Assembly (NCBI GenBank): GCA_964016885.1 | Contig: OZ024740.1 | Location: 165,416,001-165,480,000, forward strand | Reading direction: 5' to 3' | Length of the DNA stretch: 64,000 bases | DNA from: Eledone cirrhosa | Lineage: Eukaryota | Shown here: piece by piece, positions 1-64,000 of the stretch | How the letters are laid out: each line of letters begins with the position of its first letter | Numbering within the stretch: position 1 is the stretch's first letter | The notes under the pieces: model-generated | Seen by the model: the letters and a program-made list of their open reading frames with translations, nothing else | Told to the model about the DNA's origin: nothing | Database searches by the model: none | Made by a program: the position numbers and the translations under genes

Positions 1-294
1 GCGACAATTACTGTTGGAAGCTCCCGGATATATATATATATATATAATAAAATTAAGAATTAGAAATAGAAGCCAGGACTATCCATCTTCAGTGGTCTAC
101 TAGCCATCATAGGTATTTCTTCGCATTACAGCCCATATAACCTCCGGCTAGGGCAGTACAATAACTAAAATAAGTTATTGGGATAAAAAGAATTGGGTGC
201 AGAAAGAGAGACAGGTAAACAAACACGAATGGTAGGCAACGTAAAGAGAGGAAAAAATGAGAAAATCAAGTCAATGATTCTTATATATATATAT

Positions 295-468
295 GTTTCT
301 ACTTTAGGCACAAGGCCAGCAATTACCCAGTGCATTACTGGTACTTTATTTTATCGACCCCGTAAGGATGAAAGGCAAAGTCAACCTCGGCGGGATTTGA
401 ACTCAGATCGTAAAGGGACGTAACTATGCTGGAAAGCATGGCGTCAAACCCTCTACCGATACACCGCC
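295..468 (-). mobile_element. tRNA-derived SINE (abundant family in this window)
   Basis: Minus strand has a B-box-like GAGTTCAAATCCC followed by the central block GTTGACTTTGCCTTTCATCCTTACGGGGTCGATAAAATAAAGTACCAG and the 3' end GGCCTTGTGCCTAAAGTAGAAAC. About 8 related copies occur in the window. Confidence 0.85.
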
Positions 469-513
469 ATATATATATATATATATATATATACGTATAC
501 ATACATACATATA

Positions 514-550
<37 letters not shown>

Positions 551-555
551 ACGTA

Positions 556-606
<51 letters not shown>

Positions 607-650
607 CGGTTGATTGGCAGGTCCCTATATATGTATATTAATAAAAGATC

Positions 651-821
651 GGAGGCCATATTCAGTTAGTTCAGGTTTATTTAAAACTCAGATATACATA
701 TTTCACTGAGGACTAATAGTTTAGAAAGCCTGAAGATCTCAGGCTATCTTAACTGATAGTCTTCAGTGAAATACGTATAACTGAGTTTTAAATAAACCTG
801 AACTAACTGAATATAGCCTCC
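651..821. repeat. Foldback element (~170 bp) containing hammerhead-like core remnants
   Basis: GGAGGCCATATTCAGTTAGTTCAGGTTTATTTAAAACTCAG... is the near-perfect inverse of ...CTGAGTTTTAAATAAACCTGAACTAACTGAATATAGCCTCC. The centre carries CTGAAGA...GAAATACGTA. Confidence 0.8.
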
Positions 822-939
822 TATTAATATATAATGTTCCGTCTTGTACCATTTATACAAGTCATTGAGCGCTTCTTTTTATCTGCTTCACAACGAACAG
901 ACCTTACTGTGATTAGCACATCCCTATTCTGTTAAACCC

Positions 940-1032
<93 letters not shown>

Positions 1033-1045
1033 GTATATATATATA

Positions 1046-1929
1046 CGAGGTGTGTCAGAAAAGTTCCAGGACTGATGTCACAAAAGATTTATTTCAAAGC
1101 CAAACTTCGCACTAAGAGTTTTCTCCTTTAAAGTAACCCCTAGAGTCTAATGCACTTTTCCATCCTTTTCTGACACGCTTGCATGCACTCCTAGACGGAT
1201 TCTTCTGGGATCCTCCGCAGTTCCCTCGTTACGGCCTTTTTGATGTCGTCCACGTGTTCAAAACGGGCCCCCTCCGCGTCGAACTCGAGGATCCATGACT
1301 CATCACCGGTGATGACTGTCCCTAGCAAGTCTGGTTCGGTTTCAAGACGCTCGAGGATGTCCCGGCACACTTTGCATGTCCGACCGTTCTGGTCATCATT
1401 CAGCAGTTTTGGCACCATCTTCGCGCAGACTTTCCGCATGTCCAAATCTTAAGTGAAGATCTTCCAGACGCTGTCCCGATTCATGCCCAGCTCATTTGCC
1501 ATTAGTCGAACAGTCAGCCGACGATCGCTACGCACCATCTGCCTGACGCGCTCGACATTGACCTCAGTCCTGGTTGTTGAGGGCCTTCCGCTCCTCGGGT
1601 CATCTTGCACCACTCAAAAACACGTGAGCGTGACGTCGTCTCATCTCCATACACTTGCTGCAGCAATCCCAGTGCTTCTGACGGAGTTTTCCCCAACCGT
1701 ACCCGAAACTTCAAGTTTGTTCGTTGCTCTGTGCTCATTGCTTGACGACCTGAAAAAGAGGACATGTATATAAAATTATGAAGAAAAAAGTTTGATCGCT
1801 GCAGAGAGCTAAGATTACAGTTACATACTCCAGGGGGATTACTTTGAAGGAGAAAACTCTTAGTGTGAAGTTTGCGTTTGAAATAAATCTTTTGTGAAAT
1901 CAGTCCTGGAACTTTTCTGACACACCTCG
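1046..1929 (-). mobile_element. Mariner (Tc1/mariner) DNA transposon, internally deleted
   Basis: ~50-bp TIRs starting CGAGGTGTGTCAGAAAAGTTCCAGGACTGAT, with TA on both sides (1044-45, 1930-31). Transposase remnants: EQRTNLKF..LGKT..VYGD..SRSRVFEWCK (HTH), VPKLL, VITGDESWI and RFEHVDDIKKAV. The HDNA/YSPDLAP region is absent. Confidence 0.93.
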
Positions 1930-2010
1930 TATATATATATACAGGGAGTGTAACGCCGAGTTCACGTCATTATCGAGGTGAAGAGCTAGACAGAGTGTAG
2001 TATAATAATT

Positions 2011-2192
2011 GTTTCTATTTTTGGCACAAGGCCAGTAATTAACCAGTGCATTACTGGCACTTTTTTATCGACTCCGTAAGGATGAAAGGCAAAGTTAACC
2101 TCGGCGGGATTTGAATCCAGAATGGCAACGGGCACAGCTCTATGCGTCAAACACGGCGTCCGACCCTCTACAGATACTGCCAATCCACCGCC
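2011..2192 (-). mobile_element. tRNA-derived SINE
   Basis: Same family as 295-468, with a full 5' head GGCGGTGGATTGGCAG. Confidence 0.85.
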
Positions 2193-2212
2193 ATCCACTG
2201 TAGTATAATAAT

Positions 2213-2425
2213 ACAAGGACGAATGGTAACTCCTTCATTATGTTTAATGAGTTGTGATACGCGTTTCGCTACTGATCAGCTAAAGGTTCGATCTGTATCG
2301 ATCTAGCCCGAATCTGGAATCAATAGCTCGTCGGACCTCGATACAGATCGAACCTTGAGCTGCCAGTAGCGAAACGCGGGTCACCAACCAATAAACGTAA
2401 TGAAGGAGTAACCACTCGTCCTTGT
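2213..2425. repeat. Foldback element (~210 bp) with degenerate hammerhead core on minus strand
   Basis: Arms ACAAGGACGAATGGTAACTCCTTCATTA and TAATGAAGGAGTAACCACTCGTCCTTGT. Minus strand reads CCGACGA-GCTA...TAGC-GAAACGCGT. Confidence 0.75.
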
Positions 2426-2438
2426 TTTATTATATATA

Positions 2439-2529
<91 letters not shown>

Positions 2530-2531
<2 letters not shown>

Positions 2532-5500
2532 TTCGATTTCCAAACAGAATAACATATCACGGGGCGAACTCCTCATTCTCCGCTCCCTCCGTAGCCGAAA
2601 TGACATCGTCATCAAACCGGTGGACAAGGGAGGCGCCGTGGTGGTGTGGTGCACTGACCTCTACACGGCTGAAGTCCTCAGGCAGCTCCGACAGCCCCTC
2701 TTCTAGCGCCCTCTACCCTCTGACCCCACACCCCTCTACCAACAACAATCACCGTCAAACACCTTGTATCCACTGTCAAACACCTTGTATCCATCTCCCT
2801 CCTCCCTCCCACCACTTCCTAGCTCATCATCCGTACCCTCCGTACCCCTACTATCTACTTCCTCCCCAAACTCCCCAAACCCGACAACCTCGGCCGCCCC
2901 ATCGTCTCCGCTTGCAACTTCCCCACCGATTTCATCTCTGCCTTTCTTGACTCCATCCTTTCCCCCCTCCTCACCACCCTCCCCTTCTCCTGTTCGACTC
3001 CTTCACTTTCCAACCCGGCCCACATCCCTTCCTCTTCACCCTAGATATCCAGTCCCTCTATACTGCCCTCCTCTACGCCGACGGCCTATGTGCCCTCCAG
3101 CACTACCTCGACCTTCGCCCCTCCCACATCCAAACCCCCACCCTCCTTCGCCTCGCCGAGCTGGTCCTCACCCTCAACTGCTTTTCTTCTCGGGTGAGTT
3201 TTACCAAGAGGTCACGGGGGTAGGTATGGGCACAAGAACGGGCCCAAACTATACCAACCTTTTCATTGGCCACATTGAGGACCAATTCTTTGCCCAGTAC
3301 ACCGACCCCAACGCCCGAACTGTACGGTCGTTACATCGACGACTGCATCGGAGCCACGACCCTCACCCGAGAAAAGCTCGACTCCTTTCTCTCCTTCCAC
3401 ACCTCCCTCCACTTCACCACGTATATTTCCACCACCCACGTCCATTTTTTAGACATCTCCCTCGCCATCGACCCCTCCCACCGATCCCTCGTCACCTCCG
3501 CCTTCTTCAAACACACAGACTCCACTCCTACCTCGACTTCACCTCCTCCCACCCTACTGACACCAAACACTCTATTCCCTACTCACAACTCCTCCGGATC
3601 CACCGCCTCTGCAGCCGTGATGCTGACTTTGAGTCCCAAACCCTTTCCCTAGTCAGCCATTTCATCCGGCGAGGTAACCCCCCCCCCAATCTCGTCCACA
3701 CCGCCATCATCCCACGCCACCGCACACCCACCCACCGTCTCCCCTTCCCCATCACCTACTACCCCTCCACCCTACCCCTCCACCGCACCAGTCCGACCCC
3801 TCCGCTGCCTCCATCTTCCCATCCCCACCCCTCCCCTCCTTCAAACGCGCACGCCACCTCCGCATCCTCCTCGTCAACACCTCCCTACCTCCCAATCCAC
3901 CCTCCCCGGTTCCCTTCTTTGCTCCAGGCCTCGTTGCCACACCTGCCCCCACATCACCAACACCACCACCTTCCAACGACCACTCTTTCTCTGTCCGGCA
4001 CGCCTTCCACTGCACATCCTCCAACCTAGTCTATGGACTTCGCTGCACTCCGTGCAGCGCAACCTACGTCGGACAGACTGGATGTCGCTTGGCGGACCGT
4101 TTCACGGAACACCTCCGGGATATTCGCCTCGGCGGGAGTACCTCGATCGCCCGCCACTTTCGCTCCCCTGGACATTCCGCCCACCACCTCACAGTCTGTG
4201 GCCTAATCCAATGCCATGGAACACCCGCCACCCGCCTCACGGTCGAACAACGCACCATCTTCACCCTTCAGAACTCCACACCCTTATTCCTTTAGCCTTC
4301 GACCGCCCACCTTCCCCCCCCACACACACACATTCCCCACTAACACCTATAACACACTCCTCCTTTTCACCACCCCACCTCCTTGGCCCATCCCACAACT
4401 AACAATACTAACACACACACACCCTCACCTAAGTACACCAACCACTCCACACACCCAACCACCACTAACCCCCACTTACACACTCGCTTTCCACCCTTTC
4501 CCCACCACATGTAATACTAACACCCACTAACACCCCCTTTACCACACAGACACTTATCCAAACACAGACACACACACCAGTACACTACAATCCCTCCTAC
4601 CCCCCAACACCTCTTCTCTCCCTCTCTCTCTCTCTCTCTCTCTCCCTCTCTCCCCCCTCCACCACACCCCTTCACACACACACATCCCACTAACACCTCT
4701 ACTAATATACACCCCATCGCCCTACTTCACCACCTTCCCCCTCCACCCTTCACACCTACCCATCCTCACCACTGTCCACCGCACCTCCGCACACACAGAC
4801 ACACACAGTCCTCACCATACTGACCTTTCTCCACCTGTCATCCTGCTCTACTGCTATCTCTTAAGCCTGCATTGACCCTCTGACCACTTTCCTCCACTTC
4901 CGACCACTACCAGCATTGGATTCTACACCATCGGTCATCTCTCCAGCCATCCACTCCATAACATGAAAAATATCCAGCAACTCTTCGCACACTCGACGGA
5001 ACTACCTCAGGAACTTACCCACGAACATACAGTCACATTTGTTTCGCACCACGCCACCTACATCCACATCACGTATAAATACAAACACACACATGCGTAC
5101 CCCAACATATACACACTCAACCTCCGGAATCCACACGCCCCCTCCTCACCTCTGACCCATCTCTTTCCACACGCACGCACACACCGACTTACACCCCACC
5201 CAACATACAAACCTTTTCCTGAACATGGAACTGCGTTCTTCCTCTAACTCTCACATTCACATTCACACGCACATACACACACGTACACTTACACACATAC
5301 ACAAACACCACCTTCAGCCTTCCCCGCTTCGATCCCCCGCCTCCTTCTCGCAACTCCACCCGCCACCACCCTTACACGCCTCACACCTTTCCACCACTTT
5401 ATTCTAAATGTATTTCCACCCCTCCTTCACACCCTCGGAACTCTCTTTCTAACCTATTTTCTCCTGAAGACGAGCTTATGCCTGAAACGTCGTTCCCCAC

Positions 5501-5572
5501 ACCCCCACTCCCAAGAGCGTGAACCTAATAAACCTTTATTTGTCTGCCTCTCTGTTTCGTTCCCGTCCAAAT
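2530..5572 (+). mobile_element. Penelope-like element (Neptune-like), 5'-truncated, frameshifted RT + GIY-YIG with long C-rich 3' region
   Basis: Motifs across frames: IVIKPVDKGGAVVVW, GVGMGTRTGPNYTNLF, YGRYIDDCIG, HSYLDFTSSHP..TKHSIPYSQLLRIHRLCS and CTSSNLVYGLRC..C.ATYVGQTG..LADRFTEH. A hammerhead-like motif lies at 5464-5491. Flanked by (TA)n on both sides. Confidence 0.9.
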
Positions 5573-5575
5573 TTG

Positions 5576-5665
<90 letters not shown>

Positions 5666-5667
<2 letters not shown>

Positions 5668-6200
5668 CAAATTAATAACATCTGGTTGAGAGCTTTTATT
5701 CTGAATGTTAGCGCAAATTATAATATTTCCTTTGTTAACACTTTGAATCTACCCGCCAAAAACGGGGTTGCTTCCCTTGTTGGAAATAACACGTGACAAC
5801 TAAGTGTAAGATAGCTGGCTTATAGCAGCAGCATTTAGCTCGTCCACTCCATTTTTTGGCAGAACGGAATCCCTGTTGATGAAATGAATCCGCTGTTCGA
5901 TTATGGAATACCACGAGCGTGCCTGTTACGTAATTTGGATATTTGATTTCGGATTCATAGAAACACTTTAAACGTTTATCGTTTGATTTGTCCAGGTGTA
6001 TCTTTTTAACCTGTTCGTTTATTCGTTACTTTGGTATTGTGTGTTAGGTTTTGCCTACCAAAATGTTCAATTTGTCAAGCTATTTAAACGTATGTTATTA
6101 CTCTAAAGACCTACCCTAATTGAATGCTTTGCTAACTCATTCATATTGCAGGTCGTCTTTGCTTTCCCGCGGCCAAAGCTTCGATTTGACTAAGCTTCCG

Positions 6201-6202
<2 letters not shown>
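5666..6202 (+). mobile_element. Unclassified ~600-bp family, copy X
   Basis: Shares ordered motifs GGTTGAGAGCTTT, GCCAAAA..GGGGTT, CCTGTTGA..TGTTCGAT, AGAAAC and a terminal CCCGC.. block with 25394-26348 and 28327-28967. Bounded by (TA)n. Strand is inferred. Confidence 0.55.
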
Positions 6203-6267
<65 letters not shown>

Positions 6268-7019
6268 CTGTATGAATCTGTTTAAGCGCGAACGCGTACA
6301 TCTCTATATTTGTACAATTTTCTTTAAATCATTTTCTTCTTATTGAAGTATGTTACGAAAAGTGCTCTATAAACATATTTTTAATGCTTTGAAATCATAA
6401 TTTATTAATATATCGTAGAAACCCTTTCATGCATATATCTAGTTACATATATCTAAATATATATTACATAATTTATCAAACCTATCCTTATTTGGTTCAT
6501 TTCTTGACAGTGATACGTTTAAGTAGCTTATATTTTAAATATGGTAATATACATGCGTAGACGTATATATTTATATGCATAGTATATACACATGAAATGT
6601 GTACATACACACTCACATATACATGGTACGTGTGAGTATGGGGCGTTATTGTGTATGTATTTATATACTTATTTATATGTCTATATATATATATATATAT
6701 ATATATTAATAAGTATATAAATTAGTATATAAATACATAGGTATACGCACACAATACCCCCCCCCCATATATATATATATGTGTGTGTGTGTATGTGTGT
6801 ATGTGTGTGTGCGTGTATTTCATTGGCATCTCTCGGTGTCGAGAATTTGATTTCGTTGAATTATTTTATAAGTTCTAACATGGCTGTATAAGATTATTTT
6901 TGAAGTAAAAGAACCGTAGGCTGGAGGGGATTAGAAATAGTGTTCAGGAATAAAATGTACCGAAACGAACCAACGAGCTTACAATCGTCAGACAAATACC
7001 TTAAACACTAAATCATACA

Positions 7020-7051
7020 ACTTAACACATACACCAAACACATGCATACAC

Positions 7052-7120
<69 letters not shown>

Positions 7121-7156
7121 AATAGATGTATATATATACACACACACGCACACATA

Positions 7157-7216
<60 letters not shown>

Positions 7217-7257
7217 TGTATGCATGTGTGTTTGTATGTTTGATGTATGTGTTAAGT
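7020..7257. repeat. (TA)n-centred foldback
   Basis: Left arm ACTTAACACATACA..CATGCATACACTGAT is inverse to right arm ATCAGTGTATGCATG..TGTATGTGTTAAGT. Confidence 0.7.
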
Positions 7258-7326
7258 ATATAATTGTATGTATATACATAGACATCGAATATTATTATTA
7301 ATATTTGAAAAACTCAGATTACATTA

Positions 7327-7829
7327 TCTATATATATAAAACTGAGGATGTCTGTCTGTGAGTGAGTCTGTGAGTTTGAATCCCTAAAACTCGAGAAGTA
7401 CCCAACCAATTTTTTTCAAACTTTACATGTGTATTACTTATGTTTCAGGGAGTGCCATGCACATAAAATTCAACTTTTTGATCTCTTATGGCCCGCATTA
7501 AGTGAAAAATTGCGTTTTTTCAGCTTTTTAGGTTTTATTTGAGGCGTTACGTCAGACCGATTTCCTTGAAATTGTAACTATGTATTAGGCAGTCTCTTCT
7601 TCATACCGTGAGCCAGAAAATCCTACTTTTTTATGGCCTAGGGCCCGCATTAGGTGAAAACCTGCATTTTTCCTGCTTCATCGACGAAAATCTTAAAGAT
7701 TATCCAGCCATCGAGTATTCGGTTTATTTTCTTTACATATTCCAGGCATGCAGTTTTTCCACGATTAGGTCTGTTGGCGGCCCGCGTTCCAAAATACCTT
7801 ATCTCGTGCAACGCCGGGTACCACTGCTA

Positions 7830-7830
<1 letters not shown>
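7327..7830 (+). mobile_element. Non-autonomous Helitron
   Basis: Begins TC (TCTATATATATAAAACTGAGGATGTCTGTCTG) and ends with a GC-rich subterminal hairpin-like CTCGTGCAACGCCGGG followed by CTAG. Inserted between A and T with no TSD. Confidence 0.8.
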
Positions 7831-7862
<32 letters not shown>

Positions 7863-7865
<3 letters not shown>

Positions 7866-9818
7866 AAAAATTGAACGGGAACAAAACAGAGGCACTACGA
7901 ACAAAGGTTTATTAGTTTCACGCTCTTGAGAGTGGGGTGGTGGTGAGGAACGACGTTTCGGGCATAAGCCCTTCTTCAGGTGAAAAGTGTGTGGGAAGAG
8001 AGTTCCAAGGGTGTGTAGGAGAGTGGTGGAGAGACATATAGAAAAAAGGGGTGAGAGGAAACGGTACAAATGAAATTAAATATAAAGGCATGATCAAAAT
8101 AAAATTAAAAATACACATGGAGTATAACAGGTGGTGGAAGGATGTGGGGCGTGTAGGGGTGGTGGCCAGTGGAGTGGGGAGAGGGAGACGGGGTGTCCGA
8201 GCGGGGAGGGCTGAAGGTGGTGTGTGTCTAGGTGTACGTGTGTGTGGGTGTGTGTGTGTGTGTATGTGAAAGTAAGAGTTGGGTAAAGAACGGGGTTGCA
8301 TGTTCAGGAAGAGGTGTGTGTGGGGTGGGCTGTAGGTCGGAGTGTGTGTGCGTGTGTGGATAGAGGGGTAGGGGGAGAGGATTCCGGAGGCTGAATGTGT
8401 AAATATGTGGTGGTACGCATGTGTGTGTGTGGTGTTTATGCGTGTTGTGGATATAGGTGGCGTGTGGGGTAAACATTTTTGGGGTATATGTCGGAGGGTG
8501 AGTCGTTAAGGTAATTCCGTAGACGGTGTGTTGGAATGCTGAGTAATATCCTTGGGATGTGGTGGATTCTCGGGATCAAGGTTCACATATGTGTGATCCG
8601 TGAAGAGATTGGTCGGAAGAAGGGGAGATGTGGGGTGCGCGCGAAACAGGAAGTGGTCAGAGGGTCAAGGCAGGAGGAGAGTTGTGTGTCTGTGTGTGCG
8701 GGGAGGTGGTCAGAGAGGCATAGCAGCAGTAGGATAGAATGGTAAGTGAAGAAAGTCGGTGTGTCAGTGTGTGCGGAGGTGCGGTGGACAGGGGAGAGGA
8801 TGGGTAAAGGTGTGTAAATTGGAGTGAAGAGGGGGTGTGTGTGTGTATTAGTAGAGGTGTTAGTAGGATGTGTGTGTGTTTGAGAAAGGGTGTGGGTGGA
8901 GTGGGGAGAGAAGGGTGTGGGGGCCGATGGAGGGAGTGTAGTGTACTGGTGTGTGTGTGTGCGTGTTTGGATGACTGTGTGTGTGGTGAAGGGGGTGTTA
9001 GTGGGTGTTAGTATACTGAAGGTGGAGAAAGGTTGAATGCGGGTGTGAATGGGGGTCAGTGGTGGTAGGGTGTGTAGAGTGGGTGGTGTAAGAGGGTGAG
9101 TGTGTTCGTGTGCGTAGGGTTGGGGGGTGTTAGTGATGTTAGTTGCGTGTAGAGTGGGTGGTGTAAGTGGGTGGGTGTGTTCGTGTGCTTGGGGTCAGGG
9201 GTGTTAGTGATGTTAGTTGCGGGGTGGTGGGGTGGATGTGTGGGGGTGAGGGTTAGTGGTGGTAGTAGGGTGTGTGTTTAGTGTGAGCGCCTGTATATAT
9301 GTACCGGTGGGTGTGTGCCTGTGATAAGTAGGGGGAGGAGAAGAAGGGGACAATGGTAGTATGTTAGTTGTGGAAGGGTGGTCGGGTGTGGGGTGGAGAT
9401 GTTAATATTGTTAGTTGTGGGGTGGCCGGTGAAAAGGAGCGGTGTGTTAGTGGTGTTAGTGGGGGATATGTGTGGGAGGAGGGGGCGGTCGAAGGCTAAA
9501 GGAATAAGGGTGGGGAGTTCATTGTTCGACGCTGAGGAGAGTGGCGGGTGTTCCGTGGCATTGGAGTAGCCCACAGACTGTGAGGTGGTGTGTGGAATGT
9601 CCAGGGGCACCAACGTGGCGGGCGATGGGGGAACTACCACCGAAACGAATATCCCGGAGGTGTTCAGTAAATCTGTCCGCCAGGCGACGTCCAGCCTGTC
9701 CGACGTAAGTCGCGCTGCACGGAGTGCAGCGAATTCCGTAGACTAGGTTGGAGGAGGTGCAGCGGAAGGCATGCCGGACAGAGAGAGAGTGGCCGTTGAG
9801 CTCTGCCGTCGGGGTCAT
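7863..9818 (-). mobile_element. Penelope-like element 3' fragment (same family as 2530-5572)
   Basis: GIY-YIG remnant FRCTSSNLVYGIRCTPCSATYVGQAGRRLADRFTEHLRDIR (9519-9818), a homologous C-rich 3' region, and a hammerhead core at 7952-7979. Ends at (TA)n. Confidence 0.88.
7952..7979 (-). ncRNA. Minimal hammerhead ribozyme core (PLE pLTR)
   Basis: CUGAAGA-A-GGGC-UUAU-GCCC-GAAA-CGUC. Helix II is perfect but helix I pairing is weak. Confidence 0.6.
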
Positions 9819-10289
9819 ACATTTTCCTATTACCCACTCTACTACCCTAAGTATTGAGTATCTTACTTACTGTGGTTACCCCCGATGGAACCTGGTATTA
9901 TCTTACATATATACATATATATATAACAATTTTGAAAAGCCTCACAGTTGCTTTGTCTTCGCTATTTTGTAGCTTATTCATTATACACTATTCTATAGTG
10001 TGGTTTGCAACAATGTCACCTCTTTTCTAGCGGGCATATTTTAAAATACATTTCCACTACGGTCATCATATTTGTTTTTCATCCAACAGATTGTTAAGTA
10101 TAACAGTCACTGTATTTTTCTTTTACGACAGTGGGGTGTGTTTATATTCTTGCATATCGTGTAGTCAGTAGCTAAGTGTCTCGGAAAGAGTTGTAGCGAT
10201 ATTGTGAAATCCAAGCTAGCTGACGAACACTGGCTGTCGACCTGGACGCAGCATAATGTAGACCTAGAAATGTAACTCTAGAATTCGGT

Positions 10290-10700
10290 CATCAGAAGAA
10301 GGGAGTATGTGTAAAAGGGAAACACGTTATTTTCAATTCGGTATTTGTGCCAACCATTACTTCTGATCATGATAATTAGGGAACGGCTGAAATAATGCGG
10401 CCGAAAAGGTATTCCTCCGAAAAGTCCGTAGAATAACGTTACCCGATAGTGTGTGTAGCTCGAGGATCAGAGAGTTGCTCAAGGTAGATCCGCTGCCTCG
10501 CCAAATTGAAAGATCACAGCTCCAATATTACGGTCATGTTATTAGAATGTCTCAGGGAAATCCCTTGGACGGATTTTATATGCAAAATCAACCGGCAGGA
10601 GACCCAGGCGTAGACCACGAGGAAGATGATTAGATACTGTGCTTGAGGACTCTGTCTCAAGCCATCCCAGGAATATGTTGGCGAAGGCAGAAGAAGAATG
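10290..10700 (+). mobile_element. Degenerate RTE-clade LINE 3' fragment
   Basis: SSRIRELLKVDPLPRQIERSQLQYYGHVIRMS followed by a GRRP.RRPR.RW-like stretch. Related to 19330-19995 and 32597-33150. Confidence 0.7.
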
Positions 10701-11976
10701 CAATGAAACATGTCTAAATTCCATTTGCCTTAATACTTATAGGACCATTGAAATATGGTTGCAAGCGAAAGAGAAAAATATGTCTACGGAGAAGAATTTT
10801 CAGAAACCTTTGAATTCATGAATTAAAGTAAAATAAATGCTGGAATTTTGGGAGATCTCAAATTAGATAACTGATGACAGATAACAATTATGACAACAAT
10901 ATGGTGGCCGTCTCGTAGATAGAATTGGAAATTATTCTTCGAAACGTCTTGAATCTTTAAAGGTTTCAGGTTACATACATTTAGTTGAAAATAAGATTAG
11001 TAACTTTCAACAACTGAAATGTAGGTTAAGGAGGTTTTCTCCCAAATTTGTCCAAGTATGAAAATAACACATTTCTATTAAGAATTGAGAGTTGGTGTGC
11101 AATTTTTGTTTTAGTTGTTAATATACATTTGTAGATGCCTCTTTATTTAAAATGAATATGATGTTGTAGAAAATATAATCGGAGGTCAAATCTAGAAAGA
11201 GCATATAAAAGTTAATTACATGAACACACACTTACTAGAAAAAAATTACTAACAAGTTCTATAATGCTGACTAATGTAATTGTTACATCATTCGACCTTC
11301 TCCGTCGGGATAATAACAATGATCAATTCTCAGTAGAGTATGATTTATCACTGTTAACTTAGTACAAATTATTATATACGGGCTAAAATCGTTCTGGAAG
11401 TGGCAATGACATTGAACATGTGTTGGCGGTAAATATTGCCATTGAGCCAGTCCCAGATGGAAAATTTCTTACATGTTAAATAGTCGGTCAGCCTGGATAA
11501 ATAGTGAAAGAAAAAGAGAATGACAACACAAGGATAGAAAGAAAGAGATGAAAAGAAAGAAAGAGGAAGGGGTGTCAGAGGTTGAAGGGATGGCAGAAGG
11601 CCGAATGAAAACCGGATATTGAGTGACCAGATATGTGAAACAGATTAGATTTTGTTAGTCACAAGCATCCATATTGAAAGAAAAAGAGTGCAAGGAGTAA
11701 TATGAAATAAAATAATGCTCATGACTCTCTAGAATAACAGACAAAACAAGAATACAGCACTGAGTGGATATGCAGTTAATTTCTGCTCTCTTTGGGGCAT
11801 TATGGTACATATTACGGACGACATTTTCTAGCTTGTAAAGATTTCGAGATTGTGAATAGAGACAATATGTATTGTGATCAGTGGTGATTTCGACTTAGTT
11901 ACATCTATTTTTTTTGGTTCTGCCTGTCTGCCTCTTTCTCCCTCATTCTCTCTTGCTGTATCCCTCTCTCTATCTT

Positions 11977-12033
<57 letters not shown>

Positions 12034-12299
12034 ACACATCAATACCGACACACACCAAAAATACATGCATTTGCTCATTCATAGACACGTGTACACGTAC
12101 AAAACATTTATTTCGGGTTCATTTTATGTAATAATGTTTTAATTAACGACCGTATGTATAACCTTATAATATTCTCCTATATGCTCATCATTCGAATTTT
12201 ACACACGGGAACACACACAGACACTCACACACAATCACACACACTCACACTATATACAAACAAACGAAAGCAGAATTACCTTTGTCAGTTTCAACAGAC

Positions 12300-12512
12300 A
12301 CGTGTAGACATAAACTAATGTTCAGTGCCAATCACTGTGACGAGGCTGCACCTTTGAATTACATGTACAGCTCATCCGTTGGGTTCCAAACAGTTTCCGT
12401 CTACCCAATCTCATACATACTGCATTGGCCGATTAGAGGCTGTGTTAAACGACCATGGTAGAACCTGGGGACCTAATGATTGTGAGGCGAGCCTCTTAAC
12501 CATTTAGCCACA
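12300..12512 (-). mobile_element. Second tRNA-derived SINE family, degenerate
   Basis: Minus strand starts GTGGCTAAATGGTTAAGAGGCTCGCCTCACAATCATTAGGTCCCCAGGTTCTACC (A-box and B-box like). Confidence 0.6.
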
Positions 12513-13099
12513 CAAACATATACAGATCAGAAAGAAAAGGTTACGAGAGCTTGACCTATTCTTTTTAACGTGATATTTATCTCACCGAATTATAAATATA
12601 CCTTCCTCGAGCCAAAAATATAATCTCTACACCAACATCTATCAAGAATAGCATGAATAAAAACATAAATAAATATAAAAATACAAATATAAATGCTCTA
12701 AATGTTACTACAATCAGCAACAAATATAAGCAAACCTGGAAACAAATTCCAAAATACCTGAAGTCATATAAACCAGTTTTAAGGAATGCATGAAAGGTGA
12801 AAAGGTCGTGGAAATAGATGTAGCTACATACGTCACTGACTAGTACCAACTACTCACCTTAGCTAAACTATGTGTCTACATCTAATAGATGATAGTTCAA
12901 CTATTATTAGGAAAATAATTGAAGTAAGCAACAAGTATATAATCAAACATAGAACCACAAACACATTTATTTTCAAATATTTTGACATGGAGGTGATACT
13001 AATATTTCATTACATATATTGTACACTCAGAAAACAATACACTACTAATCAGAAAATTTTACAAAACCCAAAAGAAACTTTACAGAAAGACGCATTCGT

Positions 13100-13720
13100 G
13101 CCGTTAATGTTCTGATTAAATGTTTGCAGGTCTATCCGTTCAGAATATATATGAGGAAGGAGTTATGTCCTGAGGATCGACGTTATGAACATGGTGATTA
13201 GTGTACAGTCAGTGTGGTTGGAAAAAAACGTGGCTGATGAAAGGAGGTAAGACGTGTGGTTCTGGAATGTCTGAGTAGAGGTGCCGTAAGTTCACCAAAC
13301 TCTAAGGACTAGAAAACGTTGTAGTTAGACTAGACAAGGCAAGGAGATGAGATAGTACGTCGATAGCCTGGAGAATGCCAAATATTGATTTTAAAACGAT
13401 TAGCCATTTGGCTTATTTCTGGATGAGGTCTAGTTTAGCAGTGTCAGCAGGAATACATTCCCAGACGTGGGGGCATTATTCCATTATGAGTTTCAGCTTA
13501 GCTTTCTACAGAGTCATTAGTTGTTGGAAGTTGAAGCATTTTTCTGGACATGAATAGAGGTGCCAGTCAGTGGGATGCGGTTCTATCTATGTTTGGTGTG
13601 TCTCATTGATAATTAAAAAAGCCGAATTGAAATCCTGAAGTGGTCAACTTAGAATTTCAATCTGCCAAGGTTCAATAAACTAAGTATTAGTCAAGTCTGC
13701 ACACATACAACTTTATAGAC
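13100..13720 (-). mobile_element. Degenerate CR1/L2-like LINE 3' fragment
   Basis: Minus strand gives KAKLKLIME*CPHVW...LDLIQK*A, resembling the YK..RP.MEY..HVW C-terminal block. Confidence 0.5.
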
Positions 13721-14006
13721 AGCTTCACTACACGAACGCCCACATTGGGATCAATAATTTCTTTATTTGGAAGTAACCAGTTATAGTCGTTTGATACTTG
13801 TGAATTCATAGTTAAAATATGATTGTCACAGCAGAAACCATCAATCGAAGCTTAGCTTCGCATATTTCCTCAAATAGATAATTCTTATTTTCTGTTTCTA
13901 TCCGTCTGTCTCTCTCACAAGCACACACACAAATCTGCGCGCGCAGACATTCACTCCCTCCCTCTCTCGTATTCTAATCTCTGTTTTCTTGCTATACTGA
14001 ATAATT

Positions 14007-14189
14007 GTTTCTACTATTGGCACAAGGCCAGCAAATACCCAGTACATTACTGGTACTTTATTTTATCGACCCCGTAAGGAGGAAAGGCAAAGTTAACCTC
14101 GGCGGGATTTGAACTCAGAATGGCAAGGGCCGTAACTCTATGCGTCCAAGCATGGCGTCCGGCCCTCTACCGACACTGCCAATCCACCT
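14007..14189 (-). mobile_element. tRNA-derived SINE
   Basis: Same family as 295-468. Confidence 0.85.
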
Positions 14190-14579
14190 ACTGAATAATA
14201 AAAGTCTCTTAATATAGTTAAAAGAATTAAATTCCAGCTGCGATTTCCGAACATATTACAGCAACAGGATATTAATAAGCTTTTTAATATATTTTTCTAC
14301 AATATCCAATTTCTCAAGTGTACTAATGTCAAATGTGAACATTTGATTTCGTCAACTGCTATGATGACCATTATTTTTTCTTTCTTTTTTTACCTCTTAC
14401 TGAGTTCACTATACTGGTAATTTGGAGAAAACTTGCATGGTACTATATTTCTTTATGAGACTCGAATCATATGATTAAACGATTGAAGTGAAAGACATTA
14501 GAAGCGATTTTGTCGAACAATAAAAGTTTTGTATATAAAGAGAGTTTACAATATTTCATATATTATGTATGTGTGTGTG

Positions 14580-15065
14580 TCAGCATTATTAGCCCTTTTG
14601 TCTGAAGACTGCCACCATACTCCTACCCTAATATGCCTCATGGTCTCGGCCGACAGGATTAAGAAGACATTTTCCAAGAAGACAGCGAGGGATACACACT
14701 GGAACAGCCACTCCACCTCGTGGATCTCGCCCTTGTAGACAACCAGCTCAACTCTCATAGCAGAGAGTTTGGACGTAGCCTAGTGGTCAAGAACGCCGGA
14801 AGTCTCCACTGCTACAGACTCAACCATAAACCTATCATGGAGCGACCGATATTTGACAGTTTGCCTTCTTCGGCCTGGCGGGAAGCGAAAGCTTGGGCTG
14901 ATAGCTGAACGCGCCAGATTGCCGCCAGAAGAGTTGTCACAATATCTAGCAACCCAGTTGAGGGCCTACCCCCGCGAAACAGGAAGATTGTCATGCGATC
15001 TAGCCAATTACCGTATCCTCGGTCCAGCCCCACTGGCTCGAGTTGGGCAGGGTCTAACTATCTGA
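14580..15065 (+). mobile_element. Possible highly diverged RTE-like 3' fragment
   Basis: GC-richer island. INLSWSDRY and RKLGLIAERARLPPEEL loosely resemble RTE C-terminal motifs. Confidence 0.3.
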
Positions 15066-16048
15066 ACATCTAAAACTGTATATGTGAACATTACTTTTGG
15101 AAATAATATTACTAATATTAGGCTGACTATAAAGTGGCAGAAACATAATGAGGTGTGGATCACACGATACGGACAATTATTATGGACCCTGAAGATATTT
15201 CAATGGCGCTGGATGTAACCAGAAGTGAAGGCTATGCATTAGGAGTAGTAGCCGCCTACACTGTGACAGGGGCTGGGCAGTTAGATTTCATCAGAGGCTT
15301 TTCTAGGAACGTCCCAAATGTTAGTGCTTGTGGAAAGTTGGAATGTCATCTTAGATATTCGCTGGGACTGTGTGTGTGAGGAGAGAGGGTAGCCGATAGA
15401 CAATGGTGTCGCAAAAGCATCGCATATAATTTCAGACATTCCCAACTGTCTTCAAAGTAACGTCTAGTTTACTTGAATGAGCCAATCTAAATCTGGACAA
15501 ACCACATCAGGTCCTGCACATCGTATCTAATTCGAGTATACCGTAAGCCAGTAGTGCAATTTGATTACAATCTAAAATGGTCTCCTACACTATCCACAAA
15601 TGTTATATGCGAAGTCGAATTTGATAATTTACTTGAGTACGACCGTGAGTGTTTCTTCTGTCAAAAAAATACTTACAAAATCCCACTACTAACTTTATTA
15701 TATATCTCAATGCGTCATATAAATTATACCGTAAAAGCATATATTGCAGGCAACAACTTTCTAATCCTCCATCTTTTCAACTTTCACATTTTCACATTCC
15801 ACCTTCCACCCTCTCTCTTTAAGTCAGTATTTAAAGTAAAGATTGTGTATTGTAAATATGGCGAACGACTAAAGAGCCACATAGTATTGGCTTTGATAAT
15901 TAAAAAGATATAAACCCGAATTGTATAAAGCGAAATAGTTGGGTGAATATGGTGTATTTATAGTAGTTTAATAAATTCACATATTTCCAACTTCTTATCA
16001 CTGGTTGAGATCTGTCCCACCTTTGAATGTTCAATTTACAATTATACA

Positions 16049-16087
<39 letters not shown>

Positions 16088-16090
<3 letters not shown>

Positions 16091-17325
16091 GTGGAACACT
16101 GGAAGGTAATATCCGTAGTGGTTGAGCACTCAGTCCAAGGGACGAGTTAGGTTGAAGTGGTTACACAACAGTTAGTTCACCATTCCGGGAACAACTGTTT
16201 CACCTTCAGGGATCTTCAGCTCGGGATGTGTATGGTTATAGGAACAGAAAGGACAACCGTACGAACGCGCATGCGCAGAAACTCGGTCACTTCACACAGG
16301 CAATACTAGACAGCGTGCGGGAAGTGTAAGGGAGATAACTGCGAAAGTCCGGAAAGTTTTTAGGTTGAATATAAAATTAAAAAAATTAAAAATAAAATTA
16401 CAAAGAATCAGTCCGGAGCCTTGTAGTTATGCAATAGATGTTTGGTGACGTATGGACAACGTGTAAAAAATTCACTTCTCGTGTTTAGGCAATCACTGCT
16501 GCGTAATCTCTTTAGGATAGTTATTCGTTCGTCGATACATAAGCCACACGTCGGATTTCCCCTTGCGTATGGCTTGGACTTAGTGATGGCTTTCCATTGA
16601 ATGGAGTAGCCTATACTTGAGTCCTTGAGGGACCATACGTGGTTCGAGAGTTTCGTGGATGAAGGTCTGTCCGGGTATCTAAAAGTAGACTGGTGGTTCA
16701 GGAAATGCTCATTGAATCGGCCCTCCGCCATGCCTACATAGGATTTGACCTCCTGTGGTTCGTTTGGTCGGTTAGAAGTGACCACAGCTTCATAGATTAC
16801 AGCTGGTGGGGTGTTGCTCCTAGGGCTGCTGGTGATGTGGGCCTTCATGTTCTTAGCGCAGGAGTATCCTAGATTAACTTTGTGTCGGTTAAAGATGGGG
16901 CGGTATTTATGACCTATGGGGAAGTGTCTATCTAAGAGGGCTAGACATTGTTTTCCTAGATTGGTTTTAACGTTGAGTGAGAAGGGAGGAGAGAACCAGA
17001 TAGTTTGTCTATTGATGCGCTTACTTTTCTTAATGGTGTTGTTGCTAGTGGGAGAGTAAGTGATGGGTTGTGAGAAGCCGCTGTTAGCTAACACCGTGTT
17101 ATAGTAGGGTGCCGTCCTGTCAAAGATAGCCTTAATAGAGGAGAGGTTTGAGATTCTAGTACTGATATTCTTAACGAAGTTTCTAAAAACAGTGGAAGGG
17201 TGGCATGAGTCCTTGTGAATGTAAGTAAGTTTCTCGTTTAGCTTATGGAAGGGTCTGTGGGTGTGTGTGCGAAGGTCTAAATTAATGTCTAAGAAATCTA
17301 CGCTAGAGAGGTTGGTGGCCACGGA
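16088..17325 (-). mobile_element. Penelope-like element (Naiad-like), 5'-truncated, with 3' hammerhead
   Basis: ORF 16408-17322 has VDFLDINLDL, IWFSPPFSLNVKTNLGK, GIY-YIG VIYEA..SYVGMAE and CGLC..E..LN.RSE. Hammerhead at 16181-16228. Ends in (TA)n. Confidence 0.85.
16181..16228 (-). ncRNA. Type I hammerhead ribozyme, slightly degenerate
   Basis: CAUCCCGAG-CUGAAGA-UCCCUGAAGGU-GAAACAGUUGUU-CCCGGAAUG, with helix I at 7/9 pairs. Confidence 0.6.
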
Positions 17326-17599
17326 TCATGGATGTTTCGGTGCTTATAAACAAAACATCTATCCATAGCCTTTTATCTATCAAAAAGCCACGGGGAAAGA
17401 AGTGATAGCGAAGAGAGAGGAAGACAGAACAAAAGGGAGAAGAAAAAAGGAAAAAAAGAAGTAAACATACCGATACAAGGGAGAACACAGGATAATGGCA
17501 CATGTAAGTGAGTAACCGAAGATATATACATACAAATATATATATATATACTATATATATATATGGTAGCTAGGATGCACAGTATGTTGTGTGTGTGTG

Positions 17600-17649
<50 letters not shown>

Positions 17650-17791
17650 CATGTGTGTGTGTATATGTATGTGTATATTTGTGTGATTGTGTATGTGTGT
17701 GTGTATATATATAGATATCTGTATATATTTCTGTGGTTACATGTGTGAAAGTAAGCACGCAAGCTATTCTGTATGTGTCTGTCCGTGTCTC

Positions 17792-17841
<50 letters not shown>

Positions 17842-18230
17842 TGTGTGAGTGAGTATAGGCACACACTGGAGTAATTTTGCCGATGGGACTGGGGGTGAAT
17901 GACAGTTCACGCCTCGATGGTCAGTGGGCTGCTTCCAGTGGTCAGAACTATGATGACATCACCAACCATTGACCAATACAAGGTCGCACAAACAGGATGA
18001 AAGCGGATGATATAGACTCGTAAGATCAGAACCCGAGAAAGAGGATTTGCTCTGAAATCAATAGACGTGTCTGAGGAACCTGCGATTCCAGAGTCAGGTT
18101 CGATGCACACACAAATCGCACATCGAGCTGTTCGCTGGGGAAACAATTGTAATACGTAATAATTGAGTTCCGACGCATCACTGATTCTTCGTTTTCCATT
18201 CTCTCTCTCTCTATATATATACACAGATAG

Positions 18231-18274
<44 letters not shown>

Positions 18275-18907
18275 GGGGAGATAGAGAGAGAGAGGGGGAG
18301 AGAGAGAGAGAGGGAGAGAGATGATATAATGCATCAAAGAGCATATGAATTTACCTTATAAAAATAAATCCATTTATAACATTGAAATAGTTTTAAAAGT
18401 TATAAACCCTCAGAACGAAGACAACTTTCCTACAACCAAAGAAACTATACATACTCATACATTATGTATGATTAATTAATTGATATGCGCGATGGCAATG
18501 AATGGTCGATGAATTTCATTTTGATAATTACAAAATCTACCACCACAGTAGAATTTTTCATATTTATTGATATATTAAACGGGTTAAATGATAGAACATA
18601 TGTGCTTCAGATTGAATCAAAGTTAATTGCAAACACTCCAGTTGAAACCCCAACCCTTTTCATTGATGGACATTATAGTGTATCTATCTTGTAGTTTCAA
18701 TTCAATAGCACCATTAGAAAAATGTACAACGTTACACAGACTAAATTGTATGAAAGTATATACATAATACAGTCACACACACACACAGACGCATACACAT
18801 ACATAGAGAGAGGGGGGAAGGGAAACGGAGAGAAAAGGAGAGAAAGATAAGGAGATATATAGATAGATATATAGTAGAGAGAGAGATAGAGAGAGAGAGC
18901 GAGAGAG

Positions 18908-18996
<89 letters not shown>

Positions 18997-19329
18997 ATTA
19001 TGTCGTAGCAAAAGAATCTAAAATCGCATGACATGATTTCATATTTGAAGACAGCAGAAAATATGCAAGCACAATAGGGATGGCACAACTAAATGTTTAC
19101 TAAAATCTAACTAGTCAATGTATTTTTCGGACACATCAACGATACCTCTGCTATTCATAATCTTCATGAATAAGATCGAAATGTTCAGTCGGGAAATAGT
19201 ATTAAAACTAGTGGCTGTAGGATCAGTCGGCTGAAATTTGTAGATGGCTTGTTGCTACTTAACTCGTTGGAAAGTGATCTCTGAATACACTGGATTTGTT
19301 TGCTGAGAGTGCTGCATGGCATGAATGAA

Positions 19330-19995
19330 AATCAGGGCTGCAAAGCCTAAGGCATTCGTTCTCTTGAGAAAGCCTGTAAATGAAGATACACTGAAACAGG
19401 TGGAGGTACAACTATCTCGGGAACGTCTTCACGATTGGTTGAAGGCAGCAGGCTGATATTAATGCAAGAATTGCTGAAACTAATGCAATAATGTACTAAC
19501 TTCACCTTTGGGTTATCAGAATTCGGTATTCAGACATATACATGCCTATAATCATAAATCTTGAGTAATGACAGAAAGAATAATAACGTAAAAACCAGCG
19601 GCCGAAAGGGTCTTTGGTGTAACGTTATTCAATAGGATAAGTAGCTAGGAGATAAGAGAGTCATTACAGGGAAATCATCGAGAGATCACAGTTCCATTAC
19701 GATGGACATATGTTTAGAATGTCTAAGGAACGGATCACTGGACAGATTTTACGTACAAAGCCAAGGGCCTGGAGATCCTGAAGTAGACAACAAGCAAGAG
19801 GGTTAGATAATCTCAATGTGCTTGGTTGGTCTCGTTTGGAGATATGACCCTCTGGAAAGCTGTCTGAGAAGAAGAAGAAGAAGAAGAAGAAGAAGAAGAA
19901 GAAGAAGAAGAAGAAGAAGAAGAAGAAGAAGAAGAAGAAGAAGAAGAAGAAGAAGAAGAAGAAGAAGAAGAAGAAGAAGAAGAAGAAGAAGAAGA
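19330..19995 (+). mobile_element. Degenerate RTE-like LINE ending in a long (GAA)n tail
   Basis: Remnants ARIAETNAIM, SQFHYDGH..RMSKE; (GAA)n at ~19867-19995. Confidence 0.6.
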
Positions 19996-20349
19996 TATGC
20001 AGTTTATAAAAATGCATCATACGACGAAATATTAGATTTTAAAGGGGAATACACACTAGAAAACAATATATGTTTAAATTCTATATTTATCAGAATATTT
20101 CATATATAAGGGGAGAATACACACAGCCACCTTCTCCATATAATGTATACATTATGGCACAATTGCACAGCATGCTGAGAATGCGTACGAGGATAGAAAC
20201 CAGAATCACGTTGTTGTGAAAATATCTTTGTAATCACTCAGCTAATGTTCCTAGTTACATCATACATACCCGCGCCTCATACACATATGCTTATACACAT
20301 ATACATACACACGTATATATGACTATATTTACATACATAGCTACTCACG

Positions 20350-20382
<33 letters not shown>

Positions 20383-20387
<5 letters not shown>

Positions 20388-20922
20388 AAAAGAATGAAAT
20401 GAAATGAAATTTCTCACTCTTAGTACGGCTGATACTTAAATGTAAGTATGTATACGTACATACATATATGTATACAGACGTACAGTAGTATGTATAAATA
20501 CATGCACACATATATATATATATGTACGTATGGGTTTACCGAACATTTATTATAATTTTCGGTTTGTTTGTAAACAAACAGCCCAAATTAAGCCGTACAG
20601 TGTTCGGCAACCATCGTCACCCTTTTGTTCAACACTGACAAAGGAACGATGAACTAGTTTCAAGCTTATTACCTATCGTCAGCATCGTATACCTTCCTGT
20701 CAGAGGATTGAACGTTTGAAAGTATATACATTCCTTATGCATATTAACGGCTGAGCAGCCTAATTTCCATATCGAGTGAGTTAGTCGGCCGGGGGTACCG
20801 AAAACGATAAATGGAAAAGAATGAAACGAAATTTCATTTCTCACTCTTAGTACGGCTGATATTTAAATGTAAGTATGAATACGAACATACATATATGTAT
20901 ACAGACGTGCAGTAGTATGTAT
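20383..20922 (-). mobile_element. Small non-coding hammerhead element with terminal direct repeats (retrozyme-like / non-autonomous PLE)
   Basis: ~112-bp direct repeat at 20383-20495 and 20811-20922 (period 428). Hammerhead at 20647-20687 on the minus strand. Flanked by TA-rich sequence. Confidence 0.7.
20647..20687 (-). ncRNA. Minimal type I hammerhead ribozyme
   Basis: CGAUG-CUGACGA-UAGGUAAUAAGCUU-GAAACUAGUU-CAUCG: perfect 5-bp helix I, palindromic helix III ACUAGU, imperfect helix II. Confidence 0.7.
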
Positions 20923-20929
20923 ATATACT

Positions 20930-23810
20930 CCAGATAATATCAAATTATCAACACTTAATACGATGATTGACACACAATCCCCTCTTTTAAAGGAAATAGA
21001 AAAACAATCTACAGACGGAAAACTTATAACTGAACATATAAAGTCTGAAATTAAGAATTTAGGTTAAATTATACCAACAGTTATAAAAGATACAAGAGAA
21101 AGCCTACCACAACCCCCTTGGATGTCAGAACTAAACGAAAGAAATTTGGAAAACGAAACACATCGAATAAGAAAAGAAATGTGGAAGACATGGACAACAT
21201 TTCTTAACATAAGAAAAAAAAAACTTCTGGAAAGCATAGAAATGCGAAAAATATGTCGAAACACATTCGAAATGGCTTTGTCTAACGGCACCCATACTCC
21301 TTCGTAAATACCTAATTAAAGAAATTGCAGGAGAGCCAAAAGAAGAAACAAAACTCCGATGGGAACTTACATTGACAAAATTCAGGACCGACATTTCCAT
21401 TACTCAATGTAAACAATCCCGCTACAAAACCAAATACGAAGCTATCGATGACCAAATTGAAGTCGAAATTTCAAAGCTAACGACTGGTAATATAGCTGAA
21501 AAACTACGAGAACTATAGATCAGAGATATCTCAAAAGAAGAAAGCAAATCAAGAAAGTTATGGCAGCAGAAACAATTATTTCTCGACGAATATGCTGAAA
21601 ATTACGGTAAAGACTCTGGAACTCTGAGAAAAAGCATTAAAAGTGGACAATCTCGCCAGAACACGTGGCAACACAAACACACATCTCACCTTGAATCAAA
21701 GAGGTACTACGGTAAGAACTCTTCGCTTTTTCAACAAAAACACCCTAACGCACACAACATGAACAAAAAGCACAAACACGATAGATATTCCTTTGACCAG
21801 ACCATGAGAAGTAGAAAAACTAGGAGATCATTCTCAAGATCTCAACAGAGACTACCCACAAGGAACGGGGAAAAAAACCGTAGAATACCCAGATCACTTT
21901 CAAGATCTCAACAGAGGCTACCCACGAGAAACTGGGCAAAAAAAAAAACGATCTAAACCTGAAAGAAAACCTAAGACATTTTCCCAGATTGTTAAAAATA
22001 ATGCTAACAAGAAATGGAAAAATAATATATATAATACCAAAAATAGGACAAAAAACATAACGAAACTAAATATAATATCACGACCAAACACCAACAGGAA
22101 TATAAATCAAGCAAACACCAACATGAATATAAATCCTGAACAGGAAAAATCCATTGTTTAACATCAGGACAACAACAACTGGAAAAAGAAAAACCCCAGA
22201 AGGAAACATACTCAAAACAATTGAACTCATAGATCCTAAAATAATTAATTTATCCAAAAGAGATCTTGACAATGATCAAATGCAAATTCTGTCAAAAGGA
22301 CTGAAATTCACACAGACTCCAACAGTCAACCACCAAGAACTAAAGGAGGATACCCAAGAATTCTGTCGTAAATTAGTAGAATTCTTCGCTGATAAAAGTA
22401 ATGAGAGTAAAGAATAAATCAAATTTCACTCCGCCAAAAGGAAGAAATATATATCTCGACCAATACATTGATATCCTGTCTAAATTTCCTCTTAGACGTA
22501 ATACTAATGTTAGGCCAAACATTAACAAATCGGAAATGTCTGCACTTAAACTTATACAAATGATAACACAATAATAATTAAACAAGCAGATAAAGGGGGT
22601 GCAATTTTTATAATGGATGCTGAATACTACAAAGATTTGGTTGAGGAACAACTGAAAGACTCAACATTCTACCATGAAATACCGTCAAATATAGACCACA
22701 ACATCATGAAGAAGATCAACAACCTGGCTTTAAAATACTCAACTCACTTACTGATAATGAAAGAGACTACATCACCAATTTTGAGCCAAAACCCAGCAAC
22801 TTTTATAGCTTACAGAAAATTCATAAGTCAAAAGAAATGCAACTGGCAGTAAAAGAAGAAAAAAGTGAATACTTTAAATTACTACATCCAAAAGACTTAA
22901 AACTTAGACCTATTATAGCTGGTCCAACATGCCCTACCCACCATCTAAGCAATTTTGTTGACATTATTTTGAAACCACTATGTATTCACATACCCAGTTT
23001 CATCCGGGATGGTATCGACTTCCTGTCCCATCTCCCCAAAACCACGGAAATGAATTCACTTATACTTAGTTTTGATGTGGTAAGCCTTTACACCAACATT
23101 ACACATGATTTAGGAATAAAGGCGGTTACATACTGGGTGGAAAAAGATAGAGATGTGATTCCGACTAGATTCACAGTGCAATTTATATTAGACGCAGTTA
23201 GACTTATTCTGGAAAACAACACTTTCTTCTTCAATGGAAAGAATTATAGAGGCACATCGATGGGAACGAAGTTTGTTCCCGTTTACGCGAACTCTATAAT
23301 GGGATATTTAGAACAACAACTCTACCAAGAAATAGAGGAAAAATATAGCACTGAATTTAGAAAGTACATTGAAAAGTCTTGGAAGAGATACCTTGACGAC
23401 TGTTTCATCATCTGGACAGAATCTCTATATACTCTGGATGAGTTCAATATCCTCCTGAATAACCTACACCCATCTTAGCTCCGGTCGTTTCGACCTAGCT
23501 GTCGAAACGAACACAGCTTACCGTCGGGGTCTTAACTCTTTTCCTATATATATGTATAGGAAATGAATGGCATTCAAAAACAGCAATGAACTGGACGCCG
23601 CCTGGCGGTAAACGGAGGCGGGGTTGCTTGAGGATCACCTGGCGACGAACGTTCCGGAAGGACCTGATGGCAGCGAACATCACCTGGCACGGTCTCGAAA
23701 AAGTTGCTGCTGATCGTGACCGTTGGCGAGTACTTACTGCTCGATGCGCCGAACGGCGCGGAAGATTCTAAGATAAGATATATATATATCAAATTTAATA
23801 CAGAAATGGC
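20930..23810 (+). mobile_element. Penelope-like element, frameshifted RT, interrupted and 3'-truncated
   Basis: INLSKRDL..QILSKGLKF..TP, IIKQADKGG, RPIIAGP.CPT, SFDVVSLYTNI, GTSMGTKF, WKRYLDDCF and NNLHPS, resuming as IKFNTEM after an insertion at ~23475-23787. Confidence 0.88.
23558..23783 (+). mobile_element. RTE-clade LINE 3' end nested in the PLE
   Basis: WTPPGGKRRRGCLRITWRRTFRKDL...W..LEKVAADRDRWR, followed by a TAAGATAAGA tail. Confidence 0.85.
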
Positions 23811-24409
23811 TGCTACAGGACTAGAACTGTTTCATTCGAAGGAAATTATCAGGAAAGCCTTTACACTCTACTACAGTATTGGATACCTTTGTTTCTGTGG
23901 TTACCCCCGATTGAACCCGGGACTCATATATCGGGGGTTACCTCCCTTTGGGAAAACCATGTGCTTGCTAGCAGCGCTTACTCTAGCACTCACACCCGAG
24001 CGGACGAGAACGAAAAACTTGTTGACGAAGTAAACTCCATTGTTCTATCTTCAAAAACCATTAACTTGCAGACCTCTGCAAGTGGATTTTGTCGATTTCG
24101 GATTTACAGAAACCTAGCGGAGATATTGTAGATTATATGTGATGTATATTATATGGTATACATTATGTGTTGTGTATGATGTCGACGTGATGGTCAAGGT
24201 TAGTCAAAAATGTATCCCTGAGTTCAGTCTTTTTTGTCGCTATGGACACTGCGGCCCTTCTATCGGTCGCTTTCTTCAATTTGCAAAGCTGTCTAAACGT
24301 CATGTTATAACTCTGGGGTTTTATACCCTATTGCGTGCTTAGCTGCACACCGAGACTGCATTCGTTAGCTTGGCTGCAACCATGGCTTCGTTGATGCTGT
24401 ACTAAATTT

Positions 24410-24447
<38 letters not shown>

Positions 24448-24449
<2 letters not shown>

Positions 24450-25320
24450 ATTTTCACTATTTTTCCGATGTAAAACATTAAAAACATATAAGTAATCTTA
24501 TTAATTCAGTTAATTTAATTTAATTTAATTTAAATACTTACACTAAATATAAACTAGTATCCCTCATAATTTATCATCTATAACATTATATACCCATCTA
24601 TCCACTCATATATATATCCTTATATATATCCTTATACCTATATTCTTCTACTTTATATCTATATATTTTAAATCTATTTTTTAATATATTTTAATATATT
24701 TTAATAATTTAATATATTTTTATATATTTTTATTTTTTCTATATATCTAATTTTCTATATACTTATAATAGTAAATAAATGTTTATTATAATAGAATTCT
24801 AACAATTATTAGTAAATATACGTAACATAAATATTTAACATAAACATAAGACTTATTTACGTTATATGAGCTCATCCTCGGATAAGCTTCTTTCTTCGCT
24901 CTTTCTTCACTCTATTTCTTCACTCTATTTCTACATATACTAATATTTTTCTTTTCTCTCGCTTCTTCCCACAGCGTAATTTAAATAAACGGTTGTTTTT
25001 TCAATTTTTCGGACATTCATTTGCATATTCACACATAACTTTGAATTACCCTTAATAAATTTTCACTATCCAGCGAATTTTCAACCGTCAATCCATGGTT
25101 ATGTCACTATTCATAAAACAAATTTTGTATTTTATCTGATGAAAGCGCACCAAGTTTGGCTTGGTCGTCCTTGAAATATATATAATAAAATTAATTATGG
25201 GTTTATGAATATAGTTTCCATTTATTAATATATAGGATATTTACTCCAGTAGACTGTTGAGTGCTCTATACCAGTTATAAACTTTTAAGTTTGTTGGAAT
25301 CCCAACAAATTAAATATAAC
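24448..25320 (+). mobile_element. AT-rich PLE 3'/pLTR-like remnant carrying a hammerhead
   Basis: Lies between microsatellites and contains the hammerhead at 25129-25191. The downstream TGAGTGCTC motif is shared with the Naiad-like 3' end. Confidence 0.55.
25129..25191 (+). ncRNA. Type I hammerhead ribozyme
   Basis: AUUUUAU-CUGAUGA-AAGCGCACCAAG(UUUGG)CUUGGUCGUCCUU-GAAAUAUAUAUA-AUAAAAU: canonical core, perfect 7-bp helix I, palindromic AU helix III. Confidence 0.75.
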
Positions 25321-25342
25321 TTCTACACACACATATATACAC

Positions 25343-25393
<51 letters not shown>

Positions 25394-25396
<3 letters not shown>

Positions 25397-26343
25397 ATAC
25401 CTTGTTCGATCATTATACCAAAAGCTTATTCTTTATAAGCAGACAGTATTATTGATTTAGTGTTGCAGAAACCCAAATTCGGACTATTCCATCTTCCCCG
25501 AGGATCCGGGTAACTATTTCAATCATATCTTATTTTGTTGACCCGTTTAGCTTGTTCGCTTTTTTGGCTCTGGTGGTTAATGGCTTCTTAACCATCGTCT
25601 CAGTTTGTATGACCTTTTTAACTTATGTTTATAGCTTTGGTATCTTCTTCATATCCATGGAGCGCTTGTCTACACATTACGGAAGTTGCGTTTCGTTAAT
25701 TTCTACCCGCCGAAATGCGATTCTCGCTAAATTTATATTTGTATTAATCTCCCAAGTCAAGCGATTAACCAGTTAATTTTTTTGGCTCTTTAGTTAATTC
25801 TATTAACTGATTAATTGCTTAAGTTTACTTTAAAAACAACTTGGTCGAGAGCTTTATTCGTTTTGTGCTATTTTTGCAAATTTTTGCAATAACTACACAC
25901 GCTGAATTCACTGGCCAAAATAGGGGTTTCTCTCCTTGGGGCCTCACATGTGCTTTCATAACCTGTGAGATTCTGGACCACAGAGAACAAAATGCCTGTT
26001 GAGAAAGCGATGCCTTGTTCGATCATTATTCCAAAAGCTTATTCTTTATAAGCAGAGAGTATTATTGATTTAGGTGTTGCAGAAACCCAAATTCGGAGTA
26101 TTCCATCTTCCCCGAGGGTCCGGGTAACTATTTCAATCATATCTTATTTTGTTTGACCCGTTTAGCTTGTTCGCTTTTTTGGCTTAGGTGGTTAATGGCT
26201 TCTTAACCATCGTCTCAGCGTGTATGACCTTTTTAACTTATGTTTATAGCTCTGGTATCTTCTTCATATCCATGGAGCGCTTGTCTACACATTACGGAAT
26301 TTGCGTTTGGCTAATTTCTACCCGCCGAAATGCGATTCTCGCT

Positions 26344-26348
<5 letters not shown>
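25394..26348 (+). mobile_element. Unclassified ~600-bp family, copy Y (about 1.56 head-to-tail monomers)
   Basis: 25394-~25735 is repeated at 26007-26348 (period 613). (TA)n on both sides. Confidence 0.75.
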
Positions 26349-26409
<61 letters not shown>

Positions 26410-27809
26410 AGTTTGTTTCTGTATGTATGATTGCCACTGTGTATATGTATGTGCGTATGTGTGGAGACAGAGAGAGAATAATTGTACGTTTAAATGCTCA
26501 AGAATTTGCGTGTGTCACTGGGTTACGTCTCTGTTGAATGTTTATAGATGACATCTGCATAGAGACAATGAGAACGAAAGAGAGAGGGGTGAAGGAGGTA
26601 CTGCAATAAAATGCAGACAGAGACAGATGTACGTGTATGTATCTCCTTTGTGTGTTCTTGTGCCTGTACGCAGGAATGTGAAAAAGTATATAATGTATAA
26701 AATTAAATCCTTGAGCCAAAAAATTAAGCAAACTTAAAATTTAATTAAGTAGACAAGAAACAGGACTTTAGCCGTCCATGTTTGTATTTATTGGCATCAG
26801 GTGATCATGAAATGGTATTTGTGTGGTGTGTGTGTGTGTGTGTGTCCGTGTGTGTGTGTGTGTGTGCATGTGCGGGTGTGGGTGTATGTGTGTGTGTGCG
26901 CGTGTGTGTGTCTGCGTGCGTGTGTGTGTGTGTATGCGTGTTGCATGTGTGTCTAAGTATAAGTGTTTCTGGCATGCAAGTTAATACGTGAGTGCTGTCC
27001 GTGTGTACTGGGACTCGTGTGTATAATTGTGTGTGTGTGTGTGTGCGTCTGTGTCTGAGTGTGTGTGTGCGTTTATGCAGTGGTTTTTATTTGTGACTAG
27101 CATCTCCTATGCCTATATCTGACCTTAACCAATCAAATGACATTTCCGGTGTTTTGCTTTCATTATCAACCCCACGCCTCCATATCTATACCCTTATAAC
27201 ATTTGATGGAGAACAGAGGAAGCAATACTATCACTGTCTTATTCTTCCCCTCCAATTCCCCAATAAACTTGACTGTTGGCCTGTCCAGTTCCTCAGTTCT
27301 CTACACGTCATTTCACTTACTTCTTTTCATTCCCCTCACCCCTTTGCTACCCCTTGTTTTAGGGGTTTCCTTAACATTTTAGTCTCCTCTTCCCTTTGTC
27401 TGTTTCATTTCTAAATGTTAGTCGTCATTACTGGTATAGGCTCTCTCCCTTTTTTCTAGCTCTAGCAACATTACACCCTCACACAAATACATACACACAC
27501 TCACTGGCACACAAACACAAACACACATACACATACCCACACACATGGATACACTCTGCAACAAACCTCTCTGTTTCACTGCGTATATCACTGTCTCTAT
27601 TGTCATTGACATTTATCAGTCGACGAAAGCCACGGTCTAAAAGGATACGCTCTTTTTGTCTTAATACTTCCATTTTACTCATACAAACCACGAAGACATG
27701 TGTTTGTATATATGTATAATGTTTGTGTGTGCGTACTCATATATGTGTATGTATGTATGTATGTATGTATGTATGTATGTATGTATGTATGTATGTATGT
27801 ATGTATGTA

Positions 27810-27878
<69 letters not shown>

Positions 27879-27991
27879 CTGTGTGTGTGTATGTGGTCTC
27901 TTTCTATGAATTTTTACTTGTTTTTTTTTGACAGGCCACCTTCCTGGTGGCAAGATTGTAGTAAGGAAATTGTCTCTTGTTGTAAGCGCTC

Positions 27992-28108
27992 ATCCTTTGA
28001 ATCGTAAACATGATTTACAGATTTTAAAGTTTCCAGACATCGTGGCTATATGTATGTATCTATGTGTGTGTGTATATCTATCTATATATCTATCTATCTA
28101 TCTATCTA

Positions 28109-28150
<42 letters not shown>

Positions 28151-28283
28151 CAGAGAGAGAGAGAGAGAGAGAGATAAATAGATAGATAGATATATAGATA
28201 GATATACACACACGCATAGATACATACATATAGCCACGATGTCTGGAAACTTCAAAATCTGTAAATCATGTTTACGATTCAAA

Positions 28284-28287
<4 letters not shown>
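27992..28287. repeat. Near-perfect (TA)n-centred palindrome
   Basis: ATCCTTTGAATCGTAAACATGATTTACAG..CATCGTGGCTATATG is mirrored on the right, including the mirrored (TATC)n/(TC)n tracts. Confidence 0.9.
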
Positions 28288-28326
<39 letters not shown>

Positions 28327-28330
<4 letters not shown>

Positions 28331-28964
28331 AATAAAGTTTCAGCGACAATCGCATTTAGGCGGGCAGGAAAGGCGAAGGGAAACGCAAAAATCAGAAATG
28401 ATACTTGCAAAGTGCTCAATAGTTAAAAACCAGAGCTAAACAATGTGTTAAGAAGTCATACAAAACTGAAAAGGGGGTCAAGGCATTAACCACCCAAGCC
28501 AAAAAACAAATTAAGCTAAACAGGTCAAAACAAAATAAAGGATAAAAAATAAATGATAACCAGACCTGGACTCCAGGAATTGCTGTTAAAATCCGATGTA
28601 GAGTTTCTGTGACACCTAAATAAAAATACAGTGTGCTTAAAAATATAAGCTTTGGGTATAATGATCGAACAAGGAATATCACGTTATCAACAGGTATATT
28701 GCCCTGTACCAAATCAGTGAGTGACACGGTGGTAAGTTAAACCACGTATGGAAATCACAAGGAGAATAACCCCAGATTTTGGCAAAGTAATTTTGGCAAA
28801 GAATAGCATAAATAGCACAAATCGAATAAGTTCTCAACCGGGTGGTTTTAAAATAAACTTATACAATTAACCTGTCAATAGGAATTAACAAGTTAATTGT
28901 AGGACACGGGAGATTAATACAAATAAAGATTCAGCGAGAATCGCATTTCGGCGGCCAGGAAAGG

Positions 28965-28967
<3 letters not shown>
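28327..28967 (-). mobile_element. Unclassified ~600-bp family, copy Z (about 1.08 monomers)
   Basis: Reverse complement aligns with copy Y (CCTTGTTCGATCATTATACC.AAAGCTTAT; CCGCCGAAATGCGATTCTCGCT). The terminal ~46 bp is repeated at period 591. (TA)n on both sides. Confidence 0.75.
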
Positions 28968-28995
<28 letters not shown>

Positions 28996-28998
<3 letters not shown>

Positions 28999-30669
28999 AG
29001 CTATTGCAGGGCATCTCTTTGGAACCGGGACTGCGAAAAGCGGCGTCGGCCTACGCCGACGGCGTCACAGTAATTGTGTCGAGCACCTCGCAAATCGGGG
29101 AGGTCGGCACCTTACTGAAGGAATACGAAAGGTTCACAGGAACGAAGCTGAACCGGGATAAATCCGTCGATTTGCAGCTCGGAACGTGGAGAGGCAAACC
29201 GATGCCTTCCGATGTCGTCGTCGGACGCTGGACGGAAGGACCGGTAAAGCTGCTCGGGGTCTGGTTTGGTCCTGACCTCCAGGTGGAAAAGAACTGGAAC
29301 GAGGTGACGGCCAAGGTGTTTGCGCTCATCTAGAAGTGGGCAGAGTGCATAATACTATCCTTGAAAGGTCGAGCGGAGGTGGCGAACACTTTTATAGCGT
29401 CCGTCATCTACTACCGCTTGGCCGTCGTGCCTTGTCCAGCCAAAGCACTCACCAAAATGGATCGCGCGCTCTTCCAATTCTTTTGGAAGAAACGGGCTCC
29501 TTTGGTGAGAAGATCCATCTGCTGTCAACACCCTTCAAACGGAGGGCTGGGGATCCCGTGGCTGACGATGCGCAAACACGGGCTCAGGCTGTGGCACCTC
29601 CACGTATTCCTAACCGGACAACCGGTGTGGGTCTCGTTCGTGAGGCGAGCCTTTCCACGACTCGTCTCGCTGACCGACTGCAGTCCTGGGTCAAGCAAAG
29701 ACCGAGGAAAATGGGCGACTGGCACATCGAATGTGCACAGGCGCTCACTGTTCTCTGGCAAACGGTCCCGGCGATCAGTGGAGACTCCACTTCGTCATTC
29801 TATAGAGGGTTGGTCCGCAGCAATTGCGACGACGCGCTCGGAGAAATTCTGGGCGTAGAAGAAGAGGAACTGGCCAGTCTGTTCGGTAGGACCTTCCGCC
29901 CGGGACCGATGGACAACTTCCAAAAGTCCCTGGCCTGGCAGTGCTACTGAGGAGCTCTACCATTTCGAGACAAACTCTACAGAACCGGGCGCCCGGGTAG
30001 GGACCCTTCGAAAAATATCTGTCCGAGATGCGTGCGCGGCGAGGAAACTGTCGCGCACGCATTTGTACACTGCCCTAGCGTTACCGACCTATGGGGCTAT
30101 GTAGAATGACTATTGTCGCGGGTGGGACCAATCCAGTTGACCACCGAGTCCATTATCATGATCAAACCGCCACCCTCCTTCAAAAACAAAGTAGAGGCGG
30201 TTTTCCTATGTGTTATGGCTATGGTGAAAGAGGTTATATGGTGGACGAGGTTAAAAGGGCTGAGGTCAGACACCTTTCTCTCCGGCGAACAACTGATTCG
30301 TTTTTTCCAATATCATTTTGGAAGAAGAATCAGGATGGAGAGAGATGTGCTGTACCCCAGTAAATTTTATGAAAGGATGGTGAATGTGGCAAAGATGGCC
30401 CGAGTGGTTGGGCCTTCTCTCTATATAAACATGTAGGTTGAGGAAAAAGAGGAAGAGAGGAAGGGAGTACTCACTCTTGGTGCTCCTGGAGATGAGGGTT
30501 GTACATTTTTTCGGGGTGTGTACAACCCCTGTGTAACGACTCCCCCCTATTGGGGATTTCAATTGTTATTTGTTGTTTTATTAATAGTTTTATTTTCATA
30601 TACCTGTATGTAAACTTCCCATTTGTATTTGTCCCCTTCTTTTGTGCCCGTGTGGCTAATACAGAAAAT
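28996..30669 (+). mobile_element. Tx1/L1-like LINE, 5'-truncated ORF2 pseudogene with 3' UTR
   Basis: SAYADGVTVIV, KLLGVWF, LKGRAEVAN, GGLGIP and CPRC..GEETVAHAFVHC. Ends GTGGCTAATACAGAAAAT followed by (TC)n(TA)n. Confidence 0.88.
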
Positions 30670-30891
30670 TCTCTCTCTCTCTGTATATATATATATATAT
30701 ATATAAATACACAGAGAGAAGTGCGTTAGCCTAGTGGATAGAGAGAAAGCTAATAAACACGCTGCCCAGAGTAGGGCGAAATCACGTGTTTTTTTGCATC
30801 AAATAACGGCTCTCATGAATTGAGGGCAAATGCTAGAGAGGGCAGCCCAACCATTCGAATTTCTTAGCTCAACAATCTGGAGCTCGTTAAA

Positions 30892-31097
30892 TATACAAAG
30901 ATCGGAATTAAAGTATTCCGCAGTTCACAGTAATAATAATATTAGTTCACATATAATATTTTTTTACACACTTCTCACTGTGTAACACACTTCTCTCTGT
31001 GTATCTGTATTTGAGGTCAGATGAAACTTCTCTGTTCTTCTTCGAGCTAGAATAATTATTATTACTGTGAACTGCGGAATACTTTCATTCCGATCTT

Positions 31098-31101
<4 letters not shown>
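30892..31101. repeat. Foldback / MITE-like element with ~50-bp inverted arms
   Basis: TACAAAGATCGGAATTAAAGTATTCCGCAGTTCACAGTAATAATAAT and its inverse at ~31055-31101. Confidence 0.8.
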
Positions 31102-31159
<58 letters not shown>

Positions 31160-31161
<2 letters not shown>

Positions 31162-31653
31162 TTTGTTTTGCATGGTTTTGGATATGAAATCGTGTGTTGA
31201 AACAAATATTTTTATATTTGGGGAGGATCACATAGTTATCATATTACAAGAAATAATAATAAAACACACTCACTGTTTGATTTGGATTGGTTTTCGCTTC
31301 TGTATATTTTATATCTATATAGTTAGTTTAGCTGGCAATCAATGTTTATCATTGATTGACAAGTCGATCTCCGACAGATTTGCGGTCGTACCCCTGGCAG
31401 TGGAGACTTCTGGTGTCCAGTGGAGACTTCTGGTGTCATATGACTCCAGTTCCTCAGTGAATTAACAACCCAACAAGGAACTGGGCATATCAGAGTATTG
31501 ACAATATTATACACCTAAACAACATATGTACTTGTCTATACCATACTAATTCAAACTGCCTGAAGAGGTCACAGCCAAAGATGGCTGTCACTGAAATATA
31601 TATAGCAGTAATAAACGAAGCTAAATTTTAATAATTTGACTTTTATTTAACTT

Positions 31654-31658
<5 letters not shown>
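31160..31658 (+). mobile_element. Small hammerhead-bearing element between (TA)n tracts
   Basis: Contains the hammerhead at 31555-31609 and an AATAAA just after it. Its first ~40 bp match the start of the PLE at 61315. Confidence 0.6.
31555..31609 (+). ncRNA. Type I hammerhead ribozyme
   Basis: ACUGC-CUGAAGA-GGUCACAGCCA(AAGA)UGGCUGUCACU-GAAAUAUAUAUA-GCAGU: all three helices can form. Confidence 0.8.
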
Positions 31659-31725
<67 letters not shown>

Positions 31726-31814
31726 CTAACCCATAGAATCACTAATACTCTTTTATTCCTAATTAAACCATTTTTCAACTGTGAACAATTTGTCAGCATT
31801 TTCTATTCCGTTTA

Positions 31815-31880
<66 letters not shown>

Positions 31881-32213
31881 GTTGTTGTAGTTTGCTTGAA
31901 GCAATCTGTAAAGGGAGTGTTGAACATATAATTACAAAAATGTCCGGATGTTTGCTAGTTGTTCAATAGCCGAGAAAATCCCTTCATCATATAAATAATT
32001 ATAATTAAGGAAATTATTCTTACTTTTTTTTTTTTATTGCAGCCTAACAACTATAGTCACATGTATTGTCAACTCTCTTGTCTTCACTTTATTTTAAGGT
32101 TCACTAGAAATTTCGTGTTTAGTACCCGAAGCAAATCCCACGTATGTGAACAATGTGCATGATAATTAAAATTATATTCGTATATAAGTAACGACAAATA
32201 TTATTTTCTTCTA

Positions 32214-32283
32214 TACGGGGTCGATAAAATAAAGTACCAGTAATGCATTGGGTAATTGCTGGCCTTGTGCTAAAAGTAGAAAC
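32214..32283 (+). mobile_element. SINE 3' fragment
   Basis: TACGGGGTCGATAAAATAAAGTACCAG...GGCCTTGTGCTAAAAGTAGAAAC. Confidence 0.75.
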
Positions 32284-32596
32284 GATTTTCTTCTATCTGT
32301 GAATAGTACTGTCATAGCGTGTAATGTTTGTCCCTTGAAACCAAGGTGTAACGATCAATGCGTGATTGTTTCATTAATACAATTGCTACATGTAATTTAG
32401 GAACATTCATAACATAGACGATTGTAAACATATCAGTTCTGTAGTTTCAAGATGGTATTCAGTCTATGGACTTTTATTTTCAGGTACCATGTATTTTCAG
32501 GCATCATGCATTGTTAAATGTGTACTGTACATTTAAGTTGGGTTTCATTTGATTGTGTTTCGAAACTTATTGTAACAGGTTCACTGACTATATAGA

Positions 32597-33150
32597 AGTT
32601 TCTTCTTCTTTCCCCAATTGATCCAACTGGTTCCTAAACTGAGACCAACCGAGCTCATGGATATTGTCTAACCATCTTGCTCGTAATCTACCACTGGGTC
32701 TTCTGCAGGTTTGATTTCCACGTAAAATTTATCCAGTGATTCTTTACTAAAATATTATAAAGACGTATCCATAGTATTGGAGCTATGATATCTCATTTCG
32801 GAGAAGTAGCAGTTCTACGTGATGAGAATCATTGATCACCGAGATACGCATTCGTTACACGAACGTCTCTTCGTATGAATTCCATTTCGGCCTTTGTATT
32901 TGCAATCGTACTCTTTCGGCCATTACCCAAGATTCATAACCATAAGTAAGTGTAAGCACGCACACCGAACTGAAGATAGCGATTTTGGCCTTTATGCTTA
33001 CCTCCCTTCTTCTGATAACCAAATGATGGACCTGGTGCATTACTGCATCAGCTCTTGCAATTCTCGCAGTTAATTCAGCCCCCTGCCTTGCAACACTCAT
33101 GAAAATAGCCCAAAAATATTTGAAACTCTGCACCTATTTGAATGGAACTC
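32597..33150 (-). mobile_element. Degenerate RTE-clade LINE 3' fragment
   Basis: QSFKYF..ARIARADAVM..KAKIAIFSSVCVLTLTYGYESW, with a short GAA tail. Confidence 0.75.
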
Positions 33151-34484
33151 CACTCACATGCTTAGAAAGAAATATACGAGGAGGCATTTTGTATTAATAT
33201 GTGCAAATATTTATTCATATGTGATTGCGCGTATAAGGTACAATCATTTTATCGTGGTTTGTGGGGTCTATTTTAGTCGCATGAGGACTGGTGTTAAATA
33301 TCTATGCATATCTGATGAACAATATACCCGTGTACTTGTTATGTGCTTGCATATATTTTTGCATAGAATATATATGTATGCTTGTGTGTGTGTGTGTATA
33401 TGCGTGTGTGTGTGGGTGTGTGTGGGGGTGTATATGTATGTATGTATGTATGTATGTATGCGTGTGCACAGCACATATGTGTTCATTCTTCATTCGTTGA
33501 TGATAATAGTGCTATTTACAGATAGAAGTAATCCAAGGACGATTACGATTGACTAAAGTCAATGTAATAGGTAAAAGGGTTTTCGCTCAGAGATTATATA
33601 ATTTAGTCTATTGGAAAGTAATTTTTAGCTGAGATTGTAATCTATATGGCGAAACTGCCATTTCGTGAATAATTCCTTGGTTCATGTATAAAATCCGATT
33701 ACTATATCTTGCATCGAGATTCGAATAAGAAGTAGCGTCAGATAAAATGATATATTCTGTGGAAATGTTCAATAGTTTTGTTAAAATATCGTATAACTTG
33801 ACGATGTGTCCGATGTTTTCACTCTTGGGTAAATTTTCCGCTTGTTATTGGGAATTGAATACTTATAGAGAATGCGTTAAAAATGTAATAACGTGTAATA
33901 GTGGGAATTTATTCAGCATTCAGGAAATTAGTTCTTCAAGGCCTAAAATTTTAACGGAAGTGAAGTTATTTTTATTAATCTCTATGATAAGTAGTAATTC
34001 TGTATTATACCATTCTTCAAAAGATAGTATAATGAGTAATTAATGCTGTTTTTTATAGTTGTTACTTATTATTCTTACTATTAGAAACTTCCTTTGAATT
34101 CTCTTTCTTCCCCAAATCATGCCAAGTGTCAACCTGACACCTGAGGAAAAATTTGATAATAAATGCAGCTTACAATCAATTTCCACGCAAACAATGCCGC
34201 AGGAGTACAAACAACAGTAAATATCTTTGCATGGTTTTTACGTTGATGATGCCCTTCTCAATGTCAGTCAGCACTATTTCTGTATCTCTTGCAGGCTTTC
34301 CAGTTATTCGGTACAAATATTTTTCAGTTACCCTCTTCTTTTTATATGCATCGACTATTACTGGTATTGTAGAGGTTTTAAGTTTCCAAGTTTTCTCAAT
34401 TTCATTTCATCGATCTTTATATTTACTGAGCTTTCTGAATTCTTTCGAGGAGATGTTACGATCCGATGGAATGTTCATGCTTTG

Positions 34485-34665
34485 CAGCATAGTTACGTCC
34501 CTTTACATTCTGAGTTCAAATCCTGCCGTGGTTAGCTTTGCCTTTCCTCCTCACGGGGTCGTTAAAAAAGTACCAGTCATGCACTGGGGTCAATTTAATT
34601 GACTTTCCCCTCCCCCAACATTATTGGCCTTGTGCCTAAATCAGAAACCATTATTATTATTATTA
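34485..34665 (+). mobile_element. tRNA-derived SINE with (ATT)n tail (left edge of the retrotransposon cluster)
   Basis: GAGTTCAAATCC..GCCTTTCCTCCTCACGGGGTCG..GGCCTTGTGCCTAAATCAGAAACC, followed by ATTATTATT. Confidence 0.8.
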
Positions 34666-34666
34666 A

Positions 34667-37600
34667 TGTTGTTTGAGTCTCAGTCATTGATTTTAGTTAA
34701 TTGGAAAGTTTGTTGAAATGAATATCAAGCCACTACCTGCAGCCTCAGATATTCAGGACGTATCGGAGGGTTCTTGCTGTTCCCAGCAAGCATGCATTTT
34801 GAAGTGTTCCAAAAAGCGGGGCGGGGCCAATTTTCCTTAACCATCCCTGGAAACTTTTTCAGATAGTACCTAGTGCGCCTATGACAATCGGGACCACTTT
34901 GACATCATGGCAGTTCCAAATCCTTTTGACCTCCCACTTTAAGTCCTGGTATCGGTTAATTTTCCCCCTCTCCTTCTCTTGCACTCTCGTGTCGAATGGG
35001 CAGGCCACATACACAATCAGGCACGATCTTTTTTCCTTGTCCAAAACCACCAGGTCAGGTCTATTGTGTTCCATTTTCTTGTCCGTCTGTATCCTAAAAT
35101 CCCACAGCACCTTCACCTTTTTTTTCACGTTTTCTATCACCGACTCTGGCTTATGCTCATACCACTTCTCAGAATGTGGTGAATTGTTTACTTTGCATAG
35201 GTACCACTGGATCACCCTGCCCATCACATCATGTCTCCAGCCTTTATGGTGAGTCTGGGCTAGGAGTTTACACTCGGATACAATGTGAGCCACAGTCTCC
35301 TCTCTCTCTCCACTGATCCTGTACAGTGGGCTAGCATCCTCCTTGTAAATATGGTGTTTCAGCCACTTCGTTTTGAGGGCCTGCTCTTGCGCAGCCATTA
35401 GCATTCCTTCTGTAGCCTTTTTAAGGTCTCCTCTTTTCAACCAGTTCCATGTCTGTGGATCTCTGAATTCAGTTTTCTCAAAGAATGTACTATGAAGGGA
35501 TTTTTCATGAAGGTTGCTCTTCCTCCTTGTTGTTATTTCCTCCTTGCACATCCCCTGGTCTATTGTCCTCTCCTTCAGTACAATTCTGAGCATTGGCTCC
35601 TTACTATCAGTCACGTATTTGTGTAGGTTGTTTTTCTCCATCTGAACACAGTCCTCTATGCTGATAAGACCTCTTCCACCCTCAGATCCCCTTGAGTAGA
35701 GTCTATCGACATCACTCCTCTTGTAGAACATGTTGTAGATAGTCAATAGCTTCCTAGTCTTCCTATCCATTTCTTTTTGTCAGCAACCTTCCATCTCAGA
35801 ATTCCCGCACTGTACCTAATAATAGACACAGCTCGGGAATTTACTGCACTTATGGCATTCCTACAGTTCAGATGTGACTTTAATACGCTCCTTACTCTCC
35901 GAATATATTCAGATCTTATCAATTCCTTCATTTTTTTTGTTCTTGATGTCATCAGCCTCCAGAACACCCAAATACTTGTATCCTTCTTCAGTGTCAATTT
36001 CCTTTATCATCTCACCTGTTGGTACCTGGATTCCGTTGCTTCTGCTCATTTACCCCTCTTCATCACAAGGACTCCACACTTACTAATACCAAATTGCATA
36101 CATATATCATTGCTGAAAATACGGACAGTGTCAACAAGCACATCCAACTCCTTCTCACTCTTCCCGAAGAGCTTAAGATCGTCCATGAAGAGGAGGTGAT
36201 TGATGGTAAGCTCTCCCTTTCCCAACTTGTATCCTGCTCTCACTTTTCGCAGTATAATGGTCAGGGGCATCAGGGCAAGGACAAACAACAGAGGGGACAG
36301 ACTATCTCCCTGGAAGATACCTTTCTTGATCTTCACGCCTCCCAAGGATTCTCCAGCTGATGTTAACTCTGTTTTCCAGGACTTCATACTTTTGCTCAAC
36401 AACTGTCTGATGTTATCTGCCACCTTGAAGATCTCTAGGCTTTTGGTGATCCAAGAATGAGGCACCATGTCAAATGCCTTTTTGTAGTCTATCCATCCCA
36501 TGGCAAGACCAGTGTGTCTGCTCTTGCAATTCCTCATTACCATCTTATCAATAAATAACTGGTCCTTTGTACCACGGGACTTCTTTCGGCATCCTTTCTG
36601 TTCGTCCGGTAACAAGTTGTTTGTGTGGAGGTGATGATAGATTTCCTCAGACACAATGCTTGTCAACAGTTTCCACATTACGGAGACATGTGATAGGTGT
36701 ATAGCTGGTAACATCATTACCCTTGATTCGTTCTTTCATTATCAGAACTGTGGTACCTTTTGTCAACCACTCTGGTACCTCACCTGACATCAAGCAGTCA
36801 TTGAACATGGTTGTCAGTTTCAGGTGGAGGGATGTTATATTTTTAATCCAATACACCTGCACACCATGTGGGCCTGGTGATTTCCAGTTGGTTAGTGTTT
36901 GGCCTGCCCCTTAAGAGTTTCAACTGTGATACTCAAATCTGTTTGTTGGTGTGCCTATTCACTAATCTCCTTTTGTACTGTCTCAATCCACACTGCCTTG
37001 TCATTATGTTTAACATCCTGCTCCCATATTCCTCTCCAGAATGTCTTAGTTTGTTCCGCCTCAGGGATCAAGTCGTTGCCTCTTTCTTTCCCTTCAAGCT
37101 GTCCAAACAACATCTTCTGGTTGTTGTCAAACATGCGGTTCTGTCTATACCGACAGACTCTGCTCTCGTATCGCCTAATTTTTGCAATCTTTGCTACATT
37201 ACGTTGCTTCAGTTCCTCTATGATAATATTTAGCTTTTTCCTCCTAGTTTTGTACTTTATTTCCATTCTATTTTTAGTGTCTATGTTTTTTAGTGTCCCA
37301 TTCACTAGTAGGTACTCAAGCTTTCCAATGTCATTTCTCATTTCCCTGATTTGACCATTCAGTCGTTTCTTCCACCAAGGTTCTGATCTTTCTTGTTTGT
37401 TGTTTCCTCTCGCTTTTATGCCAAGTAATTTCCTCACTGCATTTGCTGCTGCTTTGAGGATATTGTTGCACTGGTGAAGGCTCCTCGCCTCAAGGTATGG
37501 GACGACTTTGTTTACCTTGGCTGTTGTTACTTTTAACTTTTTCCTGTCTACAAATCTTAGGTTCATAGGTTTCCCACTATCATAGTTCATTTCATCTACC

Positions 37601-39041
37601 ACTAAGTTTAGGATATCAACCAATCTTGTCCTAGCCCGTCAGCATTGATCTCCTCAATGGCCGTATCTCTGTTCCAGGTATTATTTATTTCAGCATTCAG
37701 ATCATTGTCTGCTTCGAATGGTTCCTCCGTTCTCTCAACCTCTTCACCCTCATTTCTCACTGGCTCGTTTGCCTGGCATACTCCACTCTCCATTTCCAAC
37801 CTAATCTCTCTGCTCAGTTCCTCCAGTTCCAGCTCACTTATCCACCCATTAGTTCTTATTACCCGAGCCTGCCCGGCCAATTTTTGTTCATCTAATTTAA
37901 ATAGACCAATCTCGTTCCAGATGTTATGCATCCGTTTCCTATAACCTTTTGCCTTGGGGTTACTCTTCAGGTAACATTGCATAACAGTTCTATTCAATTC
38001 TTTCGTCCAGTTGGTTCTGGTCCCTTTCCTTCTTCTTCTTCCTCCGACACCAACAGTATTTGGTTGACTGCCAGCTCCCTGCTGCTGAGTCAGGGAGCAC
38101 CTGCTGGGTGAGAGTCTGTCACATGACATTCCAGTCTCCACTTCACCGTTATTCGATCTGTTTAGGTTCGACATTTAAACACTCTTATCGAGGATTGGTG
38201 AATGTATGGTTACATAACCACCGGTGATTTGATCACCCTCGGTGATGATTTTAGCGTGGCACTATCACGCTGTAGACGAATATAAACAAACAAACAAATA
38301 GGTAAAAAAAAACCAAAATAAGCATAAGTTTCATTGTAATGTAATGTTTGAATGTCTGACTTAGTTTTTCTGCTTGTCTGTCTGTCTGTTTGTTTTTATT
38401 TTTTTTTTATTTTCTTTCGTTTACGTTTATCGTTGCTGCTGTGCTGTTTTGATTTTGATTTTTGTTTTTGACCGGGTCATCAAATCAGTCTATTTATATC
38501 TTTTGATGCATTCCTCATTTAGTGGGAATACTATGATGCCTGGAGGTAGTGGGAGAGAATAGCGGCGTTAGCGATAATGAGACAGTGGTGGTGGTGGTAG
38601 TGTTGTGCTAGTAGTACTTCGCAGGAGGTAGTGGGAGAAAATAGCGGCGGTAGCGATAATGAGGCAGTGATCGTAGTACTCTAGTGATGGTGTTGAGGTT
38701 GAAGTAGAAATAGAAGTTGAGGTAACTTGACTAGAATTTTTGGCGTGGGAATGGTGATCGTGGCGGTGGTGATGTTGGTGGTGAAATTATTTGCCTGTCT
38801 GTCCGCTTAGCCATTTTTCTCTTTTTCGACTCTAACATTTCTGATCCAAAATTAAATATTAAATATTGGGGCCCTGTGCTGTAATGTGATGCGTTGTCGC
38901 TTGCTGAGGGTCAAAACTGTAATCTTATATTTCATTTGTAATAAGAATTATTCTTTCACAGTTGTTTTAAATAAGTAAAAATCAAAAACTTACGGGAGCG
39001 ATTCCATAACGATATATGTCCACCATGTGCGTTTTCTTCCC
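34667..39041 (-). mobile_element. R4/Dong-like RLE retrotransposon copy 1 (full-length, older subfamily, frameshifted)
   Basis: ORF pieces 37608-38174, 36955-37623, 36046-36717 and 34859-35770 are collinear with the 1130-aa ORF. Same 5' terminus GGGAAGAA.ACGCAC as copies 2-3. Confidence 0.93.
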
Positions 39042-39055
39042 TTCTTCTTCTTCTT

Positions 39056-39154
<99 letters not shown>

Positions 39155-39166
39155 GTTATTGTTATT

Positions 39167-42100
39167 CCTTGAATCTCAGTCATTGATGTTGGTTAACTGG
39201 AAAGTCCGTTGGATTGAATATCAAGCCACTACCTGCAGCCTCAGATATTCAGGACGTATCGGAGGGTTCTTGCTGTTCCAAGCAAGCATGCCTTTTGAAG
39301 CGTTCCAAAAAGCGTGAAGGGGCCGATTTTCTTCAACCATCCCTGGAAACCGTTGGAGATAGTCCCCAGTGTGCCTATGACAATCGGGATCACTTTGACT
39401 TCATGGCAGTTCCAAATCCTTTTCACCTCCCACTTTAGGTCCTGGTATCGGTTAATTTTCTCCCTCTCCTTCTCTTGCACTCTCGTGTCGAACGGGCAGG
39501 CCACATCCACAATCAGGCACGATCTTTTTTCTTTGTCCACAACCACCAGGTCAGGTCTATTGTGTTCCAGTTTTTTGTCCGTCTGTATCCTAAAATCCCA
39601 CAGCACCTTCACCTGACTGTTCTCCATCACCGCCTCTGGCCTATGCTCATACCATTTCTCAGAATGTGGTAGATTGTTTACTTTGCACAGGTGCCAGTGG
39701 ATCACCCTGCCCATCACATCGTGTCTCCAGCCCTTATAGTGGGTCTGGGCTAGGTGTTTACACTCGGACACAATGTGAGCCACAGTCTCCTCTCTCTCTC
39801 CACAGATCCTGCACAGTGGGCTAGCCTCCTCCTTGTAGATATGGTGCTTCAACCACTTCGTTTTGAGGGCCTGCTCCTGCGCAGCCATTAGCATTCCTTC
39901 TGTAGCCTTTTTGAGGTCTCCTCTTCTCAACCAGTTCCATGTCTGTGGATCTCTAAATTCAGTTTTCTCAAAGAAGGTACTATGAAGGGATTTTCCCTTA
40001 AGGCTGCTCTTCCTCCTTGATGTTATTTCCTCCTTGGATATCCCCTGGCCTACTGTCCCCTCCTTCAGTACAGCTCTGAGCATTGGCTCCTTACTATAGG
40101 TCACGTATTTGTATAGGTTGTTTTTCTCCATCTGAACACAGTCCTCTATGCTGATAAGACCTCTTCCACCCTCAGATCTCCTTAGGTAGAGTCTATCGAC
40201 ATCACTCCTCTTGTGGAACATGTTGTAGATAGTCAATAGCTTCCTAGTCTTCCTATCCATTTCTTTTTGTTCAGCAACATTCCATCTCAGAATTCCCGCA
40301 CTGTACCTAATAATAGACACAGCTCGGGAATTTACTGCGCTTATGGCATTTCTGCTGTTCAGATGTGACTTCAGTACGCTCCTTACTCTCCGAATGTATT
40401 CAGTTCTTAACAATTCCTTCATTTTTTTGTTCTTTATGCCATCAGCCTCCAGAACGCCCAAATACTTGTATCCTTCCTCAGAGTCAATTTCCTTTATCAT
40501 CTCACCTGTTGGTATCTGGATCCCGTTACTTCTGCTCAACCTACCCCTCTTCATCACAATGACTCCACATTTACCAATACCAAACTGCATACATATATCA
40601 CTGCTGAAAATACGGACAGTGTCAACAAGCACATCCAACTCCTTCTCATTTTTCCCGAAGAGCTTAAGATCGTCCATGAAGAGGAGGTGATTGATGGTAA
40701 GCTCTCCCCTTCCCAACTTGTATCCTGCTCTCACTTTTCGCAGCATAATGGTCAAGGGCATCAGGGCAAGGACAAACAACAGAGGGGACAGGCTATCTCC
40801 CTGGAAGATACCTCTCTTGATCTTCACGCTTCCCAAGGATACTCCAGTTGATGTCAACTCTGTTTCCCAGGACCCCATACTCCTGCCCAGCAACTGTCTG
40901 ATGTTATCTGCCACCCTGAAGATCTCCAGGCTTTTGGTGATCCAAGAATGAGGCACCATGTCAAATGCCTTTCTGTAGTCTATCCATCCCATGGCAAGAT
41001 CAGTGTGTCTCCTCCTGCAATTCCCCATTACCATCTTATCAATAAGCAACTGGTCCTTTGTACCACGTGACTTCTTTCGGCATCCTTTCTGTTCGTCCGG
41101 TAACAAGTTGTTTGTGTGGAGGTGATGGTAGATTTCCTCAGACACAATGCTCGTCAACAGTTTCCACATTACGGGCAGACATGTGATAGGTCTATAGTTG
41201 GTAACATCATTACCCTTGATTCGGTCTTTCATTATCAGAACTGTGGTACCTTTTGTCAACCACTCTGGCACCTCACCCGACACCAAGCAGTCATTGAACA
41301 TGGCCGTCAGCTTCGGGTGGAGGGATGTTAAATGTTTAATCCAATACACCTGCACACCATCTGGGCCTGGTGATTTCCAGTTGGTTAGTTTTTTGGCTTT
41401 CCCCTTAAGAGTTTCAACTGTGATACTCAAATCAGTCTGTTGCTGTGCCTGCTCACCGATCTCCCTCTGTACTGTCTCAATCCACCCTGCCTGGGCATTG
41501 TGTCTAACATCCTGCTCCCATATTCCTCTCCAGAATGTTTTAGCTTGTTCCGCCCCAGGGATCAAGTCGTTGCCTCTTTCTTTCCCCTCAAGCTGTCCAA
41601 ACAGCATCTTCTGGTTGTTGTCGAACATGCGGTTCTGTTTATACTGACTGACTCTGTTCTCGTATCGCCTGATTTTGGCACTCTTTGCTACAATGCGTTG
41701 CTTCAATTCCTCTATGATAATATTTAGCTTTTTACTCCTAGTTTTGTATTTTATTTCCAGTCTATTTTTAGTGCCTATGTTTTTTAGTGTCCCATTCAGT
41801 AGTGACTCAAGCTTTCCTATGTCATTTCTCATTTCCCCGATTTGCCCACTCAGTCGCTTCTTCCACCACGGCTCTGCTCTTTTTTGTCTGTTGTTTCCTC
41901 TCGCTTTTATACCAAGTAGTTTCCTAACCGTATTTGCTGTTGCTTTGAGGATATTGTTGCACTGGTGAAGACTCCTCGCCTCAAGGTATGGGATGACTTT
42001 GTTTACCTTAGCTGTTGTTTCTTTTAACTTTTTCCTGTCTACAAATCTTAGGTTCATAGGTCTCCCACTATCATTGTTCAACTCATCTACCACTAAATTT

Positions 42101-43619
42101 AGGATGTCAACCGAATCTTGTCCTAGCCCGTCAGCATTCATCTCCTCAGTGGCCGTATCTCTGTTCCAGGTATTATTTATCTCAGTATTCAGATCATTGT
42201 CTGCTTCGGGTGGTTCCTCCGTTCTCAGGACCTCCTCACCTTCATTTCCCGCCGGCTCGCTTGTCTGGCATACTACACCCGCCATCTCCAAGCCATTCTC
42301 TCTGCTCAGTTCCTCCAGTTCCAGCTCGCTTATCCACCCATTAGTTCTTATTACCCGAGCCTGCCCGGCCAATTTTTGTTCATCTAATTTAAATAAACCA
42401 ATCTCGTTCCAGATGTTATGCATCCGTCTCCTGTGGCCCCTCTCCTTGGGGTTACTTTTCAGGTAGCATTGCATAACAGTTCTATTCAATTCTTTCGTCC
42501 AGTTGGTTCTGGCCCCTTTCCTTCTTCTTCTTCCTCCAACATCAGCAGTATTTGGTTGACAGTCAGGTTCCTGCTGCTGAGCCAGGGGGCACCTGTTGGG
42601 TGAGAGTCTGTCACATGACGTTCTAGTCTCCATTTCACCGTTATTCGAACTGTTTATGTTCGATATTTAAACACTCTTATCGAGGATTGGCGAATGTATG
42701 TTTACCTAGCCATCTGTGGATCCGCCATCCCACTTGGCCCTTGTGTGGCATTATCACCACGCTGTATACGAACACACATAAACAAACAAACACACGGGCA
42801 GAAAGGGCCCCAAAAATGAATAAGCATAAGTTTCATTGTAATGTAGTATTCGAATGTCTGACTTAGTTTTTGTTTTTTAAGTTTTACTTTTTCCCCCCTC
42901 TTCTCTGTCTGTCCGCCTGCTTCTCTCTTCATTCTTATTTTCTTTACGTTTTTGGGGTTTCTTTTTTTGTTTTTGTTTTTCTCTGTTTGTTTTTCTCGTT
43001 TTTTGCTGTTGTTGCTGTGCTGCTTTGGTTTTGTTGTTTGTTTTTTCTTTTTTCTTTTGAGTCTATCTATATATTTTGATGCCTTCCTCTTTGTTAGTAG
43101 TAGGAATTCTATAATGTGGAAGTGGCAGCCAGCAGAGACTGGCGGCGTTGGCGATACTGAGACAGTGGTGGTGGTGATGTCGATACCGAGGCAGTGGTGG
43201 CGGTGATGCGACCGTATTACTGTAGTGATGGTGCTGTAGCGGTGGCAGCAGCAGTGAAGGAGTCAAGGGGTGGTGGCGGCGGTGAAGGGATAGTGGTGGT
43301 AATGATGGCCGTAGTGAGCGGTGGCGGTGAAGGTGAAAATGCTGTTGTGTTTAGTGTACACAGATGATGGGGTGGGTGGTGTATCTAGTTTCTGGTGTTG
43401 GTGAGTTTAGCTGTCCTATATAGTGTAGCCAGAGGAGAGGAGGGGGGGGGGGGTTCTTCTTCTTCCATTTATAGCCATTTTTTTGGGGGGCTCAAGCCGG
43501 GTGCTTTACGTAGCATTTGTACTAAGAGTTGTTATTTCACAAATGATTTAAATATGTTAAAAATTCAAAACTTACGGGAGCGATTTCATGACCTCCGTCA
43601 CCTCGTGCGTCTTCTTCCC
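39167..43619 (-). mobile_element. R4/Dong-like RLE retrotransposon copy 2 (full-length)
   Basis: ~985-bp 5' region, intact ORF and ~75-bp 3' UTR. (TAA)n on both sides. Confidence 0.96.
39241..42633 (-). CDS. R4-clade polyprotein: N-terminal Myb-like region, reverse transcriptase, CCHC finger, restriction-like endonuclease (1130 aa)
   Basis: WKSPGPDG, YRPITCL, WIDYRKAFD, GIFQGDSLSPLLF, LFMDDLKL, YKYLG, CRICG...ETVAHIVSEC, RHD and RPDLVV..IVDVACP..EKINRY. Confidence 0.96.
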   Translation of the reverse strand: METRTSCDRLSPNRCPLAQQQEPDCQPNTADVGGRRRRKGARTNWTKELNRTVMQCYLKSNPKERGHRRRMHNIWNEIGLFKLDEQKLAGQARVIRTNGWISELELEELSRENGLEMAGVVCQTSEPAGNEGEEVLRTEEPPEADNDLNTEINNTWNRDTATEEMNADGLGQDSVDILNLVVDELNNDSGRPMNLRFVDRKKLKETTAKVNKVIPYLEARSLHQCNNILKATANTVRKLLGIKARGNNRQKRAEPWWKKRLSGQIGEMRNDIGKLESLLNGTLKNIGTKNRLEIKYKTRSKKLNIIIEELKQRIVAKSAKIRRYENRVSQYKQNRMFDNNQKMLFGQLEGKERGNDLIPGAEQAKTFWRGIWEQDVRHNAQAGWIETVQREIGEQAQQQTDLSITVETLKGKAKKLTNWKSPGPDGVQVYWIKHLTSLHPKLTAMFNDCLVSGEVPEWLTKGTTVLIMKDRIKGNDVTNYRPITCLPVMWKLLTSIVSEEIYHHLHTNNLLPDEQKGCRKKSRGTKDQLLIDKMVMGNCRRRHTDLAMGWIDYRKAFDMVPHSWITKSLEIFRVADNIRQLLGRSMGSWETELTSTGVSLGSVKIKRGIFQGDSLSPLLFVLALMPLTIMLRKVRAGYKLGRGELTINHLLFMDDLKLFGKNEKELDVLVDTVRIFSSDICMQFGIGKCGVIVMKRGRLSRSNGIQIPTGEMIKEIDSEEGYKYLGVLEADGIKNKKMKELLRTEYIRRVRSVLKSHLNSRNAISAVNSRAVSIIRYSAGILRWNVAEQKEMDRKTRKLLTIYNMFHKRSDVDRLYLRRSEGGRGLISIEDCVQMEKNNLYKYVTYSKEPMLRAVLKEGTVGQGISKEEITSRRKSSLKGKSLHSTFFEKTEFRDPQTWNWLRRGDLKKATEGMLMAAQEQALKTKWLKHHIYKEEASPLCRICGEREETVAHIVSECKHLAQTHYKGWRHDVMGRVIHWHLCKVNNLPHSEKWYEHRPEAVMENSQVKVLWDFRIQTDKKLEHNRPDLVVVDKEKRSCLIVDVACPFDTRVQEKEREKINRYQDLKWEVKRIWNCHEVKVIPIVIGTLGTISNGFQGWLKKIGPFTLFGTLQKACLLGTARTLRYVLNI

Positions 43620-43660
43620 TTATTATTATTATTATTATTATTATTATTGTTATTGTTATT

Positions 43661-46600
43661 CCTTGAATCTCAGTCATTGATGTTGGTTAACTGGAAAGTC
43701 CGTTGGATTGAATATCAAGCCACTACCTGCAGCCTCAGATATTCAGGACGTATCGGAGGGTTCTTGCCGTTCCAAGCAAGCATGCCTTTTGAAGCGTTCC
43801 AAAAAGCGTGAAGGGGCCGATTTTCTTTAACCATCCCTGGAAACCTTTGGAGATAGTCCCCAGTGCGCCTATGACAATCGGGATCACTTTGACTTCATGG
43901 CAGTTCCAAATCCTTTTCACCTCCCACTTTAGGTCCTGGTATCGGTTAATTTTCTCCCTCTCCTTCTCTTGCACTCTCGTGTCGAACGGGCAGGCCACAT
44001 CCACAATCAGGCACGATCTTTTTTCTTTGTCCACAACCACCAGGTCAGGTCTATTGTGTTCCAGTTTTTTGTCCGTCTGTATCCTAAAATCCCACAGCAC
44101 CTTCACCTGACTGTTCTCCATCACCGCCTCTGGCCTATGCTCATACCATTTCTCAGAATGTGGTAGATTGTTTACTTTGCACAGGTGCCAGTGGATCACC
44201 CTGCCCATCACATCGTGTCTCCAGCCCTTATAGTGGGTCTGGGCTAGGTGTTTACACTCGGACACAATGTGAGCCACAGTCTCCTCTCTCTCTCCACAGA
44301 TCCTGCACAGTGGGCTAGCCTCCTCCTTGTAGATATGGTGCTTCAACCACTTCGTTTTGAGGGCCTGCTCCTGCGCAGCCATTAGCATTCCTTCTGTAGC
44401 CTTTTTGAGGTCTCCTCTTCTCAACCAGTTCCATGTCTGTGGATCTCTAAATTCAGTTTTCTCAAAGAAGGTACTATGAAGGGATTTTCCCTTAAGGCTG
44501 CTCTTCCTCCTTGATGTTATTTCCTCCTTGGATATCCCCTGGCCTACTGTCCCCTCCTTCAGTACAGCTCTGAGCATTGGCTCCTTACTATAGGTCACGT
44601 ATTTGTATAGGTTGTTTTTCTCCATCTGAACACAGTCCTCTATGCTGATAAGACCTCTTCCACCCTCAGATCTCCTTAGGTAGAGTCTATCGACATCACT
44701 CCTCTTGTGGAACATGTTGTAGATAGTCAATAGCTTCCTAGTCTTCCTATCCATTTCTTTTTGTTCAGCAACATTCCATCTCAGAATTCCCGCACTGTAC
44801 CTAATAATAGACACAGCTCGGGAATTTACTGCGCTTATGGCATTTCTGCTGTTCAGATGTGACTTCAGTACGCTCCTTACTCTCCGAATGTATTCAGTTC
44901 TTAACAATTCCTTCATTTTTTTGTTCTTTATGCCATCAGCCTCCAGAACGCCCAAATACTTGTATCCTTCCTCAGAGTCAATTTCCTTTATCATCTCACC
45001 TGTTGGTATCTGGATCCCGTTACTTCTGCTCAACCTACCCCTCTTCATCACAATGACTCCACATTTACCAATACCAAACTGCATACATATATCACTGCTG
45101 AAAATACGGACAGTGTCAACAAGCACATCCAACTCCTTCTCATTTTTCCCGAAGAGCTTAAGATCGTCCATGAAGAGGAGGTGATTGATGGTAAGCTCTC
45201 CCCTTCCCAACTTGTATCCTGCTCTCACTTTTCGCAGCATAATGGTCAAGGGCATCAGGGCAAGGACAAACAACAGAGGGGACAGGCTATCTCCCTGGAA
45301 GATACCTCTCTTGATCTTCACGCTTCCCAAGGATACTCCAGTTGATGTCAACTCTGTTTCCCAGGACCCCATACTCCTGCCCAGCAACTGTCTGATGTTA
45401 TCTGCCACCCTGAAGATCTCCAGGCTTTTGGTGATCCAAGAATGAGGCACCATGTCAAATGCCTTTCTGTAGTCTATCCATCCCATGGCAAGATCAGTGT
45501 GTCTCCTCCTGCAATTCCCCATTACCATCTTATCAATAAGCAACTGGTCCTTTGTACCACGTGACTTCTTTCGGCATCCTTTCTGTTCGTCCGGTAACAA
45601 GTTGTTTGTGTGGAGGTGATGGTAGATTTCCTCAGACACAATGCTCGTCAACAGTTTCCACATTACGGGCAGACATGTGATAGGTCTATAGTTGGTAACA
45701 TCATTACCCTTGATTCGGTCTTTCATTATCAGAACTGTGGTACCTTTTGTCAACCACTCTGGCACCTCACCCGACACCAAGCAGTCATTGAACATGGCCG
45801 TCAGCTTCGGGTGGAGGGATGTTAAATGTTTAATCCAATACACCTGCACACCATCTGGGCCTGGTGATTTCCAGTTGGTTAGTTTTTTGGCTTTCCCCTT
45901 AAGAGTTTCAACTGTGATACTCAAATCAGTCTGTTGCTGTGCCTGCTCACCGATCTCCCTCTGTACTGTCTCAATCCACCCTGCCTGGGCATTGTGTCTA
46001 ACATCCTGCTCCCATATTCCTCTCCAGAATGTTTTAGCTTGTTCCGCCCCAGGGATCAAGTCGTTGCCTCTTTCTTTCCCCTCAAGCTGTCCAAACAGCA
46101 TCTTCTGGTTGTTGTCGAACATGCGGTTCTGTTTATACTGACTGACTCTGTTCTCGTATCGCCTGATTTTGGCACTCTTTGCTACAATGCGTTGCTTCAA
46201 TTCCTCTATGATAATATTTAGCTTTTTACTCCTAGTTTTGTATTTTATTTCCAGTCTATTTTTAGTGCCTATGTTTTTTAGTGTCCCATTCAGTAGTGAC
46301 TCAAGCTTTCCTATGTCATTTCTCATTTCCCCGATTTGCCCACTCAGTCGCTTCTTCCACCACGGCTCTGCTCTTTTTTGTCTGTTGTTTCCTCTCGCTT
46401 TTATACCAAGTAGTTTCCTAACCGTATTTGCTGTTGCTTTGAGGATATTGTTGCACTGGTGAAGACTCCTCGCCTCAAGGTATGGGATGACTTTGTTTAC
46501 CTTAGCTGTTGTTTCTTTTAACTTTTTCCTGTCTACAAATCTTAGGTTCATAGGTCTCCCACTATCATTGTTCAACTCATCTACCACTAAATTTAGGATG

Positions 46601-48111
46601 TCAACCGAATCTTGTCCTAGCCCGTCAGCATTCATCTCCTCAGTGGCCGTATCTCTGTTCCAGGTATTATTTATCTCAGTATTCAGATCATTGTCTGCTT
46701 CGGGTGGTTCCTCCGTTCTCAGGACCTCCTCACCTTCATTTCCCGCCGGCTCGCTTGTCTGGCATACTACACCCGCCATCTCCAAGCCATTCTCTCTGCT
46801 CAGTTCCTCCAGTTCCAGCTCGCTTATCCACCCATTAGTTCTTATTACCCGAGCCTGCCCGGCCAATTTTTGTTCATCTAATTTAAATAAACCAATCTCG
46901 TTCCAGATGTTATGCATCCGTCTCCTGTGGCCCCTCTCCTTGGGGTTACTTTTCAGGTAGCATTGCATAACAGTTCTATTCAATTCTTTCGTCCAGTTGG
47001 TTCTGGCCCCTTTCCTTCTTCTTCTTCCTCCAACATCAGCAGTATTTGGTTGACAGTCAGGTTCCTGCTGCTGAGCCAGGGGGCACCTGTTGGGTGAGAG
47101 TCTGTCACATGACGTTCTAGTCTCCATTTCACCGTTATTCGAACTGTTTATGTTCGATATTTAAACACTCTTATCGAGGATTGGCGAATGTATGTTTACC
47201 TAGCCATCTGTGGATCCGCCATCCCACTTGGCCCTTGTGTGGCATTATCACCACGCTGTATACGAACACACATAAACAAACAAACACACGGGCAGAAAGG
47301 GCCCCAAAAATGAATAAGCATAAGTTTCATTGTAATGTAGTATTCGAATGTCTGACTTAGTTTTTGTTTTTTAAGTTTTACTTTTTCCCCCCTCTTCTCT
47401 GTCTGTCCGCCTGCTTCTCTCTTCATTCTTATTTTCTTTACGTTTTTGGGGTTTCTTTTTTTGTTTTTGTTTTTCTCTGTTTGTTTTTCTCGTTTTTTGC
47501 TGTTGTTGCTGTGCTGCTTTGGTTTTGTTGTTTGTTTTTTCTTTTTTCTTTTGAGTCTATCTATATATTTTGATGCCTTCCTCTTTGTTAGTAGTAGGAA
47601 TTCTATAATGTGGAAGTGGCAGCCAGCAGAGACTGGCGGCGTTGGCGATACTGAGACAGTGGTGGTGGTGATGTCGATACCGAGGCAGTGGTGGCGGTGA
47701 TGCGACCGTATTACTGTAGTGATGGTGCTGTAGCGGTGGCAGCAGCAGTGAAGGAGTCAAGGGGTGGTGGCGGCGGTGAAGGGATAGTGGTGGTAATGAT
47801 GGCCGTAGTGAGCGGTGGCGGTGAAGGTGAAAATGCTGTTGTGTTTAGTGTACACAGATGATGGGGTGGGTGGTGTATCTAGTTTCTGGTGTTGGTGAGT
47901 TTAGCTGTCCTATATAGTGTAGCCAGAGGAGAGGAGGGGGGGGGGTTCTTCTTCTTCCATTTATAGCCATTTTTTTGGGGGGCTCAAGCCGGGTGCTTTA
48001 CGTAGCATTTGTACTAAGAGTTGTTATTTCACAAATGATTTAAATATGTTAAAAATTCAAAACTTACGGGAGCGATTTCATGACCTCCGTCACCTCGTGC
48101 GTCTTCTTCCC
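43661..48111 (-). mobile_element. R4/Dong-like copy 3 (full-length, tandem, near-identical to copy 2)
   Basis: Offset of 4494 bp from copy 2. Its translation differs from copy 2 at only two residues near the C-terminus. Confidence 0.96.
43735..47127 (-). CDS. R4-clade RT-RLE polyprotein (1130 aa)
   Basis: Same motifs as 39241-42633, with no stops. Confidence 0.96.
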   Translation of the reverse strand: METRTSCDRLSPNRCPLAQQQEPDCQPNTADVGGRRRRKGARTNWTKELNRTVMQCYLKSNPKERGHRRRMHNIWNEIGLFKLDEQKLAGQARVIRTNGWISELELEELSRENGLEMAGVVCQTSEPAGNEGEEVLRTEEPPEADNDLNTEINNTWNRDTATEEMNADGLGQDSVDILNLVVDELNNDSGRPMNLRFVDRKKLKETTAKVNKVIPYLEARSLHQCNNILKATANTVRKLLGIKARGNNRQKRAEPWWKKRLSGQIGEMRNDIGKLESLLNGTLKNIGTKNRLEIKYKTRSKKLNIIIEELKQRIVAKSAKIRRYENRVSQYKQNRMFDNNQKMLFGQLEGKERGNDLIPGAEQAKTFWRGIWEQDVRHNAQAGWIETVQREIGEQAQQQTDLSITVETLKGKAKKLTNWKSPGPDGVQVYWIKHLTSLHPKLTAMFNDCLVSGEVPEWLTKGTTVLIMKDRIKGNDVTNYRPITCLPVMWKLLTSIVSEEIYHHLHTNNLLPDEQKGCRKKSRGTKDQLLIDKMVMGNCRRRHTDLAMGWIDYRKAFDMVPHSWITKSLEIFRVADNIRQLLGRSMGSWETELTSTGVSLGSVKIKRGIFQGDSLSPLLFVLALMPLTIMLRKVRAGYKLGRGELTINHLLFMDDLKLFGKNEKELDVLVDTVRIFSSDICMQFGIGKCGVIVMKRGRLSRSNGIQIPTGEMIKEIDSEEGYKYLGVLEADGIKNKKMKELLRTEYIRRVRSVLKSHLNSRNAISAVNSRAVSIIRYSAGILRWNVAEQKEMDRKTRKLLTIYNMFHKRSDVDRLYLRRSEGGRGLISIEDCVQMEKNNLYKYVTYSKEPMLRAVLKEGTVGQGISKEEITSRRKSSLKGKSLHSTFFEKTEFRDPQTWNWLRRGDLKKATEGMLMAAQEQALKTKWLKHHIYKEEASPLCRICGEREETVAHIVSECKHLAQTHYKGWRHDVMGRVIHWHLCKVNNLPHSEKWYEHRPEAVMENSQVKVLWDFRIQTDKKLEHNRPDLVVVDKEKRSCLIVDVACPFDTRVQEKEREKINRYQDLKWEVKRIWNCHEVKVIPIVIGALGTISKGFQGWLKKIGPFTLFGTLQKACLLGTARTLRYVLNI

Positions 48112-48152
48112 TTATTATTATTATTATTATTATTATTATTGTTATTGTTATT

Positions 48153-49401
48153 CCTTGAATCTCAGTCATTGATGTTGGTTAACTGGAAAGTCCGTTGGAT
48201 TGAATATCAAGCCACTACCTGCAGCCTCAGATATTCAGGACGTATCGGAGGGTTCTTGCCGTTCCAAGCAAGCATGCCTTTTGAAGCGTTCCAAAAAGCG
48301 TGAAGGGGCCGATTTTCTTTAACCATCCCTGGAAACCTTTGGAGATAGTCCCCAGTGCGCCTATGACAATCGGGATCACTTTGACTTCATGGCAGTTCCA
48401 AATCCTTTTCACCTCCCACTTTAGGTCCTGGTATCGGTTAATTTTCTCCCTCTCCTTCTCTTGCACTCTCGTGTCGAACGGGCAGGCCACATCCACAATC
48501 AGGCACGATCTTTTTTCTTTGTCCACAACCACCAGGTCAGGTCTATTGTGTTCCAGTTTTTTGTCCGTCTGTATCCTAAAATCCCACAGCACCTTCACCT
48601 GACTGTTCTCCATCACCGCCTCTGGCCTATGCTCATACCATTTCTCAGAATGTGGTAGATTGTTTACTTTGCACAGGTGCCAGTTGATCACCCTGCCCAT
48701 CACATCGTGTCTCCAGCCCTTATAGTGGGTCTGGGCTAGGTGTTTACACTCGGACACAATGTGAGCCACAGTCTCCTCTCTCTCTCCGCAGATCCTGCAC
48801 AGTGGGCTAGCCTCCTCCTTGTAGATATGGTGCTTCAACCACTTCGTTTTGAGGGCCTGCTCCTGCGCAGCCATTAGCATTCCTTCTGTAGCCTTTTTGA
48901 GGTCTCCTCTTCTCAACCAGTTCCATGTCTGTGGATCTCTAAATTCAGTTTTCTCAAAGAAGGTACTATGAAGGGATTTTCCCTTAAGGCTGCTCTTCCT
49001 CCTTGATGTTATTTCCTCCTTGGGTATCCCCTGGCCTACTGTCCCCTCCTTCAGTACAGCTCTGAGCATTGGCTCCTTACTATAGGTCACGTATTTGTAT
49101 AGGTTGTTTTTCTCCATCTGAACACAGTCCTCTATGCTGATAAGACCTCTTCCACCCTCAGATCTCCTTAGGTAGAGTCTATCGACATCACTCCTCTTGT
49201 GGAACATGTTGTAGATAGTCAATAGCTTCCTAGTCTTCCTATCCATTTCTTTTTGTTCAGCAACATTCCATCTCAGAATTCCCGCACTGTACCTAATAAT
49301 AGACACAGCTCGGGAATTTACTGCGCTTATGGCATTTCTGCTGTTCAGATGTGACTTCAATACGCTCCTTACTCTCCGAATGTATTCAGTTCTTAACAAT
49401 T
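48153..49401 (-). mobile_element. R4/Dong-like copy 4 (5'-truncated, ~1.25 kb)
   Basis: C-terminal 390 codons plus 3' UTR. The 5' junction runs directly into (TTA)n. Confidence 0.95.
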
Positions 49402-49426
49402 ATTATTAATATTATTATTATTATTA

Positions 49427-49470
<44 letters not shown>

Positions 49471-51338
49471 TGCATTTATCTTGCTTTATGTTTATACGAG
49501 TTATCACCAAGTCACAACCAGTGACCTCAAGAGACAACAAGGTCCGCCATGTTCAAGAAAGAACATACATATTCACACATGCATCCTTAGTGTTTAGACT
49601 TGTGATGTACTTATATTGACAGGATCTTCCTTAGTATATGGGCAGTTCCCATTAGTACTATCTTTTGTATTTCTCCTATACGCGGGTTTCCTGGGATTTG
49701 CGATAAGTAGTCGTTAGACCCCTTAGGTATCATTCCCAGAGCGCCTACAACCACTGGTATTGTTTTAGTTCTCAATTTCCACATTTTTCCAATTTCTATC
49801 TCCAGGTCCTTATACTTGCTCAATTTTTCAAATGTTTTTATAGATACATTCTTGTCTATTGGAACAGACATATCAATTAGCAGGCATACCCTCCTTTGAA
49901 AGTCCTTCAATATTATATCAGGTCTATTTGCATCTATTTTTCGGTCTGTTTGGATGCTAAAGTTCCACAAGATTGAGATGTGATCTTTTTCAAGTATGGG
50001 AGGTGGTTGATGCTCCCACCAATTCTTTTGATGGGGCAAGTCAAAATGCTTACACATTATCCAATGTATGTATTGTGCAGCTCTGTCATGCCTGTTTAGG
50101 TATTCGGTTGGAGCTATAGGACTGCACATTGAAATTATATGGTCAATGGTCTCTGGTTGTTTTTTGCATACACGGCATAATGGGCTGCACCCATTTTTTA
50201 TTATGTTGGCTTGGTAATTTTTTGTTGGCAGACACTGATCTTGTGCCGATATAATCAGTCCTTCAGTCTCCGATTTCAGTCCAGAGGATGCCAACCACTG
50301 ATGGGTTAAAGTTTTGTCAACATCAGGATTGTTAGCTCGCTCTGGGTATTTTCCATACAGAGGCTTTCTTGCCATTTCTTAGCCAGTTTCTGTAGCAGTT
50401 CTTTCTTTGCAGTTACTTTTACCTGCTTTGCTTTTTCTGTGTTTTCCATTTCAGCAGTAAATGGGACTTCTGAAATTTGTAGTCCATTACTGTATCTTTG
50501 TGCATCTTTTGTAATGGAATATGATCTTTTGGTGCTTTCGTGTTTCAAAACGAGTTTGATCATCCAATCATGTGATTCCCTTAGATATGTGGATAATCCA
50601 ATTGTTGCAGTTTTCAACGCAATGTCTAACTGGATTAACCCACGTCCTCCTTCTTTCCTAGGGAGATATATTCTATCTATGTCTGCCTTAGGGTGATGCA
50701 TTCTGTGCATGGTTAAGAATTTTCGGATTTTTGTATCGAGCCTACGGATCTCTGTGCTTGACCAGTTGATGACATTGTAACTGTAGGTTACTACTGGTAT
50801 GGCAAGCGTGTTTATGGCATCGATCCTATTCCTTGCATTCAATTCCGTTCTTAAGATTGCTCTGACTCTGCGGTAACATTCCTTCCTTATCCTTTCCCTC
50901 ATTGTCGAGTGCTTGATTCCGTCTCCTTCACAAACACCTAGATATTTGTAAGTTTGTTCTTGATCAAGCTCTCTTATCACGTTCCCCCGATCAAGATTAA
51001 TGTCTGAACTCTTCAGCAGCTTTCCTCTGGTGAACGTTGCTTTGGCGCATTTATCCAGTCTAAACTCCATTTTAATGTCATCACTGAACTGCTTCACAGT
51101 GGATAATAGCCCTTGCAATTGTTCATCATTTTTTGCAAATAGTTTCAGGTCATCCATGTAGAACAGGTGATTAATGGTTTTGTCATAGACTCTATATCCA
51201 TGTTTTGTTTCATTGAGCATTTTACTTAATGGTATAAGTGCGATGCAGAATAAAAGCGGTGATAAAGAGTCACCCTGAAAAATTCCACAATTAATGTTAA
51301 CTTCTCCAGCTTCCAGTGATTTTGTTTCACTATTCAAT
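49471..51338 (-). mobile_element. Second, distinct R4/Dong-like family (family B), 5'-truncated, one frameshift
   Basis: GIFQGDSLSPLLF, LFYMDDLKL, CRVC..ETIDHIISMC, RHD and RPDIIL..LIDMSVP. One-base frameshift near 50365. Different 3' UTR. (TTA)n on both sides. Confidence 0.93.
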
Positions 51339-51375
51339 TATTATTATTATTATTATTATTATTGTTATTGTTATT

Positions 51376-54300
51376 CCTTGAATCTCAGTCATTGATGTTG
51401 GTTAACTGGAAAGTCCGTTGGATTGAATATCAAGCCACTACCTGCAGCCTCAGATATTCAGGACGTATCGGAGGGTTCTTGCTGTTCCAAGCAAGCATGC
51501 CTTTTGAAGCGTTCCAAAAAGCGTGAAGGGGCCGATTTTCTTTAACCATCCCTGGAAACTTTTGGAGATAGTCCCCAGTGCGCCTATGACAATCGGGATC
51601 ACTTTGACTTCATGGCAGTTCCAAATCCTTTTCACCTCCCACTTTAGGTCCTGGTATCGGTTAATTTTCTCCCTCTCCTTCTCTTGCACTCTCGTGTCGA
51701 ACGGGCAGGCCACATCCACAATCAGGCACGATCTTTTTTCTTTGTCCACAACCACCAGGTCAGGTCTATTGTGTTCCAGTTTTTTGTCCGTCTGTATCCT
51801 AAAATCCCACAGCACCTTCACCTGATTGTTCTCCATCACCGCCTCTGGCCTATGCTCATACCATTTCTCAGAATGTGGTAGATTGTTTACTTTGCACAGG
51901 TGCCAGTGGATCACCCTGCCCATCACATCGTGTCTCCAGCCCTTATAGTGGGTCTGGGCTAGGTGTTTACACTCGGACACAATGTGAGCCACAGTCCCCT
52001 CTCTCTCTCCACAGATCCTGCACAGTGGGCTAGCCTCCTCCTTGTAGATATGGTGCTTCAACCACTTCGTTTTGAGGGCCTGCTCCTGCGCAGCCATTAG
52101 CATTCCTTCTGTAGCCTTTTTGAGGTCTCCTCTTCTCAACCAGTTCCATGTCTGTGGATTTCTAAATTCAGTTTTCTCAAAGAAGGTACTATGAAGGGGT
52201 TTTCCCTTAAGGCTGCTCTTCCTCCTTGATGTTATTTCCTCCCTGGACATCCCCTGGCCTACTGTCCCCTCCTTCAGTACAGTTCTGAGCATTGGCTCCT
52301 TACTATAGGTCACGTATTTGTATAGGTTGTTTTTCTCCATCTGAACACAGTCCTCTATGCTGATAAGACCTCTTCCACCCTCAGATCTCCTTAGGTAGAG
52401 TCTATCGACATCACTCCTCTTGTGGAACATGTTGTAGATAGTCAATAGCTTCCTAGTCTTCCTATTCATTTCTTTCTGTTCAGCAACATTCCATCTCAGA
52501 ATTCCCGCACTGTACCTAATAATAGACACAGCTCGGGAATTTACTGCGCTTATGGCATTTCTGATGTTCAGATGTGACTTCAATACGCTCCTTACTCTCC
52601 GAATGTATTCAGTTCTTAACAATTCCTTCATTTTTTTGTTCTTTATGCCATCAGCCTCCAGAACGCCCAAATACTTGTATCCTTCCTCAGAGTCAATTTC
52701 CTTTATCATCTCACCTGTTGGTATCTGGATCCCGTTACTTCTGCTCAACCTACCCCTCTTCATCACAATGACTCCACATTTACCAATACCAAACTGCATA
52801 CATATATCACTGCTGAAAATACGGACAGTGTCAACAAGCACATCCAACTCCTTCTCACTTTTCCCGAAGAGCTTAAGATCGTCCATGAAGAGGAGGTGAT
52901 TGATGGTAAGCTCTCCCCTTCCCAACTTGTATCCTGCTCTCACTTTTCGCAGCATAATGGTCAAGGGCATCAGGGCAAGGACAAACAACAGAGGGGACAG
53001 GCTATCTCCCTGGAAGATACCTCTCTTGATCTTCACGCTTCCAAAGGATACTCCAGTTGATGTCAACTCTGTCTCCCAGGACCCCATACTCCTGCCTAGC
53101 AACTGTCTGATGTTATCCGCCACCCTGAAGATCTCCAGGCTTTTGGTGATCCAGGAATGAGGCACCATGTCAAATGCCTTTCTGTAGTCTATCCATCCCA
53201 TGGCAAGATCAGTGTGTCTCCTCCTGCAATTCCCCATTACCATCTTATCAATAAGCAACTGGTCCTTTGTACCACGTGACTTCTTTCGGCATCCTTTCTG
53301 TTCGTCCGGTAACAAGTTGTTTGTGTGGAGGTGATGGCAGATTTCCTCAGACACAATGCTCGTCAACAGTTTCCACATTACGGGCAGACATGTGATAGGT
53401 CTATAGTTGGTAGCATCATTACCCTTGATTCGGTCTTTCATTATCAGAACTGTGGTACCTTTTGTCAACCACTCTGGCACCTCACCCGACACCAAGCAGT
53501 CATTGAACATGGCCGTCAGCTTCGGGTGGAGGGATGTTAGATGTTTAATCCAATACCCCTGCACACCATCTGGGCCTGGTGATTTCCAGTTGGTTAGTTT
53601 TGGCAAACGTAGTAATATTTACAATGGTGGTGTTGGTGTGAGGTGTTAGTTTGTGAGGAAGGCTCTCAGCTGCTTGGTGTAGCTGTGAGTCGTCCATGAT
53701 ATTTTCAAAGAAATTTTTGTTTGATAAGTGGGTAGCGGGCCCGGACTCGGGGCGCTCTTAGGTGCCCTCCGTGCCGGCGATTGGAGCCTTGAGGCTGGGA
53801 CACACCTCGGCCCCGCTTCAACTGTGATACTCAAATCAGTCTGTTGCTGTGCCTGCTCACCGATCTCCCTCTGTACTGTCTCAATCCAGCCTGCCTGGGC
53901 ATTGTGTCTAACATCCTGCTCCCATATTCCTCTCCAGAATGTTTTAGTTTGCTCCGCCCCAGGGATCAAGTCGTTGCCTCTTTCTTTGCCCTCAAGCTGT
54001 CCAAACAGCATCTTCTGGTTGTTGTCGAACATGCGGTTCTGTTTATACTGACTGACTCTGTTCTCGTATCGCCTGATTTTGGCACTCTTTGCTACAATGC
54101 GTTGCTTCAATTCCTCTATGATAATATTTAGCTTTTTACTCCTAGTTTTGTATTTTATTTCCAGTCTATTTTTAGTGCCTATGTTTTTTAGTGTCCCATT
54201 CAGTAGTGACTCAAGCTTTCCTATGTCATTTCTCATTTCCCCGATTTGCCCACTCAGTCGCTTCTTCCACCACGGCTCTGCTCTTTCTTGTCTGTTGTTT

Positions 54301-55494
54301 CCTCTCGCTTTTATACCAAGTAGTTTCCTCACCGTATTTGCTGTTGCTCTGAGGATATTGTTGCACTGGTGAAGGCTCCTCGCCTCAAGGTATGGGATGA
54401 CTTTGTTTACCTTAGCTGTTGTTTCTTTTAACTTTTTCCTGTCTACAAATCTTAGGTTCATAGGTCTCCCACTATCATTGTTCAATTCATCTACCACTAA
54501 ATTTAGGATGTCAACCGAATCTTGTCCTAGCCCGTCAGCATTCATCTCCTCAGTGGCCGTATCTCTGTTCCAGGTATTATTTATCTCAGTACTCAGATCA
54601 TTGTCTGCTTCGGGTGGTTCCTCCGTTCTCAGGACCTCCTCACCTTCATTTCCCACCGGCTCGCTTGTCTGGCATACTACACCCGCCATCTCCAAGCCAT
54701 TCTCTCTGCTCAGTTCCTCCAGTTCCAGCTCGCTTATCCACCCATTAGTTCTTATTACCCGAGCCTGCCCGGCCAATTTTTGTTCATCTAATTTAAATAA
54801 ACCAATCTCGTTCCAGATGTTATGCATCCGTCTCCTGTAGCCCCTCTCCTTGGGGTTACTTTTCAGGTAGCATTGCATAACAGTTCTATTCAATTCTTTC
54901 GTCCAGTTGGTTCTGGCCCCTTTCCTTCTTCTCCTTCCTCCAACATCAGCAGTATTTGGTTGACAGTCAGGTTCCTGCTGCTGAGCCAGGGGGCACCTGT
55001 TGGGTGAGAGTCTGTCACATGACGTTCTAGTCTCCATTTCACCGTTATTCGAACTGTTTATGTTCGATATTTAAACACTCTTATCGAGGATTGGCGAATG
55101 TATGTTTACATAGCCATCTGTGGATCCGCCATCCCACTTGGCCCTTGTGTGGCATTATCACCACGCTGTATACGAACACACATAAACAAACAAACACACA
55201 GGCAGAAAGGGCCCCAAAAATGAATAAGCATAAGTTTCATTGTAATGTAGTGTTCGAATGTCTGACTTAGTTTTAGTTTTTTAAGTTTTACTTTTTCCCC
55301 CCTCTTCTATGTCCGTCCGCCTGCTTCTCTCTTCATTCTTATTTTCTTTACGTTTTTGGGGTTTCTTTTTTTTGTTTTTGTTTTTCTCTGTTTGTTTTTC
55401 TCGTTTTTTGCTGTTGTTGCTGTGCTGCTTTGGTTTTGTTGTTTGTTTTTTCTTTTTTCTTTTGGGTCTATCTATATATTTTGATGCCTTCCTC

Positions 55495-55495
<1 letters not shown>
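51376..55495 (-). mobile_element. R4/Dong-like copy 5, truncated within the 5' UTR, ORF split by a ~215-bp insertion
   Basis: ORFs 53646-55037 and 51450-53606 match the two halves of the 1130-aa ORF. Foreign sequence lies at 53605-53816. Confidence 0.94.
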
Positions 55496-55550
<55 letters not shown>

Positions 55551-58416
55551 GACGACCTACGTAGGAAATCGTATCACCGCGAGCTCCGCAAAGGTTTGTT
55601 GTTTTCGTTTGTTTAAAATTGCCATTTAGGGAAAAGTTTTGTTGTTAACTGTTTATAAAGTCACAAAGTTTGCTTTCGGAAAACGACACTCAAAAAGATT
55701 GGGGCCTTGAGCCCAAAATTTAAACTTTTATAATTATCAAACAAAAATTTCTTTGAAAATATCATGGACGACTCACAGCTACACCAAGCAGCTGAGAGCC
55801 TTCCTCACAAACTAACACCTCACACCAACACCACCATTGTAAATATTACTACGTTTGCCAACACTAAAAATATAAGCACTAGCAATAATTTAAATTTGTC
55901 TCATGCAGACATTCATTTCCCGCCATTACCAATGATTGCAGGTGTTAAAGCCGCCACCCCCACCGCCACCACAGCGACAACAGAAACAGAAGAAAAAATA
56001 TATTATCTCGTGACATCTAAATGGATTTACCCAGAATGGACACCGAACACCACTGACGCCGCCACCACCACAACTGAAACTAAAAATAACAATAACAAAA
56101 ATAATAATAACATCAACAGCAACAACAACAATGAGAATAACAACATCGTGTCATTTGCCAAAGCAGCCAAAAAATGCGAAACAATCCAGGTAACTCGGGA
56201 GGAATTAGATGAAGCCAAGAGAATGGTAAAGAAAGATGGGTACAGGGTGCTCTCTCCTCCCCACACCAAATAAAATGGAGCATCAGCGCCTATGCACCGT
56301 GCCTTATCGGACGATTAACATAGCATCGCGCCGAGTGGAACGGGCATCCGAGTCCCAAATCCAAAAAACTTTGGGACATGTGTGGGCAAAACAAACCTAC
56401 ATCAGGCGTGAGCAGAAATAGGGAACCGTTGACGTGTTCTTTGGAACACCACAGGAGGCCAGAGAGCACTCCATTAAGAAGCGACGACTTCACACTCGTC
56501 CCAAGCTATTGTGGCCAGAGACTCGTAAAGATCAGGGTGACCCACGTTCCACCGGTTATCGAAATTCCCAGGCTAATGGCTGCCGTCCTCGCCGGCATCG
56601 AGGCCAACACCAAAATAATAGAAATAGCAAAAAAAATGCAGAACTGGTCTGGATCTGGGATGGAGCTCCTGATCCAAGCCCAGCAAAAAAGCATTGAGGA
56701 GATCCCAGAGGTAATAGACCTCACTGACGGCAGCCATCAGCAATCGTCGAGGGTAGAAGGCCAAGGTGTGTCGTTTGTGGTGAAGGAACACACCTAAGGG
56801 CTTTCTGCCCTCAGGCTAACATGTTGAGGCCACCTCTCTTACCCACCCCAGTGACTCAACCATCAACACCACCAGCAGCAGAAATGGCAGCAGCAACACC
56901 ACCATTACCAACACCACTGTGTTTAGCAGAGTTATGGGCCTGAAATTATTTATGTTATCACCCTTGTTCGGATCCTTTCTCAGCAGCGCCACAGCTCCTC
57001 GGCTCACAGAGCTGGAAATTCTACCGTTCTGTTGCCAGTTGCAGTAGACTTCCACCAAGAGGCCTCCGAAATATTTTGGCATCTGTACGCAAAGTTCATA
57101 GGGCAGACCATCCAAACCAGGCGATTTACCCCTTGTGCAGCCAGTCATTGCCTCCCGTACTTCAGCGGCTGTTATCGGCTTTTCGCAAATCTCCGCCTCA
57201 GTGGCCGAGAGAGGCGGCAGTCCGTCGAGGTAGACACTAAAGTCCATCCCTCGATCTGGCCCGCCGCTGCCACCGAACTGCTGTGCGAAGTGTCGCTGAA
57301 AAGCTTCACACATTTGCCGGGATCGAGTAGCATGCGCCCGTCGTGGTCCACCAAAGACCGGATCGTGGCTTTGTTGCCACGACGCGCCTCCGCCACTCGG
57401 GCCCATTGAACGGCTTTGGTCCCCTCGTGTCTGGGATACGCACCCTAGCTCTGACAACGCAGCCTTCGTGCTTTGCATTGAAGAATTGGTCAAGGGCCAA
57501 TTTCGCCGCAAGTACGTCGGTCGCGATGACTTTGCTAAGCGCCTCGTCTAATTTTCTAACTAGTTCTCCCTCTGCTCTATTTTTCTCTATTGCTAAAGCC
57601 TTACTAAACCTAATGGACTCTATTCTAATCGCTCTTTTCAGAGCAAACCACCACTTGTTGTTGACGATGGCCCCCGTCAACGAGCTGCAGTCCTGGGTCA
57701 AGCGAAGACCGAGAGGGAGCGCTTGGAGACTGGAATGTCTTCAGGCGCTCACAACCCTCGACCAATCGGGCAATGTGCTCGGTGGAACCTCCACCTTGGC
57801 GTTCTATAGAGGATTAGTGGAGGGGAAGAGCGACGACGTACTTAGAGAAACTCTAGGCGTCGACGAAAATCAACTAGCCAATCTCTTTGGAAGGACTTTC
57901 GGGCCGGGGCCTATGGACAACTTCCAGAAATCCCTGGCCTGGCAGTGCTACCGGGGAGCTTTGCCAGTTCGGGATAAACTCTACAGGCATGGAGGTGCCG
58001 TCAGCCGGGCATGTCCGAGATGCGCGCAGGGCGACGAAACCGTCCTGCACGCACTCGTCCAGTGTCCGAGCATTGCTGACTTGTGGGTTTATGTCGAACA
58101 ACTGCTTTCACGTGTAGGACGGATCCAGCTATCAGCTGAGTCCATCGTGAGGATTGCCCTGCCCTCCTCCTTTATCCGGGAAGGGCAGGCAGTTTTTATC
58201 TGTCTGGTGGCCATGGCGAAAGAGATAGTATGGTGGACACGTTTGAAAGGGCTGAAGACGAGCACTTACCTCTTCGGTGATACCCTGATTTACTTTTTCA
58301 AATTTCATTTGAAAAGGAAAATCAGGGTAGAAAAGGAAGTGCTCTCTTCCGAGCATTTTGTTGAAAGAGGCAAGAATGGCCCGAGTGAATGACCCTTGTG
58401 GTTAATAAAGAAAGCA
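55551..58416 (+). mobile_element. Tx1/L1-like LINE with internal inversion and deletions
   Basis: Plus strand: 5' UTR and frameshifted ORF1 from 55764 with CCHC knuckle CVVCGEGTHLRAFC (56767-56808). Minus strand 56917-~57680: ORF2 piece GKSPGLDGLPYE..NFRPITLLNT. Plus strand ~57680-58416: CPRCAQGDETVLHALVQC and the 3' end AATAAAGAAAGC. (TTA)n on both sides. Confidence 0.9.
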
Positions 58417-58432
58417 TTATTATCATCATTAC

Positions 58433-58492
<60 letters not shown>

Positions 58493-59008
58493 CCAGCGAT
58501 GGTGATGGTTCAGGTAAGATTTAACCAGCTTGGTCAGAATAAGCCAATTTTGTTTCTGCAATTGATGAGTTGTGTATTTTTAAGATGTCGATATTCGGAA
58601 ACAACCTGGAACTCTTAATTCCTCAAAGATTACTAATTTAATGTTACAGCTCTGTTAAAAAGAAAACACAGTTTTATGCTTATAGAGTTCTTCATTTCCT
58701 TGGACGTCTTCTAAGAAAGCCGAGAAAGCCGCGGAAGACAGTGGAAGGAACAAATTGTGTTCATAGTAAGATATGCCAATTTAATTGACAGATCGAGAAT
58801 GCGGTGAGATTTGACTCAATGCCAAGGAGATTGTGGTTATTTGATTGATCTGGTAGCTAGATTTCCATGACCTTTGATTAGCCAGGTCTGTTTCCCTGAA
58901 CTGGCATGTCCAGCGCTCCGACCAACTGACAGATGTTCGCTATATTGTTAGATCGTACTCATAAAAAAAGGAACTATTTTGTATGTGTATATACGAGCTA
59001 TATATATA

Positions 59009-59070
<62 letters not shown>

Positions 59071-60029
59071 TGCTCGCGCGTGTGTGTGGCTATAAACAAG
59101 AAAGAGAAAGGGGATAATAAAAGGAATCAGATTGACAGAAAAAAATCGTTAGTGGAAGAAAGAGATACATAGAATAGTTTTATTAGAAATGACTTGAGTT
59201 AGAGAATATTTTTCAGTGTGTGTTTAAGAGTTGAGTTTCTGTAAATAATTATTGCTTGGTTATTGTGAATGCATGCGTGTGTTCGTATATTTGGGTTTGT
59301 AAGTGTGAGCGCGTGTGCATCTGTGTATGTCTTCGTTTGAACAACTATTCAAGTACTTTAAGAACAATGTAAGCTACATTTGTAGAGTGGTCAGTATTTA
59401 CGGAAGGATCGCTTTTACGCATCAATCATGTGTAAACTACACTATCTGTATTTCTGTCCTATAATTTGATATATTGTTAAGACTTATATTTCATGGTTCG
59501 TATTCATGAATCTCTTTCAACCATTAGAAACCTAGACTTTTATATAGTGACACCTACAATCAACTTTTATGATCTAGTCTTACGTAATCAGTGTGTAAGA
59601 GTCGAGTCAACGAAAGTGTTTGTACGCAGAGGCCTTACTAAAAAGAAATAGCCGCTAAATGTTTTACAAATTACACCCTAACGACTTAAAGAAGGATACG
59701 ATAGAGAATTGTCAATATAGTTCCTGACATACAAAATATGGTATGGTTACGATTGGAAAGTATTTCATCATGGGAGAAACAATAAGCGTAATTGTAGCAT
59801 ATCCTGTTTTCTCATCGTAAAAAATTGTTAAAGAATCCGAAATATTTATCGTGGGTTAAAACAAACCTGTGACTGATTGCCAGATCTAGCTACTATCAAG
59901 ACTTCTGTTTCTTTCCTGAAGACTCTTATCCTCATCCAACTTGATGAGGTTATCACATCCTTGTTTTAGTCTCTGTTGTTCTTTGTGATGATGTTATTCT
60001 TGTTCATTAACAATACATTCTAAATTAGA

Positions 60030-60225
60030 TACAATGCCAGAAATTCAGGAGAGGGAGATAAGTTGTTTATATCGACACCAGTGCTTGAATAGTATTTTAT
60101 TTTATTGAAATCTGCATGAATGAGGAGTAAAGTTAACCTCAGCGGGATTTGAACTCATTACGTAAATCTTCCAAACAAATGTAGCAAAGCATCTTATCTG
60201 ATTCTTACAATTATACCAACCCACC
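60030..60225 (-). mobile_element. Degenerate tRNA-derived SINE
   Basis: AAAGTTAACCTCAGCGGGATTTGAACTCA block. Confidence 0.6.
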
Positions 60226-60375
60226 GAAAATATTTTTAACCTTTCCTAATAGAAATAAGTTTTAAAAATATCGGAAATAATGTACCTAACACAAGCGACA
60301 AATCATTTGCAATATAATACAAAAACAAAGTTTTTTAGTTAGTATAATCATCTCCATCTCCACAAATGTAATGAT

Positions 60376-60501
60376 GGTTTCTGATTTAGGCACACGGCCA
60401 GCAATTTGGGGAGGGGGAAAGTCGATTAAATCTAACGCAGTGTGTGACTGGTACTTTATTTTATCGACCTCGTAAGAATGAAAAGCAATGCTAACCTCGG
60501 C
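60376..60501 (-). mobile_element. 5'-truncated tRNA-derived SINE
   Basis: GTTTCTGATTTAGGCACACGGCCAGCAAT..GTACTTTATTTTATCGACC..AACCTCGG. Confidence 0.75.
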
Positions 60502-60532
60502 AACAACAACAACAACTACCACAACAAAAACA

Positions 60533-60567
<35 letters not shown>

Positions 60568-61051
60568 GAGGATGTTGATGATAAAAACAGTAAAGTAGAG
60601 GAGGGGGTGGGGTAAATTTAAGCTGGAGTAGGAAAGAAAAAGGAACCTGGAGACAAAGCTAAGTGGAGGAGGAGAGGTATTAGGTTGATTAAGCAAGCAA
60701 TGAACGATTGAACTAAGGTGTCAGATGATTTCAGCATGCTGCATTGCAATTATCACCCAATGAAATTTGACAATAATTGCCATGCAACCCGTTGAAATCA
60801 TTTCTCTCTGTAGGTTCTAAACTAGATTTCAATATATCGACAGCGATAAACTGTCGTCACGAAGTCTGTGCAACAGTTGTAAATTTACCTTAACGGCAGG
60901 AGTTTAGTGTTGTCATATTTTTTCTTTTTTAAATATATGTCTTGTAAGAAGTGTTTGCAAATCATCGTTTGTTCCCTATTTTTCTACCTCCCTTCTCCAG
61001 TTTTTGCCATCTTTCACACTCCCCGTTCTTTTTCCTTACTCAACCTCTACC

Positions 61052-61102
61052 TTTTAACACGAGAGACATTCACAAGCGTAGGTATGCATATATATATATA
61101 TA

Positions 61103-61168
<66 letters not shown>

Positions 61169-61239
61169 GTATATATATATATATATATCAATTATATATA
61201 TATGCATACCTACGTTTGTGAATATCTCCCGTGTTAAAA
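61052..61239. repeat. (TA)n-centred foldback
   Basis: TTTTAACACGAGAGACATTCACAAGCGTAGGTATGCATAT versus ATATGCATACCTACGTTTGTGAATATCTCCCGTGTTAAAA. Confidence 0.85.
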
Positions 61240-61242
61240 TAA

Positions 61243-61314
<72 letters not shown>

Positions 61315-61317
<3 letters not shown>

Positions 61318-64000
61318 TTTTGCGAGGGTTTTGATATGAAATCGTGTGTCGATGAATAAGAAAAACCTAGAAGAAAGAAAAATACAATATTCTCAAAAAA
61401 TACCCAGATGACATCAACAATATCCGTATGACTGATGTAAAACTACCGGAAGAATTTACCAATGACCACACAGTAAATATTTATGGGAACACTTTAATCA
61501 GTGAACAAGAACAACAAATCCTGCAGCTACCACCAAAATTTACCATCTACAAAAAGATTAACCCTATTGAGTCAAAACGAAGCTGGAAAAGTGTTTCACA
61601 AAAATACGTTGGAAGGCAAAAGTAAACAACAACAACAACTATATAGACAACAATAACAATAATAACGGTAGTAGTAATATAAACAATAACTCTGAGTATA
61701 GAAATAACAGCCATAACAATAACAATAGCAGGAGAGTGAGAAATAGTAATAATGGTAATAATACTAACGATAGACAGAACAACAACAACAACAACCACAA
61801 TAATAATAATAATAGAAACATTAACTACAGACACAGCAGCAGCGACCACAGTAGTAATAACGGTAACAATACGAATAACAACAACAACAACCACAGTGGT
61901 AATAATAGCAATAATACATGTAGCAACATTAATGATAGACACAACAACAACAACAACAAAAACAAGAAACATAATAAAAGTAACAACCACAATGGTAGAA
62001 ATAAGAGTAACAACAAAAGTAACGGTGAAGTAAACAACAACAATACATCTAACAATCATAACAACAATACATCTAACAATCACAGCAACAATACATCTAG
62101 CAATCATAACAATAATAATAATGCTAGTGATAGGAATAACAACAACCACCATAATAACAATAATAGCAACACACACAACTATGACGATAGATATAATTGT
62201 TTCTACTTTACGCACAAGGCCAGCAATTACACAGTGCATTACTGGTACTTTATTTTATCGACCCCGTAAGGATGAAAGGCAAAGTCAACCTCGGCGGGAT
62301 TTGAACTATGACGATAGATATAATGACAACTCCTTAGAGAAACTATTCTTCAACCCAGCTGACAAAACATATAATATGGGTAATATCTATCCTACGAGGT
62401 TACCCTTTAGTAAATGAGTTTGCATACCAGAACAAATAGATGACGAGACAGAGGCACAGTTCACCATAGCTAGAAATAAGATTAGACAAATAGTAGACCG
62501 GTATACTAAGAGACAGAGCAGACCAGAGGTCCAACAACTTGGGAGGAAACCTGTAAAAGGCATGGTTAGCCTCAAGCAGCGCACAAGGGATGGTGAGGTA
62601 GAATGTCTACCCACGGATAAGTCTGGTAGGATGTCAATAGACAGCATGCCGAACTACATCAAGGCTATGCGACCCCACATCACAACACGAGCGAAATTGC
62701 ACAGCAAATACATGATGGGAGAGAGAAAATCCTCAACACTCTCATGATGATGTAGACCGACATCCTAAAGCCAAGCAGACGCACTGCCAACAAATTCCAG
62801 GCGTCTAACAATGGCATACCAGCCTTGTATGGACTCCGCAAAGACCACAAGACAGTCGACGACACGACAACAGGACCACCAACAAGACCCGTATGCGGAG
62901 CAAATATAGCTAGCAACTACAGGATCTCCTACTTCCTCTCAATGGTTATACGCCCCATAATCAAGATGTCCCCAGATGTATGTAACAGTACAGAGGACCT
63001 CCTCAGCAGAATCAGTGAGTGCAACAAAAACAGGAACCTATTCAACTGCATAATAGGCAGCATGGATGTGGTATCACTGTACCCATCCATTAACATTGAT
63101 TTTGCTGTGGAAAAATGTGTGGAGATGATCATTGAGAGTCAGGTGGAGTTCTGCGACGTCGACACAGACGAACTGGGCCTCCTACTTAGACTTACCTACG
63201 ACACTGACTACCTAGACAGCCATGACCTTAGACGTTTCTGCCCCAGTAGACCCATAACAGGTAGACCCCCTCACCATAACCTCAATGGCAAAAAAGACTC
63301 CCATGGGAAGGTGGATTGTGTGGACCAAAGCTATACGGACCCCCAAAACAATGATCAGGTAAGAAAAATGGTCGCACATGCAACAGGGGCTAGTATCAAA
63401 ACTACCCTAAAGGGCCAAATATTCAAGTTCAACGAGAAAATCTACACCCAAAATGAGGAAGCAGCCATTGGCGTCAGCATAGCTGGCGACGTTGCCAAAC
63501 TTTTTATGGTATGGTGGGAAAGGAGACTGAAAGATCTCCTTGATGAGAGCTCCATAGACCTCATCATGTACTCTCGTTACGTAGATGACATCAATATAGT
63601 AATAAAGACATCCCCACAAGAGATCACTAACAAGTTTGATTTAGAACGTAGCACAATGGAAAGCATCCAGCAGATAGCTAATTCCATGCACCAGAGTATA
63701 ACTGTAACTATCGACTACCCTTCCAAACACCCTAACAATAGACTATCTGTATTAGACACGGAACTCTGGATTACCACTATAGACGAGAGAGCCCAAATTC
63801 TCCACTCACACTATGCTAAACCCATGGCCTCCAAATACCTGATACTCAAAAACTCAGCAATGTCCAGTAGTGCTAAGTTTAATATTCTGATTGCAGACTT
63901 GGTACGAGTGGTGAAGAATGTGTCCCGCATGTGCGACCCAGCAGAAATGGAAAGACACATCCAACACTTCATCAACCGCATGCAGTTCTCTGGCTACAAC
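61315..64000 (+). mobile_element. Divergent Penelope-like element (clade uncertain), frameshifted, runs off the window end
   Basis: QILQLPPKF, an Asn-rich insert, LPTDKSGRM, PALYGLRKDHK, RPVCGA, GSMDVVSLYPSI, AIGVSIAGDVAKLFM, YSRYVDDI, VLDTELW and HYAKPMASK. Starts right after (TA)n. Confidence 0.82.
62198..62303 (-). mobile_element. 5'-truncated SINE with a 21-bp target-site duplication
   Basis: AACTATGACGATAGATATAAT occurs at 62177-62197 and at 62304-62324. Confidence 0.9.

Follow-up and report, generated by a model that had tools for sequence, protein, structure and literature searches.

The locus raises the question of what kind of element leaves ∼600-nt non-coding copies inside (TA)n microsatellites, with a common 3′ end and, in some copies, more than one unit of sequence. 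An initial annotation had proposed retroposition of a structured RNA, with a circular or multimeric template, as in retrozymes or non-autonomous Penelope-like elements (PLEs), and this reading is supported by covarying helices, copies longer than one unit, and the (TA)n targets. In place of the unrecognised processing motif that it had assumed, we found a type I hammerhead fold with U3 instead of C3, positioned mid-unit and 210–242 nt upstream of the 3′ end. The repeat is probably a family of ∼600-nt non-autonomous retroelements of the non-LTR retrozyme or non-autonomous PLE kind, equipped with an elaborated type I hammerhead. There is little doubt that the fold is hammerhead-derived, and PLE-driven, target-primed insertion is highly likely. 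We infer cleavage, circularity, and a partner element from the patterns described below: the predicted hammerhead is reasonably likely to be active in master copies, and a circular template is somewhat favored over an uncut multimeric one.

Copies were collected from the window, the 64-kb stretch of Eledone cirrhosa DNA analysed here. Three homologous copies lie where they had been annotated, each between (TA)n runs, and their spans of ∼0.9, 1.56, and 1.08 units and the periods of 613 and 591 were reproduced on re-measurement; to these we add a fourth copy, c4, and a short fragment (9835–9898, forward strand) that resembles the upstream part of c4 and has no hammerhead. Copy c1 (5674–6202, forward, ∼0.9 unit) has (TA)n at 5579–5664 and 6203–6264 on its two sides. 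It is indeed present, with its start at 5665 rather than the annotated 5666, and its first 9 nt (5665–5673, forward) repeat, in inverted orientation, the flank lying beyond the (TA)n, which makes a fold-back at the 5′ junction. Copy c4 (23791–24411, forward, about one unit) is bordered by (AT)5 on the 5′ side and by (TA)n at 24412–24451 on the 3′ side. Copy c2 (25394–26348, forward, 1.56 units, period 613) contains two repeats at ∼25394–25745 and 26007–26348, and copy c3 (28327–28967, reverse, 1.08 units, period 591) carries a terminal direct repeat of ∼50 nt. Identity among the four copies was 46–68%, as opposed to 94.9% between the repeats within c2 and 91.8% between the terminal repeats of c3, and GC content of the units was 36–42%. 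Homology of the diverged c1 was indicated by local scores of 82 and 105 against shuffle maxima of 54 and 55 (200 shuffles each), and nhmmer found c4 at an E value of 1.1e-14, or 1e-11 with c1 alone as query. A covariance model run over the window retrieved only the four copies and a half hammerhead in c2.

The ends of the copies differ in behavior. The 3′ ends fall at one homologous place, as had been claimed, where they are clustered and not identical, lying 5 nt (c2) and 15 nt (c3) beyond the annotated motif and, in all four copies, 210–242 nt beyond the predicted cleavage site; the chance of four ends falling within a 32-nt arc of 600 is ∼6e-4. The GCGA-TTC-TCGC hairpin that was thought to mark every 3′ end is not the processing motif and occurs as GCGA-NNN-TCGC in only two of the four copies, in the 3′-end regions of c2 (26322–26348, forward) and c3 (28327–28363), while the corresponding ends of c1 and c4, at the same alignment position, have diverged in sequence. 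In both c2 and c3 the unit runs on into TA-like sequence, which provides microhomology with the (TA)n target. The 5′ ends vary, three of the four lying near one unit, with head-to-tail overlap in c2 and c3. When target-site duplications were looked for, every insertion junction of the four copies fell within (TA)n. The two c2 repeats have accumulated seven and six derived changes, with four changes unpolarised, numbers as expected for repeats that were identical when inserted.

Each full unit contains one type I hammerhead fold, in mid-unit on the T-rich strand, and the order of core, helix II, GAAA, helix III, and cleavage site is kept in all four units, with helix I open. In c1 the fold spans 5862–5997 (forward), with a pseudoknot strand at 5862–5867, the core at 5876–5882, helix II beginning at 5884 and returning at 5951–5958, G12 at 5960, and predicted cleavage after C17 at 5992. 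The corresponding fold of c4 (24008–24200, forward) has its core at 24022–24028, G12 at 24109, a long helix III, and C17 at 24195. The best assay candidate is that of c2 (25985–26125, forward), in which 25985–25990 forms the predicted pseudoknot with 26015–26020, the core occupies 25999–26005, and G12 and C17 are at 26082 and 26120. On the reverse strand, the c3 fold (28564–28704) has its core at 28690–28684, G12 at 28607, and C17 at 28569. The first repeat of c2 retains a second, decayed hammerhead (25394–25511, forward), which consists of the 3′ half without a core, has lost one helix II G, and carries the triplet AUC with C17 at ∼25506. None of the four copies includes two complete hammerheads; the longest, at 1.56 units, has this half and one complete fold.

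The variant core reads UUGAN(G/A)A, and because of its U3 a CUGANGA search misses the fold: the literal word was absent from both strands of all four copies, in agreement with the initial annotation, which also noted correctly that ORFs and a tRNA head are lacking. U3 occurs in four of four copies and A8 in two, so that position 8 alternates between A and G only, giving U3-A8 in c2 and c3 and a U3.G8 wobble in c1 and c4. Invariant across the four are U4, G5, A6, A9, G12–A14 within GAAA, the A15.1-U16.1 pair, and the GUC cleavage triplet, as well as an extra A before G12. The block CCTGTTGA..TGTTCGAT corresponds to the hammerhead core together with the pseudoknot strand. Helix II has 8 bp and extends into a ∼55-nt substructure, which a predicted 6-bp pseudoknot links to the leader; loop II contains invariant unpaired bases. 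At the place of G10.1-C11.1 next to the core, one unpaired base flanks helix II on each side (A.A in three copies, C.A in one), readable as a mismatch or as two insertions, and the pair that follows at the helix II base is G-C in three of four. Helix III is complete, and helix I of c4 starts with a mismatched G.A pair. The two departures from the usual core, U3.G8 in two of four copies and A.A or C.A at 10.1–11.1, normally G-C, may slow cleavage or prevent it.

Several lines of evidence point to a conserved fold, with the reservation that the descriptor and the helix registers were set after the copies had been seen and comprise four sequences. The relaxed descriptor matched each of the four full units once, on the T-rich strand only and always with GUC, and nothing else on either strand of the window, compared with 1, 0, 1, and 1 of 1000 shuffles per copy. 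In the hand-set registers, 18 of 20 pairs formed in helix I, 32 of 32 in helix II, 12 of 12 in helix III, and 24 of 24 in the pseudoknot, whereas slid controls were far lower. Double changes occur at five of eight helix II positions and, in a MAFFT alignment, in 7 of 25 pairs; in that alignment 95.8% of 96 cells pair, against 28–42% for slid controls, and none of 500 shuffles reached this level, a count that ignores relatedness and is not a probability. Folded without constraints, the c2 domain adopts the three-way hammerhead junction as its MFE structure, with ordinary stability (z −1.52; 19 of 200 shuffles fold equally well). For c1, c3, and c4 the nested MFE structure differs, with a leader-core hairpin competing, and in all four copies the hammerhead, when forced without its pseudoknot, was less stable than the MFE structure by 3.9–7.5 kcal/mol. 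Long-range helices seen outside the hammerhead were dropped as not above the null (4 vs. 1.85 ± 1.57, with 9 of 60 shuffles reaching 4).

Other identities were considered. Rfam yielded no match in the window at gathering level, and at E ≤ 10 it gave 57 and 33 matches over c1, c2, and c3, which fell almost entirely on the microsatellites alongside and included no hammerhead or other ribozyme family; this miss carries little weight, as one of these scans also overlooked a minimal PLE hammerhead at 5464. Similarities by eye to HDV, twister, pistol, hatchet, and hairpin ribozymes, RNase P, and telomerase RNA, judged on their motifs, were not conserved across copies. A tRNA-derived SINE was rejected, with no tRNA genes by ARAGORN and no A box at a common position across copies; a B-box-like word in three of the four overlaps the pseudoknot strand and is absent from c4. 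A coding relic was also rejected, since the copies have no ORF in common and their tblastx matches, interrupted by stops, are scattered across numerous frames. The core pattern had no match in the bacterial and archaeal genomes searched, nor did c2 in a blastn search of phages and plasmids.

The family resembles metazoan non-LTR retrozymes (Cervera and de la Pena 2020, PMC7229834; Li et al., bioRxiv 10.64898/2026.07.22.740005), which likewise have a non-coding unit, one type I hammerhead, GC below 50%, and head-to-tail overlap, and are found together with PLEs. At ∼600 nt it falls inside the 51–972 bp range of bioRxiv 10.64898/2026.07.22.740005, but exceeds the 150–450 bp given for invertebrate examples. 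Those retrozymes form arrays and have a canonical 4-bp helix II with loop-loop contacts, whereas our family shows dispersed insertions of 0.9–1.6 units whose 3′ ends cluster and whose target is (TA)n, along with U3, an 8-bp helix II, a ∼55-nt loop, and a pseudoknot. Dispersed monomer derivatives have been described for the non-LTR retrozyme class, in which an “active” element is defined as two or more tandem units whose hammerheads are complete; among Xenopus retrozymes, eight of nine predicted dimers lacked in vitro cleavage (bioRxiv 10.64898/2026.07.22.740005). Hammerheads of PLE pseudo-LTRs (PMC4209133) are also type I, with a helix I of 4–6 bp and a helix II of ∼8 bp that is sometimes bulged; they share U3-A8, the unpaired base that follows A9, and a position upstream of the 3′ insertion end, and they include the Cercyon variant with U3-A8 as well as fungal and protist PLE forms in which helix III is large. 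Our family differs from them in its complete helix III, the extra A before G12 (four of four), U3.G8 (two of four), and a large loop II that encloses an inner hairpin and a pseudoknot, and it has no linked ORF. The pseudoknot-stabilised natural hammerheads of Perreault et al. (2011; PMC3088659) show a Watson-Crick pseudoknot between the helix I and II regions (∼40% of the set), a natural and active U3-A8, and a mismatch that can occur at the helix II base, which in the accessible sections is U.U and here is A.A or C.A; in our family, by contrast, the pseudoknot strand sits within an internal loop, beyond which lies another long hairpin.

The target and neighboring elements also bear on the proposed link to PLEs. 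Three PLE relics in the window have 3′ ends in (TA)n, the target common to these ends and the four copies, and a minimal hammerhead 95–114 nt upstream, with the same polarity as in the family. Their PLE status rests on motifs, because searches of the RT relics and their relatives against Pfam gave only RVT_1, zf-RVT, and weak matches to two unrelated families. Non-autonomous Chlamys PLEs, MRC1 among them, and the (TA)n-targeting Naiads (PMC8557442) resemble the family in partial tandems, 5′ truncation, and microsatellite targets, but these clades are reported to be without canonical hammerheads. Moreover, the non-autonomous ones have 3′ sequence in common with their partner, while comparison of the family 3′ ends with PLE relic ends in the window revealed no such similarity.

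A master of at least two units could be pictured as transcribed on the T-rich strand and cut after GUC by its hammerheads, aided by the 6-bp pseudoknot that would tie the helix I leader to the end of helix II, with the cut monomer then ligated into a circle. A PLE GIY-YIG endonuclease would nick (TA)n, the PLE reverse transcriptase would prime at a TA-like site fixed inside the RNA, and synthesis would cross the ligated site and stop near one turn (0.9, ∼1.0, and 1.08 units) or later (1.56). Since no copy ends at the cleavage site, end-primed copying of a linear, cut monomer is excluded. Retaining the same hammerhead and PLE-type insertion, one could instead invoke a linear, uncut, slow-cleaving multimer with a defined 3′ end, or template jumping, and no circle. 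Linear RNA would naturally have a fixed 3′ end, cleavage by the variant core may be slow, in vitro cleavage by PLE hammerheads is poor (PMC4209133), and the leader-core hairpin could block cutting. We nevertheless consider this unlikely: the c2 repeats look as if they were inserted as identical sequences, all but one of the four 5′ ends fall close to one unit, and the complete helix III would let a monomer cut, although none of these points is decisive.

Solo pseudo-LTRs, or 5′-truncated ends of autonomous PLEs with this hammerhead in the pLTR, appear improbable. Most PLE insertions are 5′-truncated, pLTRs contain hammerheads, and c4 lies ∼300 nt downstream of a PLE-type RT relic; however, the head-to-tail units of c2 and c3, at 613 and 591 nt, leave no space for an ORF, and we rejected c4 as the 3′ end of the adjacent relic given the short (TA)n runs and the unrelated LINE-like piece that, read by eye, lie between. 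Very little probability remains for a fold that derives from a hammerhead, has lost catalysis, and is retained for binding or recognition by a PLE protein: such a role would suit the two core deviations fixed across the family and the invariant unpaired bases in loop II, but not the invariance of the positions listed above, with 3-8 pairable in four of four. Helitrons begin with TC, end with CTRR, and insert between A and T. A non-autonomous rolling-circle element of this kind, or a satellite fragment, with the folds as ssDNA signals or chance, would account for the partial tandems, the subterminal hairpin of c2 and c3, and a CTRR-like tetramer 3–13 nt before each 3′ end, yet no copy ends in CTRR followed by T, only c3 starts with TC, and core, GAAA, A-U pair, and GUC keep hammerhead order on one strand in all four copies at 46–68% identity, making this explanation equally hard to credit.

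An unclassified repeat can now be placed, at the strength given above, in the retrozyme/PLE group; it would have been overlooked because standard hammerhead searches require C3 and a small helix II. The 3′ ends of the family lie ∼220 nt from the predicted cleavage site, and its copies are slightly shorter or longer than one unit; this offers a clean test of whether PLEs copy circular RNA, a model that PMC4209133 and PMC7229834, in their accessible parts, propose but leave untested. As a pseudoknotted, monomer-type ribozyme, it would add a natural case of core tolerance (U3.G8, and A.A at the helix II base). More tentatively, and as a joint proposition that we regard as possible rather than probable, ∼600-nt circular RNAs may be an old, diversified class in cephalopod-like genomes, built on a distinct type I hammerhead subclass with a fixed U3 core, a purine-rich mismatch at the helix II base, and a helix II turned into a pseudoknotted junction with a hairpin, in which the leader strand might switch between the activating pseudoknot and a core-blocking hairpin while PLE priming takes place at one set position within the circle. 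If true, this subclass is missed by CUGANGA descriptors and Rfam, many unclassified (TA)n-nested repeats would carry overlooked ribozymes, PLE clades said to be hammerhead-free would perhaps carry them too, and the circular-template model of PLE retrotransposition would become directly testable.

The initial annotation had reported three copies of a ~600-nt non-coding repeat, and all three were borne out, each with (TA)n runs on both sides: c1 (5674–6202, forward strand), c2 (25394–26348, forward strand) and c3 (28327–28967, reverse strand). The self-repeats described for the two longer copies were likewise recovered, with a period of 613 in c2 (94.9% identity across 354 nt) and of 591 in c3 (91.8% identity across 49 nt). 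The homology of c1, though distant, gave local scores of 82 and 105 vs shuffle maxima of 54 and 55 (200 shuffles each). A profile built from these three copies and searched in the window retrieved a fourth member at 23930–24349 (E = 1.1e-14), which was also recovered with c1 as sole query (E = 1e-11); its full extent is 23791–24411 (c4, forward strand), bounded by short (AT)5 and (TA)n. Pairwise identity among copies was 46–68%. A 3′ motif with a hairpin had been ascribed to every copy and was present in c2 and c3 but absent from the others. As previously claimed, there was no ORF common to the copies and no tRNA was found; an Rfam scan returned zero matches at gathering level.

A four-way alignment of the T-rich strand revealed invariant blocks in the order helix I, UUGAN(G/A)A, one base, helix II, A, GAAA, helix III, GUC, helix I, and the predicted architecture is that of a hammerhead in variant form. 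At position 8, which faces U3 in every copy, c2 and c3 carry A and the other two copies G, and an inner hairpin is present within loop II in each copy. A relaxed descriptor, composed only after inspecting the alignment of the four copies, matched once per full unit (4/4 units, with the GUC triplet in every match), matched none of the four opposite strands and had no further match on either strand of the window, while dinucleotide shuffles produced 1, 0, 1 and 1 matches per 1000. In the parts of the sources consulted, hammerheads of Penelope-like elements (PLEs) are described with a helix II of 7–8 bp and a helix I of 4–5 bp, along with an unpaired base that follows A9, a bulged helix II and U3-A8 as a variant (PMC4209133); U3-A8 is natural in hammerheads, a U.U mismatch occurs at 10.1–11.1, and ~40% of hammerheads have pseudoknots (PMC3088659).

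With registers chosen by hand and bulges skipped, 18/20 cells were paired in helix I, 32/32 in helix II, where double changes occurred at 5/8 positions, and 12/12 in helix III. A predicted 6-bp pseudoknot helix, counted in the same way, was paired in 24/24 cells, with 1 double change and several G.U exchanges; its leader strand, 5′ of the core, lies in every copy at −14 relative to U3, and its partner strand directly follows helix II. When partners were slid by 1–3 as controls, 8–12/32 cells were paired in helix II and 6–13/24 in the pseudoknot. The unedited MAFFT alignment had 95.8% of 96 cells paired and both sides changed in 7/25 pairs, with slid controls at 28–42%. This MAFFT pair count, in which helix III of c1 is gapped and helix II is represented by its outer five pairs only, was reached by 0/500 shuffles, in a procedure that ignores relatedness.

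Some folding energies stand against the hammerhead reading. Folded unconstrained, the c2 domain formed the hammerhead junction, at a stability that was not unusual (z −1.52; 19/200 shuffles). In the nested MFE structure of c1, c3 and c4, the hammerhead gave way to pairing of the leader with helix I and the core. Across the four copies, the hammerhead when forced lay 3.9–7.5 kcal/mol above the MFE with the pseudoknot left out; pseudoknot stacking amounted to ~7–9 kcal/mol, a figure that leaves out loop costs. This competition between leader and core could serve as a switch or arise incidentally from the repeated YUGUU word. On the T-rich strand, whole units were more stable than their shuffles, at z −1.6 to −4.3, with 0.0 to −3.5 for the opposite strand (25 shuffles each). 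Outside the hammerhead, candidate long-range helices were not above the null (4 vs 1.85 ± 1.57 in column shuffles, 9/60 of which reached 4). An invariant GGGGTT block lies upstream of the hammerhead (5764, 23934 and 25923, forward; 28773, reverse), and it could pair locally in a hairpin, with a conserved block downstream or with the core's GAAAC strand.

None of the four copies has its 3′ end at the predicted cleavage site; the ends lie 210, 228, 242 and 216 nt downstream, and the chance that four ends would fall within one 32-nt arc of a unit of 600 nt is ~6e-4. In c2 and c3, the unit runs on beyond the 3′-end point as TA-like sequence, which would offer microhomology to nicked (TA)n. Copy lengths were ~0.9, 1.0, 1.08 and 1.56 units, and given that every copy crosses the predicted cleavage site and c2 crosses two, the template would have been either a circle formed by religation or a multimer left uncut. 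Of 17 differences that separate the two c2 repeats, 7 and 6 fall to the individual repeats and 4 are unpolarised (c3 as outgroup; two rows at the alignment end), and pair-breaking changes are found in both repeats, a pattern that fits repeats identical when inserted and subject to neutral decay afterwards. By the strict criterion for an "active" retrozyme (a hammerhead-bearing non-coding retroelement), two complete hammerheads in tandem, no copy in the window qualifies.

Several RT and GIY-YIG relics lie in the window, labelled PLE from DKG, GIY-YIG and CCHH-type motifs as described in the part of PMC8557442 consulted; on PLE-type relics, Pfam reported RVT_1 alone, for one relic. Three relics terminate in (TA)n and carry a minimal CUGAAGA hammerhead 95–114 nt upstream of the end, and the polarity of hammerhead and (TA)n end is that of the family. 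Among the relic ends compared in the window, none resembles the family 3′ end. For one RT relic, Octopus proteins gave the highest identities (73% across 67% of the query and 78% across 46%), and the best E-values in the same search were to bivalve proteins (51–60% identity); the host would probably be an octopod.

Two related PLE relics face each other (2530–5578, forward; 7863–9800, reverse), both ending in (TA)n, with minimal CUGAAGA hammerheads at 5464 and 7979, ~95 nt before the end. A 5′-truncated PLE-like relic between (TA)n (16088–17520, reverse) comprises an RT end plus a GIY-YIG-like domain at the C terminus; its minimal hammerhead, read by eye, has a 2-bp helix II flanked on both sides by an unpaired U, and only 7 relatives were found (32–41% identity, none informatively named). 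A frameshifted PLE-type RT relic at 20386–23545 contains a 122-nt duplication (20380–20501 and 20807–20928) and an inverted segment carrying a minimal hammerhead at 20682 (reverse). A short motif is common to 23478–23546 and 9799–9834, each between a PLE relic and c4-type sequence. A loose scan gave further candidate hammerhead-like cores upstream of (TA)n at 706 and 31560 (both forward).

Other repeats include a tandem array of non-LTR retrotransposons of ~4.5 kb each, with (TTA)n between them (34650–55500, reverse), which resembles R4/Dong elements; in two copies, ~99.8% identical, the 1141-aa RT ORF is intact and has an endonuclease-like region at its C terminus. Two L1/Tx1-like RT relics with zf-RVT (28997–30351 and 56800–58400) are 69% identical to each other, and the former begins directly after the (TA)n at the c3 5′ end. 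A near-perfect, microsatellite-centred palindrome (27992–28287; 296 bp, 96%) adjoins the 3′ (TA)n of c3, with similar fold-backs at 648–824, 2204–2434, 5570–5673, 7020–7257 and 61052–61239; these may be products of fold-back repair at (TA)n or artefacts of the assembly. A separate SINE-like dispersed family of ~180 bp occurs at 283–469, 2001–2189, 14000–14188, 32205–32297, 34476–34656, 60369–60502 and 62187–62307.

In the portions of the literature covered by our search, neither the family nor its hammerhead architecture was described in cephalopods, and Repbase or Dfam may already name the repeat; 235 Rfam hammerhead-1 loci are given for the giant squid genome (PMC6962438, in part). The sections consulted describe animal non-LTR retrozymes as 150–450 bp long and expressed as circles (PMC7229834), or as spanning 51–972 bp and linked to PLE pseudo-LTRs, with 1/9 dimers cleaved (bioRxiv 10.64898/2026.07.22.740005). 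Similarly limited excerpts propose circular templates for PLEs (PMC4209133) and report partial tandems, (TA)n targets and Naiads without canonical hammerheads (PMC8557442). Judged from its sequence, the family appears to behave like a non-LTR retrozyme or a non-autonomous PLE, for which cleavage, circularity and a partner element are predicted.
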